Shown: positions 1 to 64,000 of the stretch, one piece after another
Numbering within the stretch: position 1 is the first letter of the stretch
How the letters are laid out: every line of letters begins with the position of its first letter
DNA from: an uncultured delta proteobacterium
GTDB taxonomy: Bacteria > Desulfobacterota > Binatia > UBA9968
Assembly: GCA_963771465.1 (NCBI GenBank)
Contig: CAVYTU010000013.1
Coordinates: forward strand, 384,001-448,000
Length of the DNA stretch: 64,000 nt
Direction of reading: 5' to 3'
Made by a program: the position numbers and the translations under genes
Notes under the pieces: generated by a model
What the model was told of the DNA's origin: nothing
Seen by the model: the letters and a program-made list of their open reading frames with translations, nothing else
Database searches by the model: none

Positions 1-329
1 CGCCGGCACCGGCAGCCGCGGATGCTTATCCCATTGGTAAATTTTCTCTCCGGCGTTCGCCATCATGATGTTCCGGCAATTCTACCGAATTGATCGAACG
101 CCGCTGAAGCGTGATGGTTGCCGGCAACGGTCATCGACGTTCGCCGCGTTCGCTTACTTCTGAGAGCTTATAAAAGGAAATCTTTTTTGCCGTCAATCAG
201 ATCGTGCGGGAAATCGGCGTGAATAGCGGTTGTCGCCTGATTAAATTTCCGCAAGTCTAATTCGCCGCTGCTTGCTGCGGGTAGTTCACTTCGGATGTCA
301 CCCCGGCCGCACCGCAATGGTGAACAGTT

Positions 330-2318
330 TTAATACTGGGCCGGACTTTGCGCATTGAGATATTCTTTTCTCACGTACCCGACGGCGCCGGGCGGTTGAG
401 TTTCAACTTTAAACCAACTCCCATGGGATTCAAGAACGCTGATCTTGGTCCCCGATTGAATCTGCATCGTCGAGGTGGCGGCGTAACGCGGGTATTCTCT
501 GAGCGGCACCGCGCGCCGGGTGACGTAGGTGGCTGCACGCGACGGGCGAGCTTCGCGTTTCAGGACATTTTGACTTTTCGGACCGACGGATTGTGGAGTT
601 TTCAACTCATTGGCGGGTATTGCTATGCTACTGTCGCCCGACGCTTCGGTTTCCATTGTTTGTTTCACGGCGACATTTGACTCCGGCTTGGCTGCCGTGC
701 TGCCTTGGTCCGATAAAAGATAAGCGATCGGGATTATCAGCAGAACAGCGCCTGCCACGGGCAGAGCAGCCTTGGGAAATGTCTTTTCCTTCCAAGTCAT
801 TTGCCATGCGCGCCGCGCCGCGTTGAACCAATCGGAAATAGTGTCTTGGAAAAGCTTCGATGCAACGCTTACCGACGTAGTTGGCCGCAACGGCGTGGGG
901 GCCGTGCCATCGTGAGCGGAGTGAGCCGCTGGAATCGAGTGAGCCGCCGGAATCGATTGATTCGCTTGATGGTGTTTGTCATGAGGCAGTGTTTCGTCGT
1001 CGTGTCTTACTGCTTCGGCAGCCGCCAGCCTCTCGGTGAGAAAAACCATCTGTCCGCGCAACTCGGCGAGTTCCGCGCTGCGCTGTTCGACGATTTGTTG
1101 TTTCTCCGCTAGTTGCCGTTCGAAGGACGCGATCGTAGTGCTGGTTTGCTTTTCCAGCTCCTCGATGGCCGTTGCCGAGGTTTGAAGTAGGTCGGCGCTT
1201 TCGCGTAGTTCTTCTACAGCCAAACGTTCGGACCTTCCCCGTTCCGATTTAAGCTCGACACACTCTTGAGTCAATTCTCTCAACCTAACGGTGAGCGACT
1301 CAAGTTCCGCTTCGCGGTTCTGTAATAGACTCTGCTTTTCGCCGAGTTGATTTTCCAAGGCGTGGAGCTGCCCGGCAAACTGCTGTTCGCGATTTTTTAT
1401 CGCATCATCCTTAACCTGCAAGAGCTCGCTATGGTGAGCTAGCTCCTCGCGCAGCACACCGCCTTCCTGATTTTTGGCGTCGGCGAGCTCGGCGAGTTGC
1501 GCAGTAAGTTGATCTACTTTGAACCTGGTCGATTGGAGATCCGCTTCGCGGCTCTGTAACAAACTCCGCTTTTCGCCGAGTTGATTTTCCAACGCGCGGA
1601 GTTGCTCGGCGAACTGCTGTTCGCGATTTTTTATCGCATCAACCTTAACTAGCAAAAGCTCGCTCTGGTGAGCTAGCTCCTCGCGCAGCAGTCCGACTTC
1701 CTGATCCTTCGCCTCAGCGAGCTCGGCGAGTTGCGCCGTGAGTTGATCTACTTTGGACACGGTCGCTTGAATCTCCGCGTCGTGACTCTCGATGATCTCG
1801 TCTTTTTCGCTCAGTCGAATTTCCAGGTAGCGAATGGTTTCGCGGTAACGCATTTCCTGATCGTCGAGCGTGTTTTCCCTTGTCTGCAGAGGTTGCGCTG
1901 GCTGGTCAACGGTCACTTGCCAAGACTGCGGGTCCGGGTCTTTTGACGCGGCAATCTCCGCGACCCGCTGTTTGAACGCCGCCGATCCTGATTCGTCCTG
2001 GCGGCGATGCTCGGCGTCTTCCCGCGATGTGCTGCGGTGTTCTTCTCGCGGCTGAGATGCCTGCAAAAGAATCTTGCGAGCAATCTCTTTTTCGATATCG
2101 CTAGGGTTTAATAAGTTAGCCGCTTCATCGATTTCGTCTTGGTAGCCGACAGGCCCGTCGATGGTGACATTAATCAGTAGGAGATAGAGTCGGGTTTCTC
2201 GATCGGTCGCGTCATTATCGATAAAATTCAACAGAATCTTGGCGTCGTCGTATCTCCCTGCGCTGAGGAACCGCTCGATTTCTGAAAGTATGTCTTGGGA
2301 GTGATAAGTCTTGGCCAT
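330..2318 (-). CDS. Coiled-coil membrane protein with C-terminal bacterial SH3-like domain
   Basis: 662-aa ORF; long E/Q/L heptad region containing a 78-aa internal duplication; one TM segment (AALPVAGAVLLIIPIAYLL); C-terminal SH3b-like GSWFKVE...GYVRKEYL. Confidence 0.7.
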   Translation of the reverse strand: MAKTYHSQDILSEIERFLSAGRYDDAKILLNFIDNDATDRETRLYLLLINVTIDGPVGYQDEIDEAANLLNPSDIEKEIARKILLQASQPREEHRSTSREDAEHRRQDESGSAAFKQRVAEIAASKDPDPQSWQVTVDQPAQPLQTRENTLDDQEMRYRETIRYLEIRLSEKDEIIESHDAEIQATVSKVDQLTAQLAELAEAKDQEVGLLREELAHQSELLLVKVDAIKNREQQFAEQLRALENQLGEKRSLLQSREADLQSTRFKVDQLTAQLAELADAKNQEGGVLREELAHHSELLQVKDDAIKNREQQFAGQLHALENQLGEKQSLLQNREAELESLTVRLRELTQECVELKSERGRSERLAVEELRESADLLQTSATAIEELEKQTSTTIASFERQLAEKQQIVEQRSAELAELRGQMVFLTERLAAAEAVRHDDETLPHDKHHQANQSIPAAHSIPAAHSAHDGTAPTPLRPTTSVSVASKLFQDTISDWFNAARRAWQMTWKEKTFPKAALPVAGAVLLIIPIAYLLSDQGSTAAKPESNVAVKQTMETEASGDSSIAIPANELKTPQSVGPKSQNVLKREARPSRAATYVTRRAVPLREYPRYAATSTMQIQSGTKISVLESHGSWFKVETQPPGAVGYVRKEYLNAQSPAQY
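1290..1760. repeat. Intragenic tandem duplication, 234-bp period
   Basis: gccgagttgattttccaa at 1341 and 1575; the protein repeats KVDQLTAQLAELA...ALENQLGEK; edges approximate. Confidence 0.85.
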
Positions 2319-2452
2319 AACTCATCGCTTCGGATGTTTGTTCAGCCACGAAATTCTATGAACAGTCGTCGGAAAGAGTTTATAGCGCCGTCACTGCGGG
2401 AGTGCAATACACAGCTTCAAAGGTCTACCCTGTGCCACCGATTGGATCAGCA

Positions 2453-2467
2453 GCAAGTTTGGTGCCA
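2453..2467 (-). promoter_or_regulatory. sigma54 promoter
   Basis: TGGCAC-CAAAC-TTGC on the minus strand, upstream of 2318. Confidence 0.7.
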
Positions 2468-2853
2468 GCCAAAGAAGATGGTGATTAGCGGTTACAGGTT
2501 TCGGTTAGTACTGAAACTCAATAATTTTGATCCCGCAAGTGGACTTCAGATATCGAAGTTGTCGGTAACCCTTGTAGGTAAACTTCTTCAGAGGTGCAGG
2601 TAATTCACCAGAACAAGAGTAGGACTCGACTGTAAGATCGTTGTTGCATAATTGAGAAACCCACGATCGCCAAGCCGATTTCTCAACCAACACAATCAGT
2701 GTCGGCTATCCGCGTCGGTCATGAACGCCGATGCCGGCTAACCATAGGTATAATGCACTGCTGAATCCTTAGCAATTTTTTGTGCGATTAAACCTTAACG
2801 ACTCGAACGGTCTGATCGCTTAACGTCGATCAGTCAATCGTCAAAGTTCCAAT

Positions 2854-2898
2854 GATTGGAACGGAGCGAAATGATTGAACGGCTGGAACCATTGGAAC
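2854..2898 (-). repeat. 9-bp periodic GTTCMANNN repeat
   Basis: Minus-strand units gttccaatg, gttccagcc, gttcaatca, tttcgctcc, gttccaatc directly after the hydrolase stop codon. Confidence 0.55.
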
Positions 2899-2903
2899 GC
2901 TCT

Positions 2904-4028
2904 CTAGGCGACTATATGACGCGTGAGGTCGAGATTGGCGGTAAAGGCCTCCGGCGGGGGAAGGTCCACCGAAGAGTTATAAATGACCAGTGGAATATCC
3001 GACTCGTGGAGCGAACCATGGGATCGATAGCCGTATTCGAGTTCTTCCATGGGCCCTTCGAGCTCGCCGAAAACGGTATCAGCATCACCGAATACTGCTA
3101 GCTCGCCGATGCGCTCGGGCATGAGGCCGAATTTGGCCGCGGCATCACGGCGCGGCAGCACCGCTTCCACCCCCTTGAGTCCCATTAGGGTCGCCGCGAC
3201 TTTGCTCTCATCCTTCGGTGACTTGAGCCAGACCCAGGCTGCGCCGCCAAAGGTCCGGTGATGCTTGACGTAGCGATCTTTTTCCGCGGAAAGCGCAAAG
3301 CGCACTTCGCTGCCGAGCTCGCGGCAGGCTTTGAAAAGGTCCCAACAACGCGATTTGTAATTCATGCCGTGGTCGGCGGTGAGTAAGAAGGCGGCGTCCG
3401 GTGCAGCGGCTTTCGCTTCGCTCAGGAGCTGATCCAGAGTTGTCATGTGTTCTTTCGATTCTGTCTCCGCCGGCGCCCAGGTATGCATCGGGTAATCGGT
3501 GGTGTGAACATAGAGAAGACCGATGTCAGGGCGATGCTTGAGAATATCGATGGCGGCCCGCCACAGCCAATAATTGATTTCGCGACTGTAGATGTTCGCT
3601 GGTTGGCCGTAGCGCGCAACCCACTCAGCAGGCGGCGCCTCAGCGGCTACGGCGATCTCCGCGCCGCGCCCGAGTAGATGTATTGTTTTTACTTTGCACG
3701 TCAGCAGCGCCGACTTTACGCCGCGCTCGGCAGCGCGTTGAATCACCGTCGGGACACAAATAAAATCAGCGTTCTCCATGTAGTCGGCTTCGCCGGTCTG
3801 CTCGTTGAAATAAGAATTGCCGGTGATGCCATGCTCTTTGGGCCATGTGCCGCAGCAGATCGACGCATTGTTGGAGTTGGTTACCGTCGGAAAAACCGCG
3901 CTAACCCGTTTAAAAAATCCTTGTTCCGCCATGGAGCGAAACGCCGGCAACGGGCTGGCTTCCATGTAATCCATGCCGAATCCGTCGTACATGCCGATAA
4001 CGATCCGTTGTTTGCCGATGAGTGTCAT
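2904..4028 (-). CDS. phnA: Phosphonoacetate hydrolase-like alkaline-phosphatase-superfamily enzyme
   Basis: Motifs DG, PTVTNSNN (Thr nucleophile), HGITGN, TTDYPMH, TADHGM, YVKHH, RSHGS. Confidence 0.65.
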   Translation of the reverse strand: MTLIGKQRIVIGMYDGFGMDYMEASPLPAFRSMAEQGFFKRVSAVFPTVTNSNNASICCGTWPKEHGITGNSYFNEQTGEADYMENADFICVPTVIQRAAERGVKSALLTCKVKTIHLLGRGAEIAVAAEAPPAEWVARYGQPANIYSREINYWLWRAAIDILKHRPDIGLLYVHTTDYPMHTWAPAETESKEHMTTLDQLLSEAKAAAPDAAFLLTADHGMNYKSRCWDLFKACRELGSEVRFALSAEKDRYVKHHRTFGGAAWVWLKSPKDESKVAATLMGLKGVEAVLPRRDAAAKFGLMPERIGELAVFGDADTVFGELEGPMEELEYGYRSHGSLHESDIPLVIYNSSVDLPPPEAFTANLDLTRHIVA

Positions 4029-4048
4029 GCTCGTTTACCTCCTGGAAT

Positions 4049-4894
4049 TTAGCCGATCTGTCCCGAGACAAATTCTCGGGTAAGCTGCGATTGCGGGTTC
4101 ATGAAAATTTGCGCCGTGGGCGCCTGCTCGATGATCTCTCCGTCGAGCATGAAGATCGCCTGGTCGGAGACGCGTTTGGCCTGGGCCAGATTATGGGTGA
4201 CGATCACGATGGTGTAGCGCGGCTTGAGCCCCAAGACCAGTGCTTCGATCTGTTTAGTTGCCGCCGGGTCCAACGACGAGCAAGGCTCGTCCATGAGAAT
4301 GACTTCTGGTTGGTTTGCCAGAGTGCGCGCCAGACAAAGGCGCTGTTGTTGCCCGCCGGACAGCCGATCGGCGCGCTCGCTCAGCCGGTCTTTCACTTCG
4401 CTCCACAGACCTACCTGTTGCAAATAATAGCGCGCATACTCCGCGGGCGGTGTTCCATTAAAAAGGCCGTGATAGCGGGCGCCGAACAAAACGTCGTCCA
4501 AGATACTCATTGGAAACGGCACCGGCCGTTGATGGATAAGACCGATGCGCCGGCGGATCGCCACCGGCTGAACGCCTCTCTCAAACAGATCTCTGCCGCC
4601 GAATGCGACGGCGCCCGAGAGCACGCGTGCCTGTGGAATCAGTTCCAGTGTCCGATTGAGGACGCGAAGAAACGTCGACTTGCCGCAGCCCGATGGGCCG
4701 AGGATCGCGGTAATCGCGCCGCGGGCAACCGAGCAATCGATGTTTTTGAGCACGACTCTTTCGCCGTAGGCGACCGACAAGCGTTGCACCGCAAACACGA
4801 TCGGCGCATCCTCTTGCGGCGCTTGGCGCTTCGCCGCGGCGCCGTTGATGCCGCCCCAGGTCAAAGCCGTCGATGTTTGGCTCGATTCATTCAC
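4049..4894 (-). CDS. pstB: Phosphate ABC transporter ATPase
   Basis: GPSGCGKST, LSGGQQQRLCLAR, DEPCSSLDP, VTHN. Confidence 0.9.
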   Translation of the reverse strand: MNESSQTSTALTWGGINGAAAKRQAPQEDAPIVFAVQRLSVAYGERVVLKNIDCSVARGAITAILGPSGCGKSTFLRVLNRTLELIPQARVLSGAVAFGGRDLFERGVQPVAIRRRIGLIHQRPVPFPMSILDDVLFGARYHGLFNGTPPAEYARYYLQQVGLWSEVKDRLSERADRLSGGQQQRLCLARTLANQPEVILMDEPCSSLDPAATKQIEALVLGLKPRYTIVIVTHNLAQAKRVSDQAIFMLDGEIIEQAPTAQIFMNPQSQLTREFVSGQIG

Positions 4895-4901
4895 GAATGA
4901 G

Positions 4902-5765
4902 TTACCTCCCGCGAAAACCCTTGATCAACATGACCGTCACGTTTGCCATGAGCAGGAGCGCGACGAGAATCAATGCGGTCGCGTAGGCTTGCTGCGGCGA
5001 GCTCGCCTCGCTGACCAGGTAGTACAAATGGGTCGGCAGCGTCATCACCGGCGAGGACAAGTCGGGACCGCTCTTGGACAGAACTACGCTTGCGGTCATC
5101 AGCACGGGTGCCGCCGAGCCAAAGGCATGACCCGCGGCGAGCACAACTGCTGCGAGCAGACCGGCGCGCGCTTTGGGCCAGACGTTGTTGCGAAATGCAA
5201 AGAGCCGGCTGACGCCGAGGGCGAGCGCCGCTTCGCGATATTTTCTCTCGACGGCGCGCAGCGCCTCGTAAGCGCCGATCATAATAATCGGCAGCATCAC
5301 CAAGCCCAAGGTTATTCCCCCGGCGAGCAGCGAAATTCGCAGCTTCACAAACACCACCAGAAACGAATAACCGACCAGGCCATAGATGACCGCCGGCACG
5401 CCGGCCAAGCACTCGGCGCAAAAACTCACCGCCCGCTGCAAACCAACGGATGCGCTGTATTCGGTGAGATAGATGGCGGCGCCGAGCGCCAAGGGCAGCG
5501 CGACTGAGAGACCGATCGCGACCAGAGCGAGAGATCCCTCTATGGCCGGCCGGATGCCGCCCGAGCTGCCGAGCGGAAACCCTTTGGGGCTCTGCCAGAG
5601 CAATTCCCAGGTGATCGCTTGGGCGCCGTGATAGCAAAGAAAAAGAATGAGGGACATCGGCAGGATGAAACCCAACAGACCCAAACTCCAGGCGATGGAT
5701 ATAAATATTCCGTCCTGCCAAGAGCGGATTTGCTCGCGCGAAAATCTCGCATCAAGTGCCGACAT
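4902..5765 (-). CDS. pstA: Phosphate ABC permease PstA
   Basis: AIYLTEY, LAGVPAVIYG, REAALALG, TLPTHLY. Confidence 0.88.
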   Translation of the reverse strand: MSALDARFSREQIRSWQDGIFISIAWSLGLLGFILPMSLILFLCYHGAQAITWELLWQSPKGFPLGSSGGIRPAIEGSLALVAIGLSVALPLALGAAIYLTEYSASVGLQRAVSFCAECLAGVPAVIYGLVGYSFLVVFVKLRISLLAGGITLGLVMLPIIMIGAYEALRAVERKYREAALALGVSRLFAFRNNVWPKARAGLLAAVVLAAGHAFGSAAPVLMTASVVLSKSGPDLSSPVMTLPTHLYYLVSEASSPQQAYATALILVALLLMANVTVMLIKGFRGR

Positions 5766-6714
5766 AAATCATTCTTTTTTTGAGCCGGCCGATCAGCGCA
5801 TTAATAGCTATGACCACGATCATCAATAACAACGCGGCGGCGAATAAAGCGTGCTGTTTCGTGGACCCGACGCCGGCTTCGCCGAGCTCGGTGATCATCA
5901 ACGCAGTAATCGGTTGGCCGCGATCCAATAGCGAGGCGGGCACAGCCACCGAATTCCCCGCGAGCATCAATACCGCCAGCGTTTCGCCGAGGGCGCGCGC
6001 CAACCCGAGCGCCACCGCCGCGAACATTCCGGATGCTGCGTGGCGCATGAGCACCCGGCGCGTCAGGCACCAGCGATTCACTCCGAGCGCGAGGGCTGCC
6101 TCCCTGACGTCAGCGGGCACCGCGCCGAACGCCTCGGCCGAAGTCGAAGCGATAAAAGGTAAAATCATCACGGCTAAGATCAGCCCCGCGACGAACAGCG
6201 ATTCGCCCGTCGGCATGTCGAAGGTTCTTTCAAACCAGGGAACCAAAGTCACGTAACCGAAGAAACCGTAGACCACCGATGGAATGCCGGCCAGCGACTC
6301 TAGGCAAGGTTGCAGTAATCTTCTCATCATTGCGGGCGCAATTTCCGCGAGAAACACGCCGATGCCGAAACCTATCGGAGCCGCCACCGCCAGGGCGATC
6401 GAGGTGACCGTCAGAGTGGAAATCCAGGCGTGACGCACGCCGAACCTAGCCGGTTGAGAAAGCGGCTCCCAGGGATCAGCGATGAGCAAACCCCAGAGGC
6501 CGCCGCCTTCGAACAACATCGGCAAGGCTTCGCGCCCCAACAACAGCAGCACGAGCAAGAGAATGACGACAGCGCCGATGAGAAGGAATAAAAAAAATGA
6601 TTGCGCCAGGATTTCTCGAAAAGATTGCTCCGACCAAGCGGCCGGCAAACGGAAAAAGCCGGGGCGAAGGCCAAAGGCGCTGGACGGATCTCCGGCGCTA
6701 TTTAGATTCGTCAA
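5752..6714 (-). CDS. pstC: Phosphate ABC permease PstC
   Basis: LAGIPSVVYGFFG, REAALALG, RALGETLAVLMLAGN. Confidence 0.88.
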   Translation of the reverse strand: MTNLNSAGDPSSAFGLRPGFFRLPAAWSEQSFREILAQSFFLFLLIGAVVILLLVLLLLGREALPMLFEGGGLWGLLIADPWEPLSQPARFGVRHAWISTLTVTSIALAVAAPIGFGIGVFLAEIAPAMMRRLLQPCLESLAGIPSVVYGFFGYVTLVPWFERTFDMPTGESLFVAGLILAVMILPFIASTSAEAFGAVPADVREAALALGVNRWCLTRRVLMRHAASGMFAAVALGLARALGETLAVLMLAGNSVAVPASLLDRGQPITALMITELGEAGVGSTKQHALFAAALLLMIVVIAINALIGRLKKRMIYVGT

Positions 6715-7589
6715 TTCACGCTCCGCGCCGGCACATAGCCGTGAGCGCCGACGATCTTCTGGCAGCTGCTGAGCGCGTAATCGACAAAATGGCGCACGCT
6801 GGGAGCGGGCGCGCCCTTGACGACCATGAGCAGCGGCCTGGCCAGCGGATAGGTGCCGTTGGTGACGTTGGCGTCCGTCGCTTCGATGTTCTCCAGAGCG
6901 AAAGCCTTGAGATTTTTGTTGTGCAAAGCGAGGCCGGAAGAAATGTAGGCAATCGCGTTAGGGTTACTCTGGAGTTTTTCCAGGAGCGCCCCTTGGGACG
7001 GCAGCTGCAGCGCCTTGGATGAAAGTTTCTTTTCGCCCATGATCTTCTCTTGAAAAATCTCCGTCGAGCCGGCGCTCGCGTCGCGGGTCAAAAGCACGAT
7101 CGGTTTGGCCGGCAGCGAACGGTCGAGCTCCTGGTAGCTTTTGGCCTCGCCGGAAAAAACCGCCGCAAGCTCCGCGGGTGTGAAACCTTTTTTGCGAGCG
7201 GCCAGAGGATTGCGGTTATTGACCGCGACGGCGACCGCGTCTTTGCCGACCAGATGGCTCTGGTGCTCGCCCAAAAGCTTTTTCTCCTGATCTTTTAAAT
7301 CTCTCGATACCATGCCGATGTCGATGACGCCGCTCAATAGTGCTTTCACGCCGAATCCCGAGCCGCCGCCGGTGACAAAAACCGTTGTGCCGGTTTTCGG
7401 CATGGAAGCATCCACACGATCCCAGGTCTGATATTTCTCCATGAACTCACTGCTGCAATTAGCCATAATCGGTAGCAGCGTGGTCGATCCGCCTGCGCGT
7501 ATCGTTGCGTCCTGATCGCCAGCGGCAGCAGCTGTAACCATTCCGATGATCATTCCGCAACCAAACAGCAATGATGAAAATCTTTGCAT
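6711..7589 (-). CDS. pstS: Phosphate-binding protein (PBP_like_2 type)
   Basis: Signal peptide; GSTTLLP, GGGSGFG, DIGMVSR, GSTEIF, YPLARPL. Confidence 0.85.
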   Translation of the reverse strand: MQRFSSLLFGCGMIIGMVTAAAAGDQDATIRAGGSTTLLPIMANCSSEFMEKYQTWDRVDASMPKTGTTVFVTGGGSGFGVKALLSGVIDIGMVSRDLKDQEKKLLGEHQSHLVGKDAVAVAVNNRNPLAARKKGFTPAELAAVFSGEAKSYQELDRSLPAKPIVLLTRDASAGSTEIFQEKIMGEKKLSSKALQLPSQGALLEKLQSNPNAIAYISSGLALHNKNLKAFALENIEATDANVTNGTYPLARPLLMVVKGAPAPSVRHFVDYALSSCQKIVGAHGYVPARSVN

Positions 7590-7663
7590 ACCTATCCTCC
7601 GTTTCTAGTATCGAAGATTCGCCGAAATGAAGTTGATTTCAACGAAACCAATTTCACTCGTGC

Positions 7664-7716
7664 AAGTTACGCTCTAGTTACAAACGAATTAATAAATTGT
7701 GACAAAACGGTAATAG
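7664..7716 (-). promoter_or_regulatory. Pho-box array (PhoB-type 11-bp direct repeats)
   Basis: Plus-strand cores gttac, gttac, attaa, gtgac, gtaat at 7666, 7677, 7688, 7699, 7710 (exact 11-bp period; TTGTCAC and TTGTAAC on minus) upstream of pstS. Confidence 0.75.
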
Positions 7717-7956
7717 CGGCGCCTCAGCTCGGAGCAATTGAAACAGCGGGGCGCCCGCGCCGGCGTTGTGCGCGATCCGCCCCCGTTCATCGAAGGTTCA
7801 TGTGAAGCAGACGACTACTCTGACGGATTGTTAGTCCAGTCAGATAGGGGATGCGGGAAAACGGAGATCAACCGATGATGAAGAGCTGGGTTCGTGCACG
7901 TTAAGGGTTGCGTTGATGCCGTCACGATCGGATATGCAGTATGTACAAGAGCACGG

Positions 7957-8337
7957 CTACGTGGCATGCGCGGATATAGTTTGGAATTTGAAACTCGCCT
8001 GACTGCCGGCGAAATAAAGCATTTCGATCACATCGGAATAATCAACGTTTCGCTCGCGAGCAAATTCATCGAAACAAGGCAAGCAAACAACGGTGTCTCG
8101 ATATTCGTGAGGTACGACTTGGCGCCAAATTCGATCCGGAACATAGAAATTGAATTTATCCTGGCATTTACAAACCCGACAGCGCTGCCGCTTGAATCCA
8201 CTTGGAATACTAGTCTTGTGTTTTATCCTCATCGTCGCCTCCATCGATTCTGAATCTCCGTCAGGGAGGCCACAGAAGCAATGACAATACCAATAGCCGA
8301 AATCATTGAGCTTTCGGCACTGATCACCAGCAATCAT
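7957..8337 (-). CDS. Small Cys-rich hypothetical protein (start probably further downstream)
   Basis: CRVC...CLPC zinc-finger-like pairs. Confidence 0.5.
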   Translation of the reverse strand: MIAGDQCRKLNDFGYWYCHCFCGLPDGDSESMEATMRIKHKTSIPSGFKRQRCRVCKCQDKFNFYVPDRIWRQVVPHEYRDTVVCLPCFDEFARERNVDYSDVIEMLYFAGSQASFKFQTISAHAT

Positions 8338-8440
8338 CGCGAAAATGTCGGTAATTTTCTTCTAGTCAGCAAATATTTTTACTGAAGAAAATTATCAAAG
8401 AGCCTTGTCTCAAGGAACTGATCGAATATCATAGAATTAA

Positions 8441-8797
8441 TTGAATGAAGCATTGAGCCTAATGATTGAAACCTACCGAAAAGCGATCGGCAGCAAGGTT
8501 TGGCACTTCTGTACGAATTGCGCCACCTACCCAACACAAGATTACACATCATTTCCATTTCCTCAGCGCGTCGAAGATGCTGAGTTATGTACAGAATGTA
8601 TCGCTCGTCACGCCATAGGTGATTGCGCTGGCGACCACGATGTGGGTTCGCTTACAAAAAGGAAGTGCTCGGTAATCGTCGAAGGTAAAAAATGCGGACT
8701 TGACCTACTCTACGATTTGGCATCCGCTCTCCATATATGCCCGTCAGGTCATCGCACTCTAATTGTGCTCCCGGCCAAACTAAAAAAGTCAAACTGA
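8441..8797 (+). CDS. Small Cys-rich protein with YRK..WHxCxxC..CxEC domain
   Basis: N-terminal domain matches the C-terminal domain of the ORFs at 60419 and 63712; second Cys/His cluster at the C-terminus. Confidence 0.6.
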   Translation: MNEALSLMIETYRKAIGSKVWHFCTNCATYPTQDYTSFPFPQRVEDAELCTECIARHAIGDCAGDHDVGSLTKRKCSVIVEGKKCGLDLLYDLASALHICPSGHRTLIVLPAKLKKSN

Positions 8798-8942
8798 ATC
8801 CAACTTCAGTTTCTCTTGCTAACTAAATCGCTGATAAGCTCACCATATATTCGTTAGCCACGCGGAGTCGTTGACCATTACCGCTTAACCGAGTATTGGC
8901 AAAGGTAAAGACTCAACTGTAGAGCGCCTTCCGAATTATCGC

Positions 8943-9995
8943 TCATTGCAGAAACCATTCGTGCCAGAGTTTGCCGTAATGATCGATCTTGTCGTTATAC
9001 TTGACCGGATCGACGTTGATGAATTCGAACCCTTCGCGTAAACGGGGCGGGTTGGGTAAAACTTCCGGGTGGGTGGGAATACGGCTTACGTCGCGTATGA
9101 CCCGCTGCCCGGTCTCCTTGGCCAACATGAAATCTAGAAAGAGCAACGCCGCATTGGGATGCGGCGCGTTTTTCGCCAAGCCGCTGACGTTGCTCGACGC
9201 GACGACCGGTTCGAGGTTGAGCCATTCGACCGGCGCGCCGCGGCGCTGTCCGGTAGCGATTCCTTGGCTGTGAATCGTGGGCGACAGTGGATCTTCGCCG
9301 GCGGCGATCAATTGCGCCAGGTGGGTGTGGCCGGTGCGGATCTTGGGATTCTGCGCGCGCAGCCGTTCAAAGAACGCTTTGCCTTTTTGTTCGCCCCAAT
9401 GTTCCATCAGAGTCATAAACCAGTGGGAGTCTTCGCGTTCGAGCGCCAGTTGGTCTTTCCACTTTGGATTGAGTAAGTCCTCGTAGCGGCGCGGCGCCTC
9501 GGCGGCTTTGACGAGACGGGTGTTGTAGCCGAGCACAATCATCGTGACCCGGTTGGCGACCCAGTAACCCTGCGACTGGACAAAGCGTTTGTCGAACTTT
9601 TCCGCCATCGGCGTATAATAGGGCTGAATCATTCCCTTGCGCCGGAAAAATTCGATGCGCGCGTCGTTGGTATCCAAAATATCGGCTAAGAAGGTGGAGG
9701 CCTGGGTTTCGGCCGTGAAGCGCTGCACCATTCTAGCCGAGGTGAGCCGGACCGGCTTGGCTTTGATGAACGGGTAGCGCTTTTCGAACAGCTCGACGAC
9801 GCGTTGGATGTCTTCTGCGTTAACGGACGTGTACCAGACAAACTCGCCTTCAGCTTTGGCGGCTTTTTCCAACCGAGCCTGACGGTCAGCGCCGCGATAA
9901 ACAGCGTTTTCCGGCGCGCTGGCCGGCTGTGCTGATGTTGCAACCATGCCAAGACCAATGAGGAGAACGAATAGGATTCCTACCGTGAGCTTCAT
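8943..9995 (-). CDS. ABC transporter extracellular solute-binding protein (Fe3+/AfuA-like)
   Basis: ATG at 9995 with RBS and signal peptide; YNTRLV..P..YEDLLNPKWK, APHPNAALLFLDF. Confidence 0.8.
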   Translation of the reverse strand: MKLTVGILFVLLIGLGMVATSAQPASAPENAVYRGADRQARLEKAAKAEGEFVWYTSVNAEDIQRVVELFEKRYPFIKAKPVRLTSARMVQRFTAETQASTFLADILDTNDARIEFFRRKGMIQPYYTPMAEKFDKRFVQSQGYWVANRVTMIVLGYNTRLVKAAEAPRRYEDLLNPKWKDQLALEREDSHWFMTLMEHWGEQKGKAFFERLRAQNPKIRTGHTHLAQLIAAGEDPLSPTIHSQGIATGQRRGAPVEWLNLEPVVASSNVSGLAKNAPHPNAALLFLDFMLAKETGQRVIRDVSRIPTHPEVLPNPPRLREGFEFINVDPVKYNDKIDHYGKLWHEWFLQ

Positions 9996-10198
9996 ATGAA
10001 TATGTCTCCCTTCAATAGGAGGAATTTTGCTGCGTCGCGCTCGGCAATCTTTACACCACTTTGGCGCCACGACACAACGACTATATATAGAGACACCCGT
10101 AGAGACGGCGGCGCGCGCCACTCTGCGTCGCCTTCCCATATCGTCGCAATTACGGTTTAAGATGATTTCTGAAGAGCAACTCACCAAGGGAGACTAGG

Positions 10199-10696
10199 AT
10201 GTTTCGTCGTGTCGATCTTCCCGCACAGGTTCCTGGGAAACTGCTACTCCACAGCATGCCGGGGCGCTATGAAGCGCTCGATCGTGTGTGGCATCAGGTG
10301 AGGAACGAAGCGGTTTGCGCCATCGTGTGTCTAGCCGAAATGGCTGAAGTTCGGGATAAGTCTGCCGAGTACGCTCGGGCGCTTGAAGAGGGCACGGTGC
10401 CTTGTGCGGTGCTGCAATTCGAGATTCCCGACCGCGGCGCCGCCGCCGACCGGGTTGCATTTTGGGCGCTTGCCGACGACATAGCGAAACGCTTGCACGC
10501 TGGTGAAGCCGTGCTGATTCATTGCGCCGGCGGCGTGGGCCGCACTGCAATGCTTGCGATTTGCGTGCTGCTCGCTCTCGGTGAACCGGCGAACGCGGCC
10601 CGCAGTGTGATCTCGCGGGCGGGGTCGACGATTGAAACCGCTCCTCAGAGCAGCCTCATTTCGTGGTGCGAATCGAAGGTCGGTGTCAAAGCGTAA
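10199..10696 (+). CDS. Dual-specificity/tyrosine protein phosphatase
   Basis: HCAGGVGRT (CX5R) catalytic motif, IPD acid loop, IET..Q. Confidence 0.85.
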   Translation: MFRRVDLPAQVPGKLLLHSMPGRYEALDRVWHQVRNEAVCAIVCLAEMAEVRDKSAEYARALEEGTVPCAVLQFEIPDRGAAADRVAFWALADDIAKRLHAGEAVLIHCAGGVGRTAMLAICVLLALGEPANAARSVISRAGSTIETAPQSSLISWCESKVGVKA

Positions 10697-10754
10697 CACC
10701 GAACCGTTGCGAATCACTGATAGACCGCTAGTTCTCAAAGCGCTCAGTACTATT

Positions 10755-11840
10755 TTAAACGAGGCCGAATTCTCTCCGCTCCGTCCGCGTGACGCGGATA
10801 TCGGAGCGCGGCAGCCGGGCGATGTCGAAGTGAGCGATCAGCTCGTTTGCGTGGATGCGCGGTGGCGCGTCGATGCCCGCGGAGCGAGCTACCCAGGAAA
10901 CGATCTGGCGCGGGTCGGCGCCGGCGGCGCGTAGTTGGGCGAGGGAAATATCGTCGCTGCGCTTGGCAAGGCGGCGGCCCGACTCGTCGGTGACCAAGGA
11001 CACATGCCACCAGCGCGGATGGCTGTAGCCGAACGCCTCTTGCAGCAGCCATTGCCGGGCGCAGCTTTCTAACAGGTCGGCGCCGCGCACGATCTCGGTG
11101 ACGCCTTGGCGCGCGTCATCGACGACGACGGCGAGTTGGTAGGCGGGCGTGCCGACGCGGCGCGAGATTGGAAAATCGCCAAGGGTCGCGCGGGCGTCGT
11201 ATTCACCCACACCTTGGATACCGTCCTCGATGCGCACGATGATATCCGGGACGACAAAGCGCAGCGCCGCTGGACGGCCGCTGGCTTGCTCCGCAGCCTC
11301 TAGACTTTTATATTTGCCGCGGCAAGTGCCGGGATAGATCGAGTTCGCTTCTCCGCCATGGGGCGCGGCGACGGCGGTCAGGATTTCCTTCCGCGTGCAG
11401 GTGCACGGATAGGCGAGACCGCGAGCGAGCAGCGATTGGGCTGCGGCGTCGATGTCGGCGGCGCCGCGCGATTGCACGTACGGTTCGCCGTCCCAGTCCA
11501 GTCCGAGCCAGCGCAAATCTTCGATGGTTGCTTCGAGCATGCCCGGCTTGATGCGCTCGACGTCTAAATCTTCCAGCCGCAGCACGATCCGACCGCCGCG
11601 CGTGCGGGCGTGCCACCAGGCGAGCAGAAAAGAGCGCGCGTGGCCGAGGTGCAAGTGACCTGTGGGGCTCGGCGCGAGCCGGCCGACGATGACCGCGCTC
11701 GTTGTGTCAGTCGGCGACGCCGTTAAAGAATTCTGGTCAACTGGCAAAGTATCTCCGTTGGAAATTTGTATTGCCTCTCTTTTTAACCCGTTCGCAAGCC
11801 GAACGTCCCCTGCGCTTGCTGGCATCGATCGAATGAACAC
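10755..11840 (-). CDS. gluQ: Glutamyl-Q tRNA(Asp) synthetase (true start probably ~11750)
   Basis: GRLAPSPTGHLHLGH, CTCTRKE..YPGTC, YQLAVVVDD, RGADLL, RLAKR; no anticodon-binding domain. Confidence 0.88.
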   Translation of the reverse strand: MFIRSMPASAGDVRLANGLKREAIQISNGDTLPVDQNSLTASPTDTTSAVIVGRLAPSPTGHLHLGHARSFLLAWWHARTRGGRIVLRLEDLDVERIKPGMLEATIEDLRWLGLDWDGEPYVQSRGAADIDAAAQSLLARGLAYPCTCTRKEILTAVAAPHGGEANSIYPGTCRGKYKSLEAAEQASGRPAALRFVVPDIIVRIEDGIQGVGEYDARATLGDFPISRRVGTPAYQLAVVVDDARQGVTEIVRGADLLESCARQWLLQEAFGYSHPRWWHVSLVTDESGRRLAKRSDDISLAQLRAAGADPRQIVSWVARSAGIDAPPRIHANELIAHFDIARLPRSDIRVTRTERREFGLV

Positions 11841-12113
11841 GGTGGCGCTGAAAAAAATATCTAACTTTCTTCGCGCGATCGATGGAGGGAAAAATCAATG
11901 GCGGCGCCAAGCGGAAATGATCAAGGAATAAGCGGTTTCAAATATAGCGCAGGAGAAGAAAATGAGTACTGACCCACGTCGGTCCAGGAACGCTGACGGG
12001 TTCCGCCGCAATTGGCTCGCCGGGATTCCGAGCCGAATATTTAGCCTGGCACCGAGCAAAGGAGAGGCTTGCCACCTTTGGTAATCACACTCGATGGCTT
12101 TTTTAAATTCCTT

Positions 12114-13178
12114 CTAATAGCCGTACTTCTCGACCACCGGCGCCAACCGTTCCAAGTTGCGCTTGACCTCGTCGGTCTGAGCCATTTCGTGCCACACTTC
12201 CTGAACCAAATCCTGCTGAATCATAGCGTCCAAATCCTTGCGCGTCACCGATTTGGACAGCACGCCGGCATCGATATGTTCTTCGAGGATGCGCCAGACG
12301 CCCTCCGGACTAAGCTGGCCGTCGAGCGGGAAAAACGAACTCTCCAACATGATGATCGGCACGAGATCGCGCATGCGCTCGGACTCATCCGGATTGTTGA
12401 CGCGCAGCTTGGCTTCGACATAGCGGCGAAATGGGTAGCTTTCGGGAATCATCCGCATCTGATGGTAAGCGCGGATGGTCGCTTTCCAGAAACGCTTGAT
12501 CAATTCCGGATTGCGCTCGATGAATGATTTCCGCGCCACGGTGACGCGATCGGGCCGGCCGTGGGGTTTGGAGTCCTCGACGAAGTCGTAGAGTTTATTG
12601 AAGCCTTGCTCGACCAATTGTGGCACCCACTGATTGCGTACGATGGCGGCGTCGGTATCGCCGGCCTGGAGCGGCTTCCAGGCTTCGCGCATGGAGCCGT
12701 ATTTGTAACCGATCTTCCACTCGACGTCGCGATCGGGGTCCAAGCCGGCCAGACGCATTTGCCGTTCGAGCCACAAGGTGGCGATGCCGCCGCGATACCA
12801 ATCGCCGATGCGTTTGCCTTTGAGTTCTTTGATCGACCTGACGCCGGGCGCGGTCACCAGCGAAGCGGGAAACCAATTGCGCCAGCCGCCGATGATTCTC
12901 AGCTCGTCATTGCCCAAGGCGCGCTCGGCGAACGGCGTGCGCACGTGCACGTCGGGAATGATGTCGATATTGAACGCGATCATATCGCGCAGCACCGTGC
13001 CGACCTCGTCATAGCGCTCGCCGTCGGGCCGGCTGGATTCCATGCCTTTGGCATAGATTTTTGCCGTGACGACTTCGACGTCGATCCCTTCTTGGGCGAA
13101 GAGACCGGCCTCGTGGCAATACGCCGCAACCTGCACATGACCCGCATGCCAACAACCGTTACCCACACGAAGTTTCAT
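12114..13178 (-). CDS. ABC substrate-binding protein, SsuA/NMT1-like
   Basis: GLFAQEGIDVEV, SIKELKGKRIG, GLDPDRDV, FIERNPELIKRF; no clear signal peptide. Confidence 0.7.
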   Translation of the reverse strand: MKLRVGNGCWHAGHVQVAAYCHEAGLFAQEGIDVEVVTAKIYAKGMESSRPDGERYDEVGTVLRDMIAFNIDIIPDVHVRTPFAERALGNDELRIIGGWRNWFPASLVTAPGVRSIKELKGKRIGDWYRGGIATLWLERQMRLAGLDPDRDVEWKIGYKYGSMREAWKPLQAGDTDAAIVRNQWVPQLVEQGFNKLYDFVEDSKPHGRPDRVTVARKSFIERNPELIKRFWKATIRAYHQMRMIPESYPFRRYVEAKLRVNNPDESERMRDLVPIIMLESSFFPLDGQLSPEGVWRILEEHIDAGVLSKSVTRKDLDAMIQQDLVQEVWHEMAQTDEVKRNLERLAPVVEKYGY

Positions 13179-13324
13179 CGTTCACTCCAGAGCAAAGTTT
13201 TCATAAGCTAGCAAGCTGCTCGGCCAAACGTCAAACAGACTGGACGTTTCATTCACCACCTCGCTGCTTCAAGCATAGCGCCATTGGCTGTAACAGCTAT
13301 CATTTAATCTCGCAAAATATTCTT

Positions 13325-13351
13325 TGGCGGAGAAGGGAGGAGGTCGAACCC
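13325..13351 (-). repeat. att-like duplication of the tRNA-Sec 3' end
   Basis: 16 bp identical, 25/27 overall, including the CCA end and T-arm. Confidence 0.8.
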
Positions 13352-13374
13352 ATCGAAACATGCCCGCCGAGGCG

Positions 13375-14535
13375 TCATTCTCGCAGCAACGCGGATGCTC
13401 TATCGACAAGTGTCTGCTCGTCCCAGTGAAGGCGTTCGAATGAAGCGGCGATCCTGCCGTCGTTATCAAGGATGTAAGCTTCGATTTTGTGGCGGTTGAC
13501 CAGCGATTCGATGAAGTTGACGCCCAGCTCAAAATAGCTACAAAGAGCATCGAAACTGTCAATGGACCTTAGTATTCTATGGCCGGCATGAAGGCGTACG
13601 CCGCGGTGTTTTCCATAAGCGCGCAATCGCTCGGGTAGATCGTAGGCGGGATCATATGTAATCGCGGCCGTATGGATTAACTCGCTGAGTCCTTGTTCTC
13701 TCAGCAGCTTTTGCACGGATGCAAGCTTGGTGATCGTGAGCGAGCACTTCAGGGGATTGTCGCAGCGGGTGTAGAAGAAAACGACGATTGATGGATGCCC
13801 GTAAAAAAATTCCTTGAAGGTAAGCGAGGCACCCTCATGGTCCTCAAAGACAATCTTTTCGACGGATTCGGAACTGCAACGGGTGTCACGTGCCCATGAA
13901 ACTACACTGTTGACGGGGGCCGGTGAGGCACAGCAAGAGTGATTATTCGGCTCGCTCGTTTGATCACCACGACGAATCGCCTCAACAGCGCGATCTACAT
14001 CATCCAGGAATCTCTTCGGAAGCCCGCCGTCCTTCGTGCCCAAAGACTCCACCTGGGGCAGAATCTCCCGCGCACTCGGTCCCATCCATTCTAACGTTGC
14101 AAGTAGTTCTCTAACCGGGCTTGTCGCCCCGTGAGATTCAGAGTATGCGCCGTAGTTCTCGAAGGATACGGGTTCATCATGATACCTGATGTTGGCGAGC
14201 GCGCGGATCAGGTAGGGCGCGAAAAATGCGGATGGATTCGGGTAGGACCGCAAGGCGCGTGCCGCGGCCGCGACAAGATAGGCGTCAACACCCGTATCAA
14301 GTTCTTCGAGCACGAAGATCAACGCGGGTTCCGATAGGCCGACGTGCGACAGAGCATGTAGAACCCAGCCGCGCATCCTGACAATCGCTGCAGTTCCACG
14401 CTGATCGTAGCAGGGATGATCTTCGCGCAATAGATCAGTTAACTGTTCGCGCCTGGTTGGATCGCCAGCAAGCGATTCAACCAACGATGCAAACTCCCGT
14501 TCCGACTGTGCAGTAGTCGCTCTCGAATCCTGCAT
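13375..14535 (-). CDS. SCO-family copper protein with N-terminal HEAT-like domain
   Basis: FFYTRCDNPLKC, ITYDPAYDLPERLRAY, VNRH; RBS gaggagg before ATG 14535. Confidence 0.8.
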   Translation of the reverse strand: MQDSRATTAQSEREFASLVESLAGDPTRREQLTDLLREDHPCYDQRGTAAIVRMRGWVLHALSHVGLSEPALIFVLEELDTGVDAYLVAAAARALRSYPNPSAFFAPYLIRALANIRYHDEPVSFENYGAYSESHGATSPVRELLATLEWMGPSAREILPQVESLGTKDGGLPKRFLDDVDRAVEAIRRGDQTSEPNNHSCCASPAPVNSVVSWARDTRCSSESVEKIVFEDHEGASLTFKEFFYGHPSIVVFFYTRCDNPLKCSLTITKLASVQKLLREQGLSELIHTAAITYDPAYDLPERLRAYGKHRGVRLHAGHRILRSIDSFDALCSYFELGVNFIESLVNRHKIEAYILDNDGRIAASFERLHWDEQTLVDRASALLRE

Positions 14536-14546
14536 TGTTCGCCTCC

Positions 14547-15431
14547 TCACTGACCATACTTGCTGAGGAACTGCCGTGCGGATTGTTTGACCACGCTTGA
14601 TCCCTTGCCGCCGAGGCGTTTTACGCGCCTAAGAAGTACGCTGTCATTGACTATGGCCACTTGGTCGCCGAACTGCTTAAGTGCAGTCAGGCAAGTGGCC
14701 TGAATCTCATCATGCTCCGAGGTGTCTAGTAAAATCTCGCGGGCGTGAGTGCGTAATTTGTCCGGTTTGATCGCCTGTAGGGCAGCGGCGGAGATCTGCC
14801 GATTCTCAGACGTTTCTTTTTTGTCGCGCAAGACTTTCTCGAACGTGGGTGCAGCGTTGGCATCGGCGGCGAGGAGACGTAACGCTTCTCGCTTTGCGGT
14901 CGCATTGGGTGGATTGCCAACGATCGCACGCGCGATTGGATAAGCTTCGGCGTGTACATCGTAACTGAGAAGCTGGAGTGCCTTCTCAGGTGGAAGTAAC
15001 GCTTTGTCAGGTTGCTGCAGCCCTTCGAGCAGCTTCTTTTGTGCAAAACCATCTTTCTCGCGTGCGAGGATACCGAGCACGCGCTGACGGAGCTCTAGAT
15101 CTTTGTCCGCTGCCACCGCGCGCAAGGTCGCAATGTAGTCCGTACGGCACGACTCGAACGCGACGACGCTAAAACTTGCGGCTTGTAGTGCCTGTAACGC
15201 GGCTAGCCGTACCTCGATAGGTTCTTTCTCTTCGCGCAGGATTTTCAGGACCGTTTGCAGACTCTTGTCATCCTCACACATGGCCAGAGGCACATCCGCC
15301 ATGGCTTTGACCCGCGCTTTGATCGAGTTTTTCGCATTGGTCCCGAACGCAAGCGCACGCTGTGCAATCCGGCGGGGATTTTGGGCCGATTTCCGGCTCT
15401 TTGCAGATTTAGGTTTAGATTTCTTGGGCAT
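14547..15431 (-). CDS. HEAT-repeat protein
   Basis: Repeated VRLAALQAL, LRQRVLGIL, AKREALRLL, RQISAAAL helices; basic N-terminus. Confidence 0.7.
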   Translation of the reverse strand: MPKKSKPKSAKSRKSAQNPRRIAQRALAFGTNAKNSIKARVKAMADVPLAMCEDDKSLQTVLKILREEKEPIEVRLAALQALQAASFSVVAFESCRTDYIATLRAVAADKDLELRQRVLGILAREKDGFAQKKLLEGLQQPDKALLPPEKALQLLSYDVHAEAYPIARAIVGNPPNATAKREALRLLAADANAAPTFEKVLRDKKETSENRQISAAALQAIKPDKLRTHAREILLDTSEHDEIQATCLTALKQFGDQVAIVNDSVLLRRVKRLGGKGSSVVKQSARQFLSKYGQ

Positions 15432-15458
15432 GGTGGCTATCTCCTCGTTTCGAGCATT

Positions 15459-16682
15459 TCATGAAAAAGGCGCATCGTCGTAGTCGAATCCCAACCGTGT
15501 AAGAGGATTTAGGGTACCTTGGTAATCCAGACAATCACGCACGCGTGGCTGGGGTCCCGGGGCAGTGACGCTTGGCGATGATGCTAACGCACCACCCGGC
15601 GCTGTCGGAGGACGCGTGCCTCCAGTAATCCCATTCCACGGCCACATTGTATCAGGGAGATTATGGCCAATGCGGCTTACGGGAGTACTGTCGTATGAGG
15701 CTGCCTGGCCCGGATCAAAACGGCGGAACTGACGCTGCCACTTAGCCCATAGCCGATCGACATTGCAGTGTAGCAAGAAGAACAGTGGATCTCGTGCAGC
15801 GGTTGGGATGCTAGAAATCGATCCACCGAAGCTCGTGTGCGCTGAACCATGCGGATTGCCTTCCATTGTCCGGAATGATCGGTATTGGTTGCCAAGTCCA
15901 AGTGTGTTCGCCTCGTTACGCAACCCAGGCGGCGCCGAATTTGTGCTGAAAAAAGGTCGGCGATTGATTCCCTGGACGCCATCGGTCACCCAGAATCGCA
16001 ATGGGTTGTTTGCGCTGAACTGGACTGTACCAAGCGGGTCGGACGCACCAAGAAAATCGCGGGTGAAAATATTTGGCGCTGGCTGATCGAATCGCCAGTA
16101 AGGGAGTGAAACGCTTGGATCGATCGTTTGGAGCTCCCGTTCGAGATCCAGCAAATAAGCCCGATGCCAAGGCAAAAAAGCTGGAGCGCCATGCGCCTGG
16201 GGAGAGGCAACTTGGGTGTGCATATCGCGAAAGTCGGCGAAACGCCCTGCGCCTTGGTTGTTAAGTTGTGCAAACGCTGAATTCAATCGGTCGCGCTCTG
16301 CCGGCGTGAGGGTGTTGGCATTCTTTCGGATGCGTACCATGACCGGTACTGAGCCAACGAGTGTGGTTCCGGAGCGGGCTTCTATCGTTACATCACCGTT
16401 ATTGACACTCGGACGTCCGAAGCTGCCCGCGATAAAAAACGACACGGAAGTACCAGTTATCGGAACCGGCAAAGTTAAATCATTGGAAAATGTATCTGTG
16501 GCGTTTCTTCGGAATACGACCGCGCCCCCGGCTGCTTGCGATCGTCCTGTAATCCGCACACTGATTGTCGGCGATGTAGTACCAGACGGGTCGCTCACGC
16601 GGATGCGGCACGGGGATGGAACCCAGGAAAGAAATCTCGTTTTTGGATCTGCACTGTTATTAATCTGAAGTTCCACTCTCAA
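15459..16682 (-). CDS. Tyrosinase-family (type-3 copper) protein with N-terminal beta domain
   Basis: CuA MH..AH..FLPWHR and CuB NPH..AH..DPLFFLLH; LPYW; FDYD; TTG start with RBS aaaggagg. Confidence 0.9.
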   Translation of the reverse strand: MRVELQINNSADPKTRFLSWVPSPCRIRVSDPSGTTSPTISVRITGRSQAAGGAVVFRRNATDTFSNDLTLPVPITGTSVSFFIAGSFGRPSVNNGDVTIEARSGTTLVGSVPVMVRIRKNANTLTPAERDRLNSAFAQLNNQGAGRFADFRDMHTQVASPQAHGAPAFLPWHRAYLLDLERELQTIDPSVSLPYWRFDQPAPNIFTRDFLGASDPLGTVQFSANNPLRFWVTDGVQGINRRPFFSTNSAPPGLRNEANTLGLGNQYRSFRTMEGNPHGSAHTSFGGSISSIPTAARDPLFFLLHCNVDRLWAKWQRQFRRFDPGQAASYDSTPVSRIGHNLPDTMWPWNGITGGTRPPTAPGGALASSPSVTAPGPQPRVRDCLDYQGTLNPLTRLGFDYDDAPFS

Positions 16683-16731
16683 GATGAAGTCCTCCTTTCG
16701 CCCTTATGGATATGCACTCGTCGTTTCCATG

Positions 16732-16746
16732 GCACGAGCGATGCCT
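16732..16746 (-). promoter_or_regulatory. Possible sigma54 promoter of the tyrosinase operon
   Basis: AGGCAT-CGCTC-GTGC (GG-N10-GC); overlaps a plus-strand TGGCACGAGCGATGC. Confidence 0.35.
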
Positions 16747-16987
16747 CCCAAAAGTTAGTGTCAATTTCAAGATCTGTCAATTAACAAAAACCAAGTGAGA
16801 ATGAGACAACCATTTCCTGCGGTCTGACACCGATGCAATGTATTCATTGGATGTCCAACGAGTGGGAGCCGAATGAAGTTCCACTACCATTTTAATCGGC
16901 GATTGTAGGTTAAACGCGATGACCTATCAAAACCCGTCACTGAGGTTATAGGTATCGGCTCGTTGAGTCGAAAATCCGCGAGACACC

Positions 16988-17082
16988 TGGCGGAGAAGGG
17001 AGGGAGTCGAACCCTCCGGGGACCTTACGACCCCCAGACTGGTTTTGAAGACCAGCGGCACCACCGGGCACCTTCCTTCTCC
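16988..17082 (-). tRNA. selC: tRNA-Sec (anticodon TCA)
   Basis: 95 nt; anticodon arm ctggt-cTTCAAa-accag, long variable arm, GGTTCGACTCC T-arm, extended acceptor stem, CCA end. Confidence 0.93.
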
Positions 17083-17319
17083 TCATGGTGAAGCCGCTAA
17101 CTTAGAATGGCTGAGGGATTTCAGCAAGTGGACTGCTGAAATCGAACGTGAAAGTTCGCTGAGGAAGATCTCAAGCGCACGAAATTCGTCCGGGCGAAAC
17201 CTTACGAGCTGGCTTCGCTCATACACTTGCCTGGATCATCGCTCTCTGTGCGTTTGCTCTCCTTGACCTTGGGCAGCGCCGCGGACACCGTCGTAGGCAA
17301 GCGGCAGCGACGGTGGATT

Positions 17320-17943
17320 TCATCGACCGGCCAACCGCACGGTGCTCGCCTGCGGCCCTTTCTCGCCCATCTCTTCGGCGAAGTGAACTTCATGGCCGAC
17401 TTCCAAATGATCGAATCCCGGCGCCAGCACGCTATTTTTGTGAAAGTAGACCTCGCGCCCGTCGAGAGTCTCGAGAAAACCATAATCCTCGATGGGGAAA
17501 AGTTTGACGATACGTGCGGTGGGTGCGGGCTCGTGGAGTTTGACCTTGCCGCGTCGGCGACGGGCGTGGTCCTGCAGCTTTCTTCCCGCCGCGTTAAACG
17601 CGTCGCGGATGGCGACGTAAAGATCTTCATGTGCCGCATGTTTGCTGGGCTCATGAACCTCGGCGAAATCTTTCTCCGGCTCTTCGCCAACGTTTAACTT
17701 GGTAGCCGCCAATCGTTTTGGCGCCCGGTTGACGACTAATTCAGCGCCGGGAACAGTCAAGTCGATCCGCGTCAGATACGCTTTCCCTTTGTGGTGGTGG
17801 CGATGCGGCGCTTCCACGATGACCCGGCAGCTCATGATCTCAGGATAAAGCTCATCGAGCTTGGCCGCCTTCTCGCGCACGTTGCTTTCGATCGCCGGCG
17901 ACGGCGCCATGTTGCGAAAGGTGATCTGCAAGGGAATTTTCAT
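17320..17943 (-). CDS. HPF/RaiA ribosome-associated protein fused to a cold-shock domain
   Basis: LQITFRNM..S.AIE, DLYVAIRDAF.AA.R.L; CSD YGFLETLDGREVYFH..GPQAS. Confidence 0.9.
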   Translation of the reverse strand: MKIPLQITFRNMAPSPAIESNVREKAAKLDELYPEIMSCRVIVEAPHRHHHKGKAYLTRIDLTVPGAELVVNRAPKRLAATKLNVGEEPEKDFAEVHEPSKHAAHEDLYVAIRDAFNAAGRKLQDHARRRRGKVKLHEPAPTARIVKLFPIEDYGFLETLDGREVYFHKNSVLAPGFDHLEVGHEVHFAEEMGEKGPQASTVRLAGR

Positions 17944-18014
17944 ATTTCACGATCCTCCAGTTTGTATTGTAGTTCGGCCAATCTGCTTTTCTACTCGCGC
18001 GCACAAAAAAAACG

Positions 18015-18029
18015 GCAAGAGATGTGCCA
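18015..18029 (-). promoter_or_regulatory. sigma54 promoter
   Basis: TGGCAC-ATCTC-TTGC. Confidence 0.75.
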
Positions 18030-18203
18030 GACATACTGATCTCGTGGAAAAAAACGCGGAATTTTCCAAGGAATTGTTCCATCTTAGTGATGTTCACACC
18101 AGATTTTTGGCATACCTGAGAATAAATCTTAGTAAGTTTCTTACCGATGATAATGGGGAGGTTTCGACACTGTTGATGTTTGAGTCGTGGGTTGGAATGA
18201 TTC

Positions 18204-18218
18204 AGGCACAAATATTGC
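18204..18218 (+). promoter_or_regulatory. sigma54 promoter
   Basis: AGGCAC-AAATA-TTGC. Confidence 0.7.
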
Positions 18219-18268
18219 GGCTGTACGGATTCAGGTGCAGCAAATGACGTTTCAGAAAGGAGGTGTTT

Positions 18269-18754
18269 ATGGCGATAGTAAAAAGGCTAAAAGATAATCT
18301 CGACGAGGGGAATATCTCCTACGAAGTTTACAATCATGCGCTCGCGTATACGGCGCAAGAGATCGCCGCCAAACAGCATGTCTCGGGCAACGAACTGGCC
18401 AAGGTGGTAATGCTCGAAGCGGACGATCAGCTGATTATGGGCGTCATTCGCGGCAACGACAAGGTCGATTTGCATACGGTTGAGGACAGCCTCGGCGTCC
18501 ACCGCGTTCGGCTGGCGACGGAAGCTGAGTTTATCGCTCGCTTTCCGGAATGCGAGATCGGCGCCATGCCGCCGTTCGGAAATTTATTCGGTGTGAAAGT
18601 ATTTGTCGATCCGGCGCTGGAAAAGGATGAATATATTTTCTTTAACGCGGGTAATCACGTGCAGACGGTGCGACTCAAATACAAAGATTTTGCACGATTG
18701 GCGCAGCCAGCGGTCGTCCGACTGGCCGGCGAGCGGAGCAAATTCGGCGCATAG
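18269..18754 (+). CDS. YbaK/EbsC aminoacyl-tRNA deacylase family
   Basis: TAQEIA, LAKVV, CEIGAMPPFG, FNAGNH. Confidence 0.88.
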   Translation: MAIVKRLKDNLDEGNISYEVYNHALAYTAQEIAAKQHVSGNELAKVVMLEADDQLIMGVIRGNDKVDLHTVEDSLGVHRVRLATEAEFIARFPECEIGAMPPFGNLFGVKVFVDPALEKDEYIFFNAGNHVQTVRLKYKDFARLAQPAVVRLAGERSKFGA

Positions 18755-18771
18755 CGAGAAGGAGATGGATC

Positions 18772-19293
18772 ATGAACTTGGATTTCAAGCGGATACTTTG
18801 CCCGGTGGATATGTCGGAATTTTCGCTCGATGCGTTGCGCTTGGCGGTCAAGTTGGCCGAATGTAGTGATGCCACGCTGGATATATTGCACGTGATTCAC
18901 AACCCCTTTGACGAGTTGTATATGACCGCAATTGCGGAGACTAATCCGGCGCTGCTCGACGCCTACGCTTCAGAACCGCAAAAGCGGGCAAAAATTTTGC
19001 GGGCGACCGAAGAGCACTCGGAGGTATTACTCAAACAGTTCTGCCACGATTGGGTAAAGCATCATTCAAAGTTGCGCTACCACGTGCGCAGCGGCGATCC
19101 TTTCGAACTGATTCTCGACGGCGCCCAGAATTTCCGGACCGATCTGATCGTGTTGGCGACTCATGGCCGCACCGGCATCAAGCGCCTGGTGATCGGCAAC
19201 GTCGCCGAGAAGGTGGTGCGTCACGCGCCGTGCCCGGTGCTGACGGTCAAAGCAAAAGCGCCAAGCGAAGACGCGGCCTCTAAGGAGGAATGA
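18772..19293 (+). CDS. Universal stress protein
   Basis: RILCPVDMSEFS; DLIVLATHGRTG..IGNVAEKVVRHAPCPVL. Confidence 0.92.
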   Translation: MNLDFKRILCPVDMSEFSLDALRLAVKLAECSDATLDILHVIHNPFDELYMTAIAETNPALLDAYASEPQKRAKILRATEEHSEVLLKQFCHDWVKHHSKLRYHVRSGDPFELILDGAQNFRTDLIVLATHGRTGIKRLVIGNVAEKVVRHAPCPVLTVKAKAPSEDAASKEE

Positions 19294-20180
19294 TGGACGA
19301 GTCCAAAGCGTCCGAGAGCGAGGCGTTGATCAGAATCTTGCATCCGTCGGATTTTACCCCGGCGAGTTTCATCGCCTTCGCTCACGCGCTCAAGATCGCC
19401 CTACAATCCAACGCCGAATTGGAAATCGTCCACGTCGAACCGCACACAATCGGCAGCGACAAAGATGTTCACTGGAGTGAGTTCCCTGGCGTGCGCGAGA
19501 CTTTGGCACGTTGGCGTGTATTGCCCACCGATGCGGCGATCGATGAAGTCGCCCAGCTCGGTTTGCGCGTCAAAAAGATTCTCAATGCAGAGCGCGATGC
19601 GCTGGCGGCGATGACCCAATACTGTGAATCACATCCACCGGACTTGCTGGTGCTGGCGACCCACCAACGGGAAGGGTTTGAGCGCTGGCTGCATAAACCG
19701 GTGGCCGAGCCACTGGCGCGCCGCTCGCGTGCGCTGACACTATTCGTGCCGAGCCACGGGCAAGGATTTATCTCTCCGGCCGACGGCACGGTGACACTCA
19801 AGCGCATTCTCATTCCCGTCGATCATATCCCCAATGCGCAAGCGGCGATCGAAGAGACGTTTTTTCTCGCCGCGGGATTGGGCTGCAGTGATGTCGAGTT
19901 CAAATTGCTGCATGTCGGCACGGAGCGCGGCATGCCAACACTGTTCCTGCCGCATCACCCTGGTTTTAAGTGGGATGAGCGCATGCTCAATGGCGACGCG
20001 GTGGAAACGATTCTCCGAGAGACGACAATTTGGCAGCCGGATTTGATCGCGTTGACGACTCAGGGTCACAGGGATTTTCTCGACGCCCTGCGCGGCAGCA
20101 CGACGGAGCGAGTTTTGCGCGGCGCCCATTGCCCGGTATTGGCCGTGCCGGCGGATGAGTCGGCGCGGGCGCAAGCTTGA
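19290..20180 (+). CDS. Tandem-domain universal stress protein
   Basis: ILHPSDF and ILIPVD starts; GSTTERVLRGAHCPVL. Confidence 0.88.
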   Translation: MMDESKASESEALIRILHPSDFTPASFIAFAHALKIALQSNAELEIVHVEPHTIGSDKDVHWSEFPGVRETLARWRVLPTDAAIDEVAQLGLRVKKILNAERDALAAMTQYCESHPPDLLVLATHQREGFERWLHKPVAEPLARRSRALTLFVPSHGQGFISPADGTVTLKRILIPVDHIPNAQAAIEETFFLAAGLGCSDVEFKLLHVGTERGMPTLFLPHHPGFKWDERMLNGDAVETILRETTIWQPDLIALTTQGHRDFLDALRGSTTERVLRGAHCPVLAVPADESARAQA

Positions 20181-20311
20181 ACCACGACAGGAATTGAGGC
20201 GCGTTACTTAATCGATTCCAGTCCAATCGACACGACGATGACGGCTTCGATGGTCCCTCAGCGAGTATAATTTTGCCGGTGACTTGAGCGGGCAACCGTT
20301 TGCGACAGGAG

Positions 20312-23300
20312 TCATCGCGGTATCGCCGCCTGGTGCATGAGTAGCAGGCCTTCTGACCCGAGAACTACACGTATAGGGTGCGTTGCGCCGTCATCGACGA
20401 GCGGGATCTGCATGCTGCCGCTAGCCAACGGCACGCCATCGAGTTCAACAGATGACACCCCGCGCATTACCCCCTGTGGGTTCTCGACGACGATTTCATA
20501 ACGCGCCGAGTGATAGCGAAAAGTGATCTCGAAGCTGCGCCATGCATGCGGGATACAAGGATCGAGGTAAAGCCTCGTGCCGCGCAGACGGAAACCTAGT
20601 ATCCACTCGATACCAGCCCGGTACATCCAACCCGCTGATCCGGTGTACCACGTCCAGCCGCCGCGCCCGACGTGCGGCGGTTCGGCATAAATATCGCCGG
20701 CGACGACATAGGGCTCGACTTTGTAGCGATAAACGCCGGCACGGCTGCTCGCATGATTGATCGGGTTCAAGAGCGAGAAAAGTTCGCCGGCCTTGTCGCC
20801 GTCGCCGAGAGCGGCGAAAGCAATGACGGACCAGAGCGCGGCATGAGTATATTGGCCGCCGTTTTCGCGCACCCCGGGCAGGTACCCTTTAATGTAGCCT
20901 GGATCGGGGCTCCCACGGTCGAACGGCGGGCTGAACAGGAGCACGAGTCCCTCGGCACGGCGCACGAGATATTTCTCGACGGCTGCCATGGCTTGCGCTG
21001 CACGAGCCGGCTCAGCGGCACCGGAAATCACGCCCCAGGATTGCGCGATCGAATCGATGCGGCATTCGGCGTTCGCGGCGGAGCCGAGCGGCGTCCCATC
21101 GTCGAAGTAGGCGCGCCGATACCATTCGCCATCCCACGCTTCTCGTTCCACCGCTGCTTTAAGTGCACTGACATGCAGTCGCCAAGTCTCGGCGCGCTGG
21201 TGCTCGCCGCGAGCATCGGCCAGCCGGGCAAATTCCCAAAGCACGGTGTGAAGAAACCAAGCAAGCCAGACACTCTCGCCTTTTCCTGCGGATCCAACCC
21301 GGTTCATCCCATCGTTCCAGTCGCCCGTGCCGATCAGCGGAAGACCATGACTGCCAACGGCCAAACTGCGATCGAGAGCGCGAGCGCAGTGCTCGAACAA
21401 GGTGCCGGTTTGCGCGGAAACCCGGGGCTCGAAATACAAATCTTCCTGCTCCGCCGCGAGCGTGGAACCCTCGAGAAAGGGAACGACCTCATCAAGTAGT
21501 CCAAAATCGTCGGTGACTTCCAAGTATTGAACGACCGCATACGGCAGCCAGACGCGATCATCGGAGACCCGGGTGCGCACGCCGCGGCCCGATGGAGGAT
21601 GCCACCAATGTTGCACATCTCCCTCGACGAATTGACGCGCGGCGGCCCGCAGTAACTGCGCTCGCGCAATGTCTCGTTGCGCCAGCGCGAGCGCCATCAC
21701 GTCTTGAAGCTGATCGCGAAAACCGTACGCGCCGCCCGCTTGATAAAACGCCGAGCGGGACCAGACACGACAGGCCAGCGTCTGATAGAGCAGCCAACGA
21801 TTGAGCATAAAGTTCATGGCCCGATCGGGGGTTTTCACCTGCACAGTACCGAGAATGTCATCCCAGTACTGGGTAACCGCGCGCAGGAGCTCATCAAGGT
21901 CGGTATCGCGGTAACGCGCGATCAATGTTCGAGCTTCTTCCGCGCTCGCCGCCGAGCCGAGGAAAAAGACGATCTCCGCACGGCCCCCGGCGTTCAGTTC
22001 CACCGTCGTCTGCATTGCAGCGCATGGGTCGAGAGCCGCACCGACTTTGCCCGAGAAGCGATCCCCTCGTTCTAGAGATGCCGGATGATCGGGGGCACCG
22101 TGGCGACCCAGAAACTCCGTCCGATCACAAGTCCACGACGTTTGCTGGCCGCGCATATCGGCAAACGCAACACGGCCAGCGAACTCGCTATTCCAAGCGT
22201 TACGCGCGAAGATTGCCCGGGTTTGCTCGTCGACCTCGGTGACAACGAAGGGAGCGGATGCGCTCCGTGAAGCGCCCAGCACCCACTCGACGTACGCGGT
22301 CACCGACACGCGCCGTGATCGGTCAGAGCGATTCTCAATCGTGAGACGGGAGATTTTAATTGGGTCCGCGAGCGGCACGAACTGTAAATGGTCAAGCGCG
22401 AGTCCATGCGACTCGTGCTCGAAGCGGCTGTAGCCCTGGCCATGTCGGGCGGTATAGGGCCAGGCCTCCTCGCGGATCGGCAGCACCGTGGGATTCCACA
22501 ACTCGCCAGTCTCTTCGTCACGCACGTATATCGTCTCGCCGGGCGGGTCGCTGACCGGGTCATTGGACCACGGTGTGAGCTGGTTCTCGCGGCTGTTGAG
22601 CGACCAGGTATAACCCGCGCCTGATTCAGACACCTGAAAGCCGAAGGAAGGATTCGCGACCACGTTGATCCAGGGCGCCGGCGTCCATTGTCCCTCGCCG
22701 AGAATCGTCACGTATTCACGGCCGTCGGCGGTGAAACCGCCCAGGCCATTGAAGAATTCCAGTTCCGGCCGCGCCGGCAAGACATCCACTGCCTTACTCG
22801 CCGGCGGACGCCGTTGGCGCGCAAGCGCAGGCGTTCGGGATCGTTGCTGACGTTCCACTTGCTCGGCCAAGGTGCCGCGGCGGCTCAAGAGCACGGCCCG
22901 GGCGGCAGACTGGAGCAGTGCGCGATCCTCAGCCGAAATGAGATCGCCGCGGAGAATAAAAACATTGCCGAATGAGCCCGGCTCCTCCTGCAGGCGCGAC
23001 TGGCTGGCCCGAACCTGGCTCTCCAAAGCGTCCTGAAGATTTTGCGCGTAGGAGGAGGGCTGTTCGTTCAAGATCACAAGATCGACCGCCAACTGTTTGA
23101 TTCGCCAGTATTCGTGGGCGCGGAGCAACTGACGTACGATACTCTGGTCTTCAGCTTCATCGATGCGCACGAGCACGACGGGCAGGTCGCCGGAAATTCC
23201 GTGGCGCCAAAGTCCCGACGGCCCGCGCTTATTACCCATGAGCACCGCAGAGGACGGTCGCAGCGTCGCGTCCGAGTACAAGATGAGGCCGGCTAATTCT

Positions 23301-26300
23301 TGGAAAAGGTAGGCCTCATCGGCGTCGATCCCGAGATGACGCAACTGGACCTGGGCCTGCGTCCACGCCAAGGTCGCGGCGCGCTCAAAGGTTGCTGGAT
23401 TATTGTATTCGTCCGCCAGGGCGAGAGCCTCATCGCGCGATGACGCGATGAGTGTCGAGAACGTAACCCGAGCGGTGGCTCCCGGCGCAAGCCGTACACA
23501 GCGCCTGAGACTGGTGATCGGGTCGAGCACCGCGCCGACCGTGTTGGAGAGCGGGTGGCCGTCGATGACCGACATGGGCGTGCGGATGCCGCGACCGCGG
23601 CCGAGAAACCGGCTGCGATCGGTCTCATATTCCAACTCGCCGACGGTTACTCCTTCGGCGACAACCACGTGCACCGCCCAGAACTGGGGCTCGCCGTGGG
23701 TTCGTGGCCGGCGCGTCGCGAGCAGTGCGCCGAGCTCGGCAACGTATTCCGTCTGCACGAACAGATTGGAAAAAGCCGGATGAGCCGCATCCGCTGCCGG
23801 GGTTGCTAGAACGATCTCGGCGTACGATGTCAGCTCAACTTCTCGGCTTGGCGCGCCGAGATTCGTGATCGACAGCCGGCGTACTTCCGCGTCGTGCTCC
23901 GGCGAAACCACGATTTCAAGGTTGGTCACGATCGCGCCATCGCGCCTGCGGATCTCTGCGCGATCTTCGGAAAAAGCGACTTCATAGGTGTCCGGTTCGA
24001 CGCCGCTTGGCTGGTATCCAGCCGACCAGACCTGGCTGGTGGATCTGTCGCGCAGAAAAAAATACGTCCCCCAGCTGTCGCGCGTCCGGTCCTCGCGCCA
24101 GCGTGTAACCGCAAGGTCGCGCCAGTGGCTGTAACCGGAGCCCGCGGTGGTGACCATCACCGAATATCGTCCGTTGGAGAGGAGATGAACGCAGGGAGTC
24201 GCGTCGTGCGGCGAGTCGAAGTGACGAAGCACCGGTGGAACGAGATCGCGGACGTTGGCGACGGCACGCACCTCGTCAACCCTGGGCCGGGTGACCAAGA
24301 CGTCGCGTGGAGTGCGTTCCTGCAGCAACAACTCGGTGGCTTGCATGCGCGGCTCGGCGTGAAAGCGCGTGCGCATCACCCCGTCGTGGAGGACGTTTGC
24401 GAGCGCCACGAGCGACATCCCTTGATGATGCGCCATGTAGGCGCGCACGACGGCCACGCGTTGGTCTTCCGGGACTCGTTCGGCCGTGTAATCGAGCGCT
24501 TCATAAAAGCCATATGGGCCGCTCGCGCCGGCCTGGGCGAGATCTATGAAATTCTGAACGGCCGCCTCGGCGTCAATCATCGCGGCCAGCGCCGTCGCAT
24601 AAGGCGCGACTACCACGTCTTCGCTAAGCCCCCGTTTGAGCCCCAGCCCGGGCACGCCAAAATTTGAGTACTGGTAGGTCAGCTCAATATCGCGCGCGTT
24701 ATAGGCCGATTCTGAAACGCCCCACGGAACGCCGCGTTCGGTTCCATATTTTCGCTGACGGCGAACGATGAGAGAACAAGTCTGACCTAACAGACTGCCC
24801 GACGGCGAGCGCATGACGAGCACGGGCATGAGGTACTCGAACATCGACCCGGACCAGGAGACCAGCGCAGACCCCGTATCGACTGGCGTCAAAGCGCGAC
24901 CGAGGTGAAACCAATGGCTTGCCGGAACGTCCCCCTTCGCAATGGCAATAAAGCTTGTGAGCCGCGCCTCGGACGCCAGCAGATCGTAACAACTTGGGTC
25001 GAGGCTGTTATCGGCAACGCGGTAGCCGATCGAGAATAGCTTGCGGGTGGGGTCGAAGAGAAAGCCGAAATCCATCGTGTCGAACATCGTTTTCGTGTGC
25101 GCTACGAGCGTTGAAAGGCGGCGGCCCAGCGCTTCACAGGCTGTGGCAGAACGTGTGAGACCCTCTATGAGCGCATCGATTTCGCCAAGAGCATCGCTCT
25201 TCGCAGCGCTGTCCTTTGCCGCCCGTTCGCGGAGCGTCGTGAGTTCGCGTCTGGCGGTTTCGCAGCGGTCCGGCGCATCGGCCAGGGTCGGGACCGAGAG
25301 AAAAACGCGCACCATCGTTGTCGAAACCAAATCTTCTTCGGGCTTGCGATTTAGGGGAGCCTTGCCAAAGACAAGGCGCGCCCAGGGCATTACCGCGTCG
25401 AGATCGCGCCCATGACTTTCGATGGCCGCTCGCACAGCCTCGGCCCAGGCGAGCAACTCCCCCTCCGCGCTGTCGCCCCGTTCCGCAGTCAGCGTGCGCG
25501 CAATATCTGACATCGTCTGAGCGCGCGCCTCGAGCTCAGTAAGGCGCACGAGCCAATCAGCTGGAGTCATAGCGGCCGGACTCAGAGCGGCGCTCAAGGC
25601 ATCGATTGCTTCATCCAACTGTTTCCGCGTGACCGTTTGGGTGCGCCGGTCGTCGACGACCGCACGTACCGCTTGACGGAGAAGCAGGATGGCATCGGCG
25701 ATTCCAGCGAGTGTATGCGGGCCGAGCAGCGGGCGGTCGATGATCTCTTGGCACGCCTGTCCAAATGCGATGAGGTGGCCGGCGAGGTTTCCACTATCGA
25801 CCGAGGATATGTATTTAGGATCAAGCGGACGGAGGTCACGCGTATCATACCAGTTATAGAAGTGACCGCGAAAACGATCGAGGCTGTTCATGGTGCCGAG
25901 CGTCGATTCGAGCCGCTCAAGTGCGCTCACCGTGCCGATCCAGCCGAAATCGCGCGCCGCGATGATGGAGAGCAGATATAGCCCTATGTTGGTCGGTGAG
26001 GTGCGATGGGCCACGACCGGTGTCGGCGTTTCCTGAAAATTGTCGGGAGGAAGCGCGTGGTCTTCCGGGCCGACAAAGGTTTCGAAGAACCGCCAAGTGC
26101 GCCGCGCGGTTAAGCGCAGCATACGAACGTCGTCCGCCGAGAGAGGCTGAGCCGCAGCCGCGCGCGGTGGCAGGCTGATCCAATAAGCCACCATCGGCGA
26201 TAGAGCCCAGAGAATAGCGAACAGCACCGCAATCCACCGGACTTCCGGCGGCTGGGACGCAACAAGGATCGCTACCGCGGCAGCGATGACTACCGTGCCG

Positions 26301-29179
26301 CCCATGCGGCGATAGAAGCTGCTAAGCCTGAGATCAAAACCGGCCTTCGCCTGCGCTGCCGTCACCCACTCAAGGAGCTTTCTGCGTGTCACATAGACGC
26401 GTGACAGAGTCCGGACGATCGCGTCGGTCATCAACCATGCCTGGTCGGCAAGTAATGTGACCGTGAGTGCGACATGCGAGGCGGCAAGCACCAGATCGGT
26501 GGCGATCGCCCGGGCATGGCTGCGTTTTGAAATCCCGCGGCGATACGGGATCAGCCCAGTCAAGAGGACGGGCATAAGCGGCGGAACGGCGATGGTTGCG
26601 AGGACGAACATCGTCCAGATCACAGGCGAAGGGAGCGGCAGCGTCCAACCGGCCATCAAGGCCAAAAGGGCAGCCGGGGCAGACAGCGTGCGCCTGAGGT
26701 TATCGAGCATTTTCCAGCGGCCGATCAGCGGAATCGTGGCATCGGGCCGACCGCGCCCCATGTCCGGTGCGTGCCCTATGATCCACGGCAGCAACTGCCA
26801 ATCACCGCGCGCCCAGCGATGCTGGCGGACCACGGCAACCTCGTAGTGCGCGGGAAACTCCTCGAAGAACTCGATATCGGTGACCAGTCCCGCCCGCGCA
26901 AAGATGCCTTCAAAAAGATCATGACTTAATAAGGCATTCTCCGGCACCCTTTCGGCGAGCGCGGCTTCGAATGCATCGACATCATAAATGCCTTTGCCGA
27001 TGTAAGAACCTTCACCGAAAAGATCCTGATAGACGTCGGATACGGCAGAGGCGTACGGGTCGATGCCAGCCGGCCCCGAGGAGATCCTCTGGAAAAGAGA
27101 ACCCTCACGATCGGTTGGGAGGGTCGGTGTGACGCGCGGTTGAAGCAATGCGTAGCCCTCAACGACTCGGCCGATGCGAGGGTCAAACCGAGGCCGGTGA
27201 AGGGGATGCGCCATCGTGCCCACCAATCGGCAAGCGGCCCCCCGTGGCAACCGCGTGTCGGCATCCAGTGTGATGACGTAGCGGACACCAGGAGGCGCGA
27301 TAGGTGCTCCACCGCCCGTTGGTACGAAGGTCGTGTCTGTGGCGCCACGCAACACACGATTCAGTTCATGGAGCTTTCCGCGTTTGCGTTCCCAGCCGAT
27401 CCACTTTTGCTCGCTCTCGTTCCAGCCGCGCCGGCGGTGGCAGAGAAAAAATCGCTCGCCCCCATCCGGGGCGGGTCCATGGCTTCGGTTCAGCCGCGCG
27501 ATCCCCGCAACCGTCGCAGCCAGCAGTTCGTCGTCTCCCGGCATGGTTTCCTGGGGGGCGTCTATCCAGTCGGAAAGGAGCGCGAAACGAAGATCGCCAT
27601 CGGGATTCGCCAGGTAGTGCACTTCGAGCTGCTCGATTTGCTCCGCAATCTGGGCGTGACCGGTCAGGAGAGTCGGCACGACTACCAACGTCCGCAAATC
27701 CGCCGGCACTCCGTCACGGAGCGCAAGCCGGGGCATCGCCCGTGGCCCGAGGATTTCCATGACTTCGCGATTCACCATTGCGATCACCAGTTCCGAGGCC
27801 GGGATGAGAGCGAGAAGCCCGAGTAGCACCAGACCTAGTCCACCCAACTCCGCTGCGCCGGAAGTGTACAGGAACAAAGTGAGGAAGAGGCCAGTGACAA
27901 GCGCGATGGTTCCAAGGTAGCGTGACGCCGCGTGCGCCATAAAGAGGCGAATAAGCCGGCTCCTGAGGGGAACGCGAAAGCTGAGTTCGGGCTCCAAGAT
28001 GGCACGCCCTTTCGAGATGAGATAATAGCCGGGGTCGCCGCGGCGGTCCGCGCTTGGGTCAGTTCCTTCTTGCACTTTGTCGCGAAAGCTTTTCGCGTGA
28101 GAAACCGCCCGCCGGGCAACTTCTCGCTCATCGTAGGGTGAGCAGCGAGAGAGTTCTTCGATGGCGCGGCGGTAACGATCTCGTGTCGGAAAATCCGGAG
28201 CGGCGAAGTCCGTGTCGGTCCAAAGTATGGCGTCGACGAGACTCACGTTCTCAAAGAATTCCGACCAATCGAAGGCGGAAATCAGGCGCATGCTGGTAAT
28301 CACGTTGCGCACGGTCACGTTCATCGCCGCCTGCCGTTGATGCTCGACCCGGACAATCTCATCAGACGTTGTGCCCTGACCCTCTAGCTGTTGCTCGAGC
28401 CACTGGAGCGCCGGCGTGATCGCCGGGTCCTGATCGCGCAGGCGCTGAACAAGCTGTACGGCAAAAGCCGGCGCCAGCGGGCCGCCCTCAAATTGTCGCA
28501 GCATCCTCGCAGCAGACTTGATGGGACGGCCGCTGAGACCGAGCAGGCGGTCAGCTACGGCGTCGGCTTCTTGGCGCGCGGCACGTTCATGCACGATGTG
28601 CTGGGTCAGGCGCCGGAGATTCTCGACGAGCACCACACGCACGGTGATGGCTACCGCCCAGAGCTCGCCGATCGTCAGCGGCTGCACACGTTGGTATGAG
28701 CGCACGAACCGACGCAGCATTTCCGGGTCAAACCGGCTGTCGGTATGGGCGACAAATGCCCAGGCCAGTCCGTAGACACGCGGATACCGCTCGAGTGGAC
28801 CCTCGGCCAGCTTAGGCAGTTCCCGATAATAGCCGGGTGGCAAGTCGTCCTGAATCTCGCGCAGCTGTTCGTCGACGATGTGATAATTGTCGACTAGCCA
28901 TTCCGCTGCAGGTGTGATGGCATACTCCTGCCGAATCGCCTGGGCGATGGCACGATATGATTCTAGCAGCACTCGGCCGTTGTCGATGACGCGCGGCAAT
29001 AACGGCCGCCCTTTGCGCGGTGTCGTTGTGACGCGCTGAGCCGCGGCAAGGCTTTCGCCGTGCTGCTCGAGACGTTCGGCGCTGAAAAGTTCAGCCCGAA
29101 TCGGCTCTTCGAGCTGCGAAAGTGCGATGGCCTCTGAATGGTTTTTACGTAATAGGTTCTGAGAAAATAACGATTTCAA
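20312..29179 (-). CDS. ndvB: Cyclic beta-1,2-glucan synthase / GH94 phosphorylase (Cgs/NdvB/ChvB)
   Basis: 2955 aa; EWLVDNY, WERKRGKL, TLDADT, LLSHDLFEG, RWARGDWQ, SWSGSMFEYLMP, GFRDQLQD, GDWNDG, RENGGQYTH. Confidence 0.93.
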   Translation of the reverse strand: MKSLFSQNLLRKNHSEAIALSQLEEPIRAELFSAERLEQHGESLAAAQRVTTTPRKGRPLLPRVIDNGRVLLESYRAIAQAIRQEYAITPAAEWLVDNYHIVDEQLREIQDDLPPGYYRELPKLAEGPLERYPRVYGLAWAFVAHTDSRFDPEMLRRFVRSYQRVQPLTIGELWAVAITVRVVLVENLRRLTQHIVHERAARQEADAVADRLLGLSGRPIKSAARMLRQFEGGPLAPAFAVQLVQRLRDQDPAITPALQWLEQQLEGQGTTSDEIVRVEHQRQAAMNVTVRNVITSMRLISAFDWSEFFENVSLVDAILWTDTDFAAPDFPTRDRYRRAIEELSRCSPYDEREVARRAVSHAKSFRDKVQEGTDPSADRRGDPGYYLISKGRAILEPELSFRVPLRSRLIRLFMAHAASRYLGTIALVTGLFLTLFLYTSGAAELGGLGLVLLGLLALIPASELVIAMVNREVMEILGPRAMPRLALRDGVPADLRTLVVVPTLLTGHAQIAEQIEQLEVHYLANPDGDLRFALLSDWIDAPQETMPGDDELLAATVAGIARLNRSHGPAPDGGERFFLCHRRRGWNESEQKWIGWERKRGKLHELNRVLRGATDTTFVPTGGGAPIAPPGVRYVITLDADTRLPRGAACRLVGTMAHPLHRPRFDPRIGRVVEGYALLQPRVTPTLPTDREGSLFQRISSGPAGIDPYASAVSDVYQDLFGEGSYIGKGIYDVDAFEAALAERVPENALLSHDLFEGIFARAGLVTDIEFFEEFPAHYEVAVVRQHRWARGDWQLLPWIIGHAPDMGRGRPDATIPLIGRWKMLDNLRRTLSAPAALLALMAGWTLPLPSPVIWTMFVLATIAVPPLMPVLLTGLIPYRRGISKRSHARAIATDLVLAASHVALTVTLLADQAWLMTDAIVRTLSRVYVTRRKLLEWVTAAQAKAGFDLRLSSFYRRMGGTVVIAAAVAILVASQPPEVRWIAVLFAILWALSPMVAYWISLPPRAAAAQPLSADDVRMLRLTARRTWRFFETFVGPEDHALPPDNFQETPTPVVAHRTSPTNIGLYLLSIIAARDFGWIGTVSALERLESTLGTMNSLDRFRGHFYNWYDTRDLRPLDPKYISSVDSGNLAGHLIAFGQACQEIIDRPLLGPHTLAGIADAILLLRQAVRAVVDDRRTQTVTRKQLDEAIDALSAALSPAAMTPADWLVRLTELEARAQTMSDIARTLTAERGDSAEGELLAWAEAVRAAIESHGRDLDAVMPWARLVFGKAPLNRKPEEDLVSTTMVRVFLSVPTLADAPDRCETARRELTTLRERAAKDSAAKSDALGEIDALIEGLTRSATACEALGRRLSTLVAHTKTMFDTMDFGFLFDPTRKLFSIGYRVADNSLDPSCYDLLASEARLTSFIAIAKGDVPASHWFHLGRALTPVDTGSALVSWSGSMFEYLMPVLVMRSPSGSLLGQTCSLIVRRQRKYGTERGVPWGVSESAYNARDIELTYQYSNFGVPGLGLKRGLSEDVVVAPYATALAAMIDAEAAVQNFIDLAQAGASGPYGFYEALDYTAERVPEDQRVAVVRAYMAHHQGMSLVALANVLHDGVMRTRFHAEPRMQATELLLQERTPRDVLVTRPRVDEVRAVANVRDLVPPVLRHFDSPHDATPCVHLLSNGRYSVMVTTAGSGYSHWRDLAVTRWREDRTRDSWGTYFFLRDRSTSQVWSAGYQPSGVEPDTYEVAFSEDRAEIRRRDGAIVTNLEIVVSPEHDAEVRRLSITNLGAPSREVELTSYAEIVLATPAADAAHPAFSNLFVQTEYVAELGALLATRRPRTHGEPQFWAVHVVVAEGVTVGELEYETDRSRFLGRGRGIRTPMSVIDGHPLSNTVGAVLDPITSLRRCVRLAPGATARVTFSTLIASSRDEALALADEYNNPATFERAATLAWTQAQVQLRHLGIDADEAYLFQELAGLILYSDATLRPSSAVLMGNKRGPSGLWRHGISGDLPVVLVRIDEAEDQSIVRQLLRAHEYWRIKQLAVDLVILNEQPSSYAQNLQDALESQVRASQSRLQEEPGSFGNVFILRGDLISAEDRALLQSAARAVLLSRRGTLAEQVERQQRSRTPALARQRRPPASKAVDVLPARPELEFFNGLGGFTADGREYVTILGEGQWTPAPWINVVANPSFGFQVSESGAGYTWSLNSRENQLTPWSNDPVSDPPGETIYVRDEETGELWNPTVLPIREEAWPYTARHGQGYSRFEHESHGLALDHLQFVPLADPIKISRLTIENRSDRSRRVSVTAYVEWVLGASRSASAPFVVTEVDEQTRAIFARNAWNSEFAGRVAFADMRGQQTSWTCDRTEFLGRHGAPDHPASLERGDRFSGKVGAALDPCAAMQTTVELNAGGRAEIVFFLGSAASAEEARTLIARYRDTDLDELLRAVTQYWDDILGTVQVKTPDRAMNFMLNRWLLYQTLACRVWSRSAFYQAGGAYGFRDQLQDVMALALAQRDIARAQLLRAAARQFVEGDVQHWWHPPSGRGVRTRVSDDRVWLPYAVVQYLEVTDDFGLLDEVVPFLEGSTLAAEQEDLYFEPRVSAQTGTLFEHCARALDRSLAVGSHGLPLIGTGDWNDGMNRVGSAGKGESVWLAWFLHTVLWEFARLADARGEHQRAETWRLHVSALKAAVEREAWDGEWYRRAYFDDGTPLGSAANAECRIDSIAQSWGVISGAAEPARAAQAMAAVEKYLVRRAEGLVLLFSPPFDRGSPDPGYIKGYLPGVRENGGQYTHAALWSVIAFAALGDGDKAGELFSLLNPINHASSRAGVYRYKVEPYVVAGDIYAEPPHVGRGGWTWYTGSAGWMYRAGIEWILGFRLRGTRLYLDPCIPHAWRSFEITFRYHSARYEIVVENPQGVMRGVSSVELDGVPLASGSMQIPLVDDGATHPIRVVLGSEGLLLMHQAAIPR

Positions 29180-29397
29180 TCCACATACCTCACGGTCGTC
29201 ATGGCGCGGGTCCGGCGCATACGCAGGTTATCAAGTTCAGCAGTCGTGAGGAACATGGGAGCCGGGAAATGTTGAACGGACGGAAGAGTCACGCGATCTA
29301 CGCGTCATTTTAAATCAATGCGCCGGACCGAGAGACATGATTCACCGAGAATATTTTCCGCACTGCGACTGGCGAGCAGGAGCAACCGCGGTCGATG

Positions 29398-29470
29398 AAA
29401 AAACCTCCAATGCCGTCAAATCTGCTCATTTGGAGTAGCGTAGGTTAAGGACACCGAGAATTTGCTTCAT
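29398..29470 (-). promoter_or_regulatory. Putative attenuator in the ndvB leader (uORF plus GU-rich hairpin plus U6)
   Basis: uORF MKQILGVLNLRYSK (29470-29426) overlaps the 5' arm CGGTGTC, which can pair with GGCATTG, followed by TTTTTT. Confidence 0.4.
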
Positions 29471-29605
29471 GAAGGTGAAGCCGCTCTGCGCTCGAACGAC
29501 ACTTATGCGGTGACGCCAAAAATTATTATCTAGACGCCGCGCAGCGAGCCAGCGCCAACCGAGATTGAGAAGTGTTCCCATCGGAATGGTCGTTAGAGAT
29601 TTCAG

Positions 29606-30724
29606 CTAATGGATGAATTCGAGAGCGATAGAAAACGCGATCAGCAGGACGATTACCCATTCCAACACTTCCATGCGCCGGTTCGATGCCTGGTCGGAAA
29701 TCTTTTCATAGATGCTTTCTAACGTCTGCAATTTTCGTAGGATGCTGCCGTCCCATTCGTCCAAATGGAAGCGCCGGTTGACCAGGCGATAGACACGGGC
29801 GAGGTATTGGTCGCCCAAAAGTTTCAGCGTGTTGTTAACGCCTTCAAAGAGTATCGCATTGTCGACCTGCAACTCGGCGACGCTGCGCAGGTCGGCGCCG
29901 TAGTAGCCCAATAGGCGCGGCAGGCTGAAAGTACGCTTCGAGAGCGTCTCGTAGGCTTGGTCCAGGGCGCGATCGAGTTTTTGATCGAGATAGCGCATTT
30001 CCAAAAGCTCGACATTGGCATACTCGAGAACCGCACGAACATCGTCACCTTCTCGATCGATGAGCACGGCCGCGTTCCAATCGACGATGGTTAGGTCTTC
30101 CAAACCGTAGGAAATATGTGCAGCGAACGCGTCAGCCACTTCTTGCTCCGACAGCAGGCGCTGCTCAGCGCGCATAACCCGCGCGATCTCCTGACCGTAC
30201 TCGGCGGGGAAACGGTTTAGGTCGACCGCTTCGTCAAACGATGAGATATGAAAGACGACATAGTCTTCAACAACCGGCGAGGAATGAGCTTGCGTTGCCG
30301 CGTCGCCGATGGCCTGGAGTAACTGGCCGACCCGCAGCCGCGAGTCGGCCAGCAATGGCTCATTATCGTAAAGTTCTTCGCTGAGCGTGAGTAATGCTGC
30401 AAATGGCCCGCTGATGTCGACCGTATAAGTCACTGCGACAGCGCCGAAATCGTAAAATAGAAGATCGACGCTAGGCCGCGTGAGAAAGATGCCAAGCTTG
30501 AGCGCTTCAGTATCTTGGGTGAGTCTCAATGGCGCCGGCTGATACTCAAAATAACTGGGAGCCGGCCGCTTGTGCCGCAACGTCGAACGCTCGGTTGCTT
30601 CATGGATGCGTGCTCCCGCCCTATCGAGGTCGATCGAGCGCGCCGCGTCGTAGGCGAACGTGACGTGACACAGACCGCTTTGGATCCTGAGTGGCAGGAG
30701 TTTTTCCAGCGGCGCTGAAGTCAC
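29606..30724 (-). CDS. RMD1/DUF155-like protein with C-terminal TM (start uncertain)
   Basis: YDFGAV, VDWNAA, ELLEMRYLD, GDQYLARVY, MEVLEWVIVLLIAF. Confidence 0.7.
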   Translation of the reverse strand: MTSAPLEKLLPLRIQSGLCHVTFAYDAARSIDLDRAGARIHEATERSTLRHKRPAPSYFEYQPAPLRLTQDTEALKLGIFLTRPSVDLLFYDFGAVAVTYTVDISGPFAALLTLSEELYDNEPLLADSRLRVGQLLQAIGDAATQAHSSPVVEDYVVFHISSFDEAVDLNRFPAEYGQEIARVMRAEQRLLSEQEVADAFAAHISYGLEDLTIVDWNAAVLIDREGDDVRAVLEYANVELLEMRYLDQKLDRALDQAYETLSKRTFSLPRLLGYYGADLRSVAELQVDNAILFEGVNNTLKLLGDQYLARVYRLVNRRFHLDEWDGSILRKLQTLESIYEKISDQASNRRMEVLEWVIVLLIAFSIALEFIH

Positions 30725-30806
30725 GGCAACGACTCTGTTAAGCGGCGAATGCTCATTCGCGGCGCGACGCTCACGTAATCGAGGCGCCGATGGATTTCCC
30801 TTAGCA

Positions 30807-31103
30807 CTAATGCATCTCGGGATTCTCTCCCTGCTGCTCGGTATGAGAACCCCTCTCGCCGGCCGCATCTGTCGTCCCGCAGTATTTGCCGATGATCTCG
30901 CGCCCTTTTCCCACTAAGCCTTCGGTACTCTCATGCAGCTTAGCGCCGGCCTGGTTCAAATACTCCATACCCTTGGCACTGCGCTCGCGAATATATTCGC
31001 GCGACTCCTTACGCGAGAGTAAAACAGATAGCGCACCGCCGATAGCGCCGATGGCCACCGCAATAACTAGGTAGGGCAATTTTGTCGAAGCGTTGTTACT
31101 CAT
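30807..31103 (-). CDS. YtxH-domain protein
   Basis: RBS aggagg; TM GAIGGALSVLLS followed by KESREYIRE. Confidence 0.7.
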   Translation of the reverse strand: MSNNASTKLPYLVIAVAIGAIGGALSVLLSRKESREYIRERSAKGMEYLNQAGAKLHESTEGLVGKGREIIGKYCGTTDAAGERGSHTEQQGENPEMH

Positions 31104-31166
31104 AGCTACCTCCTGAATGGTTTTGACTATCACATTTCGTTTCATTCACTGTTTTATTGAAAGTCC

Positions 31167-31181
31167 GCAAAAGTTATGCCA
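31167..31181 (-). promoter_or_regulatory. sigma54 promoter
   Basis: TGGCAT-AACTT-TTGC. Confidence 0.75.
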
Positions 31182-31349
31182 AAAATTCCATAAATTTGCG
31201 CTCTCGTGGAACTCCGCTGGTGCATTGTCAACCAGCCGGTTCGCAATTCTGAGACGATTCGCCGCTATGTTTTCGCAGCGACGCGATTGATTTTTGTCTT
31301 GGGATTTCAATCAGACTCAGATCAAGCGGAAAATGTAGGAACTTTTTCA

Positions 31350-31364
31350 TGGTTCGCTGTTTGC
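31350..31364 (+). promoter_or_regulatory. sigma54 promoter
   Basis: TGGTTC-GCTGT-TTGC. Confidence 0.55.
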
Positions 31365-31407
31365 TAATATTTTTTTCGTCACCGCGTGCAAAGAAAGGCG
31401 AAAATTT

Positions 31408-31896
31408 ATGGATTCTCAAAAAAGTTGGTCAGATTGGTGGCGCCAGTTCCTTGGACTGTCGCACAATAGCCACCAAGAAGTTGTGAAAATCCTCCAAGAC
31501 CGCTACGCCGACGAGATCCGCCACGCACGACGCTATGCCCAACATGCGGGAAAGATGCAGTATCCGCAGTTCCGAGAAAGATTATTGGCAATTGCGGCGG
31601 ACGAAGCGCGCCATGCGGAATGGCTCGCCAATAAGATCACGCTTTTCGGCGGCAAGCTGCCGCATGTGCTCGAGGTCCACGCGACGGATAAGAATAGCTG
31701 GCAATATTTGCTCGACGATGTCGATGAAGAACTTCCCGGATTGGATGAAATGTTCGAGACGATGCAAAGCCTACGAGACGAGTCGCCGGACGTCGCTAGG
31801 ATGTTGGAGCGCATCTACGAAGACGGCGTAAAACACCGGGCGGAAATTCGGGAAATGCTGATGCGCAGCGATCCGCAGGCGCGAATGACTGAGTGA
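31408..31896 (+). CDS. Ferritin-like domain protein
   Basis: E..H..Y, DEARH, KITLFGG, EDGVKH four-helix pattern. Confidence 0.8.
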   Translation: MDSQKSWSDWWRQFLGLSHNSHQEVVKILQDRYADEIRHARRYAQHAGKMQYPQFRERLLAIAADEARHAEWLANKITLFGGKLPHVLEVHATDKNSWQYLLDDVDEELPGLDEMFETMQSLRDESPDVARMLERIYEDGVKHRAEIREMLMRSDPQARMTE

Positions 31897-32107
31897 GAAA
31901 ATGGGACAACCGACACCACGCCGCGAGAGAATTAGCCGCAATTCTCGCAAAAACGAATTAGATTTACCGCGGTAGTCCGCTCAGTTGCTCTGATTTGCAA
32001 AAGCGCGACGGATTAGTTCAGATTTTTTCACTTTCGCGAATCGTGGCTCCCTTTACACCGACCACGCAGCGATCGAAAAAATTCGCCTGCCGCGCTGAAG
32101 TTTCAAT

Positions 32108-32218
32108 TTAGCTTTTGTTTTCGCCGCCATCTCGTCCCTTGGATACGAGTATAACATGCATGATCAGGGTCAACCCGATCAGCAGCACTAGGTAAAAGAG
32201 TTCGGTTTCGTTTACCAT
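32108..32218 (-). CDS. 36-aa single-TM small protein (below the ORF-track cutoff)
   Basis: MVNETELFYLVLLIGLTLIMHVILVSKGRDGGENKS; RBS GGAGGTGA; has its own sigma54 box. Confidence 0.65.
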   Translation of the reverse strand: MVNETELFYLVLLIGLTLIMHVILVSKGRDGGENKS

Positions 32219-32272
32219 AAGTCACCTCCGGTCAGGTCCGTACGGTGGGTTTGTTCCTCATTGAATTTAAAC

Positions 32273-32287
32273 GCAACGAACGTGCCA
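32273..32287 (-). promoter_or_regulatory. sigma54 promoter
   Basis: TGGCAC-GTTCG-TTGC. Confidence 0.75.
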
Positions 32288-32397
32288 CAGAAACGCGACG
32301 GCGAGTGGCGGAGGTCGAATCAACACCCGACGAGAACAGCGGGGGCCGCATGGTGCACGCGTTTGTATTCGTTTTTCAACAGTGAGAAAAAGGCTGC

Positions 32398-34761
32398 GTG
32401 ACGGATTCGACGGTAGCTAATGACAGCGTTACGGCGAAATTCTTCGCCGGCCCGCGTCACAAGGCTTTCGCTGCTGCCTTGATCAGTCTTTTCCTGCTCA
32501 CAGGGATCTGGTGGGCCGCGCACCTCTGGTACCGCAATGCGATGCTCGCTGAAGCGCGCGGCGACGTGTTGGCTGAACTCGACCCCTTTGGCAACGCGCT
32601 AACGATCGATTTACGCCGCCGTTTCGATTTAATTTATGGACTTAGGGCGTGGGTAGGTACCCACCCGCTGATAACCGATCTTAGCGAGAACTTCGAAGCT
32701 TTCGCACGCCAGCTAACCGAAGACGTCACCGGCATTCGCAACCTAAACGTCGCGCCAGGTGGCACGGTCCGTTTTGTTTATCCGCGGGCGGGCAATGAAG
32801 CGAGTGTCAGCCGCGAGCTTTTCAACGACTCCCGGGTTGAGGTTCGCGAAGACATCGCACGGGCCGTAAAGTCGCGCAAAATGGTGATCAGCGGACCTTT
32901 TGAGGTTGGCGGCTTTGGCACCGTGGCTCGCCTGGCGATCTTTCGTGATGAGAGTTTCTGGGGTTTGATCAACGTCGCAATCGACATTCCGCCGGTGATG
33001 GCAGAGGCAAGAATCGCCTCGCAAAAAAACTTGCAAATGGCTCTGAGAGATTCGCGCGGCCGGGTCTTTTTCGGAGCGCCGACCGTTTTTAATTCTGCCC
33101 CGGTGATCCATCGTGTGGAATTGCCGGATGGCCATTGGGAGCTTGCCGCGATTCCGGTCATGGGATGGAACGGCGCTATTCGCCGTGATTTGTGGATATT
33201 CGATATTGGCGCCCTTGCGATCACACTGTTGTTGAGCGCGGTCGCTTATCTGATAGCCTTTCGCGACGCGCGCTTGTACGCCCGAGTCGGGGAGCGCACG
33301 GGCTCGCTCAATGCAGAACTATCGCATCGAAACATAATTGAAACTCAACTCAGGGCGGCTGAGGATCGTTACCGCTCTTTGGTTGAGCTCAATCCTGACG
33401 CCGTGCTGGTCAATTTTAACCGGAAGATTGTTTTCGCCAACGATGCGGCGCTGCGATTGTTCGGCGGGAAGTTGCACGATCTCCTAGGCCGTTCGCCGTT
33501 GGATTTTGTCCTGCCAGACGAGCGAGCAGCAGTAGAGCAACAGTACCAGCGGGCTTTGGAATCCGGCGCACCTACCCAACCGGATATTCAGCGCAGAGTG
33601 CGTTTGGATGGTTCCTTTGTTGATGTGGAGACGGTCGGCGCGCCGTTGGCTTGGGAAGGCGGCGCCGCGGTGCAGATCATCATGCGCGATGTCACCGAGC
33701 AGCGAAAGGCAGAGCGCTCGCTGCATATCCTGATCGAAACTACCCAGGATGCCGTTATATCCATCGATCGCCGGGCGCAGATCGTCATGTTCAATGCCGC
33801 GGCGGAGCGAGTCTTCGGCTACAACAGGGCGGAAGTCGCCGGCGAGAAAGTTAACATGCTCATGGCCCAACCGTTCGCGACCGAGCATGACGGCTACATC
33901 GCGCGCTATGAAGCGACCGGCGAACCGCGCGCCATCGGCCGCATCCGCACGGTCAGCGCGCGGCGTAAAAACGGCGAAATTTTTCCCATCGAGCTGTCGG
34001 TGACGCAGATCGCAACGGGGGAAGAGATAAATTACGCGGCGTTCATCCGTGACATTTCGGAAAAAGTGAAGCTGCAACAACAAGCCGTCGAGAGCGAAAG
34101 GCTTGCCACCATCGGTACCATGGCGGCGAAGTTCGGCCACGAGCTCGGTAACCCGTTGAACGGCATGTCATTGACGATCCAACTTTTGGAACAGCGCTTG
34201 AGAAAACAGGCGGCGACGTCGGATGAGCAAGTTGCGTCGACATTGTCGCGACTGAAGAGCGAGATCTCTCGTTTGAATACTCTGCTGCAAGATTTTCGTT
34301 CTTTATCGCGGAAAGAAAATTACAATTTTCAGCCCATCAGCGTAGCCGCGTTGGTCGGCGAGGCGATCGAGATCGAGCTGCCGCGTTATGTCGAGCAAGG
34401 CGTAAACGTCGAGTCTAGCTTCACGACCGATCTGCCGCCGATCACCGTGGACATCGACAAAATGAAGCAGGTGATTTTGAATCTCGCTAAGAATGCAATC
34501 GAGGCCATGCCACATGGGGGCAAACTGTGGTTCAAAGGAGTGGCCACCAATGGCGCGGTGACCCTAGACATCTCAGACACGGGCGCGGGTATTCCACCAG
34601 GGGTCGATATCTTCGAGCCGTTCTTTACGACCAAGTCGTTCGGCACGGGCATCGGCATGACCATCGTGCGTCAGATTATCGCGGCTCATGGCGGCAGCGT
34701 AAGTTACCGCAGTGAACCGGGGCAAGGCACGACTTTTTCTATCAAATTACCGATAGGCTGA
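32398..34761 (+). CDS. CHASE-PAS-PAS sensor histidine kinase with FixL-like heme PAS
   Basis: Two TMs flanking a CHASE-like domain; second PAS has EHDGYIARY..TGEPRAIGRIR; HELGNPL, NLAKNA, DTGAG, FFTTK..GTGIG. Confidence 0.88.
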   Translation: MTDSTVANDSVTAKFFAGPRHKAFAAALISLFLLTGIWWAAHLWYRNAMLAEARGDVLAELDPFGNALTIDLRRRFDLIYGLRAWVGTHPLITDLSENFEAFARQLTEDVTGIRNLNVAPGGTVRFVYPRAGNEASVSRELFNDSRVEVREDIARAVKSRKMVISGPFEVGGFGTVARLAIFRDESFWGLINVAIDIPPVMAEARIASQKNLQMALRDSRGRVFFGAPTVFNSAPVIHRVELPDGHWELAAIPVMGWNGAIRRDLWIFDIGALAITLLLSAVAYLIAFRDARLYARVGERTGSLNAELSHRNIIETQLRAAEDRYRSLVELNPDAVLVNFNRKIVFANDAALRLFGGKLHDLLGRSPLDFVLPDERAAVEQQYQRALESGAPTQPDIQRRVRLDGSFVDVETVGAPLAWEGGAAVQIIMRDVTEQRKAERSLHILIETTQDAVISIDRRAQIVMFNAAAERVFGYNRAEVAGEKVNMLMAQPFATEHDGYIARYEATGEPRAIGRIRTVSARRKNGEIFPIELSVTQIATGEEINYAAFIRDISEKVKLQQQAVESERLATIGTMAAKFGHELGNPLNGMSLTIQLLEQRLRKQAATSDEQVASTLSRLKSEISRLNTLLQDFRSLSRKENYNFQPISVAALVGEAIEIELPRYVEQGVNVESSFTTDLPPITVDIDKMKQVILNLAKNAIEAMPHGGKLWFKGVATNGAVTLDISDTGAGIPPGVDIFEPFFTTKSFGTGIGMTIVRQIIAAHGGSVSYRSEPGQGTTFSIKLPIG

Positions 34762-34783
34762 TCGTCGTTCTGGCGAACTGCCA

Positions 34784-34798
34784 TGGCCTATGAATTGC
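34784..34798 (+). promoter_or_regulatory. sigma54 promoter
   Basis: TGGCCT-ATGAA-TTGC upstream of the regulator gene. Confidence 0.6.
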
Positions 34799-34899
34799 TG
34801 ATTCAAGTAAACATGAAAGGATCGTGCGAATTCACGCCAGTCGATTTGCATCGATGAGAAAAACCCATATCGATTTCGCACTTGTGGGAAAATAATTCA

Positions 34900-36258
34900 A
34901 TGGGTCCAAGTGGCAATATACTAGTCGTCGAGGACCAAGAGAGCGCCCGGGATAGTCTCGTCGATCTGCTGCGCGGTGAAGGCTACGATGTCCACGAGGC
35001 GGCGGATGGCAATCAAGGGATAGCCAAGATCAATCAACTCGATCTCGATGTCGTGTTGACCGATCTGATGATGCCGGGAGCGGACGGCCTCGCAGTGCTC
35101 AAACATGTCAGCGAGTTCTCGCCGCAGACTTTAGTCATCCTCATGACCGCTCATGCATCGGTGGAGACCGCTATCGAGGCGATTCGCGCGGGCGCTCAAG
35201 ACTATCTCTTAAAGCCGCTGGTGTTCGAAGAGGTGTTGCGCAAGATTCAAACTCTCATGAGCCATCGACAGATGGCTTGGGAAAACCAGCTGCTTAGGCG
35301 CGAAGTCAGCGGCCATTTCGCGCCGGACCGCCCGCTGGGGCGAAGTCCTTCGATGCAGGACATCGTCAAGATGATCATGAAAGTAGCGCCGACGCCGACG
35401 ACGGTTCTCATCAGCGGCGAGAGCGGTGTCGGCAAGGAAGTGGTCGCGCGGACGATTCACGCAAACAGCTCGGGCAAGGACAATGTGTTCCTGCCGGTAA
35501 ATTGCAGCGCGATCCCGGAGAATCTTTTGGAGAGCCAGTTGTTTGGCCACATGAAAGGTTCGTTCACTGGCGCGGTGAACTCGCAAGAAGGCTTGTTCCA
35601 ACGCGCCCGCGGCGGCACGATCTTTCTCGACGAGATCGGCGAGATGCCGCTGAGCTTGCAGCCCAAGCTGCTGCGCGTCCTTGAGGAAAAAACCGTGTTG
35701 CCGGTCGGTTCGACGACACCGGTAAAAGTAAATGTGCGCATTCTCGCCGCTTCCAATCGTGACCTCAAAGCGGAAGTCGAAGCGGGACGCTTCAGCGAAG
35801 ATCTCTACTATCGGCTCTGTGTTTTCGAGATCGACATCCCGCCGCTGCGCAAGCGGCTCGAAGACTTGCCGGCGCTGGTGGAGCATCTGATCCACCGGCA
35901 TAATCTCGAGATGAAAACGAGCTACAAAGGCGTCGATAGCGCGACCATGCGGATTCTCATGTCGCTTCCGTGGAAGGGCAATATCCGGGAGCTCGACAAT
36001 GTGCTCGAGCGCGCCATGATTCTCGGTAACGGTGAATGGATCGCGCCGCCCGATCTGCCGGGCCATGGCTCGGCGGCTGCCGATGGCGAATATGTTGCCG
36101 AGGACAATCTGACTAAGGCCATCGAGCTCTACGAGAAAACTCACATCGAACGGACCCTCGGGAAAACCGCCGGCGACAAGATCCGCGCCGCCGAACTGCT
36201 GGGGCTCAGTCTATCGACGCTCTATCGGAAGATCGAGAAACTGGAGATCGAGGGATAG
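34900..36258 (+). CDS. NtrC-family sigma54-dependent response regulator
   Basis: Receiver domain (ED, D, KP), GESGVGKE, ESQLFGHMKGSFTGA, FLDEIGE, WKGNIREL, Fis-type HTH. Confidence 0.95.
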   Translation: MGPSGNILVVEDQESARDSLVDLLRGEGYDVHEAADGNQGIAKINQLDLDVVLTDLMMPGADGLAVLKHVSEFSPQTLVILMTAHASVETAIEAIRAGAQDYLLKPLVFEEVLRKIQTLMSHRQMAWENQLLRREVSGHFAPDRPLGRSPSMQDIVKMIMKVAPTPTTVLISGESGVGKEVVARTIHANSSGKDNVFLPVNCSAIPENLLESQLFGHMKGSFTGAVNSQEGLFQRARGGTIFLDEIGEMPLSLQPKLLRVLEEKTVLPVGSTTPVKVNVRILAASNRDLKAEVEAGRFSEDLYYRLCVFEIDIPPLRKRLEDLPALVEHLIHRHNLEMKTSYKGVDSATMRILMSLPWKGNIRELDNVLERAMILGNGEWIAPPDLPGHGSAAADGEYVAEDNLTKAIELYEKTHIERTLGKTAGDKIRAAELLGLSLSTLYRKIEKLEIEG

Positions 36259-36328
36259 CCTGCCGCTTAATGTCGGTCGCGCCGGATTGCCGAGGCGTTA
36301 TCGACTCAGGGAGTGAAACGCGATCCTG

Positions 36329-37114
36329 CTACTTCGTCGGACCGGTCGCTTTCGCGTTGGCGAACATTTGGGTGACGACGTCGACGGGTACAGGCAACAC
36401 AACGGTGTGATTATTTTCCGCCGCCACCTGGACTAAACTCTGCAAAAAGCGCAAATGCATAGCCATAGGTTGCTGGGCGATAACGCCGGCCGCGTCGGCT
36501 AACTTCTGCGATGCCTCAAACTCGCCCTCAGCATGAATGATCTTGGCGCGCCGTTCGCGCTCCGCCTCCGCTTGCTTGGCCATGGCGCGCTGCATTTCTT
36601 GGGGCAAATCGATATGCTTGAGCTCGACCAAGACGACTTTCACGCCCCAGGGTTCCGTTTGGGCGTCTAGGATGGTTTGGATTCTGGCGTTGATCTTTTC
36701 TCTTTCGGCGAGCAACTCATCGAGTTCTCCCTGGCCGCAGACGCTGCGTAAGGTCACTTGAGCGAGCTGCGACGTGGCAAACAGATAGTTCTCGACTTCA
36801 CGAATCGCGCGGGTCGGATCCAGGACTCGGAAATAGAGCACCGCGCTTACTTTGACCGAGACATTGTCTCGAGTGATGACATCCTGGGGCGGCACGTCCA
36901 GGGTCACCGTGCGCAGCTCGACGCGCACCATCTTCTCAATCCAGGGAATCACGTAAGTAATCCCCGGGCCGCGCGACGCGACCAGCCGTCCCAAGCGAAA
37001 GATGACCGCGCGCTGATATTCCTTGAGGATCTTGACGCCGCTGAACAGTACAATGGCGGCGATGGCGAATACGATTCCGGCCGGACCGAGAATTTGTCGA
37101 ATGATCTCTAGCAT
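36329..37114 (-). CDS. SPFH/stomatin (slipin) family protein
   Basis: [39 protein letters not shown]. Confidence 0.93.
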
Positions 37115-37259
37115 GATCTTGCCTTCAATCTTGGTTCAACTCGCTTAATCTTTGAATAGATCGATCCCGCTGTTTTGCGCTTCGGCATCGTGAAAATCGT
37201 CCCCGGCCTTGATCCCCACACTACTATTTACCCCTGCTCCTGGCCAGCGCGTTGCCTGA

Positions 37260-37688
37260 CTATTCTTGAATATGTTGCAGGTAGAAAACCAGGCCCAAGA
37301 TGCGGCCCGCCGCTTGGGATTTTGCCCCAGGATCGTTGCCGCCGGATTCAACGCGAAAGCGCGGACCCCACACTGGCATTTGGCTCATGCTATGACCGCG
37401 CACTTCTTCGCGTCCGTCGATGGTGCGGTAAACCTGCCAGAAAGGAAATTTGTCGCGTACTTCTTTAGACAATTGCGTCAGGTTGGCCGGCGGTAAGGTG
37501 AGATATTTGCTCATGATGCCGGTGCCGCTGGCCTCAACACCGTGGCACACGGCGCCATGGCTTTGATACCCGAGCTCGCCGCCGGCGATCACTTCTAGTT
37601 CTTGGGCCGTGGCCCTCGGCGACGGCGCCGACAATACGAAGATTAGCGCCAGCAGAATTCCACTCGCCATGAGGATCGCTAATTTCAT
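37260..37688 (-). CDS. Cytochrome c-like protein with degenerate heme motif
   Basis: Signal peptide; GAVCHG in place of CxxCH; PANLT, IDGR, MPVWG. Confidence 0.7.
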   Translation of the reverse strand: MKLAILMASGILLALIFVLSAPSPRATAQELEVIAGGELGYQSHGAVCHGVEASGTGIMSKYLTLPPANLTQLSKEVRDKFPFWQVYRTIDGREEVRGHSMSQMPVWGPRFRVESGGNDPGAKSQAAGRILGLVFYLQHIQE

Positions 37689-37791
37689 TTTAATTCTCCA
37701 CTGACCGCGAATGGAAACTGAGCCATTGAGAGACCAGAGGATTTGACCAGTCAGAGTCGTATGCTGTAAGCGGTTTGCTCTCGTGTATTTG

Positions 37792-37840
37792 ACTCGCATG
37801 ATTGCGAGAAAACGCCAGCGGGTTTTTCAATTCTACGAAT
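37792..37840. promoter_or_regulatory. Tandem enhancer-like palindromes
   Basis: ACTCGCA-TGAT-TGCGAGA (37792) and TTTTTCA-ATTC-TACGAAT (37823), 31 bp apart. Confidence 0.55.
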
Positions 37841-37878
37841 TCAGCGCGCTTGAATGTTGAAAATTCACGCCTCATGGA

Positions 37879-37893
37879 TGGCACAGCCATTGC
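37879..37893 (+). promoter_or_regulatory. sigma54 promoter
   Basis: TGGCAC-AGCCA-TTGC. Confidence 0.8.
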
Positions 37894-37949
37894 GGAATGA
37901 ACTTATCAGTGGGTGAAGATAGCGACCGCAGTGGAGTCGAGGAGGAGAT

Positions 37950-38855
37950 ATGTATAGCAAAGTGCTGATACCGTTGGACGGTTCTAAGACGGCAGAAAAG
38001 GTCCTGCCTTACGCTCGGTACCTGGCGCACAAATTCAAAATCCCCGTCGAACTATTGGCGGTGATCGATATCGCCGAAATGGCTACCCATGTCTCAGCGG
38101 AAAAGATTCGTCACCTCGACACTTTGGTCGAAGACGGCGTGCGCGCCAGCACGACCTATTTACGCGGCATCGCGACGACGTTTCGCTACGCCAATGTGAC
38201 ATGCACGGTGGAGAAGGACCGCGCCGAAAACGCGATCATCGGTAAAGGTGAAACCGACAGCGCGATGTTGATCGCCATGGCGACCCACGGCCGCTCCGGC
38301 TTGAATCGCTTCTTGCTCGGTAGCGTGGCGGAGAAAGTTTTGCGCGGCACCGTCAATCCGTTGCTCTTGGTGCGCGCGACCGAGGCAGCGAAGGCCGAGG
38401 GCGAAGTGGTGTTTAGATCGGTCGTGGTGCCGCTGGATGGTTCCGAACTCGCCGAAAGCGTCATTCCCATGATGGCAGATGTCGCCAAAGCGTTGGATCT
38501 CGAAGTCGTGCTGTTTCGCGCCTATCAAACCCCGTATAACGCCTACGCGGGCGCCGATCGCTACTTCGCCGTCAATTACGATGAACTGATTGCCGGCGCG
38601 CGCGATGAGGCCAACGAGTATCTCGAAAAGAAAGTCGCAGACGTCAAGAAGCTCGGCGTCGCGAAAGTCTCGGCAATGATCAAAGAAGGGTTCGCCGGCG
38701 ATGAGATCATCGCCGCGGGGCGCAAGATACCGAACAGCGTGATCGCCATGTGCTCCCACGGCTATTCCGGTGTTAAGCGCTGGATGCTCGGCAGCGTCAC
38801 CGAAACCGTGGTACGCCACGCGGGAGAACCAGTGCTGATCAGTCGCCCCGGTTGA
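37950..38855 (+). CDS. Tandem-domain universal stress protein
   Basis: PLDGS twice; MATHGRSG..LGSVAEKV. Confidence 0.92.
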   Translation: MYSKVLIPLDGSKTAEKVLPYARYLAHKFKIPVELLAVIDIAEMATHVSAEKIRHLDTLVEDGVRASTTYLRGIATTFRYANVTCTVEKDRAENAIIGKGETDSAMLIAMATHGRSGLNRFLLGSVAEKVLRGTVNPLLLVRATEAAKAEGEVVFRSVVVPLDGSELAESVIPMMADVAKALDLEVVLFRAYQTPYNAYAGADRYFAVNYDELIAGARDEANEYLEKKVADVKKLGVAKVSAMIKEGFAGDEIIAAGRKIPNSVIAMCSHGYSGVKRWMLGSVTETVVRHAGEPVLISRPG

Positions 38856-38884
38856 TATACAACCAGGAATGAAGGAGCAGAGCT

Positions 38885-39856
38885 ATGTATTCGAAGATCC
38901 TTGTGCCGCTGGACGGTTCCAAGACGGCAGAAAACGTGCTGCCCTATGCTCGTTGTTTTGCCCGGAGTCTACAGGTGCCGGTCGAGTTGATGGCCGTAGT
39001 GGATTCAGTTGAGATGGCGCGTAACGTCTCGGCGGCCGAGAGTCTGTGTTCAGACACGCTGATCGACGACGAGATTCGAAGGTGTGGCAATTACTTGCAA
39101 CAGGTGACCAATAACTTTCCCGTCAATGGGGCGCGATGCACGGTGGAAAAGGGAAAGGCAGCTGACGTCATCATCGAATCGGCTGCAGCGCAGAGAAAAA
39201 CGCTAATCGCCATGGCAACTCATGGACGCTCCGGTCTCAATCGCTGGCTGTTGGGCAGCGTGGCGGAAAAAGTTCTACGAGGCACCTCAAATCCATTGCT
39301 CCTGGTGAGAGCGAAGCAGCAAACCCCGCCGTGGGAAATGGCGGCATTGAAGCGAGTCATTGTTCCGCTCGATGGGTCGGAGTTGTCGGAACGAGTTTTG
39401 CCCTACGTTGAAGCATTGGCAAACCATCTTGATTTGGAAGTGACCCTGTTCGGTGTCTACGGCATTCCCTTGGTCGCCGGTGGAACCGGCGAAGGTTTTT
39501 ATAATTCCGATCAGATGGACGCACTCATTGCCGGGGTCCGTGCCGAAACCGTGACGTATCTCGCAGTTAAGACCGAAGAGTTGAAACAGAAAGGCTTCAA
39601 CAAAGTCTCGTTCAAAGCTAAAGAGGGTCTCGTAGCGGACGGTATTATTGCAATGGCGCGAGAGACTCCCGACACTCTAATCGCGATGTGTTCCCACGGC
39701 CGTACCGGCGTGAAGCGTTGGGTGCTGGGGAGTGTAACCGAAACGGTGGTGCGTCATTCGGACAACGCCGTTTTGGTTATACCGCCGGGAGCGGACTTTC
39801 CTCACCGTAAGACAAATCACCTAGCACAGAAAGGAATCTCGTATGGCGCTGCTTAA
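38885..39856 (+). CDS. Tandem-domain universal stress protein (paralog of 37950)
   Basis: PLDGS twice; MCSHGRTG..LGSVTETVV. Confidence 0.92.
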   Translation: MYSKILVPLDGSKTAENVLPYARCFARSLQVPVELMAVVDSVEMARNVSAAESLCSDTLIDDEIRRCGNYLQQVTNNFPVNGARCTVEKGKAADVIIESAAAQRKTLIAMATHGRSGLNRWLLGSVAEKVLRGTSNPLLLVRAKQQTPPWEMAALKRVIVPLDGSELSERVLPYVEALANHLDLEVTLFGVYGIPLVAGGTGEGFYNSDQMDALIAGVRAETVTYLAVKTEELKQKGFNKVSFKAKEGLVADGIIAMARETPDTLIAMCSHGRTGVKRWVLGSVTETVVRHSDNAVLVIPPGADFPHRKTNHLAQKGISYGAA

Positions 39857-40268
39857 AAAAATTCTCGCGCCGACCGATTTTTCTGAGTTATCGGCCGAAG
39901 GCGTGCGTTACGCGTGTCATCTGGCCAGGGATGTCGGCGCGCACGTGATCGTCTTGAACGTCATCGTACTGGATGAATCCAATACGACCGGGAAGGGCGA
40001 GATGGAGCGGCACAAACAGCGGCTCGAAGAGTTCGTTGGCAAAACCGTTAGCCATCGGGCTGATTTGAAAATCCGCGAAGTCGTCGTCGCTGGCCAGCCC
40101 TACGGCGCCATTGTCAATTGCGCTGAACACGAGAAAGTTGACCTGATCGTCATGTCTACCCACGGTCGCGGCGGCTTATCGCGCATGTTGATCGGAAGCG
40201 TTACCGACAAACTTTTACGCAGCGCGACTTGTCCGGTTTTGGTCGTGCCGGCGGAGAGCAAGCGCTAG
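39843..40268 (+). CDS. Universal stress protein
   Basis: KILAPTDFSELS; DLIVMSTHGRGG..IGSVTDKLL. Confidence 0.92.
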   Translation: MALLKKILAPTDFSELSAEGVRYACHLARDVGAHVIVLNVIVLDESNTTGKGEMERHKQRLEEFVGKTVSHRADLKIREVVVAGQPYGAIVNCAEHEKVDLIVMSTHGRGGLSRMLIGSVTDKLLRSATCPVLVVPAESKR

Positions 40269-40349
40269 CGTTGGGATGTGGCGAGTGAGTGGCGGCCGCC
40301 AAGAGATTCGCGTGGCATCGGTAATCCCGAAGCATCGAGTGACGCCACG

Positions 40350-40616
40350 TCATTTGATATCGGCGATCTTCTTGATGCCGTCGCCCCAATCTTCGACTCT
40401 AAAATCTTCGAACGGTACGACGATGGGATCTTTTTCCTCGATCACAATCATGCGCGTCTTATGTTCGACCAGGAACGAAATTTTCAACAGCAACGAGTCG
40501 TCTCTTACTTCCAGAAGACTAACCTTTTCTTCGAAGTAGGAATATTCCTTGTTGCGCAGAATCTCCTTGATCCTTTCTCGGGTGAGAACTTGTTTGTCGC
40601 CCAAAAAACCGCCCAT
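40350..40616 (-). CDS. Hypothetical protein
   Basis: 88 aa, RBS ggagg, follows the CBS genes on the same strand. Confidence 0.55.
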   Translation of the reverse strand: MGGFLGDKQVLTRERIKEILRNKEYSYFEEKVSLLEVRDDSLLLKISFLVEHKTRMIVIEEKDPIVVPFEDFRVEDWGDGIKKIADIK

Positions 40617-40695
40617 AACACCTCCCGAGTCCTCGCTGCGCGAGGACTCAATTACAAATTAAGAATTCCAGAGTGCAAATGCCGAGTTTCAGATT

Positions 40696-41118
40696 TCACG
40701 CCAAGCTTTCGACGTAGCGTAAAATGTCGGTCGTCGTGACCAATCCCACGACCATGCCGGCGCTGACCACGGGAACGCCGCCGATCTTTTTCTCTGCCAT
40801 GAGATGGGCGACGTCCTTGATCGGCGTGTCGGGTGTGGCAGTCACGACGCGCTTCTTCATCACTTCCTTGATCAAGACGCTTTTTAGCAGCGCGGATTTA
40901 TTCTTCTGTTTGAGGCCGAAGATTTTACCAGCGGCCGCACCGATGAGATCCCTTTCGGTGATGATTCCAACGAGGCGTCCGTCATCGACGATTGGGATAT
41001 GACGGATGCGCCCCAATGAGATGACGTCATTGGCTAAATCCAATGTGTCATTCGGTTGGAGCGTCACCGGACTGCCCATCATGATTTCGCGCGCAACTCC
41101 TTCTTTCCCGTTTTTCAT
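40696..41118 (-). CDS. CBS-domain pair protein
   Basis: IRHIPIVDDGRLVGIITERD; IGGVPVV..VGLVTTTD. Confidence 0.92.
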   Translation of the reverse strand: MKNGKEGVAREIMMGSPVTLQPNDTLDLANDVISLGRIRHIPIVDDGRLVGIITERDLIGAAAGKIFGLKQKNKSALLKSVLIKEVMKKRVVTATPDTPIKDVAHLMAEKKIGGVPVVSAGMVVGLVTTTDILRYVESLA

Positions 41119-41120
41119 GG

Positions 41121-41531
41121 TTACTCCTCCTGTAGCCGATTGAGAAAACAGCGCAGCACGTCGATGTAAGAGACAATTCCCACCAACCCCTCCGCTTCGT
41201 CGACTACCGGTATCGCGCCAAACTTTTGCTCGATCAGCATCTCGACAGCTTCCTGCAAATCATCGCCCGGCGCGACATAAAGCGGCTCCGTGGTCATAAT
41301 GTCGCGCACGGGCGTCTTCAATGCTTTTTCTCTTTCGGGCGAGTTGATCGGTATCGCATCACTCAGGAATCCGTGAATGTCTCGGTCGGTAATGATGCCG
41401 ACCAGTTCATGGTCGTCAACCACTGGAATCTGGCGAATGTTGTTCTCCGACATCAGCTCGTCGGCGACGCCAACGGATTCAATGCTGCTGACCGTCAGCG
41501 GATTAGGAGTCATTACGTCTATAACTTTCAT
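41121..41531 (-). CDS. CBS-domain pair protein
   Basis: IRQIPVVD..LVGIITDRD; FGAIPVVD..LVGIVSYID; RBS gggagg. Confidence 0.92.
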   Translation of the reverse strand: MKVIDVMTPNPLTVSSIESVGVADELMSENNIRQIPVVDDHELVGIITDRDIHGFLSDAIPINSPEREKALKTPVRDIMTTEPLYVAPGDDLQEAVEMLIEQKFGAIPVVDEAEGLVGIVSYIDVLRCFLNRLQEE

Positions 41532-41600
41532 CCAATTATACCTCCCGATAGGCGCCGTGAGTGTCATCATCGAACTCTCCTCATGCCACTCCCTTGTGCT

Positions 41601-41615
41601 GCACTGTCCGTGCCA
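41601..41615 (-). promoter_or_regulatory. sigma54 promoter
   Basis: TGGCAC-GGACA-GTGC. Confidence 0.65.
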
Positions 41616-41770
41616 ACGAACCAGCGAGATTTATGTTCGGTCATTCGCTGCTTGCGAGCGATGTTGCCGGGCTTTTTTTCACCGATGAAAATCGAGCGGT
41701 AAATTTCCGCAATGATGCGAAAATCACTAATAGCTCAGACTAAAATGGCGCTAAAACTAGGTCTATTCGG

Positions 41771-41785
41771 GGGCATGTTTCTTGC
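41771..41785 (+). promoter_or_regulatory. sigma54 promoter
   Basis: GGGCAT-GTTTC-TTGC. Confidence 0.65.
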
Positions 41786-41835
41786 GCGTGCATTTCTCGT
41801 GGTTGCTCATATTGCGACCGGATTAGGAGGCTAAC

Positions 41836-42291
41836 GTGTATAAGCTAAATAAAATCATCGCGCCGACCGATCTTTCCAACCTATCCAGATCGGCGGTGCG
41901 CCAGGCGCTGGAAATCGCCATGGAGCAAGATGCGGCCGTGATCGTCTATTATGTGATCAGCGAAGACGGCGATTGGTTCGGCAAAGATGACGGGCTCAAT
42001 CCCGCCAGCGCCACTGTGCCGCAGCAGAAAGAGCGGTTGCATGCGTTCATCAAAGAAAACTTCGCCGATCTAATCGGTAAGGTAACGATCACGGAAGTTG
42101 TCGAGGCGGGAGTTCCTTACAATAAAATTGTCAAAAAAGCCGAGGAGGAAAAAGCTGACTTGATCGTGATGTCCACCCGCGGCCGCACCGGTATCGAGCA
42201 GATCATGCTCGGTAGTGTGACGGCGAGAGTCGTCGCTCGCGCGGGTTGCCCGGTGCTGTCGATTCGCCCGGCGAAGTCGTCGGCGCATTGA
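41836..42291 (+). CDS. Universal stress protein
   Basis: KIIAPTDLS; DLIVMSTRGRTG..LGSVTARVV. Confidence 0.9.
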   Translation: MYKLNKIIAPTDLSNLSRSAVRQALEIAMEQDAAVIVYYVISEDGDWFGKDDGLNPASATVPQQKERLHAFIKENFADLIGKVTITEVVEAGVPYNKIVKKAEEEKADLIVMSTRGRTGIEQIMLGSVTARVVARAGCPVLSIRPAKSSAH

Positions 42292-42456
42292 GCCAGCACT
42301 TCCGAATAAAGAATCAACCGCAAAGGTCGCAAAATTAAGAAAGCGATTCTGAATTTGGCACGGGTCAATCGGATTGGGCGGCGACATTACCGCGTTGGTA
42401 GATGAAAAAAGATACCCTAATGCGACAACACGGCGCCGCCGACCGCGACTTGGTCT

Positions 42457-43034
42457 TTGAGTAAAATTCCCAGTGGGATGAAGTACATGTTGGCGACGCT
42501 GTGCTCAAAGCCGGCGGCGACGAAGGCTGAGATCGGAAAGACGATGGCGCAGATTTTGTCGACGACGCTGCGGCTCGGCGAGCGCAAGCCAGACGGCCAA
42601 GCAGACCAAAATGTTGCACAGAATGCCTTTGAGAAATGCGTCCCAGAACGGCATCGCCCCTTTTGCGGTGGCGATTTTCACTACGTGAATTCCGACCGCA
42701 TTGCCATTCATCTGCCAGTGGTTCGAGAAATAAACCAGCAGCACCAATCCGAGAGCGCCGGCGAGATTGGCCAGATAGATGACCATCCAGTTCTGCAGCA
42801 GTTCCGCCGTTGTAATACGCCGGTTTGCTCAAGCGGCTGGAAGCGAAGCTTAATGCGGCATCGCTGGTGACCAGGGTAAAATAGAGCGCCCAAGCCGATG
42901 AAGCCGCCGGCGAGGAGCCCGAGCGCGAACTGTGAGACGAGCGGCAGGCGCGTTTTGGCGACGCCAACCGCTTCGACTTTATCGGCGATCTCTTTCGGTG
43001 CGTAGGCGTCGAAGCCAAAGATTTCCGCCATCAA
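42457..43034 (-). pseudogene. Formate/nitrite transporter (FNT) pseudogene
   Basis: FDAYAP..LAGGFIGLG, GILCNILVCLAVW and FVAAGFEHSVANMYF lie in different frames; the middle (LFTGN region) and C-terminus are missing. Confidence 0.8.
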
Positions 43035-43056
43035 AGTCTCTCGATTGGCGCGGTGG

Positions 43057-43464
43057 TTACTTTTGCAGCGTCGCGACGTATTCGGCGATGATTTTGCCTT
43101 TGAGCAGGGTCGTCAGCTCGGGATACTTCTTGCCTTCGCTTTCGCTGCGAAAACTTTCACCCCACACCGGCATGTTGCGATCGCCGTGGCCCCGCACCGA
43201 GCGCCGGCCGTCGATGGTCGCCATGACATCGTCGAGCGGATAGACGCCTTTGTTTTTCTTCGCTAGCCCGGTCAGGTCGGGAACCCGCACTTTGAGATCG
43301 CGACTGACGCTGCCATCTCCTTTGCCGTCCTTGCCGTGGCAGGAGCTACAATATTGGAGATACATCTGATTGCCGCTGCTGCTGCTTTCGGCAGCGAGCG
43401 TTACAGTAAAATAACTGAAGCCCAGTGTCGATGCGATTACCCATACAAACAATTTTCTGACCAT
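43057..43464 (-). CDS. Class I cytochrome c
   Basis: Signal peptide; CSSCHG, PDLT, HGDRNMPVWG. Confidence 0.88.
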   Translation of the reverse strand: MVRKLFVWVIASTLGFSYFTVTLAAESSSSGNQMYLQYCSSCHGKDGKGDGSVSRDLKVRVPDLTGLAKKNKGVYPLDDVMATIDGRRSVRGHGDRNMPVWGESFRSESEGKKYPELTTLLKGKIIAEYVATLQK

Positions 43465-43514
43465 CGATGTTTTCCCTTCTTATGTAAACCGATGCGCAGC
43501 CCAAGCTTTATTTC

Positions 43515-43529
43515 GCAATTTAAGGGCCT
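43515..43529 (-). promoter_or_regulatory. sigma54 promoter
   Basis: AGGCCC-TTAAA-TTGC. Confidence 0.6.
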
Positions 43530-43708
43530 GCGACAAAGCATTGTTTCGCCTAAGGCACGACCCGAAGTGCCGACTTTTTCGCATTGCTGGGAAGTTTTCA
43601 AGTGCTACTTGGCGGATTTGCAAAGTTTCGTCAAGTTGCCCCTAACGCTGCTTTTGCGAACTACGGATTAACTGGGAGAAGTTAAAACCAAATGTCCAAT
43701 GGCTCAGT

Positions 43709-43723
43709 TGGCACTGAAGCTGC
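43709..43723 (+). promoter_or_regulatory. sigma54 promoter
   Basis: TGGCAC-TGAAG-CTGC. Confidence 0.65.
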
Positions 43724-43841
43724 GTCTTATGCGGATTGAAGTCTCACGGGGGATAAAAAGTCCATGACTGACGAGGACGAGTTTTGCGAGACCATGAAAC
43801 TGGTCGAGCGCGCCATTTTTACATTTTTGGAGGACGGTTGG

Positions 43842-44339
43842 ATGCCCGGAAAAATTTACCGCTATCTTGCCGACGATCACCGGCGCCTCGACGCCTTGCT
43901 CGAGCGCGCTATGTCCGACCCGGAGAATGTCGACGCCGCGGCTTATGCCCAATTCCGCTCGGGTTTGCTCAAGCACATTGGAATGGAGGAGAAGGTTCTT
44001 CTTCCTGCAGCGCAAAAGCTCCGCGGCGGCGAACCACTTCCCGTCGCGCCCAGAGTGCGCCTCGATCACGGCGCTTTGGTTTCGCTGCTGGTCCCATCGC
44101 CGACGGTGCCGGTAGTTGCGGCGATTCGCGCGATTCTCAAGGTGCATAACCCGATCGAAGAAGATCGCGGCGGGATGTACGATCAATGCGAGGAACTGGC
44201 TGGAGCTCAAGTGGATCAGATATTGCGTCGGCTCCGGAATTTTCCTGAGGTGAAAGTCTTGCCGCATGTCGACAGCGCGTTCGTTATGGAAGCCACGCGC
44301 CGAGCGTTGGCGCGAGCTGGCTACGATTTGGAAGTGTGA
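43842..44339 (+). CDS. Hemerythrin-domain protein
   Basis: DHRRLD, HIGMEE, DH, HNPIEE; RBS ggagga. Confidence 0.8.
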   Translation: MPGKIYRYLADDHRRLDALLERAMSDPENVDAAAYAQFRSGLLKHIGMEEKVLLPAAQKLRGGEPLPVAPRVRLDHGALVSLLVPSPTVPVVAAIRAILKVHNPIEEDRGGMYDQCEELAGAQVDQILRRLRNFPEVKVLPHVDSAFVMEATRRALARAGYDLEV

Positions 44340-44446
44340 TTTAATTCATGAAAATCAATTGGCCATGCCGCGCTCTTTTTTCTGGATGTTGCGTGTCTCG
44401 CTTGGGTCTTCCTCAACGCCGCTGAATTACTTTGTTAGATATTTAG

Positions 44447-44780
44447 CTATTTTCCCGCCTCAGAATCATAGGTGTAAAGCATGCGCGGCAGCTCGGCTTC
44501 CGCTTCAGTACGGCGCGGGTTCGGATGGCGCAACGCCTGCCAACAGAGCCAGAGCAGAGGTAGAGCTCCGCCTACTATGAATAGAGCGTCGCCCGGCAGG
44601 CGGGACCATTCGAGAACTTTGACCCACGGTAAACCGATAAAGGCCAAACTCCGCGCATACCAGTAGCCTATATCGACGGCATAATAGAGCTGGACAATGC
44701 CGAGCGGAAAAAGATTGGCAAAAGCCATCCACGCTAAACCCATATTCAGAGACCAGAAAGATATTTTTGCGGCGCGATAC
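44447..44780 (-). pseudogene. norB: C-terminal remnant of a quinol-dependent nitric oxide reductase (qNor)
   Basis: SFWSLNMGL..LFPLG..Q..GYWYARS..EWSRLPGD; only ~110 residues, no proper start. Confidence 0.75.
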
Positions 44781-44886
44781 CTAAGGCATTGACAGTAACC
44801 GTTCGTGTGCAAGATTCACCGATTCTTACCACGATCGGGTTCCCTTTGTCTTCTTCCGGATTGGTTGTGAAAATTGAGAATGAGTT

Positions 44887-47460
<2,574 letters not shown>

Positions 47461-47463
47461 GGA

Positions 47464-47757
47464 TCAGTGGCGTGGCAGCTTGTTTGCGTGGCCACTTAGA
47501 AATTCGCCAACCAGCGTCGCGAGATCGGGCTGACTCATCTCTTCGATGTCATAGCGCACGCATTCAGCGCCGCTCAGTTCGGCGGGATAGCAGCGCCCGG
47601 CGATGGCGGGAATCTGCGCGGCGGTGAACGCCACGACTTCATAGGCCGGATCGTCGCGGAAGCAGACGTTGAAATTGTGAAAGTCTCGCCCCGACGCGCC
47701 CATGATGAGCACGCGCTCGCGGTTCTTTGCCGTGTCTTGTTGATCTTGCTTTACCAC
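47464..47757 (-). pseudogene. Internally deleted cyclic 2,3-diphosphoglycerate synthase-like GTPase
   Basis: N-terminal IMGASGRDFHNFN..AFTAAQIP..YP.ELSG fused directly to C-terminal VRYDIEE..P.L; 97 aa, far shorter than the family's several hundred residues. Confidence 0.7.
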
Positions 47758-47805
47758 GGTCGGAGGTTTTTCTTGCGCAGATGGTCCATCACGCTGCTTA
47801 ATTCA

Positions 47806-47820
47806 GCAAGATATGTGCCT
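47806..47820 (-). promoter_or_regulatory. sigma54 promoter
   Basis: AGGCAC-ATATC-TTGC. Confidence 0.7.
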
Positions 47821-48002
47821 GCTACGACGTGCCAATGCGGAGGAAATTGACTGGCTTGCGAGTGGTTTTTCGCAAATCTGCTATGGGCCGGTTTTCCCCT
47901 TCGCAACACTAGGAATGAACCGCACATGCGCGATTGAGATGATTAGGTCAGTCGGTTGCTCTGTCGGTTGATTTGCGCCGTGTCGATGACTATTCAATTT
48001 GT

Positions 48003-49691
48003 ATGGATCATCGAACCGTTGCTTATTTCTCCATGGAAATCGGCCTGGTGACCGACATGCCCACTTATAGCGGCGGGCTCGGTGTGCTGGCCGGTGATAC
48101 GATTCGCGCCGCCGCCGATCTCAAGCTGCCCGTGGTGGCGGTGACGCTGCTGCATCGCAAGGGCTATTTCTACCAACGGCTCGATGCTAGCGGGAGACAG
48201 ATCGAGGAGCCGGTGGATTGGGCGGTGAACGATTTTCTCACGGAGCTGCCACAGCGAGCGTCGGTAACGATCGAAGGGCGCACGGTATTTCTCCGCGCCT
48301 GGAAATACGAGGTTGCCGGCCCGGGAGATTTTTTAGTACCGGTTTATTTTCTCGACGCCGATCTGTCGGAAAACAGTGAGTGGGACCGCACCCTGACAGA
48401 CTATCTATACGGCGGCGATCAGCATTATCGGCTGTGCCAGGAAGTCGTTCTCGGCATCGGTGGGGTGAGGATGCTGCGGGCCATCGGTCTTAACGAGATC
48501 GGACGGTTCCACATGAATGAGGGACACTCAAGTCTACTCGCGCTTGAGCTCTTGGATGAGGAGGTGGCGCGCACCGGCAAGCCAGCCTTAACTCGTGATG
48601 ATATCGAGTCAGTGCGACAGAAATGTGTCTTCACAACGCACACGCCGGTGCCGGCCGGACAGGATCAGTTTCCTCTCGACCTGGTTCATCGTGTTCTTGG
48701 CAAAAAAGAAGTCGAAGAAATGACAGACGTGTTCTGCTTCGAGGGCGTGCTGAACATGACTTATCTCGCGCTCAATCTGAGTCATTACGTTAACGGTGTG
48801 GCCAAAAAACACGGCGAGGTGTCGAGGCTCATGTTTGCCGGTTACAACATCGATGCGATTACCAATGGTGTGCACGCCGCGACCTGGGCCACGGAATCTT
48901 TCTCGCAACTCTATGACCGGTATGTTCCCGGCTGGAGACAGGACAACTGGAGCTTGCGCTATGCGTTGAGCATTCCCAAGCAGGAAATTTGGCAGGCGCA
49001 TTTAGTGTCAAAAAAAGCGTTGCTCCACTATGTCAATCTGGAAACCGACGCGGGCATGGACGGAGAAGTCTTCACCATCGGTTTTGGCCGACGCGCCGCA
49101 TCTTACAAGCGTACCGACCTTTTGTTTTCGGATGTAGAAAGACTCAGAACGATCGCTAGCCGGGCGGGCGGTTTACAAATCGTCTACGCCGGCAAGGCGC
49201 ACCCGCAGGACCAAGCGGGCAAAGAGCAGATTCGTAAAGTCTTCAATGCCCGCGATGCTCTGCGCGATAAAATCAAAATTGCCTACTTGGATAACTACAG
49301 CATGGAGATTGGCAAGCTGATGACCTCCGGCGTCGATCTCTGGCTCAACACGCCGCTGCCGCCCATGGAAGCGTCGGGCACCAGCGGCATGAAGGCGGCG
49401 GTCAACGGCGTGCCGAGCTTGAGCGTGCTCGACGGTTGGTGGATCGAAGGATGTATCGAGGGCGTTACCGGCTGGTCGATCGGTCCGCCCGACGGTGCCC
49501 GAACGCCACCCGCCGACCATAGCAACGACGCAGCCTCGCTCTACGACAAGCTCGAACATATCGTCATGCCGCTCTACGCTTACAATCGCGATGATTTTAT
49601 CGAAGTGATGCGCCATGCAATCGCGCTCAATGGCTCGTTCTTCAACACCCATCGCATGCTGCAGCAGTATGTGTTGAAGGCATATTTCTGA
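48003..49691 (+). CDS. glgP: Alpha-glucan phosphorylase (short form)
   Basis: [43 protein letters not shown] (PLP lysine), LDGWW. Confidence 0.93.
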
Positions 49692-49699
49692 TGATGCAG

Positions 49700-49726
49700 G
49701 TTCAAGTCGTTCAAAACGTTCAAATC
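49700..49726 (+). repeat. Three copies of the 9-bp GTTCAANNC repeat
   Basis: gttcaagtc gttcaaaac gttcaaatc just after the glgP stop codon. Confidence 0.55.
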
Positions 49727-49974
49727 GTCAGATGCGTGGAGACAATATACTCGACGCTCCAGTTTCAGCTATTGAGACGGCCGCATTACGCCACGACCAC
49801 TACGTCGGACCACTAGACGTCAATCTTTAGCGCACCGCGCTTTTGTTCCGAGCTCTGCGGTTTCTTTCAGCGGCTAAAATTCTCTCCGTTATTGTGACGT
49901 CGATATCTTTAGTTTAGGCTTGAAGGGCAAATTCCTATCGGTGCCCGGGCTATAACCGGAACGGAGGGTGCGCG

Positions 49975-50637
49975 ATGAAAACTCGATGGGTTTGGATTAT
50001 TATAACAGTATTCGCGACGTTTTTTGCTACCGCAGCGGCGCAGGCCGCGCTGCAAGACGATGTCGACCGAGCCGTGTCGATCATCGAGCGCTTCGAGGAG
50101 ATACCCGAAACGGCGATTCCGCCGGCAGTCATGCGCGACGCCAAGGGATTGGCGATCATGACCATCACTAAAGGCGGCTTCGTACTCAGCGGCAGAGGCG
50201 GGACGGGCGTCGTCATCGCGCGCACTGAAAAGGGTTGGAGCGGTCCGTCGGCGATCGGTACCGGTGGTATCGGTGTCGGCTTTCAAGCGGGCGTGCAAGT
50301 CTCCGAGTACGTGATCATTCTTAACACCCAGGAGGCGGTCAACGCTTTCATCCAGGGCAGTAACTTCACGCTCGGGGCCAATCTCAGCGCCGCGGTCGGT
50401 CCGGTCGGCCGCTCCGCCGAGGCGAGCGTCACGCCGCAAGCGGCGGTATACACTTACAGCCGCAGCCAAGGCATCTTCGCCGGCGTGTCATTGGAGGGCA
50501 CGATGATCGCAACCCGTTATACGGCGAACGAGGAATATTACGAAAAGCCCGTCTACCCGAGCGATATCCTCGCCGGCACTGTCAGGCCGCCGGCAGGTGC
50601 GCAGAAGTTGCTCGACGTTTTGGCGAAATACAACTGA
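49975..50637 (+). CDS. Secreted SYLF/Ysc84 lipid-binding domain protein
   Basis: KGGFVLSGRGGTGV, WSGP, GFQAG, YSRSQGIFAGVSLEG. Confidence 0.9.
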   Translation: MKTRWVWIIITVFATFFATAAAQAALQDDVDRAVSIIERFEEIPETAIPPAVMRDAKGLAIMTITKGGFVLSGRGGTGVVIARTEKGWSGPSAIGTGGIGVGFQAGVQVSEYVIILNTQEAVNAFIQGSNFTLGANLSAAVGPVGRSAEASVTPQAAVYTYSRSQGIFAGVSLEGTMIATRYTANEEYYEKPVYPSDILAGTVRPPAGAQKLLDVLAKYN

Positions 50638-50926
50638 GCGAGCTCTGCGCTCAAGACTGTGTTCGAAATATGGCGCCGATGAATGCGGATTCCGCAGCTG
50701 CAGAATCGCATGCGCCGATTGAGGCGCAATCTTTCGGTGGTGAAGATGATGGGCCTGTGCCTCTGAGAAGGCAACCTACGCCCAGCGGATAATTTTAGTT
50801 GGCCGCTGGAACCGCTTGCCAGCCAGGTAGATAGCTTCGACCATGCGACAGAAGAGTCGCCAGGCATAATGGTCATGGAACTAGGCATCGGCGGCCCAAT
50901 ATCAATTCAAAGTCGAGGACAACCCT

Positions 50927-51334
50927 ATGGCCAGTCTGCACAAAGAAATTACCATCGAGAGAAGCAAGCAATCGGTTTGGGATGCGATCCGCGATGTCGG
51001 CGCGATTCAGAAACGTTTGGTGCCGGGGTTCGTAGTCAACTGTCGGCTCGAAGGCGACTGGCGCACTGTTACCTTTGCCAACGGCATGGTGGTGCGCGAA
51101 CTCATCGTCGCCGTCGACGATCAGACGTGCCGGCACGCTTGGTCGGCTCGCGGCGAGCCGCTGACGCACCATAACGCGTCGATCCAGGTTTTCTCAGACG
51201 GCCACGACAAGTGCCGGGTGGTTTGGATAGCGGACTTGATGCCCAATGAAGCTGCCGAAGTTGTCGGTGAAATGATCGACCTTGGTTTAGCCACAATGAA
51301 AGAAACGCTGGAGAGTAACCCGGCCGGTGCGTAG
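50927..51334 (+). CDS. SRPBCC family protein
   Basis: VWDAIRDVG, RTVTFANG..VRE, CRVVW. Confidence 0.85.
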   Translation: MASLHKEITIERSKQSVWDAIRDVGAIQKRLVPGFVVNCRLEGDWRTVTFANGMVVRELIVAVDDQTCRHAWSARGEPLTHHNASIQVFSDGHDKCRVVWIADLMPNEAAEVVGEMIDLGLATMKETLESNPAGA

Positions 51335-51464
51335 CATCACACCGTGTCAAGGTGCTGGAGCGCCGTCGCGAGTAATCGAAATTTAGTACGTAGCCATGCT
51401 CGAGGTCGACTCAGTGCGCGCGAGCATCGATTACTTTCAATAATTTTTTGGAGGTGAAAAAATC

Positions 51465-51839
51465 ATGAGCAAAGTTAATGTTCGATACATCGTTAGCGAT
51501 GTCGATGCCGCGATTCCCTTCTACACCGACATGCTCGGCTTCAAGCTGGAAATGCATCCGGCGCCGGGCTTTGCGAGCTTATCGCGGGGGGATTTACAGT
51601 TGCTGCTCAACCGGCCGGGTGCCGGCGGCGCGGGACAAGCGATGCCAGCCGGTCAGCATCCTGCTCCAGGTGGCTGGAACCGAATCCAGATCGAAAGCGA
51701 GAATCTGGAAGCGACTGTCGCGAGCCTTAAGAGTGCAGGAGTGCGGTTCCGCAATGAAATCGTGACGGGCAACGGCGGCAAGCAAATTCTAATCGAAGAT
51801 CCGTCCGGCAATCCGATTGAGTTGTTTCAACCCTTCTGA
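51465..51839 (+). CDS. VOC/glyoxalase family protein
   Basis: VSDVDAAIPFYTDMLGF; EDPSGNPIELF. Confidence 0.9.
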   Translation: MSKVNVRYIVSDVDAAIPFYTDMLGFKLEMHPAPGFASLSRGDLQLLLNRPGAGGAGQAMPAGQHPAPGGWNRIQIESENLEATVASLKSAGVRFRNEIVTGNGGKQILIEDPSGNPIELFQPF

Positions 51840-51973
51840 GCAGGACGAAGAAGTGGACCGAAACGCGAGGCAGTGGCTCTACTCCTACAATTGCGTCTGG
51901 TCGTGACAACGCAATCTACCGAGCGCTAGTGCGGACACAGCGGTCGCCAGTGACCGAAATATATTCTTTGGAA

Positions 51974-52417
51974 ATGCTTGAGGTCACAAAGCTACTAGCG
52001 ACCTTTTGTTGCGGTGTGTTCTTCGGCGCGGCGCTCTACATCTCGCTCGTGCAGCACCCGGCGGCGCTGGAGATCGGTGACGAGTTCGCGGCGCGTTTCT
52101 TTCGCCCGATGTATCGGCGCGCTGCTAGGCTGCAGGCGAGCCTTGCTCTAGTTGGGTGCGCAAGTGCGAGTGTGGCCTGGCTCAGCGGGGCCGGCGCGCT
52201 ATGGTTGGCCGCTGCCGTTCTCATCGGCAGCGTGGTTCCGTTCACGCTCATTGTGATTAAACCCGTCAACGATGCTTTGCTTCAGAATCGTGACGCTGCG
52301 TCGGAAGTCGCTGTCCTGTTCACACGCTGGGGTTATCTTCACTGGGCTCGCACCGTCGCCAGTGGACTGGCGTTCCTATTGTGCCTCATCGGTTATGACG
52401 TGCGAGCACAATTCTAA
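51974..52417 (+). CDS. DUF1772-like membrane protein
   Basis: GAALYISLVQHPA, PFT...PVN, RWG.LH.ART. Confidence 0.8.
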   Translation: MLEVTKLLATFCCGVFFGAALYISLVQHPAALEIGDEFAARFFRPMYRRAARLQASLALVGCASASVAWLSGAGALWLAAAVLIGSVVPFTLIVIKPVNDALLQNRDAASEVAVLFTRWGYLHWARTVASGLAFLLCLIGYDVRAQF

Positions 52418-52847
52418 CGGCCGTCGCGGGTGTTAGACTAAACTCAGCCAACTTTTAATCCGCAGTGTAGTCCGGGAAGACCAGACGTCACCGAGATGAA
52501 TTTGCTCATGCGTTTTTCTGCTTCTTGATGACGATGCCACGCGGTTCTCTTAGCTTCTGGTTACACTTTGTACACCGGTAGCGGTAGGGTGGTTCGTTGA
52601 TTTCTTCCAATAGGTGATAGCAAATCTTTTTCCTCGTCTTGCGATTCATCACTACTTCCAACGCCGACATCGGATGACGATTTCCCATCCGATGTCGCAA
52701 CCTAAAAATATTTCAGTTGGCCCGATGTATTGATAGACGAAACTGCGATGCGTTCGTTACAGATCGAGTATCAAGAGAAAGTTCTACGAGGCAGAAATGG
52801 AGATTGGCGAGATTTGAACCGGCGCTCTCGAAGGTAATGCCAGGCAA

Positions 52848-53066
52848 CTATGAGTTGATCGGAGTGGAGTGATTCTGTGGTGCTCTCTTTATTCTCCAGA
52901 ACCGATATTTGCATTCCGTACAACGGAAAGGCTGAAGGTACGCAAGACGCAAGAGCGCCGGAATCAGTGGAAAGCGACGAGATGCCCTCACTGCGGCGCT
53001 GTCGCAGCGTGGACAAATTGGGGGATTTTGATAGGTTTCTGATGGCATCTTTACCGGAAACGCCAT
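52848..53066 (-). CDS. Small zinc-ribbon protein (paralog of 56774)
   Basis: CPRC..VRASR..PFRCTECKYRFW. Confidence 0.65.
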   Translation of the reverse strand: MAFPVKMPSETYQNPPICPRCDSAAVRASRRFPLIPALLRLAYLQPFRCTECKYRFWRIKRAPQNHSTPINS

Positions 53067-53117
53067 AACCAATAATATCTGAAGTCCCTTGCAATAATGG
53101 CTTTGGATAAAGTTAGA

Positions 53118-53132
53118 GCAAGCAGTAGGCCA
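53118..53132 (-). promoter_or_regulatory. sigma54 promoter
   Basis: TGGCCT-ACTGC-TTGC. Confidence 0.7.
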
Positions 53133-53525
53133 CTTCCACCAATCCCTTTCCATCGCAGCGACTGATAAGGGAAATTACTCAGAGTAAGAGGGTCTGTGGG
53201 GTAAAATGTGTCTCAATTTTGGATGATGTTTTTCCGCCGTATTCCCAAATGTCCGACCACTGTAACCCAATAATATTTTTTTATAGTTGATCCTTTCTTG
53301 CTAACGACCGACGCCGCGGTTCGTCAAACCGAACAAAGCAGAGTGGACTGCCAAAATGTATCCTCTACGAGGCGGGCGAGGGAAGTAAGCCGCGCGCAGG
53401 AGTGCAGAATGGGTTTGGGGCTTGATCGTCAGCGGGGCGATACTGGTGTCCCTTTTTTTCGTATTTAACTCACTATCGTTTTGCATCGTTAGCGAGTGAA
53501 ATTCAGCTAAAATTTAATATGGGGC

Positions 53526-53812
53526 TTGAACATTGGAAATCTCAACTTAATTTCCGCCGTGAAAATCCTGATTGAAATGTCTACCGAGCAATTCGACGAC
53601 TTCTTGAACAAGTGTCGGGATACATGGTTGCTCGAAGCCTCGATTTTAAAAAGAGGCGTACCGATCCTTCGGAAGATCGAAGGTGTCCACAACAGCGGAT
53701 CGCAATACTCTGTGAAGGACACCAGGCGCATAACCTCTTCGTCATAGCGCGATCGTTGAGCCTACCGGTAGCTGACGATATTAGGAAGGTGCTCAGCTCC
53801 TGCGACAGGTAG
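53526..53812 (+). pseudogene. Frameshifted distant member of the MAVLVKMP small-protein family
   Basis: ILIEMSTEQFDDFL..SILKRGV in one frame and IAILCE..A..L..A...VADDIRKVLS in another align with the two halves of the 59139 ORF. Confidence 0.45.
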
Positions 53813-54288
53813 GGCGGTCATTTTTTCTCTTGTTTTTTCTGGAAGCACCGGACTTCGACCTGCAAAGTCAGGTGTTGATTCAATCTGAAGTAAGAATAAT
53901 GAGCGTCAGCACGCTAGAAAATTATCCGTTTGAGTGCCTCGCGTTTCACCTGCTGCTGCCGTAGGGACTATTCTCTACATATCAACTCATCTGGCCTGGG
54001 AAACCCGCAATAAAAAAATCGTATCCCAGCCGGATACAACTGATGACCGGGTGCGGGTCATGGTTAACATCTTTTCCGCGGTCGTCCTCGGATACTTAGA
54101 AATCGACGATTGGACGCTGGCTGTTATTGTCAGCGATGGCGAGTCATGCCGTCATCCTTGTCTAATAGCGACCAACAATAGAAGCCTACCACCTGCGGCG
54201 GTAAAACTTCGGGTAACTCCCACGCAGTTGCCCCCCTTCATGGCGGATTTTATATAGCGGCTCGTCGCTTGCTCTACCTGATAGCTAA

Positions 54289-55479
54289 ATGAAAAATCCA
54301 CTAGAGTTAAGCGATGTCCAGGGCAGTAGCGGTCATAGCACCGGAACACTAAAACCTCTGATCTCCTTCGCGACCTTCGTTCTGATCATTGCATCCCTCT
54401 ATTGGGGGCAAGCTGTTCTGATTCCGGTCGCTCTGGCGATTTTGCTGACATTCTTGTTAAGTCCGGTTGCTGATACTCTGGAACGGATAGCCCTTAAACG
54501 ACTTCCTTCGGTCATCGTTGTCGTGATTCTTACATTTGCCATCCTGGGAGGAATCGGCTGGATCGTCACACTTCAATTTGTCAGCCTGGCTAACGAGCTG
54601 CCCAAATACAAAGGTAACATTAAGCAAAAAATAGCCGACGTGCGCGGTGCCGGTAAGGGGGGTGCCCTAGAAAAAGTCCAAAATACCGTTGAGGAAGTGA
54701 AGACCGAAATTCAGAAAAGTGACGAGCCCACAAAGGCCAAAGATCAGCGACGTCCAGTCATCGTGCAGCCTGTGGAATCTACTGCGTTTTGGCTCGATGA
54801 ATCGGCCGTCGGGCCGATGGTGGAGCCGCTCGCCCGCGCCGGCCTCGTGATTTTGTTGGTGATCCTAATGCTCATTCAGCGCGAAGACCTGCGCAACCGT
54901 TTGATCCGTCTCGTCGGCTATGGGAGTTTTACAGTTACGAATCAGGCGCTCGAAGAAGCGGGTCAGCGCATAAGCCGCTACTTGCTCATGCAGACCATCA
55001 TTAATTCCTCGTTCGGGTTAGCGGTGGGTTTCGCGCTTTATCTCATCGGTCTACCTTATGCCATTCTCTGGGGTTTTCTTGCTATGGTATTGCGTTTCGT
55101 TCCCTATATCGGACCTTTTGCTGCGGCGATCATGCCCAGTGCCCTCAGCCTGGCGGTTTTTGATGGTTGGTACTGGCCGATGGTCGTTGGTGGACTCTTT
55201 TTGGCGTTGGAACTTCTTATTAATATGGTTTTGGAGCCGCTGCTCTATAGCGAGAGTGCGGGCGTCTCGGGAGTCGGACTCGTAATTGCCGTTGCGTTCT
55301 GGACATGGCTTTGGGGGCCGGTTGGACTCGTCCTCGCCACCCCACTGACGGTCTGTGTTGTCGTGCTAGGCAAGTACGTACCCGGGATGGATTTCATAGG
55401 AGTGCTGATAGGCGATCGGTCGGCGAGGGATTCAACTGTAGTTGTTTTGGAAGAAATAGATCGGCCCCTGTTAGTTTAG
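54289..55479 (+). CDS. AI-2E family transporter (possibly C-terminally truncated)
   Basis: VLIPVALAILLTFLL.P, LRFVPYIGP, FWTWLWGPVGLVLATPLT. Confidence 0.88.
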   Translation: MKNPLELSDVQGSSGHSTGTLKPLISFATFVLIIASLYWGQAVLIPVALAILLTFLLSPVADTLERIALKRLPSVIVVVILTFAILGGIGWIVTLQFVSLANELPKYKGNIKQKIADVRGAGKGGALEKVQNTVEEVKTEIQKSDEPTKAKDQRRPVIVQPVESTAFWLDESAVGPMVEPLARAGLVILLVILMLIQREDLRNRLIRLVGYGSFTVTNQALEEAGQRISRYLLMQTIINSSFGLAVGFALYLIGLPYAILWGFLAMVLRFVPYIGPFAAAIMPSALSLAVFDGWYWPMVVGGLFLALELLINMVLEPLLYSESAGVSGVGLVIAVAFWTWLWGPVGLVLATPLTVCVVVLGKYVPGMDFIGVLIGDRSARDSTVVVLEEIDRPLLV

Positions 55480-55889
55480 GCGTGATTCCGCCGGCCCAGG
55501 CTGGAAAACAAATGAACACAAGTTGGAGGTGATCCTGGGCGTCTTGCGGGTCGAAGCGAAGACAGTTTTGGCGGCATACAAGTGGCCCCAGGCTAGTCGC
55601 TCATCGGCTTAGGCAAGAACGAACCTACCTCCGCTCCTCACCTGCTATGGTAGAAGAGCGCAAGCGCGAAACGAAATCGTTATCAATCAAGTGCTGTACG
55701 GCTGAATTCAAAACTCATATTTCCGCCGAACCTGCCGTGGCACTTTATCATCCTGGAGGTTACGACGCGTGATTGTGTTGATGGGATTTGGAAATTTGAT
55801 TTCGCCGACTGGGTTCAGCCATCAATTCCTCAATTATCGGTTGATAAACTGATTAAAGCTAGGAATGCGGAAGCTGATTGTCAAGCCGG

Positions 55890-55918
55890 TTGACAGTCGG
55901 GAAATCCGTACTTAGTTT
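55890..55918 (+). promoter_or_regulatory. sigma70-type promoter of hsp20
   Basis: TTGACA-17 nt-TAGTTT. Confidence 0.45.
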
Positions 55919-55960
55919 TCCCTCATCTTAATAAACACCCTTAAAAAAGGAGGGGCAATT

Positions 55961-56407
55961 ATGGAACTAGTAAGATGGGAACCGTTTGACGGCATGAGCC
56001 GGCTGCACAGCAGAATTAACGATCTATTCGATGAGAGCGTCGGGCGGGCACGCACGCTGCCGTCAGCGACCGCGGGTGCATGGCTACCGCCGGTGGACAT
56101 TCTCGAAAGCAAAGAGGCGTATCTGATTCGCGCTGAGTTACCGGGGATGAAAAAGGAAGATTTCAACTTGGAAGTCAACGACGGTACTTTGACGCTGAGC
56201 GGCGAGCGCAAATCCGAAGGCTTGAACAACGATGTCGAGTATCACCGAACCGAGCGGGTGCATGGCAGGTTTTCGCGATCCTTCTATCTGCCGCAGACCG
56301 TCAAGCAGGACGGTATCAAGGCCACCTATCGCGAGGGGATTTTGGAGATCCACGTGCCCAAAGTCGAGGAAGCGAAGCCTCGCCAAATCTCCATCAGCGT
56401 GAACTAA
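55961..56407 (+). CDS. Hsp20/alpha-crystallin small heat-shock protein
   Basis: W.PPVDI.E, AELPG, LTLSGER, GRFSRSF.LP, ATYREGILEI. Confidence 0.95.
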   Translation: MELVRWEPFDGMSRLHSRINDLFDESVGRARTLPSATAGAWLPPVDILESKEAYLIRAELPGMKKEDFNLEVNDGTLTLSGERKSEGLNNDVEYHRTERVHGRFSRSFYLPQTVKQDGIKATYREGILEIHVPKVEEAKPRQISISVN

Positions 56408-56431
56408 TCCGTCTGCACTAGAATTGGCGTC

Positions 56432-56461
56432 AAAAGGGGAAGCAAACCGCTTCCCCTTTTT
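56432..56461 (+). terminator. Intrinsic terminator (potentially bidirectional)
   Basis: aaaaggggaagc-aaacc-gcttccccttttt. Confidence 0.85.
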
Positions 56462-56623
56462 CATTTGCGTTCAACCGCGCCTCCTACGTACCTGATGGCG
56501 GCGCGTTGCGAAGTTATTGCGATTTTTCATTTGATCCCAATTGGGCGACACATTGCCGAAATGTTGTCGCATCAATCGGACGTATCCCGTATAGTTCGTT
56601 GCTTTCGAGGGCAGATTTCGCGC

Positions 56624-56638
56624 TGGCACGTCCTTTGT
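56624..56638 (+). promoter_or_regulatory. sigma54-like promoter (-12 GT variant)
   Basis: TGGCAC-GTCCT-TTGT, with tandem enhancer-like sites at 56533 and 56565. Confidence 0.5.
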
Positions 56639-56773
56639 ATCTTGTAGGTTCAAAAATAGTCAATAACTCCATTCAAAAACATCGTTGCGTTTCTCGGACA
56701 GATTATAGCGAAGCCGCAACCGTGGCGAAAATTCATCGGACCAAGGGCCGATATTTCGGCGCCTAAACATTCA

Positions 56774-57022
56774 ATGACATCATTTCAAAGATTTCGGCGC
56801 GTTGGCCACCACAACAATTCGGAAATGCCTAATAGCCAAAGGCTGCCAATCTGCCCCCGTTGTGACGGCGTCGCGGTGAGGCCGTCTCGTAGCTCGCCAG
56901 TAATTCGAGCGGTCTTCAGTTTGGTTTACCTTCAGCCCTTCCGTTGTCGGCAATGCGCCTATCGATTCTGGAGGATAAAAAGAACACTGCTGCCACAAAA
57001 TCCCTTCACACCGGTTAACTGA
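56774..57022 (+). CDS. Small zinc-ribbon protein
   Basis: CPRC..VRPSR..PFRCRQCAYRFW. Confidence 0.65.
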   Translation: MTSFQRFRRVGHHNNSEMPNSQRLPICPRCDGVAVRPSRSSPVIRAVFSLVYLQPFRCRQCAYRFWRIKRTLLPQNPFTPVN

Positions 57023-57218
57023 ATGTTGGCTGGCGCTACTTTGTGCGAAAGAGGAAGCCCGTAAAGTGGACTGGGATCATAGTACGTGTTGCTGCCATAA
57101 GACCTTTAATGGCAATTTAAGATTAGGATTCTCTGAGTTTTTGGAATGGCAAGACCGGGTAATAGAATTCAAGCCGCAGCATCGGATTTCCTATCGCGGC
57201 AAAAATCAAACTTAGGAC

Positions 57219-57458
57219 TTACCAAGTAGGCACAAGAAAAAGTTGATCATCATTTTCTAACTTAAATTTCTTGCCCGTTTTTAGGCATAGCGCATCATGT
57301 CCTCGAATCGCCAGAATCTGGGGTGGCACGGAACCGTCGGGGAAATACTCCCCAACAGTTTGCTTACGATCGGGACCAGCGTCGAGGTGGACCTTCATAA
57401 GAAGGGGATGTTCGCCCCGACAAAACACGCAATGAATGTAGACTTCGTATGTTGGCAT
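57219..57458 (-). CDS. Small Cys/His hypothetical protein
   Basis: C..C...H....C.KTG pattern. Confidence 0.55.
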   Translation of the reverse strand: MPTYEVYIHCVFCRGEHPLLMKVHLDAGPDRKQTVGEYFPDGSVPPQILAIRGHDALCLKTGKKFKLENDDQLFLVPTW

Positions 57459-57636
57459 GGACTTTTTCAGCGTTTGACCACGGACAGGATCGCTGCTGCC
57501 TTGATAGTGCTGTGGCGATCAACGCTCATTTCAGCTTACCAAAAGAATTTCGACCTAACCATCCGGTCAGTCAATTTAAGCCCACTACTTGAATGACCAA
57601 ATTCTTGGACGATAATAGAAATTAGTCGGAATCGTA

Positions 57637-57942
57637 TTGGATATGGACAGAGCGTTCGAATCGATCCATACCTTGTCTGAAGCGGACTTTCTCGCCGTTT
57701 ATGAAACTCGCCCAACTCTGCCTGAGAAGAGACTCATGTTTGCGATATTGCTGGATGCCGTCGAGTGCTTTCAACAATACGCAGGACACGAGGACAATCG
57801 TCTCTTCCTGGAAACAGAGGACTGGGTTTCTGAAGACGATCGTGGGTGGATTTTTTCATTTATCAACGTTTGCGAAGCTCTAGAAATCGACCCGCAGTAC
57901 TTGCGACAAGGTCTCTTGCATGGAAGGAAAAAAAGATCTTAG
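57637..57942 (+). CDS. Hypothetical protein (EKRLM.A.L.DA..WIFSF..VCE.L.ID family)
   Basis: Protein-like ORF; a decayed second copy lies at 62023. Confidence 0.65.
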   Translation: MDMDRAFESIHTLSEADFLAVYETRPTLPEKRLMFAILLDAVECFQQYAGHEDNRLFLETEDWVSEDDRGWIFSFINVCEALEIDPQYLRQGLLHGRKKRS

Positions 57943-58110
57943 AATCGGAATACCGCTAGTCAAAGATGGTCTACGCAAAATCGAACGAGGCCGGCAAAAA
58001 TTCGCCGATGCGTAATCTATTCGCACGCAGCTAAATAACTCGGCTCGCCAATGGTGGGAACTTGTTGATGGCGACGCTAATCACCAAGGCCCATACAAGG
58101 AGGTAAACCT

Positions 58111-58332
58111 ATGGAGTCGCTATTTGAAACGAAGGCTTCCGGCAACCTAGAGAAAGAACCAAATTTTCCCGATGAGTGGGTTGCTATTGCGGCGTACTAC
58201 AGCTGGAAGAATGATGGTCAACCGGAGGGAAAGGATGCTGATTACTGGGATAGGGCCCGAGCTGAGCTAATTCAGCTCTGGAGCGAAGGAAATCTCCCGA
58301 CAGGATGGCAGACCTCTGACGAAGAGCGCTAG
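58111..58332 (+). CDS. DUF2934-like small protein
   Basis: AAYYSW...GQPEG....W.RA..EL; RBS aaggagg. Confidence 0.75.
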   Translation: MESLFETKASGNLEKEPNFPDEWVAIAAYYSWKNDGQPEGKDADYWDRARAELIQLWSEGNLPTGWQTSDEER

Positions 58333-58380
58333 AAGTCACCGCATTTTCAAGAAAAAACATACCGATGCAGAAAGCGGAGA

Positions 58381-58417
58381 CGCGAAGGGACCGCCGTTTA
58401 ATGACAGTCCCTTCGCG
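58381..58417. terminator. Hairpin between convergent genes
   Basis: cgcgaagggac...gtcccttcgcg 11-bp stem. Confidence 0.55.
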
Positions 58418-58443
58418 CCGCGCGAAACCGTCAGGTTAAAAAC

Positions 58444-58770
58444 TTAGTCAGATTCATGAAGGCGATACCGTCGTTCAGAATGCCATCCGCCATCATTATC
58501 TCTATATAACTCTCTCCAGTCTCTGCGAACTTCTCTCCTCTGGTCGCGGATCTTCTGATCGTATTCACGGGCTTCGCGGAAATCGCCTTGGCGTAGCTCG
58601 CGATTACGTTGCATGGTTAATCGATCGAGCTGCTGCATGTCTTCGCGAAGTTCCTGACGCTCCCTCTTATTGCCGGGCGGGTCGAGGTCGGCGTGAGCAT
58701 GTCCCATTGGGATCGCCAGAGAAGCCGCCAACAGACCGATAGATAATGGAGCTAGTGATTTTTTTTTCAT
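58444..58770 (-). CDS. Secreted R/D/E-rich small protein
   Basis: Signal peptide ending AHA; RBS aggagg. Confidence 0.7.
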   Translation of the reverse strand: MKKKSLAPLSIGLLAASLAIPMGHAHADLDPPGNKRERQELREDMQQLDRLTMQRNRELRQGDFREAREYDQKIRDQRREVRRDWRELYRDNDGGWHSERRYRLHESD

Positions 58771-58803
58771 TGTCGTCCCCTCCTTTTCCTATAAGGAAGA
58801 AAC

Positions 58804-58818
58804 GCAATCACCGTACCA
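58804..58818 (-). promoter_or_regulatory. sigma54 promoter
   Basis: TGGTAC-GGTGA-TTGC. Confidence 0.7.
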
Positions 58819-59138
58819 AAATGTAAATGGCAGATAACTCTAAACTTCTCACATGCAAAAACTGAATTACGGAAGAGAAACTCTTGCAGATTTTTTGAGA
58901 ATTTCATTCGTCCCAATTGGGCGACAGCAGCGTGACGGGATTTAATGCTCTTGCCTTCGCCATGTTTCGCGTCAGTCGCCACGTTTTGTCGATCTGATCG
59001 CTCACGATGTTTGCCGTTGCCTGCTGTGCCTCCTCCTCAGTCGAGAGGCCGCCGAACTGTCGCGTGATTCGGACGCCCCTGTAAGTCCAAACTGGCAATT
59101 AGCCCTCTAGTGACTCCGCATTCTCTTAATGTCGATAT

Positions 59139-59399
59139 TCAAACCTCGCCAATCTCTTCGACGCCGCTTACGACGGATAACGCGTCCTCTATGTAGGGAG
59201 CAGCGCCGGGATAGAATTGGTATGCACGATCAAGGATAAGTTTCGCGTCCTCAATCTGGCAGAGTATTTCGACGATGGAAGAATCTCGCGTTCGCTCGAT
59301 TACGGAATTTTTCAGGATGGCATAGCCACGGCTGGGTAAGGGTAACCTACCGAGAAAACATCGATAGGTGTCTAACGGCATCTTTACGAGAACCGCCAT
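59139..59399 (-). CDS. MAVLVKMP-family small protein (N-terminal domain only)
   Basis: Close paralog of the N-terminal part of 60419. Confidence 0.7.
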   Translation of the reverse strand: MAVLVKMPLDTYRCFLGRLPLPSRGYAILKNSVIERTRDSSIVEILCQIEDAKLILDRAYQFYPGAAPYIEDALSVVSGVEEIGEV

Positions 59400-59685
59400 A
59401 GCTAAATTGTATTACGAGGAAATGGGCAATCAACGGGTAGGCGAAAATAAACATGTATTTCGTGCCATCATCTGATGGCCCTGAGTATACGCTCGACCCC
59501 GCCAATTTGCTTTTGCCGACCCTCAAGCCTAAGGCAACTATCAAGTAAAAAGTCTTCGGCTGGACGCGCGAGCTGGAGGCGCTTTTCAACGTTCCGATTT
59601 CGCCGGTTACATCGATGTCGCCGTCACGTTCAATCCTGGTCCCGGTTGGCGGCCATTTAACAAATGGGCAATTACGGAGCTGCAT
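59347..59685 (-). CDS. Hypothetical protein (WPP..GEIGTL), possibly degraded
   Basis: ATG-initiated ORF; only the N-terminal half looks protein-like. Confidence 0.35.
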   Translation of the reverse strand: MQLRNCPFVKWPPTGTRIERDGDIDVTGEIGTLKSASSSRVQPKTFYLIVALGLRVGKSKLAGSSVYSGPSDDGTKYMFIFAYPLIAHFLVIQFSYGGSRKDAVRHLSMFSR

Positions 59686-60030
59686 TACTGGGGGTTCGAG
59701 CTCCTAGTCCTGTGGCCCCGGTAAGGACAAGAACCGGACGGTCAGTAGATGGGCGGACGTTGGGGCGAGCTCTTACATGGGCCGGTTTGTGTGTGACCTC
59801 GCCGAGACTAAGGGAAATCGTATCAAGGATCAGTAAAGCCCCGGTGTTCAGCAAAGAGTGAGTCCGTTAAACTTGCAACCCTGAGTTATAGTGATAGATC
59901 AGAAAAAAAGGTTGTTTAAATTTCCCAGCGACCATGCTGGATGGTCGGATCAGATCGGGCCACGGCAGGAACTCCTTTCTGTGCTAGGTTCGCACTGAGA
60001 GAACTCTCAAGATGTAGTTGGCGTTGGCTA

Positions 60031-60366
60031 ATGAAGTTCACGTACACAAACTGTGATGCTGAAATCAAAGCCATCTTTGCTGCACGGCCTCGCAAAGACT
60101 TTACACCCGTCGTTACAATAACTGGCTCCCAAGGTTTGAGAACGTTGATTCTCACCTCGCTGTATTTCTCAACCCGCGAGCAAGCCGAGCTTTACGGTAT
60201 GGTACTAACTCGGAAGTGGATTAAAGAGAACTCCGCCGAGATGCGGCGTAAAAGGACATTGGTCGAGGCAGCCGACCCGGCAGCAAACGTAAGAGCCAAA
60301 GCGCGCCGCAAGGATCGAGCCCCATCGCAAAACGCCATGATAGCCGCGCGCCCACCTTCCATCTAA
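60031..60366 (+). CDS. Hypothetical protein
   Basis: F.TREQAELYG...RKWI pattern; ATG at 60031. Confidence 0.45.
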   Translation: MKFTYTNCDAEIKAIFAARPRKDFTPVVTITGSQGLRTLILTSLYFSTREQAELYGMVLTRKWIKENSAEMRRKRTLVEAADPAANVRAKARRKDRAPSQNAMIAARPPSI

Positions 60367-60418
60367 CTACTACCCAGGCCAGACCTGAGCATCAGGCGAT
60401 AGGGAAATGAAATGAGGC

Positions 60419-60817
60419 TTAGATTTCCCCAAGCTGTTTTTTGACGATGCATTCATTACAGATCGTGGAATTATCCGGCGCGTCTTGGGTCGACACGTAA
60501 TCGTCCATCGGCCACTGAGAGCAATCCGAACAGAGGTGCCAAGTATCGCCAGTTCTGGTTTTTCGATATTCGCCGCTGATTACCGAGCTTAGCGCTTTCT
60601 CTAAGTAAGGAGCAGCGAGGGGATAGAATCGGTTTGCGCGTTCAAGGATGAGGTTCACATCGTCGATTCGGCAGAACACCTCTACGATGGAGTAATTATC
60701 AGTGAGCCTTCGCTCGATTATAGAATTTTTCAGGACGGCGTATCCACGGCTGGATAAAGGGAACCTACCCAGAAAACCTAGATAGGTATCTAACGGCATC
60801 TTTACCAGAACCGCCAT
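60419..60817 (-). CDS. MAVLVKMP-family protein fused to a WHxCxxC..CxEC domain
   Basis: Paralogs at 59139, 63712 and 8441. Confidence 0.75.
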   Translation of the reverse strand: MAVLVKMPLDTYLGFLGRFPLSSRGYAVLKNSIIERRLTDNYSIVEVFCRIDDVNLILERANRFYPLAAPYLEKALSSVISGEYRKTRTGDTWHLCSDCSQWPMDDYVSTQDAPDNSTICNECIVKKQLGEI

Positions 60818-60993
60818 AACCAAAAACCATATTTAGGTCACGTTTGGAGAGCTTTTAATTTCCAGCTCGCCCGCGGACGCATTTGCCGAGCTGCTCATAA
60901 AAAAAAGTGTTCATTACGCAGGAGAAGTGCTTGTAGAACTCGCCGAAGAGAGCGAGTTGCATACAAGCCCTTCTCAAGCATCAACACACTAGG

Positions 60994-61548
60994 CTAGGGT
61001 TTAGGTTGGCTCGGTGCTCCGCCCCATGTAAAACCGATGCCTAAATTGATCACATGATTGCCACTGCTGGAGTTGTTGTCGATGGCTTCAATACGATTGA
61101 AAAACCATTCATAACGATAACCGATATTCAAAAACGTGCGGTCGTGCACGAAGAACTTGGCGCCCACTTGCGGTCCTAGGGTGCCGGTAGCGTCGCGGTC
61201 GTTCCACACCAAACCCATGAACCCACCCACGTATGGAACAATGATGTCGGTTACGTGAAAATGATAATTGAAGAAAGGCGTGGTGCTAGCAAGCCAGAAA
61301 TCGCGACTATCGTCGATAAAATTGTAGTTCAACCCTTGTCGTATTCCGATCTGCCAACCCGGCGTTAAGTAGTAACCATAGCCCAAATCGAGGTTCAGAC
61401 TTCCACTGTCGGAACCCTGCGCATGAAACAAACCCCCCGAAAGCTGCCACTCGCTCGCGCCGTCAGTGGGCGCGGCAATCGCTGGTGCGTCACTTAACAA
61501 CCACCCGGTCAATATTGCCGTCGCAAATAATCTCACCACGTTTCGCAT
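60994..61548 (-). CDS. Outer-membrane beta-barrel protein
   Basis: Signal peptide; alternating aromatic strands, VPYVGG, NIGYRY, NLGIGF; RBS aggagg. Confidence 0.75.
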   Translation of the reverse strand: MRNVVRLFATAILTGWLLSDAPAIAAPTDGASEWQLSGGLFHAQGSDSGSLNLDLGYGYYLTPGWQIGIRQGLNYNFIDDSRDFWLASTTPFFNYHFHVTDIIVPYVGGFMGLVWNDRDATGTLGPQVGAKFFVHDRTFLNIGYRYEWFFNRIEAIDNNSSSGNHVINLGIGFTWGGAPSQPKP

Positions 61549-61631
61549 ATGGAAAAACCTCCTACTAACAATTTTTTGTTCCAGTTCGTTCACGGACTCC
61601 ACAGTTAGTTTCGTCCTAGCCGAGAACATGA

Positions 61632-61646
61632 GCAATTTAATGGCCA
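61632..61646 (-). promoter_or_regulatory. sigma54 promoter
   Basis: TGGCCA-TTAAA-TTGC. Confidence 0.65.
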
Positions 61647-62022
61647 GTCGCCATAAAAAACGTTTTGCCCGCCGCTAAATTCTACTCTTCAGACTCGTCC
61701 CCGCAGAACTCGACCGCTACCCAGGTGGCGACAATTACGATCACTAGAGTCCAAAGTGAAATGTTCCATTTCAATTGCCTCCAGTACAACTCATCATCGT
61801 AAGATTCATCCCAGTGCATTGCGGGCACATTACTAACTACCCTAAGTCGTACTACGCCTGCTCTTCCCACCACCGCCAGACAAAGAAGCCGCTATGGACG
61901 ATCAATGGTAGCGCTCGCTGACCTTCGAAAGTTGCCGCGTTAATTGATAGGCAATGTCGTTTACGGATGACGCAAAACTAGCGCCATTAATTAGGCATTA
62001 GAAAAAATTATCTAATAAGATG

Positions 62023-62140
62023 ACGCAGGACACGAGGACAATCGTCTCTTTAAAGAACGGAGGAATGGATTTTTTCAAGACGCCGTAGATATAGATGCGC
62101 AGTATTTGCGAAAAGATTTTCTTGCACTGGAGGGAAAAGA
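62023..62140 (+). pseudogene. Decayed fragment of a 57637 paralog
   Basis: 28-bp identity with 57779-57806, then gapped similarity (tggatttt, cgcagta.ttgcga). Confidence 0.6.
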
Positions 62141-62701
62141 AAATTTCAGGAAGCCGTTACTGCGAGCCAATGTGAACCCCATCCAATGCGGTTTTCGTCC
62201 TAACGGCGGGACACCCAAGATGTTGTTATGTTGCAAAATTGCGACACATCGAAGAGCCAAACCCGATAAAAGATTCAGACGTTGTCCTGATTTTCTCTGC
62301 TGTTGGCTCGATTCTCATACTTGCAACATCATGCTGATTTCATGGATTCAGATTTGCTCCTACTTTTTTGCCCAGTCACATAGCGCTAATGCCCAGAGGA
62401 GTTGCAACAATGATATTCTCCCTCCGAAATTATCCTCGGTTCGGCCCAGCCTGGTTGTCGATTCTCGGCTTAGTTACCATTCTTCACAGCACCCCATCGC
62501 AGGCTTATCCGGTCCTCGTCGAGCATTAAGGCTATTACCATGGCGGCCCTTCAGTTTGAGATTTTGCCTTCCGACTGGCCAAATAAATCTTCTAAGCCAA
62601 TGACCGCGATATGGCCGGAGAGGTAGTTGACCGCGGCGGACGGATCTTTTTACGGTGCAGCTCACAATCGAACATAGGACAGACGCAAATAGGATATCTC
62701 T

Positions 62702-62962
62702 ATGACAATCAGAGAACACGCCAGAGAATGGCCGCCCCAAGTAACTGGCGGAGGCGGAGACGCGGCAATTGCTGATCCAACCGATAAGCTTCTGAACGCG
62801 CAGCGACACGCGGGAGTGATTACTCTCAAACTCCGTAAAAAAGACGGGATCGAATACACAATGGTTTTGGTTCTCCCGTCACATCTATACGGAATGGCGA
62901 TTGTCGCGATCGTGCTTGCGAAAGAGCTAACCCTCGGAGAACTCGGCGAGCTGGGCTTTTAG
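62702..62962 (+). CDS. Hypothetical protein
   Basis: ATG with agga upstream; WPP motif; ends TLGELGEL. Confidence 0.5.
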   Translation: MTIREHAREWPPQVTGGGGDAAIADPTDKLLNAQRHAGVITLKLRKKDGIEYTMVLVLPSHLYGMAIVAIVLAKELTLGELGELGF

Positions 62963-63296
62963 CGAACTCCCTCAGGCGGCATGTCTCTGAAAATGACTCC
63001 AATGGCTAGCTCGTAGTATAAAAATGTCTCATCTTCGCCTCTGGAATTGAGCCAAGCTAATAAACATTGGAAACCCATGGGCTCCCGCCGATCACGGTTG
63101 ATATCAGTCATCTACAAAATTAGGTGTTAAGCGGAAGTGAGTCAGGTGTGGGCCAAAGGGTACTGCGCCGCTGTGGTTATAGTCGCGCTTGGATTGATCT
63201 CGCCTCGATCAATCGTTCTGATTAAAAAAATCACTCGACGCCAGGGAAAGAAAAGTACTACACGGACGATCAGCAAAACAGTGAGGGTCAAGGCAA

Positions 63297-63524
63297 ATGC
63301 GGACAAGGAACACAAAACCTCCTGCGGAGAGAAAAGAGCCACCGTCACCGAGAAAATCTCCCGTGAGGGAGCCCAAGACGCCGAAGAAGCCCATCGGCGA
63401 TCCGCCATCAAAGAAACCGCCAAAACGAGTTACGCCCACCAAGGAAAATACCAGCTTCCAGGAAAGGCCATTCGACGAGTTCCGTACTCCTGAAAAGAAA
63501 CTTCTGTCTAATAGCACAAGTTGA
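63297..63524 (+). CDS. Small Pro/Lys-rich hypothetical protein
   Basis: KEPP..PVREP..PIGDPP pattern. Confidence 0.4.
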   Translation: MRTRNTKPPAERKEPPSPRKSPVREPKTPKKPIGDPPSKKPPKRVTPTKENTSFQERPFDEFRTPEKKLLSNSTS

Positions 63525-63711
63525 CTCGCCGGTGTCCGTGAGACGCGTTCGTCGGCACTTATTCAAACGCTACATCTCGCGCATCAGACTACGCAGGCTT
63601 CACCGCTTTTGGCAAAACCTTGGGGTCCGGTAGATGTGGAAATAGTACGCGGGAAAGAAAGATGGTTGCGCCGCCTGACATGTGTCTCGCCGAATTGGGA
63701 ATGAATTACGC

Positions 63712-64000
63712 TTAGAACTCCCCAAGCTGTTTTTTGACGATGCATTCATTACAGATCGTGGAATTATCCGGCGCGTCTTGGGTCGACACGTAATCATCCA
63801 TCGGCCACTGAGAGCAATCTGAGCAGATGTGCCAAGTATCGCCAGTCTTGGTTTTTCGATATTCGCCGCCGATTACCGAGCTTAGCGCTTTCTCTAAGTA
63901 GGGAGCAGCGAGGGGATAGAATCGGTTTGCGCGTTCAAGGATGAGTTTCAGGTCGTCAATTTCGCAGAACATTTCTACGATGGAGTAATTGTCTGTGAGC
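63712..64000 (-). CDS. Near-identical paralog of 60419 (5' end beyond the window)
   Basis: About 20 mismatches in 289 bp versus 60419-60707 (hand count). Confidence 0.75.
   Translation of the reverse strand, partial: LTDNYSIVEMFCEIDDLKLILERANRFYPLAAPYLEKALSSVIGGEYRKTKTGDTWHICSDCSQWPMDDYVSTQDAPDNSTICNECIVKKQLGEF

Follow-up and report, generated by a model that had tools for sequence, protein, structure and literature searches.

The window, by which we mean the whole 64,000-nucleotide stretch of DNA analysed here, carries three co-oriented minus-strand genes at 13375–16682. According to the ORF list, they run from a tyrosinase to a HEAT-repeat protein, and then to a protein in which a HEAT-like domain is fused to an SCO-like domain (HEAT-SCO). 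These genes and the elements that enclose them are collected in Table 1. The initial annotation described a tightly spaced operon, and the spacing bears this out: 27 nt separate the tyrosinase and HEAT genes, and the HEAT and HEAT-SCO genes share 4 nt when HEAT-SCO is read from its GTG, or lie 11 nt apart when translation begins with the ATG at 14535. This ATG is probably the true start; it is preceded by GGAGG 6 nt upstream, and HEAT-SCO homologues begin with MQD.

Table 1. Features of the trio and of the islet that contains it (positions in the window)
Feature	Position	Strand	Description or basis
Right att-like repeat, 27-nt copy of the tRNA-Sec 3' end	13325–13351	(-)	25/27 identical
HEAT-SCO gene	13375–14550	(-)	HEAT plus SCO-like fusion
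SCO-like thioredoxin-fold domain	13378–13908	(-)	PF02630
H354, distal His	13489–13491	(-)	aligns with ScoI His
CX5C, C263–C269	13744–13764	(-)	CDNPLKC
Cys-Cys pair C206–C207, linker	13930–13935	(-)	at least 90% conserved, 44 sequences
N-terminal helical (HEAT-like) domain, residues 1–200	13951–14550	(-)	highly conserved
HEAT gene, HEAT-repeat protein	14547–15431	(-)	294 aa; HEAT_2
Tyrosinase gene	15459–16682	(-)	407 aa; TTG start
Tyrosinase catalytic core and conserved C-terminal tail	15459–16334	(-)	PF00264; Foldseek
N-terminal Ig-like beta-sandwich domain, residues 1–116	16335–16682	(-)	structural model
Non-coding leader inside the islet	16683–16987	(-)	305 nt
Left att-like repeat, last 27 nt of tRNA-Sec	16988–17014	(-)	direct repeat
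tRNA-Sec gene, anticodon TCA	16988–17082	(-)	ARAGORN; Rfam RF01852, 76.7 bits

An AAGGAGG ribosome site stands 7 nt ahead of the tyrosinase TTG start, and the leader contains a sigma-70-like element (TTGATA-17-TACAAT, 16930–16902), of a kind that is no more frequent here than by chance (1 vs 2.5 expected in shuffles). Terminator and promoter scans gave nothing above chance, and an Rfam scan of 13000–17400 returned the tRNA-Sec only. In two RNA libraries from soil, contigs of no less than 99% identity extend over most of the operon and span the HEAT/tyrosinase junction; DNA carry-over is possible in such contigs, and stretches that they leave uncovered, for instance 13262–13569, prove nothing.

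The tyrosinase is the only one in this genome. The Pfam Tyrosinase profile (PF00264) matches its residues 146–318 with an E-value of 6.6e-35 and 121.8 bits, vs a cut-off of 22.6, and the four-helix-bundle core fold of the structural model (mean pLDDT 76.9) matches solved tyrosinases, the best Foldseek hit being 4p6r from B. megaterium (E 2.6e-11, TM(target) 0.60). All six copper-binding histidines reported in the initial annotation are in place, namely H155, H164, and H173 as CuA ligands and H278, H282, and H305 as CuB ligands, and they are invariant across 41 aligned family members. Monophenolase activity is associated with an Asn that directly follows the first CuB His. The window enzyme has at this position Gly279, which is nearly invariant in the family, where aligned hemocyanin units have Asn, and for this reason its sequence leaves a true tyrosinase activity uncertain. 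The MelC2 equivalog model of NCBIfam (NF047834) scores 100.4 bits, below its cut-off of 450.

The additional beta-rich N-terminal domain noted at the outset is recovered in the structural model as a beta sandwich with a mean pLDDT of 93.3. Its fold search returned generic beta-sandwich matches alone (Ig-like, PapD-like, and p53-like; best Z 8.3, with no standout); the caddie and the hemocyanin beta domain do not figure in this list, an absence that excludes nothing. A profile of the domain retrieves 503 cluster representatives, and in 19 of 20 that were scanned it directly precedes a tyrosinase core. Homology to hemocyanin was considered on account of a phmmer alignment in which the last strands of the domain run into the final part of the hemocyanin unit ahead, and was rejected because the alignment is short and unconfirmed by the fold search. 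As also noted initially, the tyrosinase has no signal peptide: its N-terminus is neither hydrophobic nor of the twin-arginine type, and strand 1 begins at residue 2.

Regarding the middle gene, its product passes the Pfam HEAT_2 model narrowly (28.2 bits vs a cut-off of 27.7), and a protein atlas search with it retrieved only clusters described as HEAT repeats. The basic tail attributed to this protein does exist, as some 45 residues rich in Lys, Arg, and Ala, and is located at the N-terminus. Five residues (R75, R115, H160, D190, and R211) are invariant in the alignment, with the invariant His placed within a YD(V/I)HA motif; no tyrosine stands out as conserved, and some members have Asn in place of the Tyr of YDVH. 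RefSeq labels the middle gene of the trio as a hypothetical protein.

The third protein matches the SCO1-SenC family (PF02630) over residues 236–321 with an E-value of 1.2e-10 and 41.9 bits, vs a cut-off of 22.8, a match that spans just positions 7–87 of the 134 in the profile. Both the CDNPLKC sequence, hence a CX5C spacing, and the HSCC linker were correctly read from the translation in the initial annotation. When aligned to the Bradyrhizobium japonicum ScoI structure (4wbr), C263, C269, and H354 fall on the CxxxC and His of that protein, with a 2-residue insertion; none of the three varies among 44 sequences, and H354 lies at the distance expected of the distal SCO histidine, some 90 residues beyond the two Cys. 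In the HEAT-like N-terminal domain, no Cys, His, or Met is invariant, NCBIfam holds no family for the fusion, and several ordinary SCO genes are present elsewhere in this genome.

The initial annotation also stated that the SCO protein has no membrane anchor. This is true of the window copy and of 26 other loci, and does not extend to 53 of 80 relatives, in which the protein ends with a four-helix membrane domain. An FPKCPxCW motif is invariant in 51 sequences of this domain, and 28 of the 51 extensions match MerC (PF03203) at E-values up to 0.1; MerC is the commonest family among the matches of the extension, but the likeness is weak (best E 5.5e-4; 18.0 and 16.2 bits in two detailed tables, vs a cut-off of 27.6). 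The Lys plus Arg counts are 3.2 for the N-flank, 0.2 for loop 1, 3.0 for loop 2, 0.1 for loop 3, and 3.3 for the C-tail, and this positive-inside pattern would place both termini, and hence the SCO part, in the cytoplasm. Together with the missing signal peptides, the pattern supports the cytoplasmic location proposed at the start, and the SCO-like domain seems to work in this compartment. The best match to the membrane domain elsewhere in this genome has an E-value of 1.37, so no homologue was found there; as the window copy and the 26 other loci also lack the domain, copper import would be inessential to the module.

The trio is mobile, in agreement with the mobile location given in the initial annotation. 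It occupies an islet of 3.66 kb, comprising three genes only, between the end of a tRNA-Sec gene, whose 3' end faces the trio, and a partial repeat of this gene situated 23 nt beyond the SCO stop codon. The repeat pair had no match in 100 shuffles, and DNA contigs from two soil runs bridge the right repeat with 0 differences. The tRNA-Sec gene is 94–100% identical in relatives, and in their DNA it and the genes beyond it match the window, while 13235–16987 has no match; a search of 60 relatives found the SCO fusion in none. Copies of the trio also occur on plasmids. Seven other loci have a tRNA no more than about 1.3 kb away from the trio, and at none of them do att-like repeats flank it. The tRNA-Sec gene, selC, is a classical site for genomic islands, and the islet resembles islands integrated there in that it adjoins the 3' end of the tRNA, carries a repeat of part of the tRNA at its far border, and is not found in relatives. 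In contrast to them, it is very small, its G+C content is the same as that of its surroundings, and it holds no mobility gene; no integrase was found either in the islet or among the window ORFs that were scanned.

The three genes form a conserved unit and not a chance neighborhood. A lack of co-occurrence elsewhere had been set beforehand as a refuting outcome, and this refutation fails decisively: in a set of 80 genome loci that spans at least eight phylum-level groups, 68 preserve the order tyrosinase, HEAT, HEAT-SCO on a single strand; of the 12 remaining loci, 7 are contig ends and 5 are real local misses, with a family tyrosinase elsewhere in the genome for 3 of the 5. On the other side stand two genomes (G061 and G065, the latter with a truncated copy) that carry the SCO fusion and in which no family tyrosinase was found. 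Among 151 sampled genomes of the genus Bradyrhizobium, 4 have the tyrosinase and 6 the SCO fusion, and the fusion is adjacent in all 4 tyrosinase-positive genomes. Fusions join the parts as well. At one locus (L079), the HEAT and HEAT-SCO proteins are joined in one frame of 662 aa; in P0337, the tyrosinase is fused to a homologue of the HEAT protein (residues 484–712, 32% identity, E 5e-34); and in 6 of 20 long relatives, chosen by length, a HEAT_2 match comes after the tyrosinase. The module is widespread, its members numbering in the thousands in metagenomes, with identities of 41–81% across phyla for the three proteins, and cultured, non-pathogenic carriers include Paraburkholderia caribensis and Bradyrhizobium. 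The neighborhood contains no other conserved gene; an apparent conserved cluster after the SCO gene proved to be an overlapping frame of the membrane domain. Full-text searches of the literature outside subscription journals returned no paper on this trio.

The complex envisaged in the initial annotation is weakly supported by structure prediction. For the tyrosinase and HEAT-SCO pair, the median ipSAE is 0.33 (runs at 0.21, 0.33, and 0.42), above the best control at 0.00, yet this score is weak: the mark is reached by 116 of 157 solved complexes and by 2 of 215 mismatched pairs, and scores up to 0.60 among those passing comprise just 18 of the 157 solved complexes but both of the passing mismatches. 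The pLDDT of the partners is 81 or higher and the runs agree in at least 83% of contacts; no interface is reported.

The reading that we favor, with a probability of about 55%, is that the trio is a self-contained module that moves horizontally. Its HEAT scaffolds, together with an SCO-like carrier of Cu(I) in the cytoplasm, would load the metal into a type-3 copper oxidase in the same compartment. In most relatives, copper would enter through the fused C-terminal four-helix membrane domain with its intramembrane CPxC; for the window copy, it would have to come from the cytosolic pool because this copy has no such domain. The SCO-like domain, to which we infer the loading of copper, would bind Cu(I) through C263, C269, and H354, and may receive it from the 206–207 Cys pair. 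The HEAT domain of the fusion and the separate HEAT protein would hold the apo-tyrosinase, probably via its family-specific Ig-like N-domain, and two coppers would then go into the His6 site. The active enzyme would oxidise phenols or catechols, either converting tyrosine to melanin or acting on soil phenolics, and this output would need no further dedicated gene, because none is conserved beside the trio.

A more far-reaching version of this reading, which we put forward tentatively and hold as somewhat doubtful, regards the long form as a private copper line: the MerC-like CPxC domain would import Cu(I) and pass it to the Cys-Cys pair and the CX5C/His site, and from there to the HEAT-docked tyrosinase, with the cassette hopping between phyla via tRNA sites and plasmids. 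If this is true, the membrane domain would represent a new family of bacterial copper importers, the SCO fold would be used in the cytoplasm, and the tyrosinase would be a true cytosolic cuproenzyme; according to a review, cytosolic copper proteins generally bind copper just transiently (PMC7558416).

The metal-carrier function is what the most serious competing explanation disputes. The SCO-like domain may instead be a redox partner, either a thiol-disulfide oxidoreductase or a peroxiredoxin-like protein, tethered to the enzyme by the HEAT parts, and it might convert the resting (met, Cu(II)-Cu(II)) enzyme into its deoxy state, prevent the oxidation of Cys residues, or quench quinones or peroxide formed by a phenol oxidase in the cytoplasm. 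This role is consistent with a thioredoxin fold whose two Cys are not spaced as in SCO proteins, and with a module that in 27 of 80 loci does without the membrane domain. Moreover, two giant relatives (P0340 and P0349) have an AhpC/TSA-Redoxin domain with a CxxC beside the tyrosinase, directly ahead of the beta-domain and tyrosinase module (E 3.3e-26 in P0349), an arrangement that fits redox chemistry at least as well as copper. However, the distal His of the SCO copper site is invariant in the 44 sequences and aligned with that of ScoI, Pfam assigns the domain to SCO1-SenC and neither to AhpC/TSA nor to Redoxin, and the fused CPxC membrane domain, weakly MerC-like as it is, points to metal handling. 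On balance, we judge a redox partner to be unlikely.

It is less probable still that the HEAT proteins are clients or platforms, with the oxidase hydroxylating or cross-linking the tyrosines of a protein or peptide that they hold, or that the trio buffers copper or responds to some other stress instead of oxidising small-molecule phenols. The tyrosinase-HEAT fusions in several relatives would suit such a role. The invariant His of YD(V/I)HA, the basic tail, and the lack of a conserved biosynthetic neighbor can be read likewise. The HEAT alignment offers no standout tyrosine, though, no gene for a peptide precursor or a transporter is conserved nearby, and none of the three proteins matches any PADLOC-DB family at E-values up to 0.01, a result that also leaves the defence role suggested at first without support. 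Finally, the three genes could be mere neighbors, or the decaying remnant of a larger island with no joint function here, as an islet without integrase and a copy deprived of the family-typical membrane domain might indicate. We regard this as very improbable: the invariant residues of all three families are intact in the window, the counts for synteny, fusions, and co-occurrence favor a unit, and the soil RNA-library contigs, DNA carry-over being possible, lie over most of the operon.

The favored reading, a module for the metallation of a cytoplasmic oxidase, can be set against systems already described. With SCO1, SenC, and ScoI, the SCO-like domain shares the thioredoxin fold, a Cys-Cys-His triad in equivalent positions, and the passing of the PF02630 cut-off. 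It differs from them in having C-DNPLK-C, invariant in the 44 sequences, in place of CxxxC, in carrying a 200-aa HEAT-like domain at the N-terminus where they have an anchor, in its probable location in the cytoplasm instead of the periplasm, and in its neighbors, which are tyrosinase and HEAT genes and not those of cytochrome oxidase (cox). The catalytic core has its closest solved single-domain relative in the tyrosinase of Bacillus (Priestia) megaterium (phmmer E 2.6e-24, 29–31% identity), which has no N-terminal Ig-like domain and for which the accessible part of PMC9454253 describes no partner proteins. The architectures of bacterial tyrosinases given in the same part of that source are those with a caddie, those with a C-terminal extension acting as a lid, and the bare core, none with an N-terminal beta domain (PMC9454253); relative to this account, the Ig-like domain defines a fourth architecture.

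In Streptomyces, the small melC operon joins the tyrosinase with a dedicated caddie that is needed for copper insertion (PMC9454253). The trio likewise combines a type-3 copper oxidase and its probable helpers in one operon, and the catalytic cores are homologous (1wx2, E 1e-22; Foldseek about 1e-10 to 1e-9). Unlike melC, it has no caddie homologue, its putative helpers being HEAT solenoids and an SCO-like domain; moreover, the helper genes lie downstream and not upstream, and there is no Tat signal on an enzyme that would be cytoplasmic. In the ppoB operon of Marinomonas mediterranea, the membrane protein PpoB2, a member of COG5486, transfers copper specifically to the tyrosinase PpoB1, according to PMC2855505. 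With its tyrosinase gene followed by that of a membrane copper-transfer protein, this operon comes closest in function to the long form with CPxC, whose membrane domain could be a copper importer. PpoB2 is set apart by its description, since the membrane part of the trio is weakly MerC-like and fused to SCO-like and HEAT domains, with a second HEAT protein at its side. The trio is a self-sufficient cassette with cultured carriers, and therefore the supply of copper to a cytosolic enzyme is directly testable. Next to the two copper helpers of bacterial tyrosinases described in these sources, the Streptomyces caddie and the Marinomonas PpoB2, the trio would provide a third set, composed of parts that are new to tyrosinases in the literature searched: an SCO-like domain, HEAT scaffolds, and, mostly, a small CPxC membrane domain.

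The three genes of the trio, a tyrosinase, a HEAT-repeat protein and a HEAT-SCO fusion (hereafter the SCO fusion), are close-packed on the minus strand, and their coordinates are collected in the table together with those of the surrounding features. For the third protein, the ATG at 14535 is the more likely start, rather than the one first called at 14550, because a GGAGG precedes it by 6 nt and its homologues start with MQD. Pfam recognizes Tyrosinase in the first ORF (E 6.6e-35), HEAT_2 in the middle one, barely over the cut-off, and SCO1-SenC at residues 236–321 of the third (E 1.2e-10). NCBIfam has no model for the HEAT-SCO fusion, and the tyrosinase scores 100 bits where the MelC2 model demands 450. 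The traits listed in the initial annotation are all confirmed: the six His of the tyrosinase by family alignment, its N-terminal beta domain by the predicted fold, CDNPLKC and HSCC in the SCO fusion by translation, and also the HEAT protein's basic tail.

Coordinates of the trio, its boundaries and other features of the window
Feature	Position	Strand	Remarks
Tyrosinase, 407 aa	15459-16682	-	TTG start; AAGGAGG 7 nt upstream
HEAT-repeat protein, 294 aa	14547-15431	-	27 nt 3' of tyrosinase stop; GAGGAG before ATG
HEAT-SCO fusion, 391 aa	13375-14550	-	ORF as first called
tRNA-Sec	16988-17082	-	3' end toward tyrosinase
Repeat of the terminal 27 nt of tRNA-Sec	13325-13351		25/27 identical; 23 nt beyond SCO stop codon
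NMT1/THI5-like solute-binding gene	12114-13178	-	just beyond the islet
HPF-cold-shock protein, 207 aa	17320-17943	-	S30AE/HPF ribosome-hibernation domain, C-terminal cold-shock domain
2955-aa ORF	20312-29179	-	GH94 supersandwich and catalytic domains, glucoamylase-like domain
Five Usp genes	18772-20180, 37950-39856, 41836-42291		several with tandem Usp domains
Small dual-specificity phosphatase-like protein	10199-10696	+	
GluQ-tRNA synthetase-like gene	10755-11840		adjoins the phosphatase-like gene

As a unit of three genes, the trio is conserved and self-contained. When 185,579 species genomes were scanned for the SCO fusion, 95 relatives were confirmed, of which the best 80 were searched by tblastn with the three window proteins. 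All 80 loci carry the SCO fusion, 73 the HEAT protein and 68 the tyrosinase, with gene order and strand constant, so that the co-occurrence expected from the window is found elsewhere. Regarding the 12 loci without tyrosinase, seven stop short of its expected place (L021, L044, L047, L051, L053, L064, L067) and five are genuine local absences (L008, L014, L032, L048, L060), three of which have a family tyrosinase elsewhere in the genome. The genomes of the other two yielded no family tyrosinase at all (G061 and G065, the latter with a truncated SCO copy). Clustering of all flanking ORFs revealed no fourth conserved neighbor. Among these best 80 of 95 relatives, identity to the window proteins is 46–81% for the tyrosinase, 24–70% for the HEAT protein and 40–71% for the SCO fusion, the top tyrosinase value coming from locus L010, whose genome carries an unpublished flag. 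The carriers are mostly Acidobacteriota, and include Alpha- and Gammaproteobacteria, Nitrospira, Verrucomicrobiota, Actinomycetota, Chloroflexota, one planctomycete, Gemmatimonadota and Binatia. Within a sample of 151 genomes of the genus Bradyrhizobium, four have the tyrosinase and six the SCO fusion, the two genes being adjacent on the same contig in all four tyrosinase-bearing genomes. Metagenome proteins, with about 8000 candidates scored per search, add at least 1572 relatives of the SCO fusion (E <=0.001) and at least 2906 of the tyrosinase (E <=1e-10); those hits that bear a name are labelled only "SCO family protein", "protein SCO1/2" or "tyrosinase".

This unit is also horizontally mobile. 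In the window, the 3.66 kb between the tRNA-Sec end and its distal repeat, here called the islet, hold exactly the trio and a 305-nt leader, and none of 100 shuffles gave such a second match to the 27-nt tRNA end. The G+C content of the islet is unremarkable, and no integrase was found inside it or among the scanned window ORFs. The SCO fusion was found in none of the 60 relatives searched (30 congeneric, 6 from the same family and 24 from the order; completeness 60–100%; one of them, G005, flagged unpublished). A DNA search of 30 relatives (18 same genus, 12 same order) found the tRNA-Sec conserved at 94–100% identity, along with the HPF-CSD, tRNA-editing and Usp genes beyond it, and returned zero matches to window positions 13235–16987; two relatives have, 3' of tRNA-Sec, genes that are different in each and unlike those of the window. 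Locus L078, from a distant member of the Thermoanaerobaculaceae, is a second link of the trio to tRNA-Sec: the trio lies 24 nt downstream of that gene (3833–3922), with the tyrosinase oriented as in the window; a flanking repeat was sought there and none was found. Moreover, the trio occurs on plasmid 2 of Paraburkholderia caribensis, on a Ralstonia syzygii megaplasmid, and on the conjugative Bradyrhizobium barranii plasmid pBb323S2a (locus L105, record 322794–335903) amid ISRj1, ISRj2 and ISBdi2 transposase genes. The L105 tyrosinase is probably disrupted, as it is matched in two pieces and annotated as a 579-nt CDS. The mobile location suspected at the outset is thus supported by the tRNA-Sec repeats, the 0/60 count and the plasmid copies.

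As for the genes around the islet, the NMT1/THI5-like gene belongs to a multi-copy family with nine further copies in the window's own genome (72–75% nucleotide identity), eight of them clustered on contig C15 at 579–605 kb, and it is multi-copy in relatives as well. The HPF-cold-shock gene is kept beside tRNA-Sec in several relatives. Farther away, the 2955-aa ORF looks like a protein of the cyclic beta-1,2-glucan synthase type, the Usp genes have a sigma-54 activator and a PAS histidine kinase in their vicinity, and the best Pfam match of the phosphatase-like protein is a polymorphic-toxin phosphatase family (Tc-R-P, E 3.5e-7).

At least part of the stretch is present in 20 public runs from 14 studies, mostly soil or rhizosphere metagenomes, and half or more of its words in 15 of these. 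In two runs, one of them perhaps the source sample, DNA contigs cross the right repeat without any difference, and in one of the two the left islet end is crossed too. Two soil RNA libraries from different studies contain contigs at least 99% identical over much of the operon, one crossing the HEAT/tyrosinase junction and one running from the tyrosinase start into the tRNA, with DNA carry-over possible in both.

The window tyrosinase, the only one in its genome, has an intact type-3 copper site, the ligands H155, H164, H173, H278, H282 and H305 being invariant in 41 family members. The closest solved relative of the core is the Bacillus megaterium enzyme (phmmer E 2.6e-24, Foldseek E 2.6e-11, 29–31% identity), and the same searches place Streptomyces tyrosinase and single functional units of mollusc hemocyanins nearby. 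In aligned hemocyanin units the first CuB His is followed by Asn, a residue tied to monophenolase activity; the window protein has Gly in its place and may therefore lack true tyrosinase activity. Residues 1–116, predicted alone, form a beta sandwich (pLDDT 93.3) that is similar to many Ig-like domains but has no specific counterpart among them (Foldseek E 1e-3 and VIA Z 8.3 at best), and since strand 1 begins right at the start of the polypeptide, the protein lacks a signal peptide. Searching 1.84 billion proteins with a profile of this N-domain gave 503 cluster representatives. Twenty were taken by length for a domain scan, and in 19 the N-domain immediately precedes a PF00264 core, at times as two or three copies in tandem. 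This arrangement would be a fourth bacterial architecture beside the caddie, C-terminal extension and bare-core types named in a review (PMC9454253).

The SCO fusion, in turn, has an SCO-like site made up of two Cys and one His, with changed spacing: C263 and C269 align with the CxxxC pair of Bradyrhizobium japonicum ScoI (4wbr), with a two-residue insertion between them, and H354 with its distal His. Across 44 sequences these three residues never vary, and the linker pair CC206–207 is at least 90% conserved. The N-terminal ~200 residues are helical and strongly conserved, and have no invariant Cys, His or Met, which points to protein binding. A longer product, termed the long form, is encoded at 53 of the 80 loci, where a C-terminal extension of ~130–170 residues is added; the window copy and 26 others end before it, and no homologue of the extension was found across the rest of the window's genome (best E 1.37). 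The 51 aligned extensions each have four hydrophobic segments and an invariant FPKCPxCW, and their most frequent Pfam match is MerC (28/51, sub-threshold in the tables shown). Their mean K+R content alternates (N-flank 3.2, loop 1 0.2, loop 2 3.0, loop 3 0.1, C-tail 3.3), and this positive-inside pattern places the SCO and HEAT parts of the long form in the cytoplasm. PF02630 has eight matches in the window's genome, the window copy included, so that ordinary SCO genes exist elsewhere in it.

Fusions among relatives indicate that the three proteins are one functional set. The HEAT protein and SCO fusion are merged in a single 662-aa frame at locus L079, and the relative P0337 (757 aa) joins a beta-domain tyrosinase to a region homologous with the window HEAT protein (32% identity over 229 residues, E 5e-34) that includes a YD(I/V)HA motif with an invariant His. 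HEAT_2 follows the tyrosinase in six of the 20 length-picked relatives. Structure prediction tentatively suggests that the tyrosinase may bind the SCO fusion: the median ipSAE is 0.33 (runs 0.21, 0.33, 0.42) vs 0.00 for the best control, with partner pLDDT of at least 81 and run-to-run contact agreement of at least 83%, and the prediction returned no interface. Of 157 solved complexes used for calibration, 116 reached the mark, as did 2 of 215 mismatches; just 18 of the 157 and both of these mismatches passed with scores of 0.60 or less. The main rival reading, in which the thioredoxin-fold (SCO-like) domain has a redox role, is raised by two giant relatives, P0340 (1526 aa, with additional HEAT_2 repeats) and P0349 (1665 aa, its N-terminus resembling a signal sequence), which pair an AhpC/TSA-Redoxin domain with a three-domain multicopper oxidase and a beta-domain tyrosinase.

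In our preferred reading, copper loading, the tyrosinase would receive Cu(I) from the SCO-like domain, with the HEAT parts as scaffolds, and copper would come in through the CPxC membrane domain of those copies that have one. The initial interpretation, a cytoplasmic copper-loading and scaffold complex, is partly supported, by the conserved unit and the cytoplasmic placement of the long form, while copper delivery and scaffolding are steps that we infer. Its suggestion of a defence role found no support, as none of the three proteins has a PADLOC match, and the physiological product may be melanin, oxidised phenolics or modified protein. A cytosolic tyrosinase with its own copper supply would be unusual, since bacterial cytosolic copper proteins, according to a review, mostly bind copper only transiently (PMC7558416).

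The module is widespread, unannotated and open to experiment, with non-pathogenic carriers in culture such as P. caribensis MWAP64 and Bradyrhizobium. One precedent is the Aspergillus pro-tyrosinase, in which copper loading depends on a Cys pair. Others are the Streptomyces caddie as a tyrosinase copper helper (PMC9454253) and PpoB2 for copper delivery to tyrosinase (PMC2855505), and the module extends this theme of tyrosinase plus chaperone with parts that the literature searched had not linked to it.

What the first reader, a model, noticed from the sequence alone, without database searches (positions are those of the whole stretch)
17950..61650. Window-wide sigma54 regulon with a readable tandem enhancer (TTTCGCA-N4-TGCGAAA, 30-32 bp spacing)
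Seen: correctly oriented GG-N10-GC boxes just upstream of genes at 18015, 18204, 31167, 31350, 32273, 34784, 37879, 41601, 41771, 43515, 43709, 47806, 53118, 56624 (GT variant), 58804 and 61632, plus 2453 and a weak one at 16732. Many have a pair of degenerate palindromes close by, with starts at 18106/18137, 31239/31271, 31993/32024, 34844/34874, 37792/37823, 41675/41705, 43577/43608, 47868/47899, 53209/53241 and 56533/56565; every pair is 30-32 bp apart. Established: NtrC-type activators bind tandem dyads about three helical turns apart. Inference: the local activator (34900) recognises this dyad and drives the region. Caveat: sites were picked by eye and some are quite degenerate.
Basis: partly seen in the sequence, partly recalled or inferred. 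Interest (0 to 1): 0.85.

Follow-up and report, generated by a model that had tools for sequence, protein, structure and literature searches.

The report
Oxygen-sensor-linked sigma54 stress regulon with tandem enhancers
A 30-kb stretch of this soil bacterium's genome holds about a dozen stress and dormancy-type operons that share one readable enhancer, probably bound by the local NtrC-type activator whose partner kinase looks like the oxygen sensor FixL; the wiring is new, the logic is textbook.

Summary
The core observation is real. The same motif shows a sharp 31-bp spacing peak around the activator's orthologues in seven other genomes. Pairs 53209 and 56533 fail. Twelve of 18 -24/-12 boxes are supported, two are plausible sigma54 promoters without this enhancer, and four are not supported. 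The regulon spans 17.9-48 kb, not the whole window, and has at least two further operons on other contigs.

The assignment to the activator at 34900 (REC-AAA+-HTH) rests on three points. Its own gene carries the strongest pair in 8 of 8 genomes. The hibernation-factor promoter has no dyads in four genus genomes that lack the orthologue. A 60% paralogue sits in a second sigma54 island with a different half-site.

New here: the adjacent kinase has a FixL-type haem-PAS domain, so low oxygen is the likely signal. The activator's own enhancer lies downstream of a conserved weak promoter. Targets are Usp, CBS, hibernation factor, hemerythrin, cytochrome c and a P-type ATPase, resembling the NmpR and DosR regulons. 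All evidence is computational.

The parts
17320..17943 (-). hibernation-promoting factor fused to a cold-shock domain; target gene
   Evidence: Pfam Ribosomal_S30AE 1.9e-13 and CSD 1.1e-9. The orthologue in G015 and L002 is also preceded by a pair and a promoter.
18015..18029 (-). -24/-12 promoter TGGCACATCTCTTGC for the hibernation factor
   Evidence: 0 mismatches, 16.9 bits. It lies 76 bp from the dyad pair. The identical core is found in L002 and in the second G012 copy.
18106..18154 (.). tandem dyads (starts 18106 and 18137), shared by two divergent promoters
   Evidence: 27.3 bits, top 0.03% of genome windows.
18204..18218 (+). -24/-12 promoter AGGCACAAATATTGC
   Evidence: 1 mismatch, 49 bp from the pair.
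18263..20180 (+). operon: YbaK-like deacylase domain, Usp, tandem Usp
   Evidence: Pfam tRNA_edit and Usp.
29606..31145 (-). two genes with no family match (112 aa and 420 aa)
   Evidence: No Pfam or NCBIfam hit. They lie downstream of box 31167.
31167..31181 (-). -24/-12 promoter TGGCATAACTTTTGC
   Evidence: 1 mismatch, 15.2 bits, 57 bp from the pair.
31239..31288 (.). tandem dyads (31239 and 31271), divergent use
   Evidence: 25.0 bits.
31350..31364 (+). -24/-12 promoter TGGTTCGCTGTTTGC
   Evidence: 2 mismatches, 61 bp from the pair. Like boxes stand at 59-61 bp before the rubrerythrin-like orthologue in G014, G003 and G020.
31408..31896 (+). rubrerythrin/ferritin-like protein
   Evidence: Pfam Rubrerythrin 9e-8.
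31993..32041 (.). tandem dyads (31993 and 32024) with no outward promoter; they lie about 230 bp downstream of promoter 32273
   Evidence: 29.7 bits. No box with <=2 mismatches within 220 bp on either side.
32108..32218 (-). 36-aa hydrophobic ORF behind promoter 32273
   Evidence: the ORF listing. A GGAGG sequence precedes the ATG in the printed sequence.
32273..32287 (-). -24/-12 promoter TGGCACGTTCGTTGC
   Evidence: 0 mismatches, 21.4 bits; 2 sites in the genome score as high.
32372..32389 (.). single strong dyad, 84 bp upstream of promoter 32273 and 8 bp before the kinase start codon
   Evidence: 20.2 bits, no partner at 29-33 bp.
32398..34761 (+). sensor kinase: CHASE, PAS, FixL-type haem-PAS, HisKA, HATPase
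   Evidence: Pfam. PAS2 matches solved FixL haem domains at E 7.5e-27, with EHDGY aligned to EHDGY/RHDSY. The domain is kept next to the activator in 6 of 7 other genomes.
34784..34798 (+). weak conserved -24/-12 box TGGCCTATGAATTGC before the activator gene
   Evidence: 9.7 bits alone. TGGC-N7-TTGC is kept in 8 of 8 genomes, 44-46 bp before the dyads in G000, G003, G015, G018, G020 and G008, 37 bp in L002, not measured in G014.
34844..34891 (.). strongest tandem dyads (34844 and 34874), between that box and the ATG at 34900
   Evidence: 37.8 bits. The pair before the orthologue scores 26.4-42.4 bits in the 7 other genomes.
34900..36258 (+). NtrC-family activator: REC, AAA+ (loop GSFTGA), HTH_8
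   Evidence: Pfam Sigma54_activat 2.9e-68, Response_reg 5.9e-29, HTH_8 1.2e-10. Translation. Best solved match is an NtrC-family regulator, 4l4u.
37792..37840 (.). tandem dyads (37792 and 37823)
   Evidence: 29.5 bits.
37879..37893 (+). -24/-12 promoter TGGCACAGCCATTGC
   Evidence: 0 mismatches, 19.8 bits, 38 bp from the pair.
37950..40739 (+). operon: tandem Usp, tandem Usp, Usp, 153-aa unknown
   Evidence: Pfam Usp 4.9e-40, 5.1e-45 and 6e-33.
40696..41570 (-). two CBS-pair proteins
   Evidence: Pfam CBS 1.7e-30 and 3.2e-32.
41601..41615 (-). -24/-12 promoter TGGCACGGACAGTGC
   Evidence: 1 mismatch, 59 bp from the pair.
41675..41722 (.). tandem dyads (41675 and 41705), divergent use
   Evidence: 33.1 bits.
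41771..41785 (+). -24/-12 promoter GGGCATGTTTCTTGC
   Evidence: 2 mismatches, 13.9 bits, 48 bp from the pair.
41836..42291 (+). Usp
   Evidence: Pfam Usp 4.1e-29.
42365..43464 (-). cytochrome c and a 217-aa unknown
   Evidence: Pfam Cytochrome_CBB3 and Cytochrom_C.
43515..43529 (-). weak -24/-12 box AGGCCCTTAAATTGC
   Evidence: 6.3 bits, chance level on its own. It is counted only for its place, 47 bp from the pair.
43577..43625 (.). tandem dyads (43577 and 43608), divergent use
   Evidence: 31.7 bits.
43709..43723 (+). -24/-12 promoter TGGCACTGAAGCTGC
   Evidence: 1 mismatch, 83 bp from the pair.
43764..44339 (+). hemerythrin-domain protein
   Evidence: Pfam Hemerythrin 3.3e-6.
44447..47757 (-). 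operon: 97-aa unknown, P2-type cation ATPase, 121-aa unknown
   Evidence: Pfam E1-E2_ATPase and Cation_ATPase_N/C. The best NCBIfam match is the PMR1-type Ca ATPase, below its cut-off.
47806..47820 (-). -24/-12 promoter AGGCACATATCTTGC
   Evidence: 1 mismatch, 13.1 bits, 47 bp from the pair.
47868..47916 (.). tandem dyads (47868 and 47899)
   Evidence: 27.0 bits. No convincing box faces the phosphorylase gene at 47973.

Best explanation
This is a two-component, sigma54-dependent stress regulon.

The membrane kinase at 32398-34761 carries a periplasmic CHASE domain, a PAS domain and a second PAS domain of the FixL haem-binding type. I infer that, as in FixL, the kinase is active when oxygen is scarce and phosphorylates the NtrC-family activator at 34900-36258.

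I infer that dimers of the activator bind two 18-bp dyads (consensus TTTCGCA-N4-TGCGAAA). The dyad centres are 30-32 bp apart, about three helical turns, so both lie on one face of the DNA. The dimers would assemble into the AAA+ ring that opens sigma54 closed complexes at -24/-12 promoters. Those promoters start 38-83 bp from the nearer dyad in this window.

Four of the eight enhancers sit between divergent promoters and would serve both.

Shown by sequence: the motif, its spacing, its place next to the promoters, its conservation across genomes, and the domain make-up of the proteins.
Inferred: who binds the dyads, the signal, and the direction of regulation.

The targets are six Usp genes in the window and two more on another contig, two CBS-pair proteins, a hibernation factor fused to a cold-shock domain, hemerythrin- and rubrerythrin-like proteins, a cytochrome c, a P2-type cation ATPase and several unknowns. 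This is a low-energy or hypoxia survival set.

The activator's own gene is wired differently. A weak conserved -24/-12 box lies 45 bp upstream of the strongest dyad pair, which ends 8 bp before the ATG. There the enhancer sits downstream of the promoter. It would give positive feedback, and perhaps a block to elongation at high occupancy.
For: Motif and spacing. All 8 pairs lie in the top 0.05% of genome windows. In 259 kb around the orthologues in 7 other genomes, 40 of 68 site pairs at >=8 bits are 29-32 bp apart, 27 of them at exactly 31. At >=9 bits the count is 30 of 52, against 0.04 in locally shuffled DNA.

Link to promoters. 32 of 44 pairs in 8 genomes have an outward box (<=2 mismatches, GG and GC fixed) within 110 bp. 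From, about 0.06 such boxes are expected per 110 nt. Eight of the 12 exceptions are the pair at the activator gene.

Phasing. The 45 enhancer-promoter distances cluster near 15, 28, 38, 48, 58-61, 70 and 79 bp. The Rayleigh statistic peaks at a period of 10.5-10.75 bp (R 0.61).

Independent loci. On other contigs of the same genome, C7:13382 has a 32.3-bit pair, a box 49 bp on, and then a DoxX, unknown, tandem Usp, Usp operon. C17:176016 has a pair, a box and a PaaA-like ferritin-fold gene.

Assignment to the activator.

Activator and sigma factor. REC, AAA+ with loop GSFTGA and HTH_8 are present; rpoN is present.

Sensor. PAS2 matches solved FixL haem domains at E 7.5e-27, followed by E. coli DosP. 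The His of EHDGY is invariant in 7 sequences from 6 other genomes.

Known parallel. NmpR of Myxococcus xanthus binds tandem dyads before sigma54 promoters of a CBS protein, a Usp, a P-type ATPase and a hemerythrin, and responds to hypoxia (PMC11841059; abstract, passages and section 22 read).
Against: No experiment of any kind supports this: no binding assay, no mapped transcription start and no expression data. RNA-library contigs gave no usable ends.

Several boxes are weak on their own. 43515 scores 6.3 bits, 34784 scores 9.7 and 43709 scores 10.1; hundreds to thousands of sites in the genome score as well.

Within the window alone, phasing is not significant (n = 10, p about 0.08). The 45 distances include orthologous promoters, so the pooled figure overstates the case.

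Pair 31993/32024 has no outward promoter.

In sister genomes a receiver-less paralogue shares the motif, so the dyad is not exclusive to the orthologue of this activator.

The kinase also has a CHASE domain and a first PAS domain, so oxygen need not be the only signal or the main one. That the aligned His is the haem ligand is recalled, not tested.

HSP20, the phosphorylase, the SPFH protein and the 179-aa cytochrome c-like gene lie inside or beside the cluster but have no convincing box of their own.
Confidence: 0.75

Rival explanations
1. The dyads and the sigma54 promoters are real, but the protein that reads the dyads in this genome is not the activator at 34900. It could be another of the 20 or more enhancer-binding proteins, or a separate repressor or architectural protein. 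The activator would then be a target, not the master.
For: The genome holds 35 matches to the sigma54-interaction domain, about 22 of them full length. HTH_8 recognition helices are much alike across the family. A receiver-less paralogue is linked to the same motif in G012 and G015.
Against: G000 has no orthologue of the receiver-less form; the best matches to it are the window's own activator (58%) and the 60% paralogue. The 60% paralogue has its own island with a different half-site and no pair of at least 18 bits in 30 kb. Eight of 15 genome-wide pairs lie within 17 kb of this activator. Four genomes without the orthologue have no dyads at the hibernation-factor promoter.
Confidence: 0.1
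2. The regulon and its activator are as described, but the signal is not low oxygen. It could be a periplasmic ligand sensed by the CHASE domain, or NO, CO or redox state sensed by the haem-PAS domain. The set would then be a general starvation or envelope response.
For: The kinase has a CHASE domain (Pfam 1.3e-5) and an extra PAS domain ahead of the FixL-like one. All NCBIfam matches, FixL included, fall far below their cut-offs: 239 bits against 850. From recall, haem-PAS sensors can respond to gases other than oxygen.
Against: The best solved matches are oxygen sensors, FixL and then DosP. The targets include hemerythrin, cytochrome c and rubrerythrin-like proteins. They mirror the hypoxia regulons of NmpR and DevR/DosR.
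Confidence: 0.25
3. The dyad pairs are chance products of T/A-rich intergenic DNA picked out by eye, and only the sigma54 boxes are real.
For: The loose consensus search is only mildly enriched, 14 against 6.3. Single sites at >=14 bits occur 137 times in the genome, about what a 16-bit motif gives by chance.
Against: There is a spacing peak at 31 bp in seven other genomes, against 0.04 in shuffles. The pair scores lie far beyond the genome null. The half-site is the top k-mer in an unbiased count. Out-of-window pairs stand in front of further Usp genes.
Confidence: 0.02

Closest known systems
NtrC at glnAp2 of enteric bacteria (recalled, not looked up)
   Same: A response regulator with REC, AAA+ and Fis-type HTH domains. 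Two dyad sites about three helical turns apart lie upstream of a -24/-12 promoter, and the regulator controls its own synthesis.
   Different: The half-site differs: TTTCGCA-N4-TGCGAAA here. The targets are stress genes, not nitrogen assimilation genes. The kinase is a haem-PAS type, not NtrB. The enhancers sit closer to the promoters, and half of them serve two divergent promoters. NCBIfam scores for ntrC and AtoC are below their cut-offs.
NmpRSTU of Myxococcus xanthus (PMC11841059)
   Same: An NtrC-like regulator binds tandem dyads before sigma54 promoters. Its regulon includes a CBS protein, a Usp, a P-type ATPase and a hemerythrin. It is autoregulated, has a haem-based sensor and is induced by hypoxia.
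   Different: The NmpR consensus is GCGCA-N5-TGCGC with 14-15 nt between sites. The sensor is a protoglobin kinase that feeds a multi-step relay. No hibernation factor is reported and only one Usp. Here there is a single FixL-type kinase and eight Usp genes. The best Myxococcota matches to this activator are 40-44% identical, the ordinary level within the family, so orthology is not indicated. It was not tested directly.
DevR/DosR dormancy regulon of Mycobacterium tuberculosis (PMC3177182)
   Same: Haem kinases signal low oxygen. Binding sites are 18 bp, in tandem and helically phased, and some serve divergent promoters. Targets listed in that paper's Table 1 include Rv1996, Rv2005c, Rv2623, Rv2626c, ctpF, Rv0079 and hspX. 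By recall these are Usp proteins, a CBS protein, a P-type ATPase, a ribosome-associated factor and an HSP20.
   Different: DevR is a NarL-type regulator that acts at sigma70-type promoters from about -40. There is no AAA+ domain and no sigma54.
FixL-FixJ of rhizobia
   Same: The kinase's second PAS domain matches solved FixL haem domains at E 7.5e-27 over 113-123 residues.
   Different: The partner here is an NtrC-type sigma54 activator, not a FixJ (LuxR-type) regulator. The kinase also has a CHASE domain. In one full-text search I found no paper describing this pairing.
FlbD and the ftr elements of Caulobacter flagellar genes
   Same: These are natural sigma54 promoters activated from enhancers placed downstream of the transcription start. 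I saw only the titles, in a reference list: Gober and Shapiro 1992; Mullin and Newton 1993.
   Different: Those are flagellar genes. Here the downstream enhancer lies in the leader of the activator's own gene, at a spacing fixed across the genomes examined.

Membership tests
[quoted passage not shown] | N-terminal receiver domain | tested here: met
   Pfam Response_reg 5.9e-29, residues 13-122.
[quoted passage not shown] | AAA+ sigma54-interaction domain with the GAFTGA loop | tested here: met
   Pfam Sigma54_activat 2.9e-68. The loop reads GSFTGA in the translation. That this variant is functional is an assumption.
[quoted passage not shown] | C-terminal Fis-type helix-turn-helix | tested here: met
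   Pfam HTH_8 1.2e-10, residues 414-454.
[quoted passage not shown] | sigma54 encoded in the genome | tested here: met
   Sigma54_DBD 4e-63 in a 494-aa open frame on contig C14.
[quoted passage not shown] | Binds the proposed enhancer and activates transcription | not testable with these tools
   There is only indirect evidence from location, conservation and presence or absence across genomes.
sigma54-dependent promoter | GG and GC doublets 10 nt apart within TGGCAC-N5-TTGC, facing a gene | tested here: met
   Met by all 12 supported boxes: 3 with 0, 5 with 1 and 4 with 2 core mismatches.
sigma54-dependent promoter | Transcription start about 12 nt downstream of the GC; dependence on rpoN | not testable with these tools
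   The RNA-library runs are held only as contigs and show no ends.
NtrC-type tandem enhancer | Two dyad-symmetric sites on one face of the helix | tested here: met
   Spacing is 30-32 bp in 8 of 8 window pairs. The mode is 31 bp in seven other genomes.
NtrC-type tandem enhancer | Located upstream of the promoter it serves | tested here: inconclusive
   Met for 6 of 8 window pairs. Pair 34844 lies downstream of its conserved box. Pair 31993 has no outward box.
FixL-type haem-PAS oxygen-sensor kinase | PAS domain homologous to the FixL haem domain, with the conserved His | tested here: met
   E 7.5e-27 to chain 1d06_A and 1.1e-26 to 1dp6_A; EHDGY aligns with EHDGY and RHDSY. The His is invariant in 7 sequences from 6 other genomes. 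The role of that His as haem ligand is recalled.
FixL-type haem-PAS oxygen-sensor kinase | Binds haem; kinase activity switched by oxygen | not testable with these tools
   This needs purified protein.
FixL-type haem-PAS oxygen-sensor kinase | Equivalog-level match to FixL; FixJ-type partner | tested here: not met
   The NCBIfam FixL model scores 239 bits against a cut-off of 850. The adjacent regulator is NtrC-type. So it is FixL-like in one domain and is not a FixL.
NmpR regulon (M. xanthus) | Consensus GCGCA-N5-TGCGC, sites 14-15 nt apart | tested here: not met
   Here the consensus is TTTCGCA-N4-TGCGAAA with 12-14 nt between 18-bp sites, as against the paper's figures.
NmpR regulon (M. xanthus) | Protoglobin kinase and hybrid-kinase relay | tested here: not met
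   The adjacent kinase is CHASE-PAS-PAS with no receiver domain. I did not search the genome for a relay elsewhere.

The most novel reading that the evidence does not exclude
In this uncultured soil lineage sigma54 may do the work that RpoS, SigB or EcfG do elsewhere. Two paralogous NtrC-type activators, 60% identical, would run two separate stress programmes.

Both use enhancers of identical geometry: an 18-bp dyad with a GCA-N4-TGC core, in tandem 31-32 bp apart. The half-sites differ at the outer positions: TTTCGCA for a FixL-linked hypoxia or dormancy set (Usp, CBS, hibernation factor), and TGTCCCA/TGTCGCA for a general-stress set (CsbD, Dps, BON, YflT).

Sister species add a receiver-less third paralogue that shares the first motif. 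If this holds, it is a natural case of duplication and insulation of whole sigma54 regulons that can be read straight from the DNA.
Probability: 0.45. Interest if true: 0.65.

Novelty: new member of a known kind. Interest (0 to 1): 0.48.

Why it matters
It gives a complete and testable regulatory model for an uncultured soil bacterium: sensor, activator, enhancer sequence, promoter set and target genes.

It also suggests that hypoxia or dormancy programmes built from Usp, CBS, hibernation-factor and P-type ATPase genes have been placed under quite different regulators in different phyla: DosR, NmpR, and here a FixL-type kinase with a sigma54 activator.

The strict 31-bp spacing, the helical phasing to the promoter and the sister regulon with an altered half-site make this a good natural system for studying how enhancer-binding proteins keep their regulons apart.

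The regulatory logic itself is textbook NtrC, so a specialist would find it tidy rather than surprising.

Tried and rejected
- I first guessed a type VI secretion cluster from ORF sizes (a 2955-aa and an 857-aa ORF). Pfam shows a GH94 glucan synthase-like protein and a P-type ATPase instead.
- RNA evidence: six runs on record as RNA hold part of the stretch, and I laid four of them. All are kept as contigs. One covers 29 of 30 bins evenly and bridges a divergent intergenic region, so it may hold DNA. The three sediment runs cover mainly 37.7-41.6 kb. No starts, ends or strands can be read, so I drew no conclusion on expression or transcription starts.
- A rigid IUPAC pattern for counting pairs in remote genomes was too noisy: 15 matches at <=2 mismatches genome-wide, 5 of them in the window. 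I dropped it and used the hibernation-factor promoter comparison instead.
- A sigma70-type promoter overlapping the dyads before the activator gene: the consensus scan found none on the + strand.
- I looked for boxes serving the phosphorylase, SPFH, 179-aa cytochrome c-like and HSP20 genes and found nothing convincing.
- Earlier findings of this scan: nothing on record.
- Taxonomy: the only named close record is a MAG labelled Candidatus Binatia bacterium, with the activator 81% identical. I did not verify the lineage of the window's genome.
- One search failed on a mis-set start coordinate. I corrected it.

Full report
WHAT THE WINDOW IS. The window is G000:C13:384001-448000 of a 6.9-Mb, 19-contig assembly with 56% G+C. 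The genome encodes sigma54 and has 35 matches to the sigma54-interaction domain, about 22 of them full length. The closest named public record is a soil MAG labelled Candidatus Binatia bacterium, whose activator is 81% identical. I did not verify the lineage.

GENES. Between 17.3 and 47.8 kb, Pfam finds the following:
- a hibernation-promoting factor fused to a cold-shock domain;
- a YbaK-like gene followed by Usp and tandem-Usp genes;
- a rubrerythrin-like protein;
- a CHASE-PAS-PAS histidine kinase, followed by a REC/AAA+/HTH_8 activator;
- an SPFH protein;
- three more Usp genes in a row;
- two CBS-pair proteins;
- another Usp;
- a cytochrome c;
- a hemerythrin-domain protein;
- a P2-type cation ATPase;
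- an alpha-glucan phosphorylase.
A 2955-aa GH94 protein splits the cluster. Beyond 48 kb the genes are mixed and mostly small.

THE DYADS ARE REAL.
- At >=10 bits per site, all eight window pairs are 30-32 bp apart. Outside the window the only spacing with a small excess is 31-32 bp, with 5 pairs.
- To escape circularity I scanned 259 kb around the activator's orthologues in six same-genus genomes and the named MAG. At >=8 bits, 40 of 68 site pairs lying 10-80 bp apart are 29-32 bp apart, 27 of them at exactly 31. At >=9 bits the figure is 30 of 52, against 0.04 in locally shuffled DNA.
- A second PWM made only from those foreign sites (60 sites, 15.6 bits) was run over the whole G000 genome.
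- Against 27,621 250-bp windows, whose 99.9th percentile is 18.9 bits, the eight score 25.0-37.8.
- An unbiased k-mer count over eight intergenic regions puts the half-site first among 6-mers and among 7-mers.

THE PROMOTERS.
- Loose matching to TGGCAC-N5-TTGC is not enriched. With GG and GC fixed and <=1 mismatch, the window has 16 boxes against 3.9 expected.
- Across 44 dyad pairs in eight genomes, 32 have an outward-facing box within 110 bp.
- In the window, four pairs lie between divergent promoters: 18015/18204, 31167/31350, 41601/41771 and 43515/43709. Two pairs serve one promoter each: 37879 and 47806.
- The 45 enhancer-promoter distances fall into classes about one helical turn apart (15, 28, 38, 48, 58-61, 70, 79). 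The Rayleigh statistic peaks at 10.5-10.75 bp with R 0.61.
- Many of these promoters are orthologous, so that figure overstates the case. The window alone (n = 10) gives p of about 0.08.
- Some boxes are weak alone (43515, 43709, 34784) and are credited only for their position or conservation.
- Boxes 58804 and 2453 look like good sigma54 promoters without this enhancer. Boxes 53118, 56624, 61632 and 16730 are not supported.

WHO BINDS.
- The strongest pair in every one of eight genomes abuts the activator's start codon.
- The hibernation-factor gene offers a natural test. In G000, G015 and L002 it is preceded by a pair and a promoter. Four same-genus genomes (G004, G007, G019, G022) have no orthologue at 79% identity or above, and there the best pair upstream of the same gene scores below zero.
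- G012 also has no orthologue. One of its two copies has a 26.2-bit pair and the identical perfect promoter. It lies about 4 kb from a receiver-less AAA+/HTH paralogue, 58% identical, whose recognition helix (ISLSSLYRKIEEL) nearly matches the window's (LSLSTLYRKIEKL).
- G000 has no such receiver-less gene.
- G000 does have a 60% paralogue at C13:153626, with helix LSRSSLYRKIEAL. It sits in a second sigma54 hot spot: 33 boxes in 120-260 kb, and no pair of the window's type in the 30 kb searched.
- Upstream of those boxes the enriched words are TGGGAC/GTCCCA (17 seen, 1.5 expected). They form dyads like TGTCCCA-N4-TGCGACA, again in tandem at 31-32 bp.
- With <=1 mismatch, the TGTC-type dyad occurs 7 times in that 100-kb island and 0 times in the window's 32 kb. 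The TTTC-type occurs 4 times in the window part and once in the island.
- The first genes behind those boxes include CsbD, a Dps-like ferritin, two BON proteins, YflT, BrkB and a CBS protein, which is a general-stress set.

THE SENSOR. The kinase's second PAS domain matches solved FixL haem domains at E 7.5e-27 and 1.1e-26, and then E. coli DosP. The segment EHDGYIARY aligns with EHDGYLQRY and RHDSYISRY. By recall, that His is the haem ligand. The domain and its His are kept in kinases next to the activator in six of seven other genomes; it was not found in the stretch of G008 that I fetched. NCBIfam's FixL model scores well below its cut-off. The protein is therefore FixL-like in one domain and is not a FixL, and its partner is not FixJ-type.

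THE ACTIVATOR'S OWN PROMOTER. It lies 44-46 bp before the first dyad in G000, G003, G015, G018, G020 and G008 and 37 bp in L002. In G014 the script measured from a different, nearer box, so its gap was not obtained. With a start about 12 nt after the GC, the two dyads would lie at about +34 to +81 of a leader of about 90 nt. This is an enhancer downstream of its promoter. I cannot tell whether it activates, represses or both. A single 20-bit dyad also lies 8 bp before the kinase's start codon and 84 bp upstream of the perfect divergent promoter 32273, which precedes a 36-aa hydrophobic ORF.

REACH OF THE REGULON.
- In the window I count twelve transcription units with a supported box.
- Outside it, C7:13382 has a 32.3-bit pair and a box 49 bp on, preceding DoxX, an unknown, a tandem Usp and a Usp. 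C17:176016 precedes a PaaA-like ferritin-fold protein.
- The other five genome-wide pairs (C4, C11, C16, C19, and C15 at the kdpF/kdpA junction) have no box in the expected place or were not followed up.
- In relatives the same enhancer precedes Usp, CBS, rubrerythrin-like and cytochrome c-like genes, and in G015 an HSP20 gene. The window's own HSP20 has none.

COMPARISON WITH WHAT IS KNOWN.
- The architecture is that of NtrC at glnAp2 (recalled).
- The nearest described system by function is NmpRSTU of Myxococcus xanthus (PMC11841059; abstract, passages and section 22 read). It has tandem GCGCA-N5-TGCGC sites before sigma54 promoters of a CBS protein, a Usp, a P-type ATPase with cbb3 oxidase, and hemN-hemerythrin. 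It is induced by hypoxia and has a protoglobin sensor. The motif, the sensor and the relay all differ here.
- The DevR/DosR regulon (PMC3177182; abstract and passages including Table 1) shares tandem, phased 18-bp boxes, divergent promoters and a similar gene set. It uses a NarL-type regulator.
- A 2025 survey notes that predicted sigma54 promoters are enriched at UspA and CBS COGs in Planctomycetia (PMC12316311; two passages read).
- Downstream sigma54 enhancers are known from Caulobacter flagellar genes (titles seen in a reference list).
- Full-text searches turned up no description of a FixL-type kinase paired with a sigma54 activator, nor of this motif. Four searches of an open-access library do not prove that none is in print.

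VERDICT. The finding is real, and cleaner than its author feared. Its reach is narrower within the window and wider across the genome than claimed. It is a new member of the NtrC-type regulon family with some uncommon features: a FixL-like sensor, a conserved downstream auto-enhancer, and a sister regulon with an altered half-site. Nothing has been tested at the bench.

Noticed in passing
G000 contig C13:145,000-245,000 (outside the window; loci L126-L130): A second, larger sigma54 island. It has 33 boxes with <=1 mismatch and a different upstream dyad (like TGTCCCA-N4-TGCGACA), also in tandem at 31-32 bp. It includes a 60% paralogue of the activator at C13:153626, preceded by its own box and upstream dyads. 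The first genes behind the boxes include CsbD, a Dps-like ferritin, two BON proteins, YflT, BrkB, PLD, a CBS protein and a glycosyltransferase.
   Followed up: partly
L120 (G012:C100:86000-104000) and L121 (G015:C5:216000-234000): A receiver-less AAA+/HTH paralogue of the activator (314 aa in G012, 58% identical) is surrounded by 4 (G012) and 3 (G015) dyad pairs of the window's type, with sigma54 boxes nearby. Matches of this form appear in 13 of the 40 other genomes searched; those in G007 and G022 contain stop codons. It was not found in G000.
   Followed up: partly
window 13325-13351 and 16988-17082: A tRNA-Sec gene lies on the minus strand at 16988-17082. A 27-nt direct repeat of its 3' end (25 of 27 identical) lies 3.66 kb away. 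The two bracket a SCO1/SenC-like, HEAT-repeat and tyrosinase gene cluster. This could be the scar of an insertion at the tRNA; no integrase is seen.
   Followed up: partly
G000 contig C15:225131-225445 (locus L125): A 27-bit dyad pair of the window's type lies about 250-300 bp downstream of a sigma54 box (TGGCATGTCGCTTGC), between small ORFs that look like kdpF and the start of a kdpA-like gene. Another enhancer-binding protein gene lies about 3 kb away. The gene names come from my reading of the printed sequence, not from a family search.
   Followed up: no
window 58804-58818 (-) and 2453-2467 (-): Two good sigma54 boxes without this enhancer. 58804 (17.1 bits) lies 35 bp before a 108-aa gene with a weak Metal_resist match. 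2453 (perfect core) lies 135 bp before a 662-aa SH3-domain protein, and a single 16.8-bit dyad lies 175 bp upstream at 2642.
   Followed up: partly
window 20312-29179 (-): A 2955-aa protein with GH94 supersandwich and catalytic domains plus a glucoamylase-like domain, of the cyclic beta-1,2-glucan synthase type. It sits in the middle of the regulon. I found no box or dyad of its own.
   Followed up: no
window 37260-37799 (-): The 179-aa ORF is probably mis-started. A signal-peptide-like MKLAILMASG... begins 37 codons in, after a GGAG sequence. It is a paralogue of the cytochrome c at 43057, and its homologues in G014, G015 and G008 are preceded by a pair and a box. Here only a poor box (TGGTCTCTCAATGGC) is present.
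   Followed up: partly
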